From Macrostomum lignano (lineage: Eukaryota): a stretch of 64,000 bases of DNA. Below, piece after piece: positions 1 to 64,000 of the stretch. Location: the NCBI GenBank assembly GCA_002269645.1, contig NIVC01000319.1, positions 613,871-677,870 on the forward strand, written 5' to 3'. The notes below the pieces were generated by a model. That model searched no databases and was not told where the DNA came from. It saw nothing but the letters and a program-made list of their open reading frames with translations. Positions within the stretch are counted from its first letter, which is position 1; each line of letters starts with the position of its first letter. Position numbers and translations under genes: made by a program.

Positions 1-1367
1 ACAAATAATTTACTAATATATTCTAGTATACACTTGCTAGACCTATCGCTATCTTGTTGACTATGTTCTATACTTTTGCTTCTATACTTTTGCTAGTTTT
101 GACTAAAAGTAAAAGTTAGTTTTACAAATTGTCAAGAATTGTCAAATAATTAATCATTGAGCTTGCTATTTGCTATTGATCTGCAATAATTTATTATAGC
201 TAGATTTGCCAGGTTGGCTAGTAGTTGTGCATATATTAGTACTATACTATACTCTAGGGTGTCCATACATTTTTTATTTCCAAATTCTAAGTTCTTTCCA
301 AGTTCACAATGACCCTTTTCTAGGTGGTTTCAGGTTACAAAGTGCCATTAACCAATTTAAAAATAGAAGTTGCAAACCTATTTTATAAGCAATTTTAGAA
401 TACTATCATTTTGGAAAAGAAGCTCTATTTCATGATAAAAAATTCATGCTACTATGTTGATTACTAAAAAAATCATACTTGACCATATTTTTTCCTTCAA
501 AAACATTTTACCAATATTTATACCTATCTTATGGATAGCAGTAGATATGACTGATTTAAATTATATATGTTTATACAAAATGTACAAAGTGAAAAAGGCA
601 TATAATTCTAAAAAAAAATAAGTTTAGATAAGCTATATACTAAATACTAATGTAAAAAGTTCAAGAGAAGCATTTAGAAATCAATGCAAAATTCATGAGG
701 AGGATTCTCTATGTTTATATGTCTGAATATTCTAGGACAAATTCTAAATGATTTACATAAAAATAAAATAGTTTAATAGGCCTATGACAGTTTGAATTTT
801 TTCTTAAATATACTTATGTATTAATCTTTTGATCGAATTTCTGAAATAAATTCTATCAAAGCATAAATCTTAAACAAAATAACTATAGTTTAATCTGATA
901 TTATAAAGTATCTCCTATCAGTAAAATGACCAACCCACCAAATTTTCCATTTTTTACTAAAGCCAAAGATGAAGCATATTTATTATAGAACTAACTTGTC
1001 CCCAAAACACATCACCAATATGACTTGTCACTGAAAAAACATTTATCCCTTCTTTTTTAGTTTTTTTTATAGGCTTTTTCTAAACTAAGATGTTTTTAGC
1101 CAGTTTTTCCTATCTCTAGGTCTTCCAAGTGCCCTTCTAAATTCTAAGTTTTTAAGTGTTTTATTCCAAGTAGATACCTAGAATCTTTTTGAAATTTATT
1201 AGGCCTAGCCCTTTAATTTAGTTTTATAACTTATTTAAAAGCATAATAAAATTCTTTAATTTATTACCAAACTTTTTTTTAAAAGTCAAAATTGTCAAAT
1301 GACAAATATTATAAGTCTTAAATTTTATAAATTACCCTTGGTTTAGACTTTAAGCCTATCATATTTG

Positions 1368-2062
1368 GAGACGTCGTCAAAATGGCCACACACAAAATAG
1401 CCACACTATCAAAATGGTCACATAAAACAAAAAGTATTGCAGGTCAACTTGTTCTACTCTTAATATTCTTTGATAAGCATAGCCTTTACTACAAATATTC
1501 TAAACCATTGTTATTCTTAAAGTAATACATCAGTGCTATTGAGTGCACTTTGTGTTGTTAATAATTTTAGCTTGGGTACTTGTACCATTTGCATCAAAAT
1601 GCAAAAGAAGTTAATGCATTGAGATATTGTGAAATTAATATGGACAACATGCATCCAAAAAGGGAGCACCAGAGAAGTGAAGACAAATTTGTATTTTGTG
1701 GAATGACTAGCAATTAGTTAAATGTTGTTGAAATGAAATGTTAAATGCATCACTTTGTAGACACTTTGGACAACTGTTATCCATTGTTTAAAAACAACAA
1801 TTGTTCATTAATTTACTGTCAAATACACAATTTGAAAAATGAAAAAACAAGTAAAACATTTTATATCAGAGATAACTATTACTAACTCCCATAAAGACAT
1901 TTTGCACTTCTATTACAAATTATTACATCTCTTGTCTGTCTATAAATTATTACATCTATATAACTTTTTGTTTTATGTGGCCATTTTGTTGTCTGGCCAT
2001 TTTGAAAATGTGGCCATTTTGTCATGTGGCCATTCCGCATATGGCCATTTTGACAGGCATCT
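1368..2062. mobile_element. Degenerate foldback/MITE-like DNA element with repeated sub-terminal motif TGTGGCCATTTTG
   Basis: 1368-1435 (agacgtcgtcaaaatggccaca...cataaaacaaaaagt) is an inverted match to 1963-2062 (actttttgttttatgtggccattttg...tggccattttgacaggcatct); no clean TSD. Confidence 0.55.
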
Positions 2063-2190
2063 ATAATTTGTTAGCTATATTGGCCAGGTTACATAGCAAT
2101 TATAATTTATTATATATTATATTTATATAGATTCACCAATTGGCAAACCTAGCTAGTCTGTATAGTTGACTTCTAATTTTATAGATGTTA

Positions 2191-2638
2191 GGTTTTGCAT
2201 ATTTAATTATTTTTCAAAATTTTAACAAAGTTTTAACAATAGAAAATAATAGAAAGTTTTAGATATTGTACTAATGCACCACCCAAAAAATAGCCTACGA
2301 TGTTGACTAAAAGTATTATATAGATAGCAACAGTGCTAAAGAAACTTGTTAAGGTAGATATTGAATAAAGCCTTAGAGGTGCTAGGCATGTACATAGCCC
2401 TTAAGTAGGCCTTAGTGCGGGCCCATGTACCTTCTATGGTGTTTGTATAGATATCTAGGTTATCAAGGTCTAGGGGTAGGCCTAGGGGCCTACAAAGTTT
2501 AAATGATTAGGCAGATAGTTGTAGGCTTGCCATTGGTCTAATATAATACATGATTTAGCAATTGGGCATGTTTAAATTGTTCAAATGTTAAAATTTGTTA
2601 AAATTTTAAAAAATAATTAAATAGGCCTATGCAAAACC
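2191..2638. repeat. Pair of ~50-bp inverted repeats (possible MITE remnant)
   Basis: 2191-2240 ggttttgcatatttaattatttttcaaaattttaacaaag... is the reverse complement of 2585-2638 apart from a small insertion and a few mismatches. Confidence 0.5.
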
Positions 2639-3388
2639 AAAGGATTGCTAGAAATTCTTTCTTAAATTCTAGGAAAACCCTAAAGCCCAACATTTTGATG
2701 GCAATTGTGAGATAGCTAATTATATCCCTAGAACTTCCTTCTATAACATAATTATACTTATAGGCCTATCATGAAATGTAACTTAAATTTTTCAATTTTT
2801 CATTTTAAATTTAATAAGGCTAGGCACTATTATTTAAAAACTAAGTACAGTAGAAAGGCCATTAGCTAAAATGAAATATAGTATAGTCTAGATTTCAAAT
2901 AAATAAATAGTGGAAAGGATGAAAAAGAATCAAGAAAAGGAAACAGGTAAAAAAGAAAAGCAAAAAAAATTAAACTTTACAGATGACCAAATTTTGTCTT
3001 AATTTTGATTTCAAAGTTTCAAAATTCAACATTTAAACTAGGCCCTAATGGCTAAAGGCAAAGCTAAAGACAAAGCTAGAATCGCTAGACTTCTAGAAAT
3101 TAAATAATGCTAGGCAGGCTCTGTTAAGTAAGTTATAATTTAATTTTGAAATCTGAGGTTGAATTTGGCTGAGTTGTATATGGTGAATTTATACTATTTA
3201 ATACTAACAGATAGACCAATAGATAGACGATAGAAGTAGCAAAGCAAGTCAAAGGCATGCTTTTGGCACTGGAATACGTTTCAAACGGCTATGCTATGCT
3301 AAATATGTTAGTGCCAGAACACAAGCTGATGATTGGTTTTTTGTTTGGCTGTCATAGCAGTATTGTGGATGTAGGATGTGGACTAGAG

Positions 3389-4006
3389 CCATAGTCAGGA
3401 AGGTGTCCAGTGTACGCCGGAATGAAAATTAAGAAAAAATGTTGTGTACGCCAAAATTGAAAAGCCCTAAAAAAGCGCTTTTTGACGTACGCCAAAATTT
3501 GAATAGCCCAAAAAAGCGTACGCCAAAATTTGCAACTTAAATCTTAACTTACCTGTATGTCATCTGTTGTAACGTGAAGAAATCTAAAATACTAAAGTAA
3601 TTATTGTACAGAATTAGTTAATAAGTTAAAATAAATAACTGACTTACACAAAACTTTAGTAAAGTTTTGTTAACAATAAATCAGATTTAAAATTTACGTA
3701 ATTTCAGCGTTTTAAAGATGAAAATAGATTTACCAATTCACTAAAATTGAACGATATACAATACTTTGTCGAAGTAATTGGGTTGTTTGCAGGTTTTTTA
3801 AACGTTTGTTCGTACGCCAATCACATGCAAATATTGTAGGCCGATTTTTGGACAGATTTTTGCATGCGAAAACTGTGTTGTGTACGCCAAGAACTCTGTA
3901 CGCCATTTTTCGGACCGCGTGTACGCGAAACTGTACGCCATTTTTTGGGGGGGGGGGCTGATGTACGCCGGAAAATTCCGGCGTACGGACACCTTCCTGA
4001 CTATGG
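3389..4006. mobile_element. Non-autonomous hAT-type DNA transposon (618-bp MITE)
   Basis: TIR ccatagtcaggaaggtgtcc(agt)gtacgccggaa mirrored at 3976-4006; perfect 8-bp TSD GACTAGAG (3381-3388 and 4007-4014) with central TA; about ten internal GTACGCC motifs. Confidence 0.85.
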
Positions 4007-4413
4007 GACTAGAGTACAGTGGTGGTTTCTTTGCTGCCTCAAAAAATTAGACGCTGCGGAGAAATTTGAATTTTCTGACGCTTTTTCTTCGAAACACTTG
4101 GCCGCGATTTTAAACAAATGCACTCTGTCTTCTCCTTCACATAGTCAGGCAGGCTTCTGGTAAACAGGGTGGGACAACTATTGTAGCAATGACTGAGGCT
4201 GACTGAGGCTTTTCGCGTTTATTTAAACATAATCGAAATCTATTATAGAATACCAAATTAACCATTTTCTGGCATTAGTGCGTAGATAAAAAGCCAAATA
4301 TTATCGAATCGATTTGAAAAATCTACTGTCTGAGTTTCTGTTTGCAAACTAGGCGAAACAGTATCGCAATTGCTTGTCTGTTTATTTGTCTGTCTTAGTG
4401 TCTGTCTTAGTAC

Positions 4414-4830
<417 letters not shown>

Positions 4831-4983
4831 TATCTGTCCGTCTGTCTACTTATTCAAAAGATTTCCAGGAACTCGAAGCCCGAGTGTAGTAAATGAGACT
4901 GCGTGGCGACCCCTTTGTATTTGGGAGAGGTTGCACAGTCAGCAGTGGTTACACATGGGAGCAGACAGGGAGCAGCAGAAGTG

Positions 4984-6906
<1,923 letters not shown>

Positions 6907-7341
6907 TCTGGGCCGAGGTGTCGCCAGCTCAGCGCTCAGCGTGAGGGGCTCAGCTTCCAGAGCTTATCAGCCAGCCGCCTTGGACTCTGGGCCAATCAGA
7001 GAGCGGCTGATGAGTAAATATTGATGAAGAATGCCGGGTGCCAGTCGCCCTCATTGCGGGGGCAGCCTGCCGGCTCAAGTCCCACGCAGCCTCTTATCGG
7101 GAATCGTGCTGCAGAGAATTGCTCTCAAATTATTAAGCTGACTCTGCACTTCTCATTCTGCAGTGGATGAAGGAGGCGCTGGGCCAAGAAGCTTCTTGCG
7201 CCTTGAGAATTTTACTATCGATTTGTTAGCCCTCTGGGGCTGGATTGGCCATCGAAAAATGGCTCTTCAGAAATAGGCAATTATCAACTCTGCTCTGCTA
7301 TTTTCTTACAAAGCATAAAAGCTATAGCAACGCTTTTTATC

Positions 7342-7669
7342 GCCAATAACCATATCTGCATAGCCAATAACCATATCTGCATAGCCAATAACCATATCTG
7401 CATAGCCAATAACCATATCTGCATAGCCAATAACCATATCTGCATAGCCAATAACCATATCTGCATAGCCAATAACCATATCTGCATAGCCATAAACATA
7501 TCTGCATAGCCAATAACCATATCTGCATAGCCAATAACCATATCTGCATAGCCAATAACCATATCTGCATAGCCATAAACATATCTGCATAGCCATAACC
7601 ATATCTGCATAGCCATAACCATATCTGCATAGCCAATAACCATATCTGCATAGCCAATAATATCTGCAT
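7342..7669. repeat. 21-bp minisatellite GCCAATAACCATATCTGCATA
   Basis: Read directly. Confidence 0.95.
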
Positions 7670-8065
7670 GGGTAATGTCGGTAATTTAAATAAAAAAATT
7701 CTTAGAAACAGAAAATTTGGAGCCATAAAAATGCATTGTGGGTGCCAAAATTTGCCACGGCCCGTCTCCAATGGCAACGCAGCCAGGCCCACCCCAAGCC
7801 TACCGCGCAGACCCGAGACAATGCGTGCTGGAATTGCTGTCGGCGCTTTTGCTGCAGCCTCTCCCGGCGCTTCTGGAAGAAGCTAGAAAATGAACTCCGT
7901 CACGCACTTGAGACGCGGGCAGAGAAGAACTTAACTTTGCAGTTTTGAGTCGGGCAACTGGGAGTCTTGGCTAGCGGAGCTTCTGAGTGAGCGCTGCCTG
8001 CATTTTCATTGGGAGTCAGTGGAGCTGGAGTGTTTGGGCATAAACTGCCCAAGATTTTGTAGGTG

Positions 8066-8705
8066 CAGGACAGGAACAGGACAGGAACAGGACAGGAACA
8101 GGACAGGAACAGGATAGGAACAGGACAGGAACAGGACAGGAACAGGATAGGAACAGGACAGGAACAGGATAGGAACAGGACAGGAACAGGACAGGAACAG
8201 GACAGGAATAGGATAGGAACAGGACAGGAACAGGACAGGAACAGGACAGGAACAGGACAGGAATAGGATAGGAACAGGACAGGAACAGGACAGGAATAGG
8301 ATAGGAACAGGACAGGAACAGGACAGGAACAGGACAGGAACAGGATAGGAACAGGACAGGAACAGGACAGGAACAGGACAGGAACAGGATAGGAACAGGA
8401 CAGGAATAGGATAGGAACAGGACAGGAACAGGACAGGAACAGGATAGGAACAGGACAGGAACAGGACAGGAATAGGACAGGAATAGGACAGGAACAGGAC
8501 AGGAACAGGACAGGAACAGGACAGGAACAGGACAGGAACAGGACAGGAACAGGACAGGAACAGGACAGGAACAGGACAGGAACAGGACAGGAACAGGACA
8601 GGAACAGGACAGGAACAGGACAGGAACAGGACAGGAACAGGACAGGAACAGAAGAGAGCGGGAACAGAACAGCGCGGGAACAGGACAGGACAGGGTGGGA
8701 ACAGG
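8066..8705. repeat. 11-bp minisatellite GACAGGAACAG
   Basis: Read directly; reverse complement of the unit at ~4600-4770. Confidence 0.95.
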
Positions 8706-9099
8706 ACTAAAAGAAGAAAATACAGGAGCAGAAAGCCAAGTGCAGCAAGCAGGGTTCGGGTTGGCAGGCTGACCCGAGTGCCATAAGCTGGCAGCCGGTG
8801 CTCTAAACCGCAGCTGCGACCCTCGCCGCCCGATTAAGCAATCGCTCAGTTAACTGGAAAACTGAGCAGCAACTAAAACAAAAACTCCGGGCGCTATGAA
8901 GCAGATCTCACCTGTGTTTTTATGGCCCCCCTTCCCCTCAGTCTGAGGCCGCGCGGGGCGGGCAAAACTGCGCACCCAGCAGCCCCTTTTCACTCCCTGC
9001 AATAATTCGCTGCTTTTGTTGCCCGGCGGCAAAAATATTTATTGAAAGCAAAAGTTGGGAGAAGGCAGTTTCTTAACGTTGCTGAGAAAATCCGCAGCC

Positions 9100-10797
9100 A
9101 TGGCCAAACTGGAGCCGCCGATACTGGCCAGGGCCTCCGTGGCTCTGCTGCTGCTGCTCAGCTTCTTCTTCCTCATCGTGGGAGTCGGCACCGCCTACTG
9201 GGGCATCCTGACTGTCAGCTACCTCAACCTGCCGCTGGTCAGCCAGGAGTTCCACTACCTGGGACTTTGGAGCGGACTGGAGCAACCGGCGCTAAGCCAC
9301 CTGGCTGGTGAGATTCCTGTTCGGTGGGGTGAGATTCCTGTTCGGTGGGTGAGATTCCTGTTCGGCGGGGTGAGATTCCTGTTCGGCGGAGTAAGATTTC
9401 TGTTCGGTGGAGTGAGATTCCTGTTCGGTGGAGTGAGATTCCTCTTAGGTGGAGTGAGATTCCTGTTCGGCGGGGTGAGATTCCTGCTAGATGGAGTGAG
9501 AGTCCTGTTCGTGGGGTGAGATTCCTGTTAGGCGGGGTGAGATTGCCATTCGGTGGGATGAGATTCCTAGACAGCAATCTGAGATTAGCGAAATGAAATT
9601 GCCAGCCAATCAGTCAGTGGAACTACTTTCTATTTCAGCTCATCAGCGGGCCGCCAGGGCGTTCGCTGTGCTCTCCATCATTGCCAGCCTCCTGTCGCTC
9701 TGCCTTTACGCAGCTTTGTGCATCGCGCAGCACCGCCGCCCAGCCTGGATGTCGCCGAATCTGGCGGCGCGCCTGCCGCTGCTCACCCTGGCTGAGATTG
9801 TCGTCACGTGTGCGTTGGATTTGTGATGCCCATTTGTGATTTGCAAGTCTCACCAACCCCCCTCCTCTCACCCACCCCACTCCTCTCACCCACCCCACTC
9901 TCACCCACCCCACTCCTCTCACCCACCCACTCCTCTCACCTACCCACTCCTCTCACCTACCCACTCCTCTCACCTACCCACTCCTCTCGCCCACCCCACT
10001 CCCTCTCACCCACCCCACTCCTCTCACCCACCCACTCCTCTCACCCACTCCACTCCTCTCACCCACCCCACTCCTCTTACCCACCCCACTCTCACCCACC
10101 CACGCCTCTGATCCACCCCACTCCGCCACCTCCAGCACTGCTGCAGCTGCTGCTGTGGAGCCTGATGGCCGGCCTCTACAACCGCTGGCGCCACGCGGTT
10201 GAGGCGGCCGCCGGACCGGCCGTCCAGACCTTCGGCCTGCTGGGCTTCTCCTTCGCCCTGGCCCTCATGGCCAACATCGGCCAGCTGGCCGCCCTGCCAG
10301 CTGTCTGGGCCGTCATCCGCCTGGGTGGCGAGGTCGGCATGGCCGCCGGGATTTCCACTGCGCCTCGACAGCCAACGACAGCGACTGGAAACGGAGGAGC
10401 GACAGCGGCAGCCTCGACGGCGGGCAGAGCGACAACGACGCGGATAGACGAACTGGCGGCAGCCGCCGCTGGCACGGGTGGCAATGTCCGGTTCCAGCGA
10501 TCCCGGCCGCCGGCGCCACCTCCGCCGCCTCCACCGACCACCGTACCGACGCCGATCCGCGTCGTTGACGCCCCCTCCGCGCTGCCGGCCTCGCCCACGA
10601 TCGACATCGACGCCGAATTGGAGGCTCGCCCGGCGACATCGCTAGAGGCAGCGGCCGCGGACGAGCACAGCGTGGAGAACGAGCTGATGCTGGAGCGGCT
10701 GCACCAGCTGACCAGCAGCTTCGGGTCCGAGGCCGGAGCCGCTGCCCCCACCGCCGCCCCAGCAGCCACAGATGAAGCGGCTGCAGATGAGGTGTGA
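9100..10797 (+). CDS. Claudin/PMP22/EMP-superfamily four-TM protein with long Ala/Pro-rich tail, ~346 aa; exons 9100-9307, 9639-9809, 10136-10797
   Basis: TM1 then W...GLW motif (AYWG...YLGLWSG); RAARAFAVLSIIASL (claudin TM2-like); LGFSFALA (G.SF.LA before TM4); junction phases 1/1 give 1041 nt in frame. Confidence 0.75.
9308..9580. repeat. ~21-bp minisatellite GGTGAGATTCCTGTTCGGTGG starting at the intron-1 donor
   Basis: First unit is the g|gtgag donor; many later units keep GGTGAG. Confidence 0.9.
9850..10110. repeat. CCCACT/CTCACCCACC low-complexity array in claudin-like intron 2
   Basis: Read directly. Confidence 0.9.
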
Positions 10798-12383
10798 AGT
10801 TCGAATCCTAAACTAAAAATCTACATACTCGACTTTTAAGAGCACAGCTGAATGAATCCAAATGTAAATTGCTGAGCATGCTCACCCTCCCAAGCCTGCA
10901 AGCCACTCATGAACTCTAATAATGGTGCATGACAGTGGGTGGCGGAAGCTGTGGAGATCAATAAGGAATGGGAGGCGACAATGGCACTCCTTCCTCAATA
11001 GCGTTTTGCTTCAGTGCAGCCGGCAGAAAACAGCCAACACAACTCAACAACAGTTTTGTACTTTTAGTACTTACGATCGCTATTGGATGAAATGTTCTAT
11101 CCCACTACTGAGCAGAGTAATTGCCGAGCGTTTGAACAGAAAAATACGAAAGAATTTTAAAAAAACGTGAAGGCTATAATTAAAACTAATGTCCAGCCTA
11201 AAGAAAGAATATTAACTGTTCGCTGGTGTTTCATAACTCTCTGATATTAATTAAGATTGTACTGCGGTTTTTATTGAGCCGCAATTGCAGACCTGTAAAT
11301 TACATAAAATACATGGCATTGATCATCAGTCAGTCAATTTGGCAATCAAACCGATCGAGCTGATAGTTGCCATTCACTGTAGCGACAGCCGCTCAAGGAC
11401 CACTGTAGTATAACAGGATCCTTGAAACTGAAAGATCGTGCAATTTTTGGAGGTCAATTTCATGGAGAAATACTGCATTTGATCTGGAGCAGTGAAGACT
11501 ATCATTATTTTATTTTGGCTTATTTTGCTTTTAGCCTAATTTTTATTTTACTCAATAATTATAGTTTTTAGTTTTTACTCATAAGCGGTGAGCAGAACTT
11601 TTTGTTTTGCTCTTTCTTGAATCAAGCATATAGTTGTAATAAAACATTTCCATGCTGGTATTCTTGATAGCCGTTGTGAGTTGCATTTCAACGCAGGTTA
11701 GTATAATACCTATCCTAATTCCTAGACCTGTCTAAATAATCGAATGTAGACCACAGATAATAAAACTGATGATTTCGTGACCAAGCTGACACGAAAACGA
11801 CAATACATCACTTTTGTTACCTATATTTAGATCGTTTGACGCATCCATGTTCGTTCACGCTACACTGTTCACGCACTCTATGGTTCAACTTCAATTGTTG
11901 TTTCTTTGGCCCGGCCAAGTTCTGCCAGGGGGGTTGGACCAGAGAAGTGAAGAAATGAAAAGAACTTATACTAACATGCTTTTTCTTCTGATGTACTTCT
12001 CTTTCTCGGGTTCTCGAAGATGTTCCTAGAAAATAGAACCCGCTGCTCCTGAAGAAGCTAGATAGCACCGCAGTACTACCTATCGATTTGCCTGAAATGA
12101 ACCTAAAACGTTGCCGTTACTTGGTAGGGTTGCTGCCACCTTGGTGTGCGGACTCGACGCGTCGGCAGAGTTGTCTATCCGTCACCTGAAAGAAAATTAA
12201 CAAAGTCGCTCGGAGCAAAGGCAAATCTGGAAAATGTCTCGACAGTCGATCGTCTTAGTAAATGCTGCTCGAACCTGAAAACCTGAAATGAGAGCGGAGA
12301 GCTCGGAGGCAGTGGCAGCTCCAATCTAGGAAGCTCCCGAACGCGGCTCGCGATCTGGAGAAAAACGGCTCTCAGATACTCCG

Positions 12384-12746
12384 TATTTATAGCCGAGCGG
12401 ACCCCCAAAAGTCACGTGAGTTTCATGCGGTGAGCGCGTGAAACTTCCTTATTTGGGCATTGGAATCATGCGGGCGACGCGTGATCCAAGGCCAACTTCC
12501 AAATAAGGCAACCCTGTCACGCAGGAGTGGCGTGACTCAAGGTCAGTGGCCACGCACAGAGTGCGTGCACAGTCACGTGCTTAGTCTGTGCTAAAAATAG
12601 AATCGTGGGCGGATGAGTCATCCTGTTTACTCCCTCTAGGCAGCCCTTACACTCCGCGCAGGTGATGAGTCATCCTGCTACGCCTCCTCAGCACGAGTGG
12701 GAAGACATTGAGTGTGGCTGCCCGCGCCCGCTCAGGCGATGAGTCA
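12384..12746 (-). promoter_or_regulatory. Immediate-early-type promoter: TATA, 2 Ets/CArG elements, 4 AP-1 sites, 2 E-boxes
   Basis: Minus-strand TATAAATA 12391-12384; TCACGTGA 12412; CCTTATTTGG 12447-12456 and CCAAATAAGG 12499-12508, each overlapped by ACTTCC; TGACTCA 12533; TGAGTCA 12614, 12666, 12740 (each within ATGAGTCAT); CACGTG 12574. Confidence 0.6.
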
Positions 12747-12933
12747 TTGGGCAGTAAACACATAGGCCCAGCACAGAGTATCTCTCACACTAGATCAGGT
12801 GGACTGAGCTACTGTGCAGCGGATCACAGCGCCCTTAGGGAAAGCTAGTGAATGCTGCTGAATAGCCAGTTAGCAGCCAGTCACTACACTTCTAGCTAGT
12901 TAAGATACGAGTAGGCCCAGCCCACAGATACTA

Positions 12934-13524
12934 CACTGTCCGTCAAAAGTTCCGGAACCCTTGCTACGATGTCTTCTAGCGGACATAATTTCAGTCCGTT
13001 TCAATTGTAACTTGATTCAAATGAAAGCTGCGGATCTCAGCTCCATGATGTGGTCAAGAAAAAGTTTATTCGAAGGAGCGCGTGTGAACAGGCCAGTGTT
13101 ATGTACATAAAGGTTAGAGAAAAAAAGTGAGGAAAAGACAAACAAGCAATTGACTCTCCCATGAAAGCTGACTGCACAAGAATCCATAAGAGCCTGTTGA
13201 TTTCAACACAAGTTTTGGCCATAGACTAATGTTAGCCAGGCTGAACACTGCGCGCAAACCGATTCCTTCCCATGTGTGTTTGCTCCATAGACTCAGCAAC
13301 CATATACAATTGCTTGTTTGTCTTTTCCTCACTTTTTTCTCTAACCTTTATGTACATAACACTGGCCTGTTCACACGCGCTCCTTCGAATAAACTTTTTC
13401 TTGACCACATCATGGAGCTGAGATCCGCAGCTTTCATTTTAATCAAGTTACAATTGAAACGGACTGAAATTATGTCCACTAGAAGACATCGTAGCAAGGG
13501 TTCCGGAACTTTTGACGGACAGTA
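12934..13524. mobile_element. Tc1/mariner-type MITE, 591 bp with ~219-bp near-perfect TIRs
   Basis: 12934-13152 mirrors 13307-13524; TA on both sides; ends cactgtccgtcaaaagttccggaac / gttccggaacttttgacggacagta. Confidence 0.9.
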
Positions 13525-14334
13525 TATAAGCACTGTGTTTGTAGTTTCTGTGGTTACAACTTTGGGCTTATGAACTTTTCACTACAAAACTCTATAAAAT
13601 ACAACAGAGTACATCTGCTCATGTTGTGCAATGCGCATGCTGCATTAAAATAATGGTAATCTTCACTGCCCCCGATCAAATTCAATCGTTGATTTTGTGA
13701 TAAAAAGGATCTTTTCCAGGAAATTCCTAAGCTACAAGATCTTTAAGCTTCGCGAACTATTATAGCTCGTACTACAGTGATTCTTATCCAAAATACAGCG
13801 GTTCGGTCATCAAGTCGACTGACAGAAGCAATGCCTGCAGTGTGTAAAATTTTGACTTGCATGCAGGTGGTTAAGGCACTTAAAATATTTGGACAGGTTT
13901 TTAAGCAGCAAATATCGAAACTGAGAAGCAATATCAGTAAGAAAACTCATCGCGACAACAGTTATTGCAAGGATGAGAGACAGCAGAAGAATCAGTTTCA
14001 GCCATTCATCTCTACAAAGAGACCGAAGCGTCAAGTTTCAAGCGTTCGGCCGCAATCCGCAGCTCTCCCTGAGTCAATCCTTACCCACGATGGCCTGCAG
14101 CAGCTTCTTGTAGTCCCCGGACATGCCCTTGATCCAGCGCCACAGAGTCTGCCCAGTAAGCTCCAAGAAGCACTTCTTGATCTGCACCATGTCGATCTAG
14201 CGGAGGTAAAGCCTCCTAAAGACATCCGGGTTATGACATCCAAATGTTAGCATAATCTGCTTAATTTTGATACACTTGGTTTAGGTTTCTGTGCAACCTG
14301 TGAGCAAGAGTACCACCTTGATAACTTGATAACT

Positions 14335-15234
14335 TCTCACCCACTCCACTACTCTCACCCACCCCACTCTCACCCACCCCACTCCACTCACCCACCCCAC
14401 TCTCACCCACCCCACTCTCACTCACCCCACTCTCACCCACCCCACTCCTCTCACCCACCCCACTCTCACCCACCCCACTCTCACCCACCCCACTCTCACC
14501 CACCCCACTCTCACCCACCCCACTCTCACCCACCCCACTCTCACCCACCCCACTCTCACCCACCCCACTCTCACCCACCCCACTCTCACCCACCCCACTC
14601 TCACCCACCCCACTCTCACCCACCCCACTACTCTTACCCACCCCACTCTCACCCACTCCACTACTCTCACCCACCACACTCTCACCCACCCCACTCTCAC
14701 CCACCCCACTCTCACCCACCCCACTCTCACCCACCCCACTCTCACCCACCCCACTACTCTCACCCACCCCACTCTCACCCACTCCACTACTCTCACCCAC
14801 CACACTCTCACCCACTCCACTACTCTCACCCACCCCACTCTCACCCACCCCACTCTAACCCACCCCACTCTCACCCACCCCACTACTCTCACCCACCCAC
14901 TCTCACTCACTCCACTACTCTCACAAACCCCACTCTCACCCACTCCACTACTCTCACCCACCCCACTCTCACCCACTCCACTACTCTCACCCACCCCACT
15001 CTCACCCACCCCACTCTCACCCACCCCACTCTCACCCACCCCACTCTCACCCACCCCACTCTCACCCACCCCACTACTCTCACCCACCCCACTCTCACCC
15101 ACTCCACTACTCTCACCCACCCCACTCTCACCCACCCCACTCCTCTCATCCACCCCACTCCGCCAACTCCAGCACTGCTTCTGCTGCTGCTGTGGAGCCT
15201 GATGGCCGGCCTCTACAACCGTATCGTGCACTGA
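14335..15234 (+). other. Duplicated piece of the claudin-like gene (intron-2 CCCACT array + first ~70 nt of exon 3) inside the last annexin intron
   Basis: 15160-15220 ccagcactgc..ctgctgctgtggagcctgatggccggcctctacaaccg matches 10132-10185, then reaches stop after RIVH. Confidence 0.75.
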
Positions 15235-15310
15235 AGGAGGCATTTTTAGATTCGATTAACAACGAAACGCAAACAAAGAGAGACAATTTGGTTTTTCCCC
15301 AACTTCGGAA

Positions 15311-15758
15311 CAAGGACAACTTAAGTACTTTGTACTAATACACTTTGGGGAGACTAATACACTTTGGGGAGATTAATGCACTTTGGGGAGACTAATACAC
15401 TTTGGGGAGACTAATACACTTTGGGGAGACTGATACACTTTGGGGAGACTGATACACTTTGGGGAGACTAATACACTTTGGGGAGACTAATACACTTTGG
15501 GGAGACTAATACACTTTTGGGAGACAAATACACTTTGGGGAGACTGATACACTTTGGGGAGACTGATACACTTTGGGGAGACTGATACACTTTGGGGAGA
15601 CTAATACACTTTGGGGACACTAATACACTTGGGGGAGATTAATACACTTTGGGGAGACTAATACACTTTGGGGAGACTAATACACTTTGGGGAGACTAAT
15701 ACACTTTGGGGAGATTAATACACTTTGGGGAGACTAATACACTATATAGTTGTCCTTG
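15311..15758. mobile_element. Small TIR element carrying a 19-bp tandem array (AGACTAATACACTTTGGGG, ~21 copies)
   Basis: 11-bp TIR CAAGGACAACT/AGTTGTCCTTG; imperfect 8-bp TSD cttcggaa/tctcggaa spanning the annexin exon-intron junction. Confidence 0.55.
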
Positions 15759-16482
15759 TCTCGGAACGGCTGACTACGACGCGGATTTTGGTCTTATCGT
15801 CCTTGCCGAGGCCCTTCTTGCTGTCGCGTAGCCGCTTGGCAAAGTACATTGGCCTGCAGCGGATTTTCATGAGGATGCTGCGCAGGGCTGGCTTGTAGTC
15901 GCCGCTGGTCTCTCGGTCGATGGAGTTCAGAATGTCGCGCGCGCTGGGAAATCTGAATGGTGAAGAGTGAGGCGGGGACTCAATGGAAATAAGAATGGAG
16001 GGATTTCAGAAGATTAACTAATTGTGCTCCTAGATGGATAGCCGCGGTACTTGAGTCCTAACTTGTAATTTCGGCTCAGGTTGAACGTGTCATCGTCGGT
16101 GCCCCAGCGGTCCTCACCCGCTTTAAATAGTCGATTGGCGACGTTCAGAATTGTCAGGTGGAATTTTCGGTCAGTTTTGGAGATTACGACAAGTGTCTTA
16201 AGCTGGTCTTACTTTTGGCCCGTCCACCAACTTCTTGTAATTGACTTCAAAGATGCCGGTCGGCTTGTCGTTGGCGATTAGCTCCTCCACTGACTGCTCC
16301 AGCTTCTCACGGTTGATTTCGTAGCAGCCGCCCTGTTGGCGGGTCAGTGGGGGCACTAGCTCCGGTAAAGTCGAGATTTCTAGTTTCATTTCAAGACTCC
16401 AGCAGGCTCCATCAACTTACGACAGACTCCACCGACTATAGGTGACTCTACTAACTCAAGACAGTCTTTATCAACAAGAAAA

Positions 16483-16790
16483 AGGCTCCATTCACTCACG
16501 ACAGGCTCCATTCACTCACGACAGGCTCCATTCACTCAAGACAGGCTCCATTCACTCAAGACAGGCTCCATTCACTCAAGAAAGGCTCCATTCACTCAAT
16601 ACAGGCTTCATTCACCCAAAAAAGGCTTCATTCACTCAAGACAGGTTCCATCCACTCAATACAGGCTTCATTCACCCAAGACAGGCTCCATTCACTCAAG
16701 ACAGGCTTCATTCACCCAAGAAAGGCTTCATTCACTCAAGACAGGTTCCATCCACTCAAGACAGGCTCCATTCACTCAAGACAGGCTTCA
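16483..16790. repeat. 20-bp minisatellite ACAGGCTCCATTCACTCAAG, resuming at 19580-19635 beyond the LINE
   Basis: Read directly on both sides of the LINE. Confidence 0.9.
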
Positions 16791-16794
16791 CAGG

Positions 16795-19585
16795 CTTCAT
16801 TCCAGTGTCGCCAGCAGCTATAGTGCTCTCTGGAAAGGAGAGTTCAGCCCTGCGGGTGGCCCGAAGGTAGCGCATGAGCTGATTAAAGTTTTCGGGTTTG
16901 CACGCTTCAGTAATAGATGTGTGTGGCCCGAGGTAAGTGAGTCTGGCCCGCGTGAAGGCGGGACAGATGCTGACGAAATGCTCAGCGGTTTCGTCACCTG
17001 AGTTGCAGAAACTACAGGTGGCGTTGGTGGCGTTGCCCTGCAGGTACTGGTGCCTGGAGAAGCAGCCGTGACCAGAGAGGGTCATGGTCGCAGCCCGGAT
17101 GTCTCTGCGCGAGAGGCGCAAGAGGAGCTTCCGGAGCTGGTGAGAGGGCTGAGGGACAGTGCCTCTGGATTGCCTGCAGTTCGTGCGGTTCGCCCAAGTC
17201 GAGCGGTGCTGAGTCCTGATCCACGCTTTGATGCGCGAGTCGATGACACAGTCAGGAATCGGGACAAGAGGTTCGGGGCCGGGAGAGGAGCCGGAGGCAC
17301 CAACTTTTGCAAGGGTGTCAGCCAACTCATTTCCTTGGATCCCCACATGCCCCGGAACCCACTTAAGGGTAATTTTGCTGGCGGAACCCAACACGTTGAG
17401 GAGTTTGATACAGTCGAGGACTATAGCAGAGTTGGTGCTGCAGCCACTGATGGCGTGCAAGGCAGCTTGGCTGTCCGAATGGAAAATGATGTTCTTACCA
17501 GTAACGCCAGTGGCGAGAAGCTCTGCAGTGCAGGAGCTGATGGCCAGAACTTCATTTTGGAAAACACTGGAGTTGACCCCAGTGTATTGAGCGTGGGTAG
17601 CGATGACCCTCCCGTTCAGAAAGATTCCAACACCAAAGCCGGTGTTGGCTGACTGCTTAGAACCGTCGGTGTAGCAATGAAGCTCACCAAGGTTCCATTG
17701 GTCATTGATGTTATCGCGCGAGTCGATAGCTACGGAGTAGCGCTGTCTCAGGTTGAGCGTTGAGGCAATGCCATCGGTGAAGACGCGATTGGCCTGACAC
17801 TCGTTGAGAAAGTTGAGGCACAGGTCGCTATGCGGGACAAGGTTCCGCTTAGCAGGTGCTCTCATGTAAATGAATTTGACGCCGGCATCAATTAGATGCC
17901 GCGTCGTTCTAGCCGCCTCACCCCTGACGAAGAGGTCAAGAGGCGGTAGATTAAGGAAGGCCCCCATGCCAGCAAAGGGCGTGGACCTGGTGGCGTTGCA
18001 GATGAGCCTATACACGCTCTGCCTTGGATCGTGTTGAGCAGGTCTGCATGGCTTTTGACCTGGGTAGCGCTAACCCAGACAACAGAGGCGTACGTAATGG
18101 CAGGTCTAACTACGGAAGTATAGATCCACCAAAGCCGCTTTGGGGATAGACCCCAAGAAGTGCCAAGTGCTCGTCAGAGCTGGGCCAGGATGGCTGAGGC
18201 ACGCTTGGCTTTTGCTTTCACGTGGAAGGACCAGTTGAGCCGGTGGTCAAGTGTGACCCCGAGACATCTGGTCTGGTGCGCGAAGGCAATATCTCTGCCG
18301 TAGAGCTGCAGAGGACGTATGTTCCAGCGTAGTCTGCTGGTAAACATAATGGCAACGGTTTTGGGCTCAGAGAGTTCCAGACCATTGTCATTGGCCCAGG
18401 ATTCTGCTTTGCGGATAAAGCTCTGCATCAGATCCCTGAGCGTGCTGGGAGACGGTCCTGCCACAATGGCCGTGACGTCATCAGCATACCCGACTTTGAA
18501 GACGGGGTCGGATCGGGAGTCACTCAGAAGAGCGTCCATGACCAGGTTCCAGAGCGTCGGGTGAGGACTCCGCCTTGGGGTCCACCCTTACAGACTCTGG
18601 TGGAGGCAGTTTGCCCAAGAAGTTGGGCAGTGACCGTACGGTTGGAGATCATGTACATGATCCACCGTATGAGGGTAGCATGAGCTTTGCGATTTTGAAG
18701 GGCCCTCTGAAACGCTTCAAAGATAACGTTGTCGAAGGCGCCAACAATGTCAAGAAAGAGAGCCAGGGCGTAACCGTCACCCAGTACCGCCCTTTCAATC
18801 TTCTCGACAATCGCATGCAGGGCGCTGTCAGTCGACCTCCCGGTACGGAAGGCGTGCTGATTATTGCTGAGGGGCATCGCTGTCAGCTCGCAGGACAGCA
18901 GCCGCCAGAGAATAAGCCTCTCAGTGAGCTTAAGCATTGCTGACGTTAAGCTAATTGGCCGGAAGGCCTTGAGGCTTTGGTAGTCACCCTTCCCAGGTTT
19001 GGGAATAAAGACTACCCGAGCTTCAGTCCAGCATTTGGGAACGTATACCAGCTGGAAAGAGGCCCGCATAAGATTGCGGGTGAGTCTCAGGAACGAGGGT
19101 ATCTTGGCTGCTTCACGAAGGAAGTTTGAAGGTTCTGACCGCACGAGCGATTAGGTCTTCAGTGACAATGCCCGCCGCTAGGGTGGCTCCATCCATCGAA
19201 TGGTTGGGCTCCGGTCTAGCAGTAGGTACCCTCGGGAAGAATGTGCTGAGCATATGCTGAAGCACTTCTTCAGGGTCTTTAGTAAGAGAGCCATCATCTT
19301 TTTTGATCATGGCTAATTTGGACATTTTGTCCATTGTAAGGGCCTTGACAAGCCTAGAAGTAGGTCTGTCTTGATCCAATTCATTGCAGAATTGGCGCCA
19401 CTTACATTCCTTGGCCTTGCGCACTTCAGATTTGAAATTGCGGGAGGCTTGCCGGAAAAGCTCCGTGTCCTCCGGGTTTCCGGTCTTCATGGCACGGCGA
19501 TGAAGGCTTTTGGCCTTCCGCCTGAGTTTCCCCAGCTCCGGGTTCCACTACGGCGCCGAGGTCTTGCCTTTGTAGGCGCGACAGG
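16795..19585 (-). mobile_element. 5'-truncated non-LTR retrotransposon with RT and RNase H (LOA/Lian-like), frameshifted
   Basis: ARVVFIPKPGK, FRPISLTS, QHAF, LDIVGAFDNV, PQGGVL, GYADD, CLGVTLD; RNase H YTDGSK, SDSQAAL, WVPGHVGIQGNELAD; C-terminal CSFC..ETAEHF..CP; split over four ORFs; no endonuclease. Confidence 0.9.
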
Positions 19586-20268
19586 CTCACGACAGGCTCC
19601 ATTCACTCAAGACAGGCTTCATCCACTCAAGACACTCTGAAAACTTGAGAGAGACTCAACCAACTCAAAGCTGGACGAGCTGGGCTCTTACCTGCGACGT
19701 GGAGACAAAGCAGCTTCTTGAAGGTCCCGCTGGTGTCGCCTCGAATGTCAGCTTCCAGTAGCGTCTTGGAGGCCTTCCGGTTTGGACTGGCGACGTTCTC
19801 GTCGTCCTCGTAGGCGTCTTTCATCGCCCGGATCTGCGCGTTGGTCCGCGTCATGATCTCGATGAGCGCCTGTTCGTCGGTGCCGGCCCCGTAGATGGCC
19901 TCCTTCATTGAACAGGCGTCATAGACGGCCGGCGCCACAAAGCAGGCCATGACGGCCTCGCGGAAGTCGCCGGACAGCTCGCTGCGAATGTCCTCGATGA
20001 GGTCGCGGTCGTACATAGTCTTGAACATATCTTTGAGGCGTTGGCGCTGTGCGATGCATCGCGTGGCCACAGCGTGAATGATGGCATCCTCGTCTCGAAG
20101 GCGTTTGAGCCACTTCTAGATGAGCGGCCACAGGCTGCTGTATACGACGCCGTCCGGTCCATCACTGCCCGACGGCCCCGACGTGAAGAGCCGCGCAGTG
20201 TGGACGGCCTTCCGAACTCTGATGGGGTGCAAAAAGTGTGTAGCGCTGAATCTGGCCGTCGACACAGG

Positions 20269-20796
20269 AATGAATTGGATCTGGAGCGCAGGAATGAATT
20301 GGATCTGGAGCGCAGGAATGAATTGGATCTGGAGCGCAGGAATGAATTGGATCTGGAGCGCAGGAATGAATTGGATCTGGAGCGCAGGAATGAATTGGAT
20401 CTGGAGCGCAGGAATGAATTGGATCTGGAGCGCAGGAATGAATTGGATCTGGAGCGCAGGAATGAATTGGATCTGGAGCGCAGGAATGAATTGGATCTGG
20501 AGCGCAGGAATGAATTGGATCTGGAGCGCAGGAATGAATTGGATCTGGAGCGCAGGAATGAATTGGATCTGGAGCGCAGGAATGAATTGGATCTGGAGCG
20601 CAGGAATGAATTGGATCTGGAGCGCCGGAATGAATTGGATCTGGAGCGCAGGAATGAATTGGATCTGGAGCGCCGGAATGAATTGGATCTGGAGCGCAGG
20701 AATGAATTGGATCTGGAGCGCAGGAATGAATTGGATCTGGAGCGCAGGAATGAATTGGATCTGGAGCGCAGGAATGAATTGGATCTGGAGCGCAGG
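20269..20796 (+). repeat. 24-bp tandem repeat x22 (AATGAATTGGATCTGGAGCGCAGG), reads NELDLERR in frame on +
   Basis: 528 nt = 22 units; open frames on both strands. Confidence 0.95.
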
Positions 20797-20964
20797 AATA
20801 AATTGCGCGACTTCTTCGACCGCATCGTGAACGCGCCCGCGTCGCCGCTGCCTGCTCTCACTGGGCACGCCGCTCTCAGCTGAGGAGGACTTCTACACCA
20901 GCCCAGTCACCACAGAGGCCGTTGTGCTGTTCGCCTGGAAAATGCGGAAAAGGCGGCAAGGCAT

Positions 20965-23345
20965 TTCAGATTCCCATGAGCCATAGCCTTTCAGATTCCC
21001 ATGAGCCATAGCCTTTCAGATTCCCCTAATGATCCATAGCCTTTCAGATTCCCCTAATGATCCATAGCCTTTCAGATTCCCCTAATGATCCATAGCCTTT
21101 CAGATTCCCCTAATGAGCCATAGCCTTTCAGATTCCCCTAATGATCCATAGCCTTTCAGATTCCCCTAATGATCCATAGCCTTTCAGATTCCCCTAATGA
21201 GCCATAGCCTTTCAGATTCCCCTAATGATCCATAGCATTTCAGATTCCCATGAGCCATAGCATTTCAGATTCCCATGAGCCATAGCATTTCAGATTCCCC
21301 TAATGAGCCATAGCCTTTCAGATTCCCCTAATGAGCCATAGCCTTTCAGATTCCCCTAATGATCCATAGCATTTCAGATTCCCATGAGCCATAGCATTTC
21401 AGATTCCCCTAATGAGCCATAGCCTTTCAGATTCCCCTAATGATCCATAGCATTTCAGATTCCCATGAGCCATAGCATTTCAGATTCCCATGAGCCATAG
21501 CATTTCAGATTCCCATGAGCCATAGCATTTCAGATTCCCATGAGCCATAGCATTTCAGATTCCCATGAGCCATAGCATTTCAGATTCCCATGAGCCATAG
21601 CATTTCAGATTCCCATGAGCCATAGCATTTCAGATTCCCCTAATGAGCCATAGCCTTTCAGATTCCCCTAATGAGCCATAGCCTTTCAGATTCCCCTAAT
21701 GATCCATAGCATTTCAGATTCTCATGAGCCATAGCATTTCAGATTCCCCTAATGAGCCATAGCCTTTCAGATTCAACTAATGATCCATAGCATTTCAGAT
21801 TCCCATGAGCCATAGCATTTCAGATTCCCATGAGCCATAGCATTTCAGATTCCCCATGAGCCATAGCATTTCAGATTCCCCTAATGAGCCATAGCCTTTC
21901 AGATTCCCCTAATGATCCATAGCCTTTCAGATTCCCCTAATGATCCATAGCCTTTCAGATTCCCCTAATGTGCCATAGCCTTTCAGATTCCCCTAATGAG
22001 CCATAGCCTTTCAGATTCCCCTAATGATCCATAGCATTTCAGATTCCCATGAGCCATAGCATTTCAGATTCCCATGAGCCATAGCATTTCAGATTCCCCC
22101 ATGAGCCATAGCATTTCAGATTCCCCTAATGAGCCATAGCCTTTCAGATTCCCCTAATGATCCATAGCCTTTCAGATTCCCCTAATGATCCATAGCCTTT
22201 CAGATTCTCCTAATGAGCCATAGCCTTTCAGATTCCCATGAGCCATAGCATTTCAGATTCCCATGAGCCATAGCCTTTCAGATTCCCATGAGCCATAGCA
22301 TTTGATCAGATTCCCATGATCCATAGCCTTTCAGATTCCCCTAATGAGCCATAGCCTTTCAGATTCCCCTAATGATCCATAGCATTTCAGATTCCCATGA
22401 GCCATAGCATTTCAGATTCCCCTAATGAGCCATAGCCTTTCAGATTCCCCTAATGATCCATAGCATTTCAGATTCCCATGAGCCATAGCATTTCAGATTC
22501 CCATGAGCCATAGCATTTCAGATTCCCATGAGCCATAGCATTTCAGATTCCCATGAGCCATAGCATTTCAGATTCCCATGAGCCATAGCATTTCAGATTC
22601 CCCTAATGAGCCATAGCCTTTCAGATTCCCCTAATGAGCCATAGCCTTTCAGATTCCCCTAATGAGCCATAGCCTTTCAGATTCCCCTAATGATCCATAG
22701 CATTTCAGATTCTCATGAGCCATAGCATTTCAGATTCCCCTAATGAGCCATAGCCTTTCAGATTCAACTAATGATCCATAGCATTTCAGATTCCCATGAG
22801 CCATAGCATTTCAGATTCCCATGAGCCATAGCATTTCAGATTCCCCATGAGCCATAGCATTTCAGATTCCCCTAATGAGCCATAGCCTTTCAGATTCCCC
22901 TAATGATCCATAGCCTTTCAGATTCCCCTAATGATCCATAGCCTTTCAGATTCCCCTAATGTGCCATAGCCTTTCAGATTCCCCTAATGAGCCATAGCCT
23001 TTCAGATTCCCCTAATGATCCATAGCATTTCAGATTCCCATGAGCCATAGCATTTCAGATTCCCATGAGCCATAGCATTTCAGATTCCCCATGAGCCATA
23101 GCATTTCAGATTCCCCTAATGAGCCATAGCCTTTCAGATTCCCCTAATGATCCATAGCCTTTCAGATTCCCCTAATGATCCATAGCCTTTCAGATTCCCC
23201 TAATGAGCCATAGCCTTTCAGATTCCCATGAGCCATAGCATTTCAGATTCCCATGAGCCATAGCCTTTCAGATTCCCATGAGCCATAGCATTTGATCAGA
23301 TTCCCATGATCCATAGCCTTTCAGATTCCCCCATGAGCCATAGCA
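20965..23345. repeat. 25/28-bp satellite GAGCCATAGC(C/A)TTTCAGATTCCC(CTA)AT with a ~990-bp higher-order duplication
   Basis: Rare variants recur ~990 bp apart: attcaactaa 21771/22762, gtgcc 21970/22961, tttgatcaga 22301/23291. Confidence 0.95.
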
Positions 23346-23934
23346 TTTTAGATTCCTCCTCAAATGAGCCAGACAGGCAATTACTTGATAAAGTCAAACC
23401 AAGTTTAACAATTCTGATCTTTACTGCATGGAAGTCAATGTTCAAGCATGATTTATTCGTATTGAAATGGACCCACTCTGTAAGGCAGCTGTCTAGAAAG
23501 AGTGAAGCAAGCGATCTATTAAATGCTCTACTTGATCTATAGGCGCAGATTAGCTTCGGGTTTGATCAGAGATCCCGGGAATTTCAGTCCCAGCGCAAAA
23601 AATACCCGCTTTTTGTATCTTTCTGTCACAAAGATGCTGAGAAAAAAAGGCTAACAAACAAGCTAGTTGCTTGTCTTTAATTCAAGTGCAATTAGTTTTA
23701 TATATGACTTTTCCAGGCAATTCAAATTATCTGTCCGAGTCAATGAGTTCATTGTAATCAAACAGCTGTCAGTTTTCCTTTCCTAGTGACTTTGATGGAC
23801 TCTTCGACGATCTGAAATTGTGGATTAAGATTGACAAATTTTCATGCTAAAGATAGAACAGCGGATGTCTGAAAAAACTATATGATGATCAAAAGATAGA
23901 TAACGTGCACACTGGCATTCAGATGAAAGATGGG

Positions 23935-24680
23935 CTGACATGCAAGCAAGTAGATGGAAGACAGACTGACATGCAAGCAAGTAGATGGAAGACAGACTGA
24001 CATGCAAGCAAGTATAATAGATGGAAGACAGACTGACATGCAAGCAAGTAGGTGGAAGACAGACTGACATGCAAGCAAGTAGGTGGAAGACAGACTGACA
24101 TGCAAGCAAGTATAATAGATGGAAGACAGACTGACATGCAAGCAAGTAGATGGAAGACAGACTGAAATGCAAGCAAGTAGATGGAAGACAGACTGACATG
24201 CAAGCAAGTAGATGGAAGACAGACTGACATGCAAGCAAGTAGATGGAAGACAGACTGAAATGCAAGCAAGTAGATGGAAGACAGACTGACATGCAAGCAA
24301 GTAGATGGAAGACAGACTGACATGCAAGTAGATGGAAGACAGACTGAAATGCAAGCAAGTAGATGGAAGACAGACTGACATGCAAGCAAGTAGATGGAAG
24401 ACAGACTGACATGCAAGCAAGTAGATGGAAGACAGACTGACATGCAAGCAAGTAGATGGAAGACAGACTGACATGCAAGCAAGTAGATGGAAGACAGACT
24501 GACATGCAAGCAAGTATAATAGATGGAGGACAGACTGACATGTAAGCAAGTAGATGGAAGACAGACTGACATGCAAGCAAGTAGATGGAAGACAGACTGA
24601 CATGCAAGCAAGTAGATGGAAGACAGACTGACATGCAAGCAAGTAGATGGAAGACAGAATGACATGCAAGCAAGTAGATG
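23935..24680. repeat. 31-bp minisatellite CATGCAAGCAAGTAGATGGAAGACAGACTGA
   Basis: Read directly. Confidence 0.95.
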
Positions 24681-24745
24681 TAGACATGCAGGCAGTGAGG
24701 TGGACTGTTGCCACAAAACAGCGCAGCATCAGCTTGGCTCACAGC

Positions 24746-27700
24746 TCAGAGGCCTGTCGCGTAGACTTCGTTTCTCCAGTGATTCCCGCAAGTCTGCTTT
24801 TTGTCCCCAGCACACGCTAGTGAGCACTCGGAGTCTGCAACTTGGCCATGCCGGCCAAAGGTGTTGCCACAATGGCACCAATCAGTAGCTTGCACTCCTG
24901 CAAACCGATACCCGCGTTCTTTGCAGAGCGACACGCAGTATTCTGGTTTCACATAATTCGATTTCTTGAAAAATTCGTCTAGATCTCTTTCAGCACTGTC
25001 CACAAAGCAGCCAAGTCGCATGAGGCCTGTGAAAATTGAACAGAGTCGTTTGAGAAATTATGGCACTTGTTGTGTATGAACTTAAGTTCTATGGTTTATG
25101 GGTGAAGCCTTATTCATATTTTAAGTATAGCAGCCAGCTACTTCGCTGCTGAAAATATACGCGCTGCATGCATCTACGATCTCTTCCTAACTCGGCACCT
25201 TGCATTCGTCTTCGTTACTACGAAAAGTAAAACATGGCGACGAGGAAAATTTAATTCGCCGCGGGACGATACTGCAGTCACCAAATCTTCATCCCGATGT
25301 CTTCCGGACTCGACTTCCGACTGGGGGAGATGCCGCCGTGCTACCCCGATGTCGAACAGTATTTCAAGCGCCTCGGTTTTTACATTAGCGCAACGGAAAA
25401 GAATGACCAGAGCAAAGCCGTTCTACTTGCTACTTGTGGAGATGCCGCATTTTCACTGATTGAGACACTTGTGCAGCCAGAAGACATTTTAAACGATACA
25501 AAGTGTACGTTCGATTTCATCAAAGAAGCGGTACTGAGCCACTTGAAACCCAATTGCCTTCTTCACTACGACAGACATCTGCTACATACCATGGTCCAAA
25601 TACAGGGTGAGTCGGTGACAAAGTTTTTGGAGAGACTGAAGACACAGGCCAACAAATGCGAATTCTGCAACCTGCGAGAAGAGTTAATTCTTTCTCAGTA
25701 TATTTTCGGACTGGCTGATAATTCTCTGAAGCAAAAATTACTTGTGAAGGAAAAGCTGGATCTAGAGACTGCGGTTAAGGATAGTCTCTTATCGGAGTCC
25801 GTATCTCAAGCTACTGATTCGAGCAAAACCGTCGCAGCAGTGCAGAAAACCACTCACAAGAAGACCGGCAGCAACCAAAAAGTATCCAACGGTATCCAGG
25901 CCAATGCCAACAACGCCGAATCATTCTAAGTCTAGCTGCCATTCCTGTGGTAACCCGGGTCATCTTAGAAATACCTGCAAGTTCCGCAATGCGATATGTC
26001 ACAAGTGCGGAAAAACCGGGCACATTGCCAGAGCATGCAGGTCCAACATCGGTGCCAGCAAGAAAGTCACGTACGCGGAAGTTGAAGCAACCGACGCTGA
26101 TCCACTGCACCTGATTCAGCTGTGTACTCGGTGATCAAGGCTACTCCATGCGACGAACTCTGGAAAATAGTCTGCACGATCGGTGATTCCACAGTCCATA
26201 TGTGCGTCGACTCTGGTAGTCAAGTAACAATTTTGCCAGTAACCATCGTAGAGCAAGCCGGATTGCACATGGTTGACGCGGACATTCGATCACTCAAAGT
26301 TTTCGGGGGAGCTTCAGTTTCCGTACGATGCATGGCTAAGGACGTCACGATTGAGCTGAGAAACGGCAAAACGGCATGCGGAGACATATATGTCGGGGAC
26401 CCATCCAGTCAAGCCATTTTGGGAATAAATTTTATTCGTGCCTTCAACCTATTGACGGTAGACGAATTTCTGTGCCATCCAGTGCAGTGTGATGAAAATT
26501 CAAGATTCCAGGCCAGCTTTCGCCTGAAGGACGGGGCCTCTACCGATGGAATGTGCTTTCCTGCCAGATCCCTTCCGTTCTCAATTAAAACTTTGGTTGA
26601 ACTGGAGCTGAAAAGACTGGAAAGTGCAGGTATCATCTACCCAGTTCACTCGCCTAAGGTATCGTGCCCTATTATTCCTGTGTTGAAACCAGAAGGATCA
26701 AAGAGACCCATTAGACTGTGTGGAGACTATTCAGTCACTCTCAACAGACTGATCGACTGAGATCGATATCGACTGCCAACTTTGAAAGAAATCCTTCAAA
26801 AGATCCCAAATTCGAAAGTGTATTCAGTGCTCGACCTCGAAGACGCATTCTTGCAGATTCCCCTAACGCCAGAAAGTCAGGGTCTTACGTGTATTTCCAC
26901 CCACGTAGGACATTTTGCCTTCCGCAAGTTACAATTTGGGATATCGGCAGCACCACTGATATTTCAGGAAGTTATGGATATCTTGCTCAAAGGAATACCA
27001 GGCACTGCTTCTTATCAGGACGACATCATTCTAGGCACTGAAACAGTGGAGCAGCATCGACAGATCCTGGTGCAAGTCAACGAAAAACTGAAAAAGCATG
27101 GATTCAAGATCAATGAGCGTAAGACTCAGGAGTGCAAGAAAGAAGTCACATTTCTGGGATTTCTCCTCCGAGATGGGAAACTTTTGCCTGATCCGGCAAG
27201 AGTGGAAGCTCTATCCAACTTGTCAGAGCCAAAAGACCGGGATCAATTGAGAAGTGCTATATGCACCTTAAGACACTACGGGATTTTTTGTCGGAACTTC
27301 TCTATGATCGCCAAGCCGCTCTATTACCTCCTAAAGAAAGGGGTTCAGTGGAAATGGACTGTCGTTCACTCAAGTGCGTTCTCCCAACTGAAAGCTGCTG
27401 TAACGGAAGGTCGAATCGTTTCTTATGATATAAAAAGGCCGTTGTTTCTAACCTGCGACGCTTCTCAGAGTGGAGTCGGATTTGTGCTGTCCCACGACAC
27501 GAACCAAAAAGAAGTTGTATGGCTGGGGAGCAGAGTTTTGACCAAGGCTGAGGCCAACTACGCTAACATTGAGCGGGAGGCTCTTGCAATTATCGAGGGT
27601 GTAAAATATTTTCATCAATTTCTGGCAGGCCGTCATTTTACAATCATCTCTGATCACAGACCTTTGCAGTACATCTTCTCTACAACGAAAGTTCCTGACC

Positions 27701-29459
27701 GAGTTTCTGCGAGACTCCAGAGATGGGCATTGCTGCTCAGATCCTATGACTACACTGTCACTTACTCAAAAGGAGACACCATGCTCGCAGCAGATACTCT
27801 GTCCAGAATTCCTTCAACAAACGCTTCTACTTCGTTTTCAAATTTTGATGTCAATCTGCTGGAGGTAAACTCTCTCGTAGAATTTTCTTCTTCTGGGACA
27901 ATTCTTCGGCGTGTCGCCAACACCAGAGACCCTGAAATTGATACTATCAAGAAGTTTGTTACTCAAGGTTGGCCAAGCTACATTTCTAAACAGCTGCTTC
28001 CGTACACCAAATCCAAGGCGGAATACTCCATTCAAAACGGGATTCTGTTCAAAGGGGTCCGAATCGTGCCTCCAAAGTCCATGCGCAGAGAAATTCTTCA
28101 AATTCTTCACGAGAATCATCCGGGCATTGTGCGCATGATCATACTAGCTCGAGAGTACTTCTGGTGGCCTTACATTGACGCCCAGATCAATAGCTTCGTT
28201 CAAAGGTGTCCTTCCTGCCAACTAAATTCGAGAAAGCGAACAAATGCAAATCTGCATTCATGGGAGGATTCAAAGTTCTTCTTCGAACGTGTTCATCTGG
28301 ACATAGCATACTTCAAGGAGAAACACTTCTTGGTTCTCATCGACTCCTTCTCTCGGTGGATTGATGTACATCAGCTGTCAAATCTGACAGCCAACTCTCT
28401 TATTCCAGCATGCAGACGAACATTTAAGTACATGGGACTTCTAACGTGCATTGTGACTGACAATGGAACCAATTTTCGATCAAAAGAGTTCGCAGAATTT
28501 CTCAAGAAGAATCTAATTAACCATGTCCTAACACCACCTGGTCATCACCAGTCAAATGGGATTGTGGAGAGAGCTATCCAAGAGTTGAAAGTGACTCTGA
28601 AGCAGAACAGTAATGACATAGGTTCCGAATGTGAGAAGGTGTTGATATCATTCTGCCTTTCGAAGAACACTACACCGAATTCCGAAGGAGCGATTCCTGC
28701 TGCACAACTGTTAATGCAACGCCCAAGAACGCGCCTCACTGCAACCTTTACAGAATGGGACAAACCGCTAACTACCCCAATTCCTGTCTACATCAACGTA
28801 GAAGGAAAGTCAGACAAGGTCCCAGAAGAAATCCAAGGACTTCATGGATCAAATACCTACTTGGAAAGCAAAGGACGGGTTGTCCATGCATCTGATGCAA
28901 CGCCAAGGACTACAGAGAACTCACAAGAGATTACCTCGCCTAGACCTGCCCATGTTGGCAGCAGCAAGGAGAAGGAAGTGGAGACTACGACTCCTGCTGA
29001 AGTGGAGACAACCAGCGATCAAAGTCCCGAGTACCAAGTTTCTCGTCGAAGTCAGAGGCTCCGAAAAGCCCCTGATTGGCTGACCTATTTCTGATTTATT
29101 TGATCGTTAGACAAAATAGAAAACAGTCATTTATTTCTCTCCAGGTTAATTGCTAAAATGTGGGGGTGTTGTGTATGAACTTAAGTTCTATGGTTTATGG
29201 GTGAAGCCTTATTCATATTTTAAGTATAGCAGCCAGCTACTTCGCTGCTGAAAATATACGCGCTGCATGCATCTACGATCTCTTCCTAACTCGGCACCTT
29301 GCATTCGTCTTCGTTACTACGAAAAGTACAACAGCACAATGAAAAATGACAATAAAGAACACTATTACCGGTCTTCCGTTTCGTTGTCGCCGCGCCGCAG
29401 AAGCCAGCCAGAGCGACGCTCAGAACAACTACAAGTAGAGCCAGTCGAGTCAGAGGCAT
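24746..29459 (-). CDS. Small secreted single-WSC-domain protein, 123 aa; exons 29459-29369 and 25026-24746
   Basis: Signal-peptide-like [23 protein letters not shown]; WSC pattern LGCFVD..YCVSLC..GYRFAG..WCHCGN..EC..C.GD..CG..VY; phase-1 g|gtaata and cacag|gc give 372 nt in frame. Confidence 0.85.
25068..29333 (+). mobile_element. Full-length Ty3/Gypsy LTR retrotransposon (Mag-like), 4266 bp, inside the WSC intron
   Basis: 167-bp LTRs 25068-25234 and 29167-29333 (TG..CA, one mismatch seen); PBS TGGCGACGAGG at 25235; G-rich tract before the 3' LTR; TSD gcact/gcaca. Confidence 0.95.
25297..29094 (+). pseudogene. Gypsy gag-pol: gag, two CCHC knuckles, protease, RT, RNase H, integrase; broken
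   Basis: [20 protein letters not shown]; VDSGS; LDLEDAF, FG...AP..FQ, YQDD; CDAS, ERE, SDH.PL; HPG..CPSC, TDNG, NGIVER; frameshifts near 25920 and 26125; TGA at 26758. Confidence 0.9.
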
Positions 29460-29572
29460 GTCGCAGGTTGTGCCTTTTTGGTAGAAAAGTTCTGCTTTAA
29501 TTTTCGATAGATCGCGCAGCTTTGAGTCTCTTCTACTAGTCGAACTCTGACGATCTCGAAAATTTAGTTTTA

Positions 29573-30526
29573 CGAGGGGCATTCAAAAAGTTTTGGCAAC
29601 TGCATATGCAGATATACTTTGGTTCAAGCAAAATGCACTAAATTTTAGGAATGTCTTTAGTAACATGCCTGATACCAACGTATAAACTTTCAGCTCAATA
29701 GCTTCACCCGTTATTGCACAATTCACAGCTAACCATAACTAAGTTTCAGCTTCTGACATAATATGGAAAATATCAGCTCAGAAAATGCGCGCTTCTACAT
29801 CTTCATACGCGTACAACTTGGAGAAAATGCCACCAAAATTCATGCCGACTTAGCACAGGTGATAGGGGATCAAGCTCCATCTTATAGAACTGTTGCGCGA
29901 TGGATTGAGGCTTTTGGCGCCGGCAGGAGCAGCCTCAGTGACAACCCTCGATCTGGGAGGCCGAGCACAGCCGTGACCAAGAGCAACATTGACACTGTGC
30001 AATCGCTGGTGGCTGAGGACCCAAACATTTCTGTTGCCATACTGAGCCAGACACTTGGCATATCTGATAGCAGCGTTTTCACCATCCTGCATGATCAGCT
30101 GGGTCTCAGAAAAATCACAGCTCGTTGGGTGCCACATCAGCTCACTGAGGAGCAGCGCCAGGAGCGGGTTCGCTGCAGTCAGGAGTTCTTGCGCTGCTTT
30201 GGTTCTGGCGGCACCAAGCGCCTCTCTGACATCGTCACATCGGACTTAGCTCCGTGCGACTTCTGGGCCTTCCCGAAATTGACGGAGAGGCTGGCTGGGC
30301 GCCGATTTCAGAGGCCGCAAGACCTGGCCCGCGCTATCAATTCAGAGTTGAGGGCATTCACTGAATCGGAGTACCGTGGCGCCTTTGATTCGTGGATACG
30401 GAGGCATCAGAAGTGCATAGAGCGCGGCGGAGACTACATAGAAGGACTGTAAACCCTTACTTTTAGAATAATAAGCTTCCACTAGATTTTAGTCGCCTGT
30501 TGCCAAAACTTTTTGAATGCCCCTCG
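29573..30526 (+). mobile_element. Internally deleted mariner element (irritans-like TIR), 954 bp
   Basis: Perfect 28-bp TIR CGAGGGGCATTCAAAAAGTTTTGGCAAC; TA TSD on both sides. Confidence 0.95.
29763..30452 (+). CDS. Mariner transposase derivative, 229 aa, catalytic core deleted in frame
   Basis: HTH region, RSGRP and WVPHQL intact; IVT fused directly to SDLAPCDF, so the first two catalytic Asp motifs are missing. Confidence 0.85.
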   Translation: MENISSENARFYIFIRVQLGENATKIHADLAQVIGDQAPSYRTVARWIEAFGAGRSSLSDNPRSGRPSTAVTKSNIDTVQSLVAEDPNISVAILSQTLGISDSSVFTILHDQLGLRKITARWVPHQLTEEQRQERVRCSQEFLRCFGSGGTKRLSDIVTSDLAPCDFWAFPKLTERLAGRRFQRPQDLARAINSELRAFTESEYRGAFDSWIRRHQKCIERGGDYIEGL

Positions 30527-31111
30527 TATATAGTGCTTTCCTGCTTCGCTACTTACTCTCTAGCTAAAACTTTTCTTTTTTCTTTAGGAATTTCATGGTG
30601 TCAGCAGAAATTTCTTGTAGCTCTGACTCAATGAAAGAATTTATTGAAAAAAAAAATTTGCAGGAAAAGTTTTAATTAGAATATGGTCCTTGATAGAAAA
30701 ATTATTTAAAACTTTTTATGCAGTAATGCTTTGAATTTAATTAAATTACGGGCTCGTACGTAGTGGTTACACTCTACGCAGCCTTCTTGGGTTAATAAAT
30801 GAATCAAATCAACTGTTTCTCTCGGAGTAATTCTTCCTGCTTGCATGATTCAGCATTTGATATGCGAGGACGGTCCAAGTCTTGGTTGCAAAAGTGCACC
30901 AGGTATTCAATAGTACCAGGCACCGATGCAAAATTCATCGATCGCGTTGGTCGCCAGCGGTTTGCGCAGCTAAATAAGACTGCTTGTGTGTCACCTCAAG
31001 TTTCCATCCTAATTCTCGGAATGCTACTCAGCAAGCAAAAGCTGAGGACACGACCCCGATAATGTACAAGTAAGCTATATAAACCCTTGTAAAATCAAAA
31101 TGCCTCACTTG

Positions 31112-31227
31112 CATTTGCTTGCCTCCCTCTTTGCCTCTCTCGCGGTTTGGCCTTGTGTGACGACTTCCCTCCCATTTGCTTGCCTCCCTCTTTGCCTCTC
31201 TCGCGGTTTGGCCTTGTGTGACGACTT
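31112..31227. repeat. Two-copy tandem duplication, 61-bp period
   Basis: catttgcttgcctccctctttgcctctctcgcggtttggccttgtgtgacgactt at 31112 and 31173. Confidence 0.8.
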
Positions 31228-33884
31228 GCATCGGTAGCTCTGTTGGGCAGTAGTGTAGTGTGTACCTCTGCTTTACGTAACCTATTGCACGTTCTGTCTC
31301 TATCGTTGACAAAGTCAATAGCCGTGCGCACTCCATCTCTCTCAGTAGCATGTAGTTACTGCGATAGTGCGAGCTAAAGTATGTACGCTCGTACAAGCAA
31401 CTGAGCATCGGTTTACGCTCCTATAATTGCTTTAGCCCGCCAAATATTTAGTTGACTCTGCTAAACATTGTCTCACTAGTTCGCCTTGTTCGGCAACCCA
31501 ACGAGAAAACCGTGCGAGCATCGCTCCACGTGTTAGATCGAACGAAGCATTAGAGTAATCCTGAAATAACTACATGTAGAGGCTTCTTGCGTGTGTTTAG
31601 TGGAACTTTTATTTTCTGCTTTCTCTATATTGGATGCTTCTTGTACCTTAAGTTAAAAGGTCGATGACCGAATTCGAGGAAGATTCTATACTGCAGAAAA
31701 TTTGGCGGCAAGTAGTCGGCTGGGACGAAGTATTGGAACAGCATATTAGCAAAAAAGTGGAGCATTGGATTGCTTAGATTGGGAGCTTGACACTTCTAGA
31801 GGTTACTTAGCTATCGATGGAAGACGTGACTGCCATGACCAGAGGCCACTGGAGGCAACCGATTGGTTTAAAGTATACATGTCTATGTCTGTTAAGAGCT
31901 CGATGTACCAATATGGGTCTTGATCCCATCTCATTTGGACCTTTCTTTCCCAGCAGTTTACATGACTCATCACCTGCAAATATTTTAGTGAAAGTACATT
32001 GATCATCAGTTACATTTTCACTCAGCGTATCCTAACTTGTACCTATAGAAACTGATACGTGTGTCCTTAATTTTTACCTTACCCGTTTCCTGCTTGATAT
32101 CGAGACACTTGAATTTTTCTTTATTCTTGTCATACGGAGGCTGGACACTCCGGGTTAAGCTAAATTAGTTTAAAACTAAAAGGGCACCAATGCCTCTGAG
32201 CCTTTTTCTCCAGTCCGTATATTTCTATTTTGTTTTGAGCTGCAAGAAAACAAAGTGTCTAAAGAAGAGTATGAGATACCATGGACCATGACCATAGCCA
32301 CGATGGACTCTTGCGATGCCACAATTCTCTGCAATGCAATCAAGTTTGATGTTTGGAATCATCCTAGTCTTTTCAACTATCAAGTGCATGCGATCTAGCA
32401 TTGTGAAAATATACTGCTAAGTCACGAATATTGGATTTTAACTTTAGATTGCACGTGTTGTGTGCCGCTTCGATCCCTATTTCCCGGATAAGTGGCAGTG
32501 ATCCCTAACTGTGATATCGCCGCTTGACCGTCGCTCTTTAAATCCCTCCGACAACCCACCCTAAACCTCTGGATGATTCAATTTTTCTAGTGACCTCCTG
32601 AAGGAAAGGATCTAATGTGTCTGTGCGAGCGAATGGTTTTGCCTTTGTTGTCATGTAATGCTTGAGATGCTCCTATAATGATAGCTGCAGTTTAAAGGTT
32701 CTGTGTGTTCTGATTGTAAGATCGATAACTAGTTGGATCATATCTCTATAATTCGTGTTGTGTATCTATGCGAGGTAGACTGTATATAATATTCTGTGAA
32801 CCTTCTCTGAGCTAAATGAATGTCTTCATTGGAATGCTCAAACTATTTCCGTTGGATTAAACGTTCCAAGTCTTCCTATTCCAGTCTGTTTTGGGGATAT
32901 CTTATGTCTTACCTGTGATTGTCTGATATTTGTAAGCTAAAAAATGGCCCTTTTCTTGATATTCTCTTTGTTGATTGCTTTAGGATTTCTAAATCCTACA
33001 TGGATGCGGTGTCGTTTTTTATGTCCTCCCCTCACTGCAGCTACGCAGTGCGCGGTGCGTGTGGCATTTTGCATCGGCCCAGCCCAGCAATTCTTTCTAC
33101 CCTCTTGACCGTCTGCCGCCATGGCCAACTCCCTCTTGCACTGTACTATAAATATACACGATCTTGTAGCCCAAAGAGGCACTGTTGGCTTTAGATCTAG
33201 AATGTAACGTCGAAAAAAGCATCTCCTCCGGTATTGTCGTTTTTTCCACCGCTGTCTGAAGGCAGAAGATAACCGGTGTTTTGAACATCATAAAACATTG
33301 CGTTATATCTGGTTTCCTGAGAGTGAGTCACCCAGTTCCGCCAACTCGACTATGGGTGATTGCAACGAGCCGTTTCCATCTCTAGACGACAACTCCTGCC
33401 ACAGCAGACGGTGGTCATCGACGTGATCGGAGCCGGAGATGCGAAGCAACTGGTACGGTGTGTAGTGTGTCACGGAAAGACCTGAAACAATCGAGTACCT
33501 GCATGTGCGTATATAGATTCATCTAAATCAGGTCGAAGGTAATAATCGAGTCCAGCGGTTCGTCTCAGTACAATTTTGCATTCAGTTCAAGTCAAGCAAC
33601 GCAGAATCTCAAGTTACATGGACATTTTTAGACCATTTTTAGTATTATGGATTTTATTCTTAGGGCGCATTCTGATTCTGATCACTGATCTCAAGGAATA
33701 CATTGACGTCGACGAATTAAAACTGTTACGACTTACAGTGCTCTCAAACTCGACCGACTTGATTATTCAAGAAGAGAACCCCGCACGCCGTTGGAACCCG
33801 CCACAGTAAGTGATCACTGAATTCTGTACCCAGACTTGCGGTCTGGAAGTGGGAGTTCGTGCGCTTAGACACTAGACCTAATTC

Positions 33885-33915
<31 letters not shown>

Positions 33916-33939
33916 TGTTGTTGATTTGAGTCAACAAAA

Positions 33940-33971
<32 letters not shown>

Positions 33972-33972
33972 C
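33885..33972. repeat. (TC)n and (AAC)n microsatellites
   Basis: Read directly. Confidence 0.9.
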
Positions 33973-33989
33973 TGTGCCGAACTCTGTGC

Positions 33990-34630
33990 CGAGCTCCAAA
34001 CTCTGTGCCGAAAAGAAAGCCGAATTCTGGAAGGAGTACAACAACAAAATGTCCGACTCTGTTGACCCAAAACAAGTCTGGAGGACCGTCAAGCCTCAGC
34101 AACGGCAAACAACAAGCTCCTCCCAACGAATCTCTCATTGTTGATGGTCGAGAACTGCGCACCGACAAGAAAAAGGCCAACGCTTTTGGCTGCTATTACG
34201 AAAACATCAGCACTCTGAAACACTCGGTGGCGGACCGCAAGGTCAAAGTGGCCACGTCCCGTCGCCTGGCCCACTACTCCACCGACGACGACCTTTATTG
34301 CCGTGACTTTACCCTGGTGAGCTGAAACGGGCCATTGGCAAACTTGACCCCAGAAAAAATGCGGTCCCGACGATCATCGAAGCTGCCTTCTTCATCCACC
34401 TGCCGGACTCTTGGACGACGGCCTGGTTGGCCGTCTTCAACCGTTGCTGGCGTACCGGACACTGCCCTGGAGTCAAGAAAAAGGCCGTTATCGTCCCCCT
34501 GCTAAAAGACGGAAAGGACCCCAAAGACCGCGGCAGCTACAGGCCTGTCAGCCTCACCTCCATCTGCGGGAAGATCCTCGAACGGCTTATCCTCGATCGC
34601 CTCTATCGCTGGCTCGAGCTCCACAATATG
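33990..34630 (+). mobile_element. Non-LTR retrotransposon fragment (linker and start of RT), frameshifted
   Basis: KKAEFWKEY, KANAF, AVIVPLLKDGKDP..SYRPVSLTSICGKILERLI; stops before the RT core. Confidence 0.75.
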
Positions 34631-34699
34631 AAATAATGTTTTTGCAATGATGCAATTGTACCTTATCAATATGATATTTAAATAATGATTCGTGAGTCC

Positions 34700-36600
34700 A
34701 TAACTGTCAATGCTATGCCCTTTTGACATTTTGTTATGATCTTTGTTTACTTCAAAAAGCGACTATTTCATGTTCATCCAAACCGTGACTGAAGCTTGAA
34801 GCTGTACGTACATGTACGTTTGGAATGCAGTAATCTGCAGTGGGGAAAATTAAAGCTTTTCAAGGATCGCCAATCAGATGTTAGAAGTTCTTGCACATCA
34901 GTTTAAGCACAAATATTGATAGTTTGATGCATACATTTTTCAGGTAAGATTTGGATTTTCAATATATTGAAAGGATTACTACTACGTTTGTTTTAATGAA
35001 ATAAGGTCGATTTAAACTAATCATACTGGTCTATAAGCAGTTCTCCTGGTAGGACTCTACGGAAACTTAATAGTAATATATTTTTAAGTTTTATTTTCTC
35101 AAAACAATCTTACTCTTATTTCAAATCTGGAACTGAAAGCGTGCATATGAACGCCCATCTTAATTTAACTTCATCTAAATGTGTGTGAAGTGTGAATTAA
35201 ATCTAAATGCAAAAGGTTGGATCGATAAATTCAGACGGAACGGTAGCTGGTAACCCAATTACCTCCATGGTCATGCTTACGAGTTTTAAATGAAAATTAG
35301 TTACAAGTCATAATCTTCTTGTTTTCATATCACTATTAGATTTTTTTACCACTATTGAAACGTACAAATAATTTTTAAAGCTAGATAATAGAATTTTCTT
35401 GGATCCATTGCTTATTCAGTTATTCACTCCAGTTTCTTTTCCAAGGAGCAATGAACATGTAGTGATAAATTTTTCATTGCTGGAAGAGAGGTTAGACATA
35501 CTCGTACATTTAGTTTCATAAAACTTCCTCATCATTCAAGTTTCTAGTTATGAGTGGTACTTTTCAGCATCCATCCATTAATTGACAATTGGCATTAGTA
35601 ATAGTACTAATAGTACTGATACTGAGACTCAGAGTCTAAAGAGTAATAATAAGTTCATAATGACACATTGTCACTGATGTCAGTTGTTGAATTGAGTGCT
35701 TTATGAGGCATATATAGTTTAAATTATATAAAATACAATCTATTGGTTTTTTAATAAAATATTGAATAGAAAATAATATGCAATAAACTAGCCTTTAAGT
35801 AAGACCTAATGATAGTAAATTAGTCTTTCTTAGAGCAGAATATTTTTTGGTTCATGAGACTAACATCCATCAATATTAATTAACTTAGCCTAGGACATTT
35901 TTTAAATCAGTCTGTATGGAAAAGAGATTTTCACATAGAATATCTTTTTAGTGTCATATTTTACTTGTACATGGTGATAGGGGTATAAATATTTGATAGA
36001 TAGGAAGACATCCCAATTTTAAAGGTTTTTTGACATTGTTTTTAACAAAAATCATGACTGCAATCATGTTTGCAATTTTTATCACTTAGAGCTCTTATTG
36101 ACCCAACTAGAAATAATCAGAGCAATTATATAGAAAGGTACCCTATGTTTATATGTTAAAAGCCATTATATAATATAGCTTTTGAGGGGGCACTGGGCAC
36201 AGGGCAAGGGGGGGGGCACAGTTACCTATATAACTGCTAATTAGAACCTTAAATCAGAAAAAAATTACCACGTGGACTCATTTTCTAGGGGCACATGCCC
36301 CTGGTGCCGCAAGCTCGCCGCCATGGTTGCAAGTCATAAAGCTCTTTTTTGATTTCTACTGGTTTAGCTACACTCGTAAAACCAATGATAAGTTTGCAAT
36401 TTATCTTATTAGTTAGTTTCAAATGACAATGTGAAAATTTTAGCAAACTTTTATATTATTTTGTTCTTATTGCATTACTGGAACTGGAATAGGTTCCCCC
36501 AGCACCCCTTAACACAGTACAGTAGAGTCAAATCACAGAGTGAAGCTTACGAGTATGGCAGTGATGACGTGGAGATCAGACACAATAATTAGTGATCTTT
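34700..36600. other. Second AT-rich non-coding block, CpG-poor in its distal part
   Basis: Composition like 1-3380; no ORF; abuts an orphan F-box/LRR last exon. Confidence 0.5.
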
Positions 36601-36657
36601 TTTTGATGAGTTTTCAATGCATAAAATTTTAGTATCCAAGAGAACTAAAAAATACAG

Positions 36658-37109
36658 GATAACAGCCTGGACTTGTGCGATAACGACCTGCTGCCGGCTC
36701 TTTTCGCCCAGCTGCCCCGCCTGCGCTGCCTCCGCCTCACTAACTGCAGCCGCCTGACCGCCAGGCCTGAGCGAATCTGCGAGACCTGCAGAGACTCGCC
36801 GCCTCGCCGCTGCCCGACCTGCTCGAGCTCGTGTTTACAATTGCAGCGATTCCAGCATCCAGCCTCACTGATGAGGCGGTGGCAGACCTGTGTGCCAGTC
36901 CGGTCGCCAGGGGCCTGCGGTGGCTCAGTCTGCACCCGTGCAACCAGCTGACCGCCGCCTCTCTCTCCAGCATCGCCAGCGGCTGTCCGTGGCTGTCCGG
37001 GCTGTGCCTCTGGAAGTGCCGGCGCATCGGTCCGGCGGACCGCGATGCCATTAACTCGGCCTATGCGAACTGTGTCAGGGTAGTTCTGTCGCTCTCCTGC
37101 CCTGATTGA
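36658..37109 (+). pseudogene. F-box/LRR unit 0: orphan last exon, frameshifted
   Basis: DLLPALFAQLPRLRCLRL..SSLTDEAVADLCASPVARGL..SGCPWL as in paralogs; indels near 36760 and 36840; no upstream exons found. Confidence 0.8.
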
Positions 37110-38590
37110 GCGCTTCGGCACCGCCAAAGTATGAATATAGACATTCATTCTCTTCAATGAATGCTTACTGCCATTTTTAACGGAAATTTTGTGTTTATTG
37201 ACTTCGATCCCGCCACAGGGAACCACTAATGACGCTTTGCAAGTTGACCTCGGTTTGTAAGCGGCGCACACTAACACAACAGTGCCAGTTTTGTAGAAGC
37301 TGTAGGCCTTAGATTCAACTTTTTATATTTTATTTTTTATTATTAGCTGTACTCTGTCTGTTTATTGTGACATTTCACACGTTTTGTGATAAACCTTTAC
37401 TTTTATTCAGTGTTCTACTAGCACGTTACTCGTGCAGAAGTTATTGTTTGTTTTACTCTTGATCTATTTTTGGCCTTAAAGTCTCTAAATTAGTACCAAC
37501 CAATGAAAATGCGACTCCAGTCTCAGCCAATAGGAAGCAGTGGTGTACAAAATAACCATCTCCCAGTTCGATAGAATGAAAAATTTGTATATCTGGATAA
37601 TAAACAAACACTTGCTAAGCCAAGCAGGAAGCTTCGCTCACTTTCCTCGCCCTCTTGCCGTCGCTCGCTCTTGCACATTTACCGGGTCGGACTGTTGGTA
37701 GCAGAACCTCAGAGTGAACCCAAAATACTCACAAGCTTGGAAGCTTCTTACCTGGAGTGCCTTCTTATATTACACTTTTTTGTCATTCAACGCGACTAAG
37801 ATTGAAATTAGCAAACACAGCGGACTGTGAGTAACTAGCCATATGATTGGATCGTCATTTGAATCCAATATTTCACTCCACTTGTATGCATTTCAATTGC
37901 AGCACCTTCAGCTCAACGAAGGAGACTGCTTTATCGAGTGGCTGCCGGATGAGCTGCTCACGCAGATCCTGTCCGAGCTGGACCAGACCAGCCTCGGCCG
38001 GTGCGCTCAGCTGAGCAGGCGCTGGCAGCGACTCGCCACGCAGCCGCGGCTGTGGCGCAAAATCCGCATCGGCTGCCGGAACCCCGGCATGACCCCCGGT
38101 CTGGCGCTCTGCCTGTCCGCCCAGCTGGCCGGCGCAGTGCTGGAGCTGCACGCGGACCGGCTGGCTGCTGACGAGCTCGTGCACCTGCTCAGCGGCTCGC
38201 CCGACTTGCAGAGCCTCACCATTGATGGCATCAGCGGCCCTCCCGGATCCGAGAGCCCGCTGGTGACGCTCAGTCGCTGCTGCCGCCGCCTACGGAGCCT
38301 CCGCCTGCTCCGCTGCGGCGGCCTGCTGTCAGCGCACTCGCTGGCGCAGCTGGGGGCCGGCTGTCCGCATCTGGCGCACCTGGCTCTGGATTTCTCTTCC
38401 TGCGCCAGCCTCGGGCTCCAGGGAAGAGTTCTCAACGCTGGCCTGCGGCCTGGAGTCCCTAAGCTGGCCTTCTTCAGTGCTCATGCTGAGCAGACAGTTG
38501 AGCACCTGGCCTTGACAATACCCGTCTGCAAGCGCTTGAGCCGCTTGAGCATCGGCTGCAGCCGAGAGTCAGGTAAGTCTCTCACTGAGG

Positions 38591-39202
38591 TGTGAGCATC
38601 GTCCAAATGGAAACCCCAGCTCGCCAGGCGGCTTATTACGGCTGTCGGTTGGCATGCAAACAGAAGACACCGCGATTTTGTTAGACAATTTCTCTTCCCA
38701 GTGGCTCAGAGAGCTGTGCAACCAGCTGGGATAGGGGCCACCTAGCTGGAAGCCGCACAAGTCCCTCCTGATGCTGCGAGAGCTCACAGTTGTGAAGAGA
38801 AAGAGGGACTCGCCCTCTTTGCAGACAGAACTTTGGTCGCCAAACAGTCCACGGTCCACTGGCCACAACACTAAATTTAACTGAATTTTACTGCACGGTC
38901 ACACGAGAGCGAGAGAGACCAAGAGCGGAAAGGCCCGCGCTTTAAATAGCAGAGGGGAAGAGGGGGGAAACGGGCAAGCCAGCGGACAGCCGCGACACCC
39001 CACCTCGCTGGCCAGCCAATCACGTGCCGCCGCGGCACAGGGCAGATAAGAAACTGAGGGCTGGGCTGGGCGCAAGACCAACTAGGGAGAGGAGTGGCCA
39101 GGCCAGAGTGAGGCTCAAGCCCCCCAAACCCCGGTCTGACCCTCGGGCCAACCAGAGCGAGGTAGAAAGGAAGGGAGCAAGTGGACACAGCATACCACAA
39201 CA
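38591..39202 (-). mobile_element. Solo-LTR-like repeat in unit A intron 1
   Basis: Minus strand begins TGTTGTG and ends CA; CCAAT box and TATTTAAA; diverged copy at 60294-60769; no TSD found. Confidence 0.5.
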
Positions 39203-39367
39203 TTTAGTTATTCGAATAAACGCCCAAATATAGCCAAGGTAGCGCAAAACACAGAAATGGCTTCTCTTGTTAACTTATTTTGATGAACGGAATTTACAGC
39301 AGCCCTTGAATTTTGTGCAGAGCAGCCTGATTTTCCATATCCGGCCCTGTTCACTCCGCAGTGCTGC

Positions 39368-41390
39368 TTTCTTTTCTTCACTCCGACCTCCGACCGCCCG
39401 CAGGCGGCCGGGGCGGGGCCGGGTGGCCGCCAGGGTCGTCAATGGGCGGCTCGGTCCGACCCACCCTCTTGAGGTAGTCACAGATGAGGGCGCCGCCACC
39501 CTCGAGAACGTCGTTCCAGGAAATGACCACCCCGCCCCAGGTGCGGATGCGGGCCTGGTGGTGGCAGGGGCAGTAGAGCATAGGATGATCGACCGAGTCC
39601 GGTTCTCCGCAGTCGGCGCATCGGTCGTTCTAAGCGAGGCCGAACCGAAACAGGGTGTCGCGAGTCAGGGGGGATTTCTTAGTGCGGATTTGGCTGACCG
39701 TCACCTGGCCCCACCTGGGAAGGTCATCGTGGCCTGGCGTCGGAGTCAGGTGCGGATGCGTGCGGTCCCGCGCAGTTCTCCAATTGGACAGTACGTGGCG
39801 GACGGCATTTTTGGCGGAGGCCTGGGAAAGTTGCGCGGTGTTCGGTTCCAATTCTGCAGCTTCGCGGGCGAGGGCGTCCGCCGCCTCGTTACCAGCAATG
39901 TCCGCGTGGCCAGGAACCCATTGGAAGTGGAGCCTGGTCTGAGCTGGGAGGTCGGTGATGAGTCGCCAGATCGTGAGGACGAGCGAATTAGTAGAACGGT
40001 ACGGGCCTTGGTTGATGGCCTGAAGGCCTGATCGTGAGTCGGTACAGATGTGAACCGAGAGCCGCGGGTTGCCGATGGTGTCGAGGGTTTGACGTAGGGC
40101 TCTTATCGCTGCCTCGATGGCGACCAATTCAGCGTGGGTGCTACTGCACCACTTTCCGGCTTGCTGGCGGATGGACATGCGGAGTGCCTCGATGGATTCG
40201 GCAGTGAGGAGAGCACCTCCGCCGGCAGCAGTGCCGTCCGGGCTAACGGAGCCGTCCGTCCAGATGGTGCAGTCGGCGCTCGGTAACAGGGCCAAGGTGG
40301 CTTCTGCCGCAGCACGGCGGGCCTCCAGTGGGTCGGATCTTTTGGTCGGCCGGGCGAGATCGGTAGCGATGGTGATCGCCTGGTCGGCTAAGTGCCACGG
40401 CGGGAGAGCCGGGTAGTGCTGGCGGTCTATGTCTCCGATGTGGATACCGGCAAGGCTCAGGAGCCACAGGCCTACTCGTCTGAAGCATGGCCGGTGACTC
40501 AAGACGATGTCTTCATCGTGGAGGTCCGTGTCGACGGGCCGGTCCGCTGGGCCTTCACGCTCTTAAGCTTCGTGGCTCTGTAGCGGAGGCGAGGGCGACT
40601 TGAGCTACCATAAGGGTACGGGCCGGGTCGTCGTCCGGTAGGCCGAGCAGGCGAATGAATTCGTTTGCGGCTAAGGTTTTGGCTCGGATGCTGAGGGCTG
40701 GTAGTCCGGCCTCGGCGAGTAGGCAGCGTCGTCTCGTGATGCCCAGACAGCCGGTAATAATTCTGGCGCATTTGTTTTGCTCGGCCTCGAGTTTGAGGCG
40801 CGCCGTTGGTGCCGCATGATTGAAGTATAGTGCCGCTCCGTAGTCAAAAACCGACCGTACGTAGGCCATGTAGGCCGCACGTAGGGTGCGACGGTGGGCG
40901 CCATAGCTCTTGCCAGCGAGCACTTGGATGCATCGACGTCGGTCGGCCATTTTCTGTCGGACCATCTCAGTGTGTGGCGAAAAGGTGAGTTGATCATCCA
41001 GCTTGAGTCCTAGGAATGTCGGCGTGGGGTCATAGGCGAGGTCGTGGTTTTCAAGTCGCAGAGCGGGTCGGACTTTGCCGCCGCACTCGTAGGATCGAGG
41101 GTAAAGGTTGAGTAGGCACACTTGGAGTGGCTGAGGCTCACTTTCCATTTACGGGTCCAGGCAGCCGCTTGGTCAAGGGCGGGTTGCAGTTTGTCGGCGC
41201 AGGCAGCGAGGGAGCGTCCTGTGGCAAGTAGCGCGGTATCGTCTGCGAAAAGTGAGCGGTGTACGTTCTCGGCCATCTCGGCATCAATGTCGTAGGCATA
41301 TATAAGCCAAAGGAGGGGGCGATCACGGATCCTTGCGGGAGGCCGTCCGTGAAAACTCTCCAGTTCGAGGTCGCACTGCTGCTGCAGTTC
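39368..41390 (-). mobile_element. 5'-truncated I/Ingi-like LINE with RNase H
   Basis: GLPQGSVI, LFADD, FLGLKLD, VRSVFDYG; RNase H WTDGS, AEL.AI, TDSRS, WVPGH..GNEAAD; C..CG..H..CP; A-rich 3' end; 9-bp TSD CAGTGCTGC (39359-39367, 41391-41399). Confidence 0.9.
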
Positions 41391-43147
41391 CAGTGCTGCT
41401 GCAGCTGCTGCTCCGCATGCCCCGCCTGGCCGACCTGACGGTCGCGAGCTGCGCTTCACCGACAAGCTGGCCGGTCAGCTGGTCGCTGCAGCTGAACGAA
41501 GCGGTGGCTTCGAAAGTCTCGACTTTCGCAGCTGCCAGCAGTTGACCGAGCGCGGCCTGGCCGCCCTGCTCAGCGCCTGTCCGAGCCTGCGGCGTCTCCG
41601 CCTGTCCGACTGCCGGGCCTTAGGCGGCGTTGGCTACCGCCTGGCTGCTGCCCGCCTGCCGCCCGGCCTCGAGCAGCTGCGGCTCACAGGTTGGGCCTGG
41701 CCTGGCCTGGTCGAGGCGGACCTGGCGCTGCCGCTGCCGAGAGGACTCCGCGAGCTGGAGCTGCTGCTCAACCAGCAGGGCTCGCCCGCCGGCCTCTGCG
41801 GGCTGGGGCTGCGAGCTGGCCTGGCCGGCTGCCAGGGTAAGAGGCTAATCTGATTAAGCAGCACCTGAGGCGCAGGTGGATTTCAGAGACAAGGAAACAA
41901 GTCTGATTCACCCACCCACCAACCGCCAGAGCTGACCAAGCTGACGCTGGACTTGTGCCACAGCGACCTGCTGCCGGCTCTGCTGACCCAGCTGCCCCGC
42001 CTGCGCTGTCTTCGCCTCACTGACTGCCGCCGTCTGACCCGCCAGGCCTGGGGTCTCACCGCCTCCTCGCCTGACCTGCACGAACTAATGCTGCTGCAGT
42101 GGTCCAGCCTCACTGATGAGGCGGTGGCCGACCTATGCGCCAGTCCGGTCGCCAGGGGCCTGCGACGTCTGTGCCTGTCGCCCTGCTTTCAGCTGACTCG
42201 CGCCTCTCTCGCCAGCATCGCCAGCAGCTGCCCATGGCTGACCCGCCTGACCCTCAACGGCTGCCGTCGAATTTCCCAAGCGGATCTGCAGTTGGCGCAG
42301 CCGGCATTCGAGCAGCGGGTTGAGCTCATCATCGGCAGAGAGGCGGAAGCGGCTGCCCAGAAGCTGCAGTTTTTATCCGATACGGAACTCGATTGAGGAT
42401 TGGGAGAGAAGGCCTGCCGCCAACCCGAGTTTGAGCACGCATTTTATAAAAATACACTTCGCAAATACTTAGCAATGGTGTTTGATCGCTCTGCGCAACA
42501 CATTTTTGCAAGCTCTTTCTAATTCGCGTTTCTTATTTACAAACCTCACTACTGACAGTAGAACTGAGGCGAGAAAATATCTATCCAAGATTCAACACTA
42601 TCGCTTTGCTCTCTGGAGCTTCAGGTCCTCAGAACTCTTGTAGGCGAGCTGAAAATTACAGAGCAGAGAGGGCAAAGTGCAAGGTTGGCAAATGCATTTG
42701 ATCCATGATAACTCGCATGATAACTCTGAACACTGTCCGCAGCCTTGAGACCGTTCGAAGGTCCTGTTTGACATCCGCCCAAACGATGGCGCCAATGGAA
42801 GCGACCGGTTGCGACGGTCCGAGACGGAAGTCTCGTCGACTTGGATCCAGAACCCGCTGTGAGTGAGCCAGAAATTCAGCTGTCTGATCTGATTGATGTG
42901 CTGACAAGTGCAGGAAACGGCGATGCTGGTTCGAGATTTTAGTTGACGGGGGTACTGAGCGATTTCTAGACCTTAAAAAAGCTTGTCAATTTTTTGAGAA
43001 AAATCGTGCCGCACACGAATCGTGGATTGGGCCCGTCGCGAACCTATGACCGAATTTTTATTCGATTATAAGCATCGACCCCGATTAGGTAGATCTGCGG
43101 ACTGCCCCTACAACTGACTGCACCTTCCTTCAGCCTATCCTGAACAG

Positions 43148-43755
43148 TTCCTCGGCAGTCCCGAAAATCCCCTCGTCGAGGCCGGACTGCCCGATCGAGC
43201 AACTTGCTGTTGAGCTGCTCACGCAGATCCTGTCCGAGCTGGACCAGACCAGCCTCGGCCGGTGCGCTCAGCTGAGCAGGCGCTGGCATTCAGCGTCCAT
43301 ACGAAGCTACATCGGACCAGACTGGCCCCCTCATCCACCGACTGTCCGTGTGGCTGTCCGGAAACCTGGTGGAGCTGCACGCCAGCCGTTTGGCAGCTTT
43401 TGACTTTGTGGCCCTGCTGAGCTCCTCGCCCAAGCTGGAAAGCGTCAATTTAACATCGGTCAATCCAGCCTTTTGTGTGGAGAACCCATTGAAGACCTGG
43501 GCCGCTGTTGTCTCGCCCCGCTTGCAGAGCCTCCGCCTGATCAAGTCTCAGTCGCTGCTCTCTGATCACTCGCTTGAGAAGCTTCAGACCGGCTGTCCGC
43601 GCCTGTGGCAGCTGCAGCTGGGCTTCTACTTCCTGCCAAAATTGTTTTCCATGGAGCGCATCGCCGCCCTGGTCGGCGGCCTGAGTTGTCTCAGTCTGCG
43701 CTTGAACTTTCCATTGCGTGCCTGGAGCGTTTTCAGCCGCTTAGGCCCAGCCTGA
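43148..43755 (+). pseudogene. F-box/LRR unit B: orphan first exon, frameshifted after the F-box
   Basis: 76-nt F-box core at 43212 identical to A, E, F; LRRs resume in another frame; stop at 43753; no later exons. Confidence 0.8.
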
Positions 43756-43825
43756 GCGTTGCTACTCAGTGTCACAAGGACAAAAGTAGTGAGCAGTTCC
43801 TTTTCCGCATGTTTCATTTCACACC

Positions 43826-43900
43826 CGGGGGTTGGGCCGCAGACCAGTGGTCCGTCGCGGCGCTCTGATAGGCCAGCGGCCCAGGCTCGATTCCAAGTGC
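43826..43900 (+). mobile_element. Possible tRNA-derived SINE head
   Basis: A-box-like accagtgg and B-box-like ggctcgattcc (43884-43894); extent unknown. Confidence 0.3.
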
Positions 43901-44526
43901 AGTTACTTTAACCTAAATTGTAAACTCGGCTTAGCTCTGCTCATACAATTAACTTCCTTGAAGGCCACCCCCCAATGCCACAGTGAAGTGTACATGCCTA
44001 ACCATAAATAAAGTTAGTTAGGGCCGCTGTACACTCCTGTGTGAGTTTGTGCCTGTGCGTATGGCTGCGTACGTAATCCTTGCACTTGTGTGCCTGCTCA
44101 GGGGAGTCGTCGGAATGGGCAGCAATGCCTCTCGTCGGTTCTGTGACAATGTCGCTTAAAGTGTGCCAGGCTGCACACAACCCCCATTGCCTCTAATTAA
44201 AAAATGCTCCCACACATCTATCGGACTTTTTAAAAGTGCAGCTGGTGGTTTGTCCGTCAAGAGAGCTACTGAATGCAGCCGCAATCCCAGCCATTACCCA
44301 AGGGACGAAATAGAGGGGAATGCGAGCGAGTGGGGCATGCACCGTGACCCCAATCCCAGTCTATCCCTGTACAGCAGGCACACTGCACCGGGCTGATAGG
44401 GTCCCACAAGGGAAACCAATGCTAGTCCAGGCTATTGGTGCTTTTCAGAGTCAAAAATGAACAGGTTGAACAGGTCGGCTGCAAACTCTGATCTCTATTG
44501 CAGCAGTTTTACTGACTGAAAGCTCC

Positions 44527-47290
44527 ATGCTTCATCATCATCAACATGAGCAGCAGCAGCAGGATGTCAGCCAGGTGTCCTTGCAACAAAACAACTCCAT
44601 GAGCCTCCAGCCGCCACCTGCCGCAGGCTCCTGCGTAAGTCCCCAGCTCCCCAGCCAAGATGCTTCCGAATTAACGATGCACATCTTGCAACTTTCATTC
44701 GCTACAGAGCCTCATCAGCAATATCGAGCAGCTGCCAACAGAGCTGCTCACGCAGATCCTGTCCGAGCTGGACCAGACAAGCCTCGGTCGGTGCGCTCAG
44801 CTGAGCAGGTTCTGGCTGGAGCTCACCTCTCAGCCGCAGCTGTGGCGCAAAATCCGCATTGACAGCCGCACCGCGGATCCCGAGCTGGCGCAGCGCATCG
44901 GCGACTGGCCGGGTGGCCGCGTGCGCGAGATCTCGGCGGTCAGGCTGACAGCTGAGCACCGGCTGCCCCTGCTGCTGGCCGCATCCGCCAGTCTGACCAG
45001 CCTCAGCCTAAAGGAGATGCAGGGCGACCTCGTATTGAAGGAGGCCGGCCGCAGCTGCCAAAATCTGCGCGAGCTGCGTCTCGAATGCTGCAATGAGATG
45101 CTGTCCTTCGACTCGGTGAGCGGCCTGCTGACCAGCTGTCCGAGCCTCTCGCTGCTGCAGTACACTGGCAGCCTGTCCGATCTGTTCGCACCGTCTGACG
45201 AGCACCGGGTGGCCCCTCTGTTCCACTCGCTGGTGAGCCGACTCTCCAGTCTCAAACTGCACCTGCTGATGACGGAGAGCCTGCCGCCGCAGTGGTTCGC
45301 TGCTCTGCCCGAGTGCCCCCGGCTCGCCAGCCTCTACGTGAGCATTGCGGACTGGAGAGGTGAGCACCTGATCTCTACCTGTCCGGAGTCGGACAGGTTT
45401 GACTTCAGCGATCTCTGCCTGTCCGGAGTCGGACAGGTTTGACTTCAGCGATCTCTGCCTGTCCGGAGTCGGACAGGTTTGACTTCAGCGATCTCTGCCT
45501 GTCCAGAGTCGGACAGGTTTGACTTCAGTGATCTCTGCCTGTCCGGAGTCGGACAGGTTTGACTTCAGCGATCTCTGCCTGTCCGGAGTCGGACAGGTTT
45601 GACTTCAGCGATCTCTGCCTGTCCAGAGTCGGACAGGTTTGACTTCAGCGATCTCTGCCTGTCCAGAGTCGGACAGGTTTGACTTCAGCGATCTCTGCCT
45701 GTCCGGAGTCGGACAGGTTTGACTTCAGCGATCTCTGCCTGTCCGGAGTCGGACAGGTTTGACTTCAGCGATCTCTGCCTGTCCAGAGTCGGACAGGTTT
45801 GACTTCAGCGATCTCTGCCTGTCCGGAGTCGGACAGGTTTGACTTCAGCGATCTCTGCCTGTCCAGAGTCGGACAGGTTTGACTTCAGCGATCTCTGCCT
45901 GTCCAGAGTCGGACAGGTTTGACTTCAGCGATCTCTGCCTGTCCGGAGTCGGACAGGTTTGACTTCAGCCTGACTGACAGATACTCAATGATCATCCCTT
46001 TCAAATGACTGCTTTTCAGGCCTGGCTCACCTGCCCAGTAAAATGCCGAACCTGACCGACCTGTCCGTTCTTACCTCTCAACCTGCATCTCAGGCAAACC
46101 TGCAGCTGGGCAGGCTGCCTCATCTTCAGCGAGTGAAGATCTGCGACTTCTCCTTTCAGTCGTGGAGCTTGGATGCCATCCTGTCGGTGCTGCGAGGCGT
46201 CCGCGAGCTTTGGAGCTTCATGTTGGATGGCTGCGTGCACCTGACCGGCCAGCAGTACCGGCAGGTGGTGCGGGCCCTGCCAGCCCGCCTCACAGACCTT
46301 CGCTTTGGTGGCTGCTTCAGAAACAGAGTCGCTGAGGTCGACCTGCAGGAGCCGCTGCCACCTGGCCTGAGGCGGTTGCAAGTTGATGGATTCAAATGGG
46401 GAACGTCTGGAGTGCAGTTTGCTAGTGCTCTGGCCAGCTGCTCAGGTGAGCGGGTCTGTTGCTGGTGTGGGCTGGTGGCTGCTCAGGTGAGCGGGTCTGT
46501 TGCTGGTGTGGGCTGGTGGCTGCTCAGGTGAGCGGGTCTGTTGCTGGTGTGGGCTGGTGGCTGCTCAGGTGAGCGGGTCTGTTGCTGGTGTGGGCTGGTG
46601 GCTGCTCAGGTGAGCGGGTCTGTTGCTGGTGTGGGCTGGTGGCTGCTCAGGTGAGCGGGTCTGTTGCTGGTGTGGGCTGGTGGCTGCTCAGGTGAGCGGG
46701 TCTGTTGCTGGTGTGGGCTGGTGGCTGCTCAGGTGAGCGGGTCTGTTGCTGGTGTGGGCTGGTGGCTGCTCAGGTGAGCGGGTCTGTTGCTGGTGTGGGC
46801 TGGTGGCTGCTCAGGTGAGCATTCAGACCACTGCACAGAGGCGATCGGGTCAATGTCGAGTTGCTAACGCTACAAGCGTAACACGAGTTTATTGTAACAA
46901 ATTTTCATATCAGGCCTGACGCACCTGGCTTTGGCGGTCTGCAGCGACGACCTGCTGCCGGCTCTGCTCGCCCAGCTGCCCCGCCTGCGCTGCCTCTACA
47001 TCCACGACTGCAGCCGCCTGACCCGTCAGGCCTGGGTGAACCTGCTAAACTTGTGGAGCCTCGCAGTTTCCCTGCCTGACCTGCAGGAGTTTTCCGCTGT
47101 CAACTGCAGCGAGTCCAGCCTCACTGATGAGGCGGTGGCCAACCTGTGCGCCAGTCCGGTTGCCAGGGGCCTGCGGCGGCTCCACCTGTCTCAGTGCCGC
47201 CAGCTGACCGCCGCTGCACTCGCCAGCATCGCCAGCGGCTGCCCCTGGCTGACCCAGGCGATAAGGCAGCAGCCTTTGAGTCCTCAATAG
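44527..47290 (+). CDS. F-box/LRR (FBXL-like) unit C, open frame, ~520 aa; exons 44527-44634, 44708-45359, 46020-46445, 46914-47290
   Basis: Canonical GT-AG sites, phases 0/1/1, 1563 nt in frame; His/Gln-rich leader exon; C-terminus shorter than paralogs. Confidence 0.8.
45372..45969. repeat. 40-bp palindromic minisatellite, ~15 copies, unit C intron
   Basis: Each unit has the stem CCTGTCCG-gagt-CGGACAGG (some copies ccag); no spacers. Confidence 0.95.
46441..46820. repeat. 41-bp array that repeats the exon-end donor CTCAG|GTGAG, ~9 copies
   Basis: Unit ctcaggtgagcgggtctgttgctggtgtgggctggtggctg. Confidence 0.95.
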
Positions 47291-47690
47291 TACGAGCGTA
47301 CGTGTATTTTTAGCATAAAGCCGGCCTTCAAATGTTTTCTAAGAAACAGATTTTCTCATCAATCAAATTCAGTTGTTCATTGTGCATATCAAGAAATACA
47401 CAAAATAAACTCTTATGTTGTGATTTTTTATACGCTAGTAATGTTACTGATGAATGTCTCAAGATAAGTAGGCAGATGTGTCCTCTAGCTGTTTATTGAA
47501 TTGAAAGGTCATTTTTCTCCATCATTACTTCATCATTACTCCATCATGTGACAGACGCGCAGCCTTTGAGAACAGAGTATGAGACCTTTTTTAATGAATT
47601 CATAGACTGAGTGATCCAGATAGAAAAAATGACACAGCATATACTGCTTGAAGTATGCCGCCTGCAACGCAAACTTCAGATCAGCTCTGC

Positions 47691-50118
47691 ATGGAACAGC
47701 TGCCAGAGGAGCTGCTCACGCAGATCCTGTCCGAGCTGGACCAGACCAGCCTCGGATTGTGCGCTCAGCTGAGCAGGCGCTGGCGGCGGCTCGCCACGCA
47801 GCCGCGGCTGTGGCGCAAAATCCGCATTGACGGCCGCACCGCAGATGCCGAGCTGATGGAGCGGCTCAGAGACTGGCTGGGCGGCAGCGTGCGGGAGATC
47901 TCGGCCTGCGGGCTGACAGCGGAGCAGCGGCTGCCACTGCTGCTGGCCGCATCCGCCAGCCTCACCTGCCTCAGTTTGAAGGACATTGGCAGCGAATTTC
48001 TGGTGACGGAGGCCGGGCGTAGCTGCCCCAGTCTGCGGGAGCTGCGCCTCGAAGACTCCGGTAAGTTGCTCTCGTCGAGTCGCTGAGCAGCCTGCTGGAC
48101 GGCTGCCCGCGCCTCTCGCTGCTGGAAGCCACTGGCGAGTTGTTCGGAGGCCTTCAGAGCGAGCAGCTGCAGCAGAAGTTCCACCAGCTGGCCGCCCGCC
48201 TCACCCGCCTTTCCCTCGACTGCCCCCGGGCCGCTGAAGTCATCCGCAACCTGCCGGAGTGCCCGCGTCTTGAAAGTCTTTGCTTTCTGCACTACCGAGA
48301 CTGGCTTGGTGAGTTGCTGCTGAGTTGCTGGGCATTTTTTAGTAAAATGTCTTTGATTTATAAGGGGCCCGCTGAAAATGTTACCGTGACAAGAATCGCT
48401 AGAGTGATTGCAAACTACTCACTAGTGACTCTGGGGTGAGTCTTGTGACTTTTTAAGGACTCAGACGACTGAAACGCGACAGGAGAGGCGGCTGTTGAGT
48501 CACGAACGCATCACGTGAGTTGCAGAATTGCAAGAGTCTCGACAAAGTCTTTCAAGAGTCATTGTGTTCTACAAGTCAAGTAGACTAAATGCGTTGCTTT
48601 ACATGCAAATTCGAAATGCGATTCTAGTTGACGCAGATGCGTTTTAGACGCAACTCAGTGATTCTAAAGCGACTCAAGCGCGCCCCAGATACAATTCTAC
48701 GTCGCCAGAAGTCATTACAGAAGCGCCCCAGAGTCACTATAGAAGCGCCCCAGAGTCACTATAGAAGCGCCCCTGAGTCACTATAGAAGCGCCCCAGAGT
48801 CACTATAGAAGCGCCCCAGAGTCACTACAGAAGCGCCCCAGAGTCACTATAGAAGCGCCCCAGAGTCACTATAGAAGCGCCCCAGAGTCACTATAGAAGC
48901 GCCCCAGAGTCACTACAGAAGCGCCCCAGAGTCACTATAGAAGCGCCCCAGAGTCACTTTAGAAGCGCCCCAGAGTCACTATAGAAGCACCCCAGAGTCA
49001 CTATAGAAGCGCCCCAGAAGCGCCCCAGAGTCACTACAGAAGCGCCCCAGAAGCGCCCCAGAGTCGCAGACAATAAGACGCCTCAAATTAGCTCCTAAGC
49101 GACTCTTTGGCGACTTGTACCGTGAGATCTCGTCACTTTGGAGTAGTCTAGAGTCACTCCTTTGTTACGACTTTGAAACGGTTCCAGTGCTCAAGTTGAC
49201 ATCCCCTATTATTACCGCCGCACTTCCCAGAGCTGCTCCAGCTGCTTCCCAGGCTGCCCTGCCTGAAGGACTTGACAGCCAGTTTTAAGCCTTCAAAGCT
49301 GACAGACTTGCCCAGAGACCTCCAGCTGCCAGCGCTGCCTCACCTGCGGCAACTCCGCCTCATGAGCATGAGCAGGCAGTACCACGACTTCGCCATCGCA
49401 CTGCTACTTCCTCGCCTTCAGCACCTGCAGGTCTTCAGCTTGCACTGCTGGTGGTCGGCATCTGGCGAGGACTACAAGAGAGTCCTGCGGGCGCTGCCTG
49501 CCGGCCTCGGCCACCTCAGCCTGCGGGGCTACGGCCTGGCCGCCATGAGCGAGGCCGACCTGAGCGAGGCTTCCGGCGGGCCTGCAGTGTCTGCAGCTGG
49601 AGGGACCCGGCTTCACGCTGTCTGGGCTGCGGCTGATGGACGGGTTAGTCGGATGCTCTGGTGAGCTGACTCACCTGGAGCTGGACTTCTGTCACGATGA
49701 CCTTCTACTAGCTCTGCTGTCCCGACTGCCCCGCCTGCGCTGCCTCCGCCTCAACGATTGCATCCGCCTGACCCGCCAGGCCTGGGCGAACCTGCGGGAC
49801 CTGCAGAGCCTCGACGCCTCCCTGATGGCGGACCTGCACGAGCTCACGGCTTACAATTGCAGCGAGTCCAGCCTCACCGATGAGGCGGTGGCCAACCTGT
49901 GCGCCAGTCCGGTTGCCAGGGGCCTGCGGCGACTCGGCCTGTCAGTGTGCATCAGCCTGACCTCATCTGCACTGTGCAGCATCGCCAGTGGCTGCCCGTG
50001 GCTGACCCAGCTGACCCTGATCGGCCCCCGCCTCTGTATTGATGAATCTCATCTTGTTCAGTTTCGCGCTGCCTTCCAGCATTCTGTTGATGCGGAGTTG
50101 CGAATTCGCTGTACGTGA
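47691..50118 (+). pseudogene. F-box/LRR unit D; exons 47691-48308 and 49231-50118 (last intron lost); frameshifts near 48075 and 49570
   Basis: F-box MEQLPEELL; homologous sequence continues in shifted frames; GCSGELTHLEL runs through the usual intron position. Confidence 0.8.
48720..49065. repeat. 22-bp minisatellite GAAGCGCCCCAGAGTCACTATA
   Basis: Read directly; intron 1 of unit D. Confidence 0.95.
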
Positions 50119-50404
50119 CGAACTCTCGCTTGTTAATTTTTACTTGACTATGCGGCTACTTGATTACTTGACTTCACTATACTTGGCTCTAGCCGCATGC
50201 CATCCTCTCCTGCACAACATCCGTTTCTTTTATGGCGATATTTTTCGAGCTGTGTGGAGATTTTACGATTCAAATCTTTGCTTGTCTACTTTCTCAGTAG
50301 TCTAAATTGAATCTCGCAAGCGGTTTTCGTTTCGTCGCTCGATTTATAATCTCACGTCTTGTCGAAGACAGTCAGTAATCAATAGATTTTCAAGATTTTC
50401 AAGT

Positions 50405-52065
50405 GCCCCAGAATATCACAGTGGGTCGGGAAGTGCCCAGAATGTGACAGTGGGTCAGGAAGTTCCCCAGAATGTGACAGTGTGACAGTGGGTCAGGAAG
50501 TTCCCCAGAATGTGACAGTGTGACAGTGGGTCAGGAAGTTCCCCAGAATGTGACAGTGGGTCAGGAAGTTCCCCAGAATGTGACAGTGGGTCAGGAAGTT
50601 CCCCAGAATGTGACAGTGTGACAGTGGGTCAGGAAGTTCCCCAGAATGTGACAGTGTGACAGTGGGTCAGGAAGTTCCCCAGAATGTGACAGTGGGTCAG
50701 GAAGTTCCTCAGAATGTGACAGTGTGACAGTGGGTCAGGAAGTGCCCCAGAATGTGACAGTGGGTCAGGAAGTGCCCCAGAATGTGACAGTAGGTCAGGA
50801 AGTTCCCCAGAATGTGACAGTGTGACAGTGGGTCAGGAAGTTCCCCAGAATGTGACAGTGTGACAGTGGGTCAGGAAGTTCCCCAGAATGTGACAGTGTG
50901 ACAGTGGGTCAGGAAGTTCCCCAGAATGTGACAGTGGGTCAGGAAGTTCCTCAGAATGTGACAGTGTGACAGTGGGTCAGGAAGTGCCCCAGAATGTGAC
51001 AGTGGGTCAGGAAGTGCCCCAGAATGTGACAGTAGGTCAGGAAGTTCCCCAGAATGTGACAGTGTGACAGTGGGTCAGGAAGTTCCCCAGAATGTGACAG
51101 TGTGACAGTGGGTCAGGAAGTTCCCCAGAATGTGACAGTGTGACAGTGGGTCAGGAAGTGCCCAGAATATGACAGTAGGTCAGGAAGTGCCCAGAATATG
51201 ACAGTAGGTCAGGAAGTGCCCAGAATATGACAGTAGGTCAGGAAGTGCCCCAGAATGTGACAGTGGATCAGGAAGTGCCCCAGAATGTGACAGTGAGTCA
51301 GGAAGTGCCCCAGAATATGACAGTGGATCAGGAAGTGCCCCAGAATGTGACAGTAGGTCAGGAAGTTCCCCAGAATGTGACAGTGTGACAGTGGGTCAGG
51401 AAGTTCCCCAGAATGTGACAGTGTGACAGTGGGTCAGGAAGTTCCCCAGAATGTGACAGTGTGACAGTGGGTCAGGAAGTGCCCCAGAATGTGACAGTGG
51501 GTCAGGAAGTGCCCAGAATATGACAGTAGGTCAGGAAGTGCCCCAGAATGTGATAGTAGGTCAGGAAGTGCCCCAGAATATGACAGTAGGTCAGGAAGTT
51601 CCCCAGAATGTGACAGTGTGACAGTGGGTCAGGAAGTTCCCCAGAATGTGACAGTGTGACAGAGGGTCAGGAAGTGCCCAGAATATGACAGTAGGCCAGG
51701 AAGTGCCCAGAATATGACAGTAGGTCAGGAAGTGCCCAGAATATGACAGTAGGTCAGGAAGTGCCCCAGAATGTGACAGTGGATCAGGAAGTGCCCCAGA
51801 ATGTGACAGTGGGTCAGGAAGTGCCCCAGAATGTGACAGTGGATCAGGAAGTGCCCCAGAATGTGACAGTGGGTCAGGAAGTGCCCAGAATATGACAGTA
51901 GGTCAGGAAGTGCCCCAGAATGTGATAGTAGGTCAGGAAGTGCCCAGAATATGACAGTAGGTCAGGAAGTGCCCCAGAATGTGACAGTGGATCAGGAAGT
52001 GCCCCAGAATGTGACAGTGAGTCAGGAAGTGCCCCAGAATGTGACAGTGGGTCAGTAAGTGACAG
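50405..52065. repeat. 30/37-bp satellite GTGACAGTGGGTCAGGAAGT(T/G)CCCCAGAAT
   Basis: Read directly; between units D and E. Confidence 0.95.
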
Positions 52066-52299
52066 TATAAGTCAGAGCGAGAACTCTAAGCAAACTGGGT
52101 TTAAGAAAAGCTCCCTCCAGTGTTAGCAGCCACTCCCATAGCCTTAGGAACTCCTCAGATTTTCGGTGCCTCCACAACGTACAGAGACAAATTCTCTATT
52201 AAAAGACTGTCGTCCAGATGAATATCAAGTTTGTCAGGTGTATTTTTGCTACTGACCAGTTTCAGAACTGAGAGACCTCGTGTGAGTCAATAAAAACAG

Positions 52300-54643
52300 A
52301 TGGAGAACATTCTTCCGGATGAGCTGCTCACGCAGATCCTGTCCGAGCTGGACCAGACCAGCCTCGGCCGGTGCGCTCAGCTGAGCAGGCGCTGGCGGCG
52401 GCTCGCCACGCAGCCGCGGCTGTGGCGCAAAATCCGCATTGACGGGTACAGATGCAGCCTGGATGCCGAGCTGATGGCGCGCCTCGGAGACTGGCTGGGT
52501 GACAGCCTGCAGGAGATTTCGATCAAATGTCTGAAGTCCAACGATAATCTGCGGGAACTTCTGGTCAGAGCCGAAAATTTGACCAGCCTCAGCATCCATT
52601 CTGCATCCGAAAGCTGCTGCGCATTGCGATATTTGGGTCTCTGTCGCAACCTCAAGGAGCTTCGAGTCAGCGAAAGCCGCAAGTTGGTGACGGAGGATTC
52701 GCTGAACCTTCTGCTGTACTCCTGCCCAGAGCTGTCCGTGCTGGAGATCAGCAGTCTGGATGACTTCTGGGATGACACGAATCCTCGGGTGGGCAGGCTG
52801 TTCTCAACCCTGGTGAGCCACCTCACGAGTTTGTCCGTCTGCTTCGCTGATGCCACCAAACTTCTGAGGGACCTGACGAAGTGTCCGCGACTCACGAGTC
52901 TCAACTTTGCGTTTCCTGATATTGCAAGTGAGGCAATTTTTTATTTTGAAATGCCAAACTTTACCCCAGTCTTCTTTGTAGAGGCCTGCGGCAATGGCCC
53001 AGTTTTTTTATGATGATGATTGTGATGATAGTGATGAAGATGATGATGATGATGATGATTGTGATGATGATGATGGAGATGATGATGATGATAATGATGA
53101 TAATGATGATGATGATGGAGATGATGTTGATGTTGATGCTGATGATGATGATGCTGATGATGCTGATGCTGATGATGATGATGCTGATGGTGATGATGGA
53201 GATGATGATGATGATGATGATGAAGATGATGATGATGATGGAGATGATGTTGATGTTGATGCTGATGCTGATGATGATGATGGTGATGATGCTGATGCTG
53301 ATGATGATGATGCTGATGGTGATGATGGAGATGATGATGATGATGATGATGAAGATGATGATGATGATGGAGATGATGTTGATGTTGATGCTGATGCTGA
53401 TGATGATGATGGTGATGATGCTGATGCTGATGATGATGATGCTGATGGTGATGATGCTGATGGTGATGATGATGATGCTGATGGTGATGATGCTGATGGT
53501 GATGATGCTGATGCTGATGATGATGATAATGCTAATGATGATGAAGATAATGATGATGATGATAATGATGATGATGATGATGATGATGAAAAGAATCTGT
53601 CGCAGCTAACTGTCATACATCGCTAGGCCGCTTGGCAACAAGTTTTGCTCCATCAGAGTTCCTCGGTGTTGCAGGTTTCGTTCGCATCCTGCGCTGCACT
53701 CCCAACCTGGCCTGCCTCAGGGCGACCGGCTACAATAGTCTGGACGATGCCGCTAATCTCCAGCTGCCAGCGCTGCCTCATCTTCGCCGGTCTGACCTAA
53801 TCTTTCATGAAGCGCGCGCTGAGACCACAATGCCTCTGATTCAGCGAGTCCCCGCGCTCAAAGTCTTGTCATTCTGCGGCAACATGTCGGTCACCGACTA
53901 CCAGCGCATCGCTCAAAAACTGCCAGCCAACCTGACCCACCTGGTGCTGTTTCGCTCCGAAACCGATTGGACTCAAGTGGACAGCCTGCCGCCGCTGCCC
54001 GCCAGCCTGCGGTACCTGGTGCTCGAGACATGGGGTGTGGACACGACACCACAGCTGATCGGCGCAATAACTGCCTGCTCAGGTGAGCTGCTCTCTTTTC
54101 CGCTCATTATAACAAAGAGCCATAATGTTTTGAAATGAGAGTATTGTATTGACTCATCCCAACCCAGCTCTAGAGCACGTGACTCTGGCCAGCAGTGCCA
54201 CTGACGACCTGCTGCCGGCTCTGCTCTCCCGGCTGCCCCGCCTGCGCTGCCTTCGCCTCACCGACTGCCGCCGCCTGACCAGCCAGGCCTGGGCGAGTCT
54301 GCGACACTTGCAGAGCCTCGCCGCCTCGCCGTTGCCCGACCTGCACGAGTTCCGGATTGAGAATTGCAGCGAGTCCAGCCTCACTGATGAGGCGGTGGCC
54401 GATCTGTGCGGCAGTCCGGTCGCCAGGGGCCTGCGGCGGCTCCAACTTCACTCGTGCAACCAGCTAACCGCCGCCTCTCTCGCCAGCATCGCCAGCGGCT
54501 GCCCGTGGCTGTCAGAGCTGAAGCTGCTCGGCTCCCACCGACTCATCGGGCAGGCCGACCTGCAGGCCTTCCACTCTGCCTACCAGCGCTGCGTCTCAGT
54601 AGAGCTGAGCGGCTCTCCCAGCCTGTTAGAGTTTCATTTTTGA
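52300..54643 (+). CDS. F-box/LRR unit E, open frame, ~519 aa; exons 52300-52927, 53627-54082, 54168-54643
   Basis: MENILPDELL F-box; phase-1 junctions a|gtgagg, tag|gc, g|gtgagc, cag|ct; 1560 nt in frame. Confidence 0.8.
53010..53590. repeat. (GAT)n-based trinucleotide repeat in unit E intron 1
   Basis: Read directly. Confidence 0.95.
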
Positions 54644-55757
54644 GGGCTCCCTCCAAGTTTCTTGGGCACATCGGACATTTGACTGACATTGGATGCGGAT
54701 GTAATGAAAATGAAATGTTTAAACTTTCTGTTGGTTGATGTGCGTTTAGACTATTCAATATTTCCTACAGCTAATGGTTGAAAATGTGTCTTTTCTACTA
54801 CTGGAAACTCGAAACATGTTATTTTTTTAGTTTTCTTGTTTATTTCTTTAAAATTGAATAAAAATTCCTCCGTTGTTTATGCAGACTTTTGGATCTTTAA
54901 TTATTTCTGTAGCAAGTTGAACTTCCGTGTTTTTAAAGCTTTTAACGATGTTATATTTCTAAGAAATCTTTCATGCGCAGAAAGCAGAATTTTGGACCAA
55001 GTTTATACGAATGAAGTTTTAGGTTTCTCCTAACTTTTTTGAATAAAAAATAAAAAGGTAGCTATTATTCAATATTTATTCGAATCTTTCGATTATTTAA
55101 TCCTATTAGCATTGCCTAATTTCTTTACAGCGACACGCATACATAATCGTGAAAGCTTCTGATCGTGCTTTCTGAAACAAGTCACATATTATACGATAAT
55201 GCGACGTATATTTGAGAGTATATACGGATAAATAATTTTTTAGTATAGTGGACTAGCCATTTAACCCCTTTCGGGTGGCTCCTGGGTGCCTACGAGCTAC
55301 AGCCCGCAACTGACGGAGCTCAGAACTCAGCTATTCAGCGGGTTTTCCTGCTCAGCCGAGAGCCTTGCAGAGCGTGAAGTCGCTGTGGCTTTCAGACTGT
55401 TTTCATGCCAAAGAGACTGTGTTCTCGTTCTCCGAAAAGTGTTGATTATATTTCTGCTAACTCTTTTGCATCCATATTAGTATTTAGTAGTGTCAGAGCT
55501 ACAAGTCTTTGTTATGACCGAATGGAATATTTTTTGCAGCTTGAGATAATTTCTAAACGTAGCTGAAGTCTCCGATCACTGAAGAGCTTCAGTTGTCAGA
55601 AATCAGTGCAAATTCACAAATGCAAACAGACAGCAGGAGCGGCTGAACCTTCAAAGTTTAGCAGGCGAACACTTTTCATGGCTTCTTAAATGTTTCCAAT
55701 TATGTTATTAGCATTATGATGGAAATGTTATAATGTTATACAATAAACAACTTCCAG

Positions 55758-58700
55758 CCCCACATTGAGCAGCTGCCAGAGGAGCTGCTCACGCAGATCC
55801 TGTCCGAGCTGGACCAGACCAGCCTCGGCCGGTGCGCTCAGCTGAGCAGGCGCTGGCGGCGGCTCGCGACGCAGCCGCGGCTGTGGCGCAAAATCCGCAT
55901 TGACGGCCGCACCGCAGATGCCGAGCTGATGGAGCGGCTCAGAGACTGGCTGGGCGGCAGCGTGCGGGAGATCTCGGCCTGCGGACTGACAGCCGAGCAC
56001 CGGCTGCCACTGCTGCTGGCCGCATCCGCCAGCCTCACCTGCCTCAGCCTGAGCTGTCTCAGTCAAGCTGATGTCCTTGTGACCGAGGTGGCCCGCAACT
56101 GCCGCAGCCTTCAAAGCCTGCGCCTTCTTGACTGCCCGGCCGCGCTGTCAGCTGACTCGCTGAGCGGCCTGCTGTCCGGCTGTCTCAGCCTGTCGCTGCT
56201 GGAGGTCGGCGACAATCGCGATGAGGCCGACGTTGACTGGCTGGGAGATCAGCGGGTGCGCCGGCTCTTCCGCGAGCTGGCGGGCTGCCTCTCCAGCCTG
56301 TCCGCGCACTTCAACGGCGCTGCTGGCCTTCTGAGCGGCCTGCCTGCGTGCCCGCGACTTACCAGCCTGTCTGTTGTTGTCTCCCTGTGGCCAGGTGAGA
56401 ACCAGGCGCACTTTATCTGCGTGACGCCATACAGTCAGCCTTGACGTAGGGCTTAAAAACCTAGAGACCTTAACTTCGCAGCTGTATCAATAAGATTTGT
56501 GCGCTGTATCAATAAGATTTTATTGACTTACATGCAGAAAATGAATATCGTAGCAGTTTACGTCGCTTTACTTATGTGCATTTCATTACTGACAGTGACA
56601 CCAACCCCAATAAATTTGGAATAGAATTCGTGCAAGAATTAACAAAACATTCTCTGACTTTTGCAGACAAATCGACTATATTGTTGGAAACAGGGAAAAA
56701 CTGTCTTTTCAGTCTGTGAAGGCACATTGTTACGCTGAGGCAAAGATACTATATTGCTGAGTCAATTAGCAAGCTGTCTTACGCCTGCAAGCTTGGGCTT
56801 CTAAACTTATCAAAGTCATTTCAGCTTATGTATTCTTCTTTGCCACTGAACTGAAAGTAGAAAGCTGTTTTACTAAGTAATAGCTCGTATGCCTGAGTGG
56901 CCTATCTAGTTATATTATGTATTTACATTGGCCAGTCCACTGAAGTGTACATGGCCGCTTTAGACTGGAACTCCAAGAAAGGCAATAAAAATTGGGGTGG
57001 GGGTGGGGGTGTGGAAAGGCGCGGTTTCAGCAGGGGAGGTAAGAGCCAATAAATGAGCCTTGGCTTTAAAAATACATTAAAATGCTTCCGTTTAACTTAC
57101 TACTGAACTGAAAGTAGCTTACATGCAAATGTGCTGAGTGGCCCATCTTAGTTATTCTAGCATCTGTGGGCTGAGGATTCCACTGGCGCTGTCAAGGCTT
57201 TTTTGCAAACCAAAGTACCAGCTATAGAGTCCTGCATGGTTTTGAGTCTATGTTGACCTTCCCACCTGACTTTGCCGCAGCCGCAGGGCGGACATTACAT
57301 TTAAGCAAGATTTACCTGTCCGTGCCTGACCAGGCTGTTCAGGAACCTCAGTTTTACGAGCGTATTTCAACGAGGAACCGAATATATAGTAAAAACTGCA
57401 AGCCAGATGCAGCACCAAAAAAGTTTCCGTAGGGGTGAATCCCCACTTTGGTAGATCTGCTGCTAACCGGTCTTTCCTTTCTCAAGAGCTGCCAGGGCTG
57501 CTCAGCTGCGCTCCGAACCTGACCGACCTGACGGCGCGCGTCTTGGAGCCGTCCGACTCGCCACCAGGCCGCCCGCAGCTGCCGGCGCTGCCCCGCCTGA
57601 CCCGCCTGAGACTCGCTGATGAGAGCTGCTGGACAGCCGAGTCCGTCCTGCAACTGCTGGCCGGCTGCCCGCGACTCGGCAGTCTCAGCCTGCACTGCTG
57701 GTGGCAGGCGACCGGCCCGGACTATTGGCACATTGTGCGGGCCCTGCCGCCCGGTCTGGCCGAGTTGAGCCTCTGCGGCTTCGGCTGGGCCGGCGTGGAC
57801 GCAGCGGACCTGGCCGAGCCGCTGGCACCCAGCCTGCGCCGACTGCAGCTCTGCGGGCCCGGCAGCTGCGTCAGCGGAGCCCGAGTGATGGAGGCTCTGG
57901 CCAGCTGCTCGGGTAATTGCTGCACTGAAATGCATTATTCCACGAGGTATGTTGGGTGTCCTTGGTCTTCTGGCCTCTCAATAGTATGGCTCTTTAATAA
58001 TTTCGGTTATCAATGCGAGAGCCAAATAGTTGAGACGGCGGATTCAACTGACTTTTCCTGATGCTGGCAATCGCGTGATGTTAACTTACAGACCGTTGTA
58101 CTTGATGTCCGCAATCTAAATCATGTTGTCTCACAGTTGACTGCACCTGCCCTAATGGCCAGATGTGCAAACGACAGCTCAGCCGCAGCTATTGCGCAGC
58201 ACATCGGAAGGCTGCGTACGGCTGTTCAGTCCAAGGACTGAAGGGACCACCACACACCCTCAATTACCCCAGCTAATGCTGGCAGAGTTGAATGTCTTGC
58301 TCAAGGACACAAGCTTCTTGTTTGGTTTCAACAGCGGTTTATATAGGTTTTCAGTCTTTCGCATTGAAGGATAATCTAGATGGTACATGACTGCTTCTCA
58401 TTGGCGGATTCGAATATTCTGCATCTTGTGCCCTGGCCTTGGATGTACTTTGAATTGAGTGCTGCTGTTAGCATGCGGATCGTAATCATGATTTTGCTTC
58501 TTCCCTTGCAAACAGGCCTGACCCACCTGACCCTGGATGTGAGCCATGACGACCTGCTGCCGGCTCTGCTCTCCGGGCTGCCCCGCCTGCGCTGCCTTCG
58601 CCTCACCGACTGCAGCCGCCTGACCAGCCAGGCCTGGGCGAATCTGCGAGACCTGCAGAGCCTCGCCGCCTCGCCGCTGCCGGACCTACACGAGTTCCGG

Positions 58701-58976
58701 GTTGACAACTGCATGGAGTCCCGCCTCACTGATGAGGCGGTGACCGATCTGTGCGGCAGGGGCCTGCGGAGACTGAGCCTGCACCCGTGCAACCAGCTGA
58801 CCGCCGCCTCTCTCGCCAGCATCGCCAGCGGCTGCCCGTGGCTGTCAGAGCTGAAGCTCTTCGGCTCCCACCGGCTCATCGGGCAGGCCGACCTGCAGGC
58901 CTTCCACTCTGCCTACCAGCGCTGCATCTCAGTAGAGCTGAGCGGCTCTCCCAGCGTGCAGGAGTTCTATTTTTAA
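55758..58976 (+). CDS. F-box/LRR unit F, open frame; exons 55758-56394, 57487-57912, 58516-58976; start exon not located
   Basis: Phase-0 acceptor before PHIEQLPEELL, phase-1 junctions, 1524 nt in frame; lacks SPVA of paralog last exons. Confidence 0.8.
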
Positions 58977-59004
58977 AGACTCCCCAAGTCTCTTGGGAGC
59001 ATTG

Positions 59005-59795
59005 GACTGACATTGGACACTGGACAATGGACACTGGACAATGGACACTGGACATTGGACACTGGACAATGGAAACTGGACAATGGACACTGGCCAATGG
59101 ACACTGGACATTGGACACTAGATATTTTAGACACTGGATATTTTAGACACTGGATATTTTAGACACTGGATATTTTAGACACTGGATATTTTAGACACTG
59201 GATATTTTAGACACTGGATATTTTAGACACTGGATATTTTAGACACTGGATATTTTAGACACTGGATATTTTAGACACTGGATATTTTAGACACTGGATA
59301 TTGGACATTGGACATAGGACATTGGACATTGGACATTGGACATAGGACATTGGACACTGGATATTGGACACTGGATATTGGCACTGGACATTGGACATTG
59401 GACACTGGACATTGGACAGTGGAAATTGGACCTGGATATTGGACACTGGACATTGGACACTAGACATTGGACACTGGACATTGGACACTGGACAATGGAC
59501 ACTAGACATTGGACACTGGACATTGGACACTGGACATTGGAAACTAGACATTGGACACTGGACATTGGACACTAGACATTGGACACTGGACATTGGACAC
59601 TAGACATTGGACACTGGACATTGGACACTAGACATTGGACACTGGACATTGGACAGTGGAAATTGGACCTGGATATTTTAGACACTGGATATTGGACATA
59701 GGACATATAACATAGGACATTGGACACTGGACATAGGACATAGGACATTGGACACTGGACATTGGACATTGGACATAGGAAATTGGACATAGGAT
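59005..59795. repeat. 7-bp GGACATT/GGACACT array with an embedded 16-bp GGATATTTTAGACACT block
   Basis: Read directly; starts just after the unit F stop. Confidence 0.95.
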
Positions 59796-60293
59796 GTTAA
59801 TCTGTTGTATTTTATATAGCTGTGTAAACTGAAAGTTTCATTTGTATGTTTTCTGTTGGAGCTGAACAATTAGAAACTTTGGAGTGGTGCAGTCAATATA
59901 TGCCGCTTCCTGATAAGCAAAGCGGGCACAGAGGCTCCCCTGGCCAGAGACTAAGAAGAGAGCTGCTTTAATAGCTACGGTACTTAATGCTATAAGAAAG
60001 TTTGCATCACTCTACGCTCGCAACGAGTGTTCTCTATTCCAGCTAACCAGCATGTCTGCTGTACAGGTGAGAGAATTGATTTCAATTAAGCATGAAGTTA
60101 CATGCTTTTGTAAAAACATTAGAAAACTTGAAATCTTTCGGTCCGCTCTAACAATAATAGTCCCGGAGGAAGCAATTCCGAATATCTAGTGAACCAACCG
60201 TGTCCCATGAGGGTTGAGGACTCGGACGTCCTTCAGATTTTCTTCTTACTTCTGGCGCATATCTCCTCCTATAGTTGACGTGGCTCTTCGGTG

Positions 60294-60769
60294 TGTGAAG
60301 GCGTGTATGGAGACTACGAGCTACATGGCCGTTGAATTTCCCGAGACGGCTCAGGGAGCTGCGCAACCAGCTGGGGTGAGCTCGTCCAACTGGGAGACGC
60401 CCAGGTCCCGCCTGATTCTGCGATATTTGCAAACCGAACCTGGTTGCAGCACAAGTACGCAACAGTCAGCGGTCCACTGGCAACAGCACTGCATTAAAAT
60501 GACTCGTACTGCACGGTCGCACGAGAGCCAGAGAGACTAAGAGCGGGAAGGCCCGCGCTTTAAATAGCAAAGGGGAGAGAGGGGAGGGAGGCGGGGATAG
60601 TCAGCCACGACACCCCCCCTTTGCCGGCCAGCCAATCACGAGGCGCCGCGGCACAGGGCAGAGAAGAAACTGGGGCTGAGAGGTAAGAAACAAGCCCCCA
60701 AACCCCGATCTGACCCATCCGGGCCAGCCAGAGCAAGGGAGAGAGAGGAGGAGGCAGCACAACACAACA
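60294..60769 (-). mobile_element. Second, diverged solo-LTR-like copy upstream of unit G
   Basis: Shares actgcacggtc..ggcccgcgctttaaatagca..gccagccaatcacg..gccgcggcacagggcaga with 38891-39060. Confidence 0.5.
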
Positions 60770-61447
60770 GATGTGATCCGTCAGCGTAGCTGTAAACCTC
60801 TCAAGACAGTCGAGGTGCTGAAAAGCCTTCGGGTTTTCTTTGAAGCGCTCCCTGACTTGTCCACAGATCGAGAGGCTCTCCGACGCGCTGCTCACGCGGA
60901 TTCTGTCCGAGCTAGACCACCAATGCCTCGGCCGGTGTGCTCAGCTGAGCAGGCGCTGGCGGCGGCTCGCCGTGCAGCCGCAGCTGTGGCGCTCAGTGCC
61001 AGTCCGGATCCGAGGCCGGAACCTGCCGTCCCGCCTGCCCGAGTCGCTGCTGGAGCTGCAGGTGGAGGTCGGTGCGGGCGCCAAGCTGTCGCCTTTGCTC
61101 AGATGGCTGCCGGTTCTACAGCGCCTCTCCATCGCTGACTGCAGCTTCGCAGACTCACAGAATCCGCTGATCGCTTTGGGTCGGAGCTGCCTGGACCTGC
61201 GCGAGCTCCGCCTTCAGTTCTGCCGGAACGCGCTGACAGCGGCCTCGTTGAGCAGCCTGGTAGCCGGCTGTCCGAGACTGTCCCTGCGCCGACGATGATG
61301 ACGAAGTATTCGCGCTTTTTTTCCAGCTGGTGCCGCGCCTCTCCAGCCTCGATGTGGTGCATCAAAGTGCACAGTTCGTTTCATCGGCCTGGTTCGCTCG
61401 GTTCAAAGATCTGCTGCCCGAGTGCCCGCGGCTCGCCAGCCTCTCCA

Positions 61448-62010
61448 TCTTCTCCTGGGACTGGACCCGTGAGTCAGATCTCCTGGGACTGGACCCGTGA
61501 GTCAGATCTTCTCCTGGGACTGGACCCGTGAGTCAGATCTTGTCCTGGGACTGGACCCGTGAGTCAGATCTTGTCCTGGGACTGGACCCGTGAGTCAGAT
61601 CTTCTCCTGGGACTGGACCCGTGAGTCAGATCTCCTCCTGGGACTGGACCCGTGAGTCAGATCTTCTCCTGGGACTGGACCCGTGAGTCAGATCTCCTGG
61701 GACTGGACCCGTGAGTCAGATCTTCTCCTGGGACTGGATTCGTGAGTCAGATCTTCTCCTGGGACTGGACCCGTGAGTCAGATCTTACCCTGGGACTGGA
61801 CCCGTGAGTCAGATCTTACCCTGGGACTGGACCCGTGAGTCAGATCTTGTCCTGGGACTGGACCCGTGAGTCAGATCTTCTCCTGGGACTGGACCCGTGA
61901 GTCAGATCTTGTCCTGGGACTGGACCTGTGAGTCAGATCTTCTCCTGGGACTGGACCCGTGAGTCAGATGTTACCCTGGGACTGGACTCGTGAGTCAAAT
62001 CTTACCCTGG
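61448..62010. repeat. 30-33-bp array repeating the exon-end donor GGACCC|GTGAGT, ~17 copies
   Basis: Unit tctcctgggactggacccgtgagtcagatct. Confidence 0.95.
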
Positions 62011-62565
62011 GGCCGGACCCGTTACTTTTATCTTTTTATCACACACTCTGGGCGCCTTTTGATGGGGCGCCAGAGTGCGGATAATGCTGGAAGACCAATT
62101 TTCACTGATATACTCGGTTTTCCAATTTGAGCTGAGAAAATTTCTGATTACAGAGTTTCTGCAGCTGCTGAGCAAGACGCCGAACCTGAAGGACCTCACA
62201 GTCAACTGCATTGGGTCGCTGGAAGAAAGATTTCATCAAAAGAAGTTTCAGCTGCCTTCCCTCCGTAGCATTCGCGTCTGCGACCTCCACCGCAACCGCT
62301 GGAGCTCCGAGTCCGTGCTGGCTCTGTTGAGCTGCTTCCCGGAGATCTGCAGCATCGGCCTCAGCCTGAATATGGCTGATGGGGAGCTTCAGCAGCTGCT
62401 CCGAGCGCTGCCTGGCAACCTGGAGGAGCTTCAGGTTAGCGTGCAGAGGTACGAGAAGCAGGTGGTGGACAGCCTCTTTGACAAGCTGCCAGCCTGCCTG
62501 TGGTCTCTCCAGCTGGAAGGCTTCATGGACTGCGGAATGCAGCTGGTTGAAGCCTTGAGTGGCTG

Positions 62566-62910
62566 CTCAGGTGAGCGGGTCTGGCGCTGGTGTGGGCTGG
62601 TGGCTGCTCAGGTGAGCGGGTCTGTTGCTGATGTGGACTGGTGGCTGCTCAGGTGAGCGGCTCTGTTGCTGGTGTGGGCTGGTGGCTGCTCAGGTGAGCG
62701 GGTCTGTTGCTGGTGTGGGCTGGTGGCTGCTCAGGTGAGCGGGTCTGTTGCTGCTGGTGTGGGCTGGTGGCTGCTCAGGTGAGCGGGTCTGTTGCTGGTG
62801 TGAGCTGGTGACTGCTCAGGTGAGCGGGTCTGTTGCTGGTGTGGGCTGGTGGCTGCTCAGGTGAGCGGGTCTGCAGCTGGTGTGGGCTGTGGCTGCTCAG
62901 GTGAGCGGGT
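62566..62910. repeat. 41-bp donor-containing array, same unit as 46441-46820
   Basis: ctcaggtgagcgggtctgttgctggtgtgggctggtggctg. Confidence 0.95.
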
Positions 62911-63396
62911 CTGGCGCTGGATGTCTCTAGCGACAACCTGCTGCCGGCTCTGCTCTCCCGGCTGCCCCGCCTGCGCTGCCTTCACCTCACCGGCAGCAGC
63001 CGCCTGACCCGCCAGGCCTGGGCGAACCTGCGCGCTTGGCCAGCCGCGACCCCGCCTGACTTGCAGGAGCTCGCGCTGCTTGGCTGCGCCTTCCGTGGCG
63101 TCACGGACGACGCCGTGGCCGACCTGAGCGCCAGTCCGATTGCCAGAGGCCTGCGGCGGCTCGCTCTGTGCAAAAGCTTCTTCTTGACCTCCGCCGCTCT
63201 CGCCAGCCTCTCCAGCGGCTGCCCCTGGCTGCCCAGCCTGTGTCTGCGCGGCCTGCGCAGCCTCGAGGCCTCCGATCTGCGAGCCTTCCGCTCCGGCTTC
63301 GAGCATCAGGTGAACATCGAGCTGGAGAACTGGCCTGTCTGGGGGTCCGAGCCCTGGCTTGCAAGCCGGGTGAGTCCCTGATTTCTGTAGCTCTGC

Positions 63397-64000
63397 TTTT
63401 TTTTCTTCACTCCGACCTCCGACCGCCCGCAGGCGGCCGGGCGCGGGCCGGGTGGCCGCCAGGGTCGTCGATGGGCGGCTCGGTCCGACCCACCCTCTTG
63501 AGGTAGTCACAGATGAGGGCGCCGCCACCCTCGAGAACGTCGTTCCAGGAAATGACCACCCCGCCCCAGGTGCGGATGCGGGCCTGGTGGTGGCAGGGGC
63601 AGTAGAGCATAAGATGATCGACCGAGTCCGGTTCTCCGCAGTCGCGCATCGGTCGTTCTGAGCGAGGCCGAACCGAAACAGGGTGTCGCGAGTCAGGGGG
63701 GATTTCTTAGTGCGGATTTGGCTGACCGTCACCTGGCCCCACCTGGGAAGGTCATCGTGGCCTGGCGTCGGAGTCAGGTGCGGATGCGTGCGGTCCCGCG
63801 CAGTTCTCCAATTGGACAGTACGTGGCGGACGGCATTTTTGGCGGAGGCCTGGGAAAGTTGCGCGTGTTCGGTTCCAATTCTGCAGCTTCGCGGGCGAGG
63901 GCGTCCGCCGCCTCGTTACCAGCAATGTCCGCTGGCCAGAACCCATTGGAAGTGGAGCCTGGTCTGAGCTGGGAGGTCGGTGATGAGTCGCCAGATCGTG
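63397..64000 (-). mobile_element. 3' end of a second, near-identical I/Ingi-like LINE copy (continues beyond the window)
   Basis: Matches ~39368-39980 with few differences; starts 15 bp after the unit G stop. Confidence 0.9.

Follow-up and report, generated by a model that had tools for sequence, protein, structure and literature searches.

How can 76 nucleotides stay identical to the letter, silent sites included, in genes that have diverged heavily on both sides of them? This question is raised by a cluster of F-box/leucine-rich repeat (LRR) genes in Macrostomum lignano, located in a stretch of 64,000 nucleotides that was analysed as a whole and is referred to here as the window. A preliminary description had presented the cluster as an array with a frozen F-box and hypervariable LRRs and as a candidate immune receptor repertoire.

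The array and its predicted products

Judged from gene structure and sequence similarity, the region from 36.6 to 63.4 kb of the window is a tandem array of predicted FBXL-type genes that are specific to M. lignano. It comprises six complete three-exon F-box/LRR genes (A, C, D, E, F, and G) and two fragments (0 and B), and all core copies are located on the plus strand. Of the initial claim that eight same-strand units share one exon plan, the common strand was confirmed, whereas two of the eight are fragments and D is devoid of intron 2. The features are as follows.

36664..37109, plus strand: unit 0, orphan last-exon fragment, a pseudogene with frameshift and stop
37903..42396, plus strand: unit A; exon 1 37903-38565, exon 2 41393-41835, last exon 41929-42396
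37951-38026, plus strand: core of unit A, exact
39369..41390, minus strand: 5'-truncated non-LTR retrotransposon in intron 1 of A, with ORFs for the C-terminal part of RT and RNase H
43185..43716, plus strand: unit B, exon-1 remnant; core 43212-43287, exact
44708..47290, plus strand: unit C; exons 44708-45361, 46022-46444, 46916-47290; core at 44741, 4 mismatches
46437..46820, plus strand: 41-nt minisatellite in intron 2 of C, 9.4 copies
47655..50118, plus strand: unit D; exon 1 47655-48310, fused exons 2 and 3 49233-50118; core at 47709, 3 mismatches
52300..54643, plus strand: unit E, intact with its own ATG; exons 52300-52927, 53675-54082, 54168-54643; product of 503 aa
52321, plus strand: core of unit E, exact
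55758..58976, plus strand: unit F, intact without its own ATG; exons 55758-56396, 57489-57911, 58518-58976
55782, plus strand: core of unit F, exact
60867..63381, plus strand: unit G; exons 60867-61464, 62156-62569, 62911-63381; core at 60885, 10 mismatches
61447..62022, plus strand: 31-nt minisatellite in intron 1 of G (end of exon 1 plus GTGAGT donor), 18.8 copies
62559..62920, plus strand: 41-nt donor-site minisatellite in intron 2 of G, same repeat as in intron 2 of C
63393..64000, minus strand: second copy of the non-LTR element, continuing past the end of the window; 98.2% identical to 39364-39975

Clean reading frames were found in the window only for E and F, and perhaps for C. With all last exons as tblastn queries, the match to unit 0 (36664-37091) was split between two frames and interrupted by a stop (QA*ANL); homology to exon 1 or exon 2 was looked for upstream, and none was found. 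Unit A has a 1-nt deletion at about 41443 compared to both protein P0164 and its intact counterpart in L008, a near-identical duplicate of the window. The frame of unit B is disrupted directly 3' of the core, and its last exon resides on a 2.5-kb segment that is kept in L008 and absent from the window at 43810/43813. Two 1-nt frameshifts occur in unit D (at about 48069 and 49569), the exon-1 deletion not being present in D of L008, and one occurs in exon 1 of unit G (at about 61290). Some of the frameshifts in A and D, which are absent from the Mlig_3_7 counterpart, may be assembly errors. Unit C has a shorter C-terminus than the other units, and its exons 1 and 2 were identical to UniRef A0A1I8HH27 (P0006); unit E was 98% identical to A0A1I8HCL7. 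The last exon was recognized in seven blocks (36666, 41947, 46947, 49681, 54204, 58532, and 62933) with 72–87% nucleotide identity, in agreement with the conservation noted earlier.

The window and L008 are 95.6–99.6% identical and differ by a 2.0-kb transposable element insertion, the 2.5-kb deletion that took the 3' half of B, minisatellite lengths, and 1-nt indels; thus, both presence/absence and structural variation were seen between duplicate copies. The inserted element is the one in intron 1 of A (RNase H match, E = 6e-5). It is missing from the 99.6%-identical counterpart, and the L008 alignment skips from window position 39368 to 41391. A 3-nt cluster of differences between D of the window and D of L008 could have arisen by mutation or by conversion. 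The M. lignano genome is marked by extensive recent duplication, and recent duplicates are recognizable by 92–99.6% identity throughout, non-coding DNA included. Insertion, deletion, frameshifts, and the orphan exon would all be products of array turnover by birth and death, and the preliminary view of a same-strand tandem FBXL-type array with signs of gene birth and decay was borne out.

Pfam domains PF00646 and PF12937 are recorded for the F-box of P0001, P0002, P0004, P0009, P0151, P0158, and P0164, and the F-box peptide, LP(D/E)ELLTQILSELDQTSLGRCAQLSRRW, matches the canonical pattern. The best sequence match obtained by phmmer was FBXL2 (6o60_C, E = 4.4e-16), and SKP2, FBXL5, and FBXL17 were matched as well. 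The AF2 model of unit E (pLDDT 82) consists of three helices and about 17 strand/helix repeats. By Foldseek, the best structural matches were FBXL2-SKP1 (6o60_C, 1e-13) and COI1-ASK1 and TIR1-ASK1 (1e-12 to 1e-10), with FBXL17 also among the top matches. According to the model, the three helices form an N-terminal F-box, and the ~17 repeats that come after it are leucine-rich. This architecture is that of FBXL receptors such as human FBXL2, SKP2, and FBXL17 and plant COI1/TIR1, in which an N-terminal F-box (LPxE(L/I)L...W) is likewise followed by a cysteine-containing LRR solenoid. We infer that the array proteins dock on SKP1, encoded in M. lignano by Mlig014611.g1 (PMC9740662), and serve as substrate receptors of SCF ubiquitin ligases. 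Transcript-based NCBI gene models suggest that the array genes may be expressed and functional.

In contrast to the named receptors, the array is without a one-to-one ortholog and belongs to a clade of M. lignano proteins only, which comprises about 15 clusters at 50% identity and has some members in tandem arrays. Among 1.84 billion representatives searched, no orthology to a named FBXL was found. All hits better than 1e-18 were from M. lignano, and the next ones, with E-values of 1e-13 or weaker, were LRR or F-box proteins of a generic kind that came from various taxa. The label 'F-box/LRR-repeat protein 15' on two UniRef members is automatic, and orthology to FBXL15 was not supported. Database names of family entries are only 'F-box domain-containing protein' or 'hypothetical', and a literature search for Mlig gene IDs and F-box work in Macrostomum found nothing relevant.

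Identity of the 76-nucleotide core

The core, GAGCTGCTCACG...GGCGCTGGC, occurs exactly in A, B, E, and F (37951, 43212, 52321, and 55782) and with mismatches in D (3), C (4), and G (10), while 0 matches are expected in shuffled sequences. The identity in the former four units and the near-identity in C and D had been described correctly. Exact copies were also found on the contigs NIVC01001572, NIVC01001936, and NIVC01004222, in genes that elsewhere have 72–87% DNA identity where alignable. Altogether, at least ten paralogs on four contigs carry the exact core, silent sites included. As the core holds 19.0 synonymous sites, the chance of zero silent differences per pair is about 1e-3 at the silent divergence of the last exon and about 3e-7 at that of the LRR exons. 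The identity of the core is far beyond chance.

The silent-site profile along the genes is a mosaic. Among A, E, F, L1, and L2b, pS was 0 in the core, as had been expected for the F-box, compared to 0.63 immediately upstream; the LRR exons had values of 0.53–0.57 and the last exon one of 0.33. At columns with an invariant residue, codons differed in 7% of pairs in the core and in 23% in the last exon; for the LRR exons the values were 41% and 39%. Purifying selection on the protein as the sole cause was rejected. The dispersed singletons L004 and L005 keep the F-box peptide, yet 13/76 and 17/76 nt differ, many of them silent, indicating that constraint on the protein is not enough to freeze the core at the DNA level. 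In addition, the core is retained in pseudogenes, with no mismatch in B and one each in L002_5738 and L007_5689.

The identity would be trivial if whole genes had been duplicated very recently, if copies had collapsed in the assembly, or if multi-mapped reads had been used to polish the consensus; such an origin would find some footing in the extensive recent duplication of the genome and in the polishing of Mlig_3_7 by Pilon with short reads and RNA-seq (PMC5730564). However, the flanks of the core are unalignable or heavily diverged, so that reads longer than 76 nt would map uniquely, and true recent duplicates show their high identity throughout, non-coding DNA included. Besides the window, Mlig_3_7 contigs and UniRef gene models carry the core, and among the latter it is preserved in the out-of-frame translations P0010 and P0012. 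Recent duplication and collapse, which the preliminary description had named as possible objections, were rejected based on the diverged flanks and the occurrence of the core in independent assemblies, and we give an artefact of any of these kinds next to no credence.

The 76 nt might instead be functional as a nucleotide sequence, every base being under purifying selection, and could then serve the whole family as a target of small RNAs, as a regulatory element in RNA or DNA, or as a site of translational control. Such a function would account for exact identity that includes silent sites in at least ten paralogs on four contigs and for block edges that are common to many pairs; the changes in the diverged cores of G and L003 are also without bias toward silent sites, as expected if all positions were equivalent. 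However, RNA structure in the core was rejected, its fold being no better than that of shuffles (z = -0.97), as was a known RNA family, an Rfam search of the window having returned no match. Neither an antisense nor a second core occurs outside of F-box exons in the window and seven loci (about 226 kb). A function of every base further disagrees with the free divergence of silent sites in the singleton members, with the retention of the core in pseudogenes, and with tract ends that differ by pair and reach 125–270 nt in subgroups. Finally, core differences between the window and L008 amount to an ordinary 7/304 nt; as near-identical duplicates differ normally in the core, only long-term divergence is erased, whereas short-term divergence is normal. 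We therefore regard a nucleotide-level function as improbable.

The letter-identity of the core between old paralogs is most likely due to repeated short gene conversion, and conversion rather than another homogenizing process appears to be the mechanism. The limits of the exact tracts depend on the pair, with starts at core position 1, 0, -5, -11, -14, or -23 and ends at 75–79, at 86, at 125, or beyond 190. D and F have about 270 nt at about 99% identity in common, followed by an abrupt drop, and a permutation test on identical runs yielded p<0.0005 for many pairs. Regions of the same gene conflict in their relationships: judged by the last exon, E has F as its nearest relative (pS 0.16), but judged by exon 1, F is nearest to D and L2b. 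The apparent common 5' edge of the block coincides with the highly variable x codon of LPxE just before the core, and in pairs with the same x codon the identical tracts reach further upstream.

Homogenization occurs irrespective of coding function, as seen in the pseudogene cores and in the intronic 41-nt minisatellite. In C, each unit of the latter copies the end of exon 2 together with the adjoining 5' splice site (GCTCAG/GTGAGC), and the arrays at the equivalent position in C, G, L002, and L003 are 92–98% identical, whereas the flanking exons are much more diverged. For the last exon, pS was 0.33 between the singleton L004 and array members and 0.30 among the array members themselves; this silent divergence is matched by L004, and thus homogenization of the last exon is not established. 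A tract of 76 nt is short for homology-dependent conversion, and many pairs have one common 5' end; both observations speak against conversion.

Taken together, the silent-site profile, the variable tract ends, the region conflict, the pseudogene cores, and the normal divergence of duplicates point to region-restricted gene conversion in a birth-and-death array, in support of the earlier notion of a conversion-homogenized constant end beside a divergent middle. According to this model of the array, which we hold with a probability of about 0.8, recurrent short-tract conversion between paralogs, including those on other contigs, would keep the 76-nt F-box core identical, and the following ~50–270 nt would be homogenized in some subgroups. 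The paralogs would be old and their LRR exons heavily diverged at silent and replacement sites alike.

Divergence of the LRR exons

The LRRs had been described as barely alignable. At the DNA level this holds for most pairs, but exon 1 of C, D, and F can be aligned at 77–85% identity over about 450 nt, and as proteins all units align end to end at 30–37% identity with invariant LRR leucines. The most variable residues are those at x in LxxLxL and those of the loop that follows each strand. Such a distribution would be expected of a diversifying recognition repertoire, immune or similar, with constant ends and positive selection on the ligand-binding face, and copy and structural variation between the duplicate copies as well as the same pattern in nematode F-box families (PMC8120010, PMC8665587) would also be in line with it. 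However, pN in the LRR exons was 0.47–0.51 compared to a pS of 0.53–0.57. Silent sites have thus diverged as much as replacement sites, also at invariant-residue columns, which indicates that the LRR middle is old and not fast at the protein level only.

The dN/dS test was limited to recent duplicates, since in older paralogs the silent sites have diverged too far for it. In the comparison with L008, omega was 0.38 for A, 0.24 for C, and 0.36 for D; it was 0.41–0.58 per exon for L2b and L007, where the LRR exons were not above the last exon. Overall, the recent duplicates, four pairs with 37 synonymous and as many nonsynonymous changes, had an omega of 0.24–0.5, and no positive selection was found at the level of genes or exons; these small counts leave room for site-level selection. 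In addition, most units in the window carry lesions. The designation of the LRRs as hypervariable or diversifying was therefore not upheld, and we consider a diversifying repertoire quite unlikely.

A related, speculative proposal is that the arrays form a functional, polymorphic repertoire of SCF receptors whose old, diverse LRR domains would each have a different fast-evolving partner, be it a protein of pathogens or transposons or, in this sexually conflicted hermaphrodite, one of sperm or seminal fluid. F-box conversion would then be favoured for compatibility with one SKP1, and the cluster might be transcribed as operons that are resolved by start-codon-donating spliced-leader trans-splicing. 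We view this proposal as unlikely.

Comparison with known systems and implications

Expanded F-box families in Caenorhabditis and plants, like the M. lignano array, form tandem clusters with birth-and-death turnover, and Thomas in 2006 reportedly described a conserved F-box and a fast-evolving substrate domain in such families. They mostly have FBA, FTH, or DUF38 as partner domain and are known to evolve under positive selection; in contrast, the array has LRRs as partner, positive selection was not detected, and conservation of the F-box extends to the nucleotide level via homogenization. As in the array, conservation in these families is much stronger in the F-box than in the domain that binds the substrate (PMC8120010, PMC8665587).

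A second parallel is provided by the protocadherin clusters, in which, as in the array, one part is homogenized while the recognition part is diverse, with sharp-edged islands of silent-site identity. Noonan et al. in 2004 are said to have described region-restricted gene conversion in clustered protocadherin variable exons. The array differs in gene family and lineage, and its island measures 76 nt (up to ~270 nt) and covers the ligase-docking motif. The lamprey VLRs, to which the array had been likened, are LRR proteins too, with a variable middle between constant ends, but the resemblance is only superficial. A VLR gene is incomplete in the germline and is completed somatically with cassettes from its flanks, whereas the array consists of complete germline genes with introns and without assembly cassettes, and no stray LRR cassettes were found between the units by tblastn. 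The analogy, and with it the reading as an immune receptor repertoire, was not supported.

The family appears to represent undescribed ubiquitin-ligase adaptors, all detected members of which are from M. lignano. The array would be a compact case of conversion freezing a 76-base docking motif, while the divergence of the remaining gene is far older than that between the compared duplicate copies (about 0.4–8%). It cautions against reading selection into islands of nucleotide identity in multigene families, or diversifying selection into divergent middles, before silent sites have been examined. If the array were a true recognition repertoire, the idea of F-box proteins as a means of surveillance would extend from nematodes and plants to flatworms.

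Organization and state of the array

A string search located the 76-nt F-box core, silent sites included, without mismatch at all four positions named in the preliminary description, in a window where chance would yield no such matches. The description had called the core nearly identical in C and D, which holds with 4 and 3 mismatches to the exact copy; G is further off.

Copies of the 76-nt core in the window
37951, + strand, exact (unit A)
43212, + strand, exact (unit B)
52321, + strand, exact (unit E)
55782, + strand, exact (unit F)
47709, + strand, 3 mismatches (unit D)
44741, + strand, 4 mismatches (unit C)
60885, + strand, 10 mismatches (unit G)

Comparison of the window with itself yielded seven blocks each for the F-box exon and the last exon, together with numerous intronic and intergenic minisatellites. 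When the seven F-box exons were aligned, likeness ended within some 20–30 nt upstream of the core and faded downstream. A full unit has three coding exons, encoding the F-box and N-terminal LRRs, the middle LRRs, and the C-terminal LRRs, with both introns in phase 1 at conserved positions. The single exon plan proposed for eight units applies to the full ones; B is a remnant of exon 1, unit 0 an orphan last exon, and D lacks intron 2. Reading frames are intact in E and F. The C-terminus of C is short. Intron 1 of A contains a 5'-truncated non-LTR element of 2.0 kb, and a 1-nt deletion is also present in this unit; the frame is shifted twice in D, each time by 1 nt, and once in G. At 49570-49700 in D, exon 2 runs directly into the last exon (CSGELTHLELDF) without an intron; with all other units as reference, this fusion is an intron loss.

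A counterpart locus, L008 (contig NIVC01001389, Mlig_3_7 assembly), is 95.6-99.6% identical to window 27915-49962. It lacks the transposable element of window 39369-41390, retains the last exon of B on a 2.5-kb segment deleted from the window (43810/43813), and has intact frames in A and in exon 1 of D where the window has 1-nt deletions (~41443, ~48069). Because these lesions are absent from L008, some may be specific to the window copy, or possibly assembly errors; likewise, the two sequences differ either as duplicate or haplotype copies or through assembly errors.

Minisatellite density in the window is very high (periods of ~6-70 nt, length up to 2.4 kb), in agreement with the 15% of the genome assigned to simple and tandem repeats (PMC5730564). 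Long arrays lie at 4375-8707, 9848-10184, 14335-15171, 20265-20805, 20961-23371, 23921-24680 and 50401-52061. In the intronic arrays at 46437-46820, 62559-62920 and 61447-62022 the repeat unit consists of the upstream exon end plus a GTGAG 5' splice site, resulting in 9-19 donor sites in tandem; similar arrays occur in other family loci (L002 11121-11918, L003 14195-14789). An LTR retrotransposon occupies 25068-29333, with 167-bp LTRs (25068-25234, 29167-29333; 99.4% identical) and gag-, protease- and RT/integrase-like ORFs (25297-29094). Judged by their ORFs, a 229-aa ORF at 29763-30452 resembles a mariner/Tc1-type transposase fragment, and 16756-19144 (minus strand), where the ORFs are RT- and RNase-H-like, a further non-LTR element. 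An annexin-repeat-like ORF (…GAGTDEQALIEIMTRTN…) at 19627-20070 (minus strand) adjoins a 24-nt coding-looking repeat.

Predicted products and related loci

In a protein database search, a 210-aa query from E showed 98% identity to a Macrostomum lignano F-box protein. The UniRef models P0006 and P0011 correspond to units C and A; together with the likeness to L008, these matches place the window in M. lignano. Pfam F-box or F-box-like domains are present on relatives. E matches FBXL2 by sequence (E 4e-16), and its AlphaFold model (pLDDT 82, pTM 0.76) comprises three N-terminal helices followed by ~17 strand/helix repeats, with FBXL2-SKP1, COI1-ASK1, TIR1-ASK1 and FBXL17-SKP1 as top structural matches. 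We regard the array proteins as candidate SCF substrate receptors of the FBXL type. Among 1.84 billion representatives, ~15 clusters (50% identity) were found at E below 1e-18; each cluster looked up was from M. lignano and weaker matches were generic, and as far as the searched databases show the family is lineage-specific.

Eight M. lignano loci (L001-L008) were fetched for comparison. L001, L002 and L007 are further tandem arrays, L002 and L007 being mutual duplicates (92-96% identity); L003 and L006 form a second duplicate pair, and L004 and L005 each consist of one dispersed gene with unrelated neighbours. The exact core also occurs in L001, L002 and L007 (two copies). A pseudogene copy shows 1 mismatch to it, L003 and L006 show 4-5, L004 13 and L005 17. 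Since 11.5 of the 17 in L005 are synonymous, the F-box peptide can evidently be retained without its nucleotides. The public gene models P0005, P0010 and P0012 translate the core out of frame (AAHADPVRAGPDQPRPVRSAEQALA); as annotations of family members they are chimeric or in the wrong frame, and they nonetheless confirm the core nucleotides at other loci.

Units B, C, F and G, and L2b from another locus, have no in-frame ATG and an acceptor-like phase-0 site just upstream of the F-box.

First bases after the acceptor-like sites
Window: 37903, 44708, 55758, 60867
L002: 10001
L008: 10001

In M. lignano, ~30% of genes are trans-spliced, and the last bases of the spliced leader are ...TTGCATG (PMC8629364). 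The NCBI proteins P0151 and P0164 (transcript-based, both marked partial) open precisely with the codon that follows such an acceptor, and Mlig_3_7 gene boundaries were defined with trans-splice sites (PMC5730564). On these grounds, an AUG donated by the spliced leader is plausible. With repeats subtracted, the genes are ~0.4-1.1 kb apart, near the operon range given in PMC5730564, and the array is perhaps transcribed in operon style.

Silent-site divergence and homogenization of the core

Synonymous (pS) and nonsynonymous (pN) difference proportions were determined from codon alignments of eight full units.

Median pS and pN by region
Pre-core: pS 0.63, pN 0.38
Core (among A, E, F, L1, L2b): pS 0.00, pN 0.00
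Post-core: pS 0.17, pN 0.18
Exon-1 LRRs: pS 0.53, pN 0.47
Exon 2: pS 0.57, pN 0.51
Last exon as far as CPWL: pS 0.33, pN 0.19

Alignment noise was avoided by using invariant-amino-acid columns alone, in which codons differed between pairs at a frequency of 7% in the core and 17% post-core, against 41% and 39% in the two LRR exons and 23% in the last exon. By this measure the LRR middle is old at silent sites, not just fast at replacement sites, and the core is a genuine island of identity.

This island could reflect an assembly or polishing artefact, or, as the preliminary description allowed, recent duplication or read collapse; both are unlikely because the flanking sequence has diverged and the core reappears in independent assemblies and gene models. 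Nor is there support for a functional element in the RNA or DNA: the core folds no better than shuffled RNA, zero Rfam matches were obtained, and no antisense or additional copies outside F-box exons were found in the window and seven of the other loci, about 226 kb in all.

Exact tracts around the core start at 1, 0, -5, -11, -14 or -23 and stop at 75-79, 86, 125 or beyond 190, pair by pair; the frequent start at position 1 is due to the x codon of LPxE, which is hypervariable. Some 270 nt at ~99% are common to D, F and L2b, followed by a sudden fall to ~60%. In a permutation test, runs of shared polymorphic sites were significant in most pairs; they fall at the F-box end and, in the pair E-F, also in the last-exon tail. 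Different gene regions gave conflicting relationships. The core of pseudogene B is perfect. At the exon-2 donor, a non-coding minisatellite with a 41-nt unit shows 92-98% identity among C, G, L002 and L003, although the exons of these paralogs have diverged much further. Between window and L008, the four common cores differ at 7/304 nt, matching the 0.4-4.4% divergence of surrounding DNA. It follows from this match that mutations arrive in the core as often as is normal and disappear only in the long term, which is the signature of concerted evolution, not of base-by-base purifying selection. Gene conversion among paralogs most likely keeps wiping mutations from the core over such times.

The proposed conversion-homogenized architecture with constant ends and a variable middle is thus borne out, for the F-box end, by silent-site profile, tract ends and conflicting regions. 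The conservation reported for the last exon is seen in silent divergence truly lower than that of the LRR exons; homogenization is clear for the E-F tract. Otherwise the last exon may be either homogenized or simply constrained, as the distance from singleton L004 to array members (pS 0.33) is about the same as that among the members themselves (0.30).

Diversifying selection on the LRRs was not detected in comparisons with L008 (dN/dS of 0.38 for A, 0.24 for C and 0.36 for D; counts small) or, per exon, between L2b and its L007 duplicate (0.41-0.58, LRR exons no higher; counts small). Site-level selection would be compatible with such small counts. Variability is concentrated in the x residues of LxxLxL and the loop after it, as is general for LRR proteins. 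The LRRs had been described as hypervariable; with silent sites equally diverged and dN/dS of 0.24-0.58, this was not upheld, and an immune role does not follow from the evidence.

The locus is unlike VLRs, to which it had been loosely compared. In its mode of operation it matches other lineage-specific expansions of F-box genes (PMC8120010, PMC8665587), to which it adds a previously undescribed case, and it is similar to tandem receptor arrays in which conversion is confined to one region.
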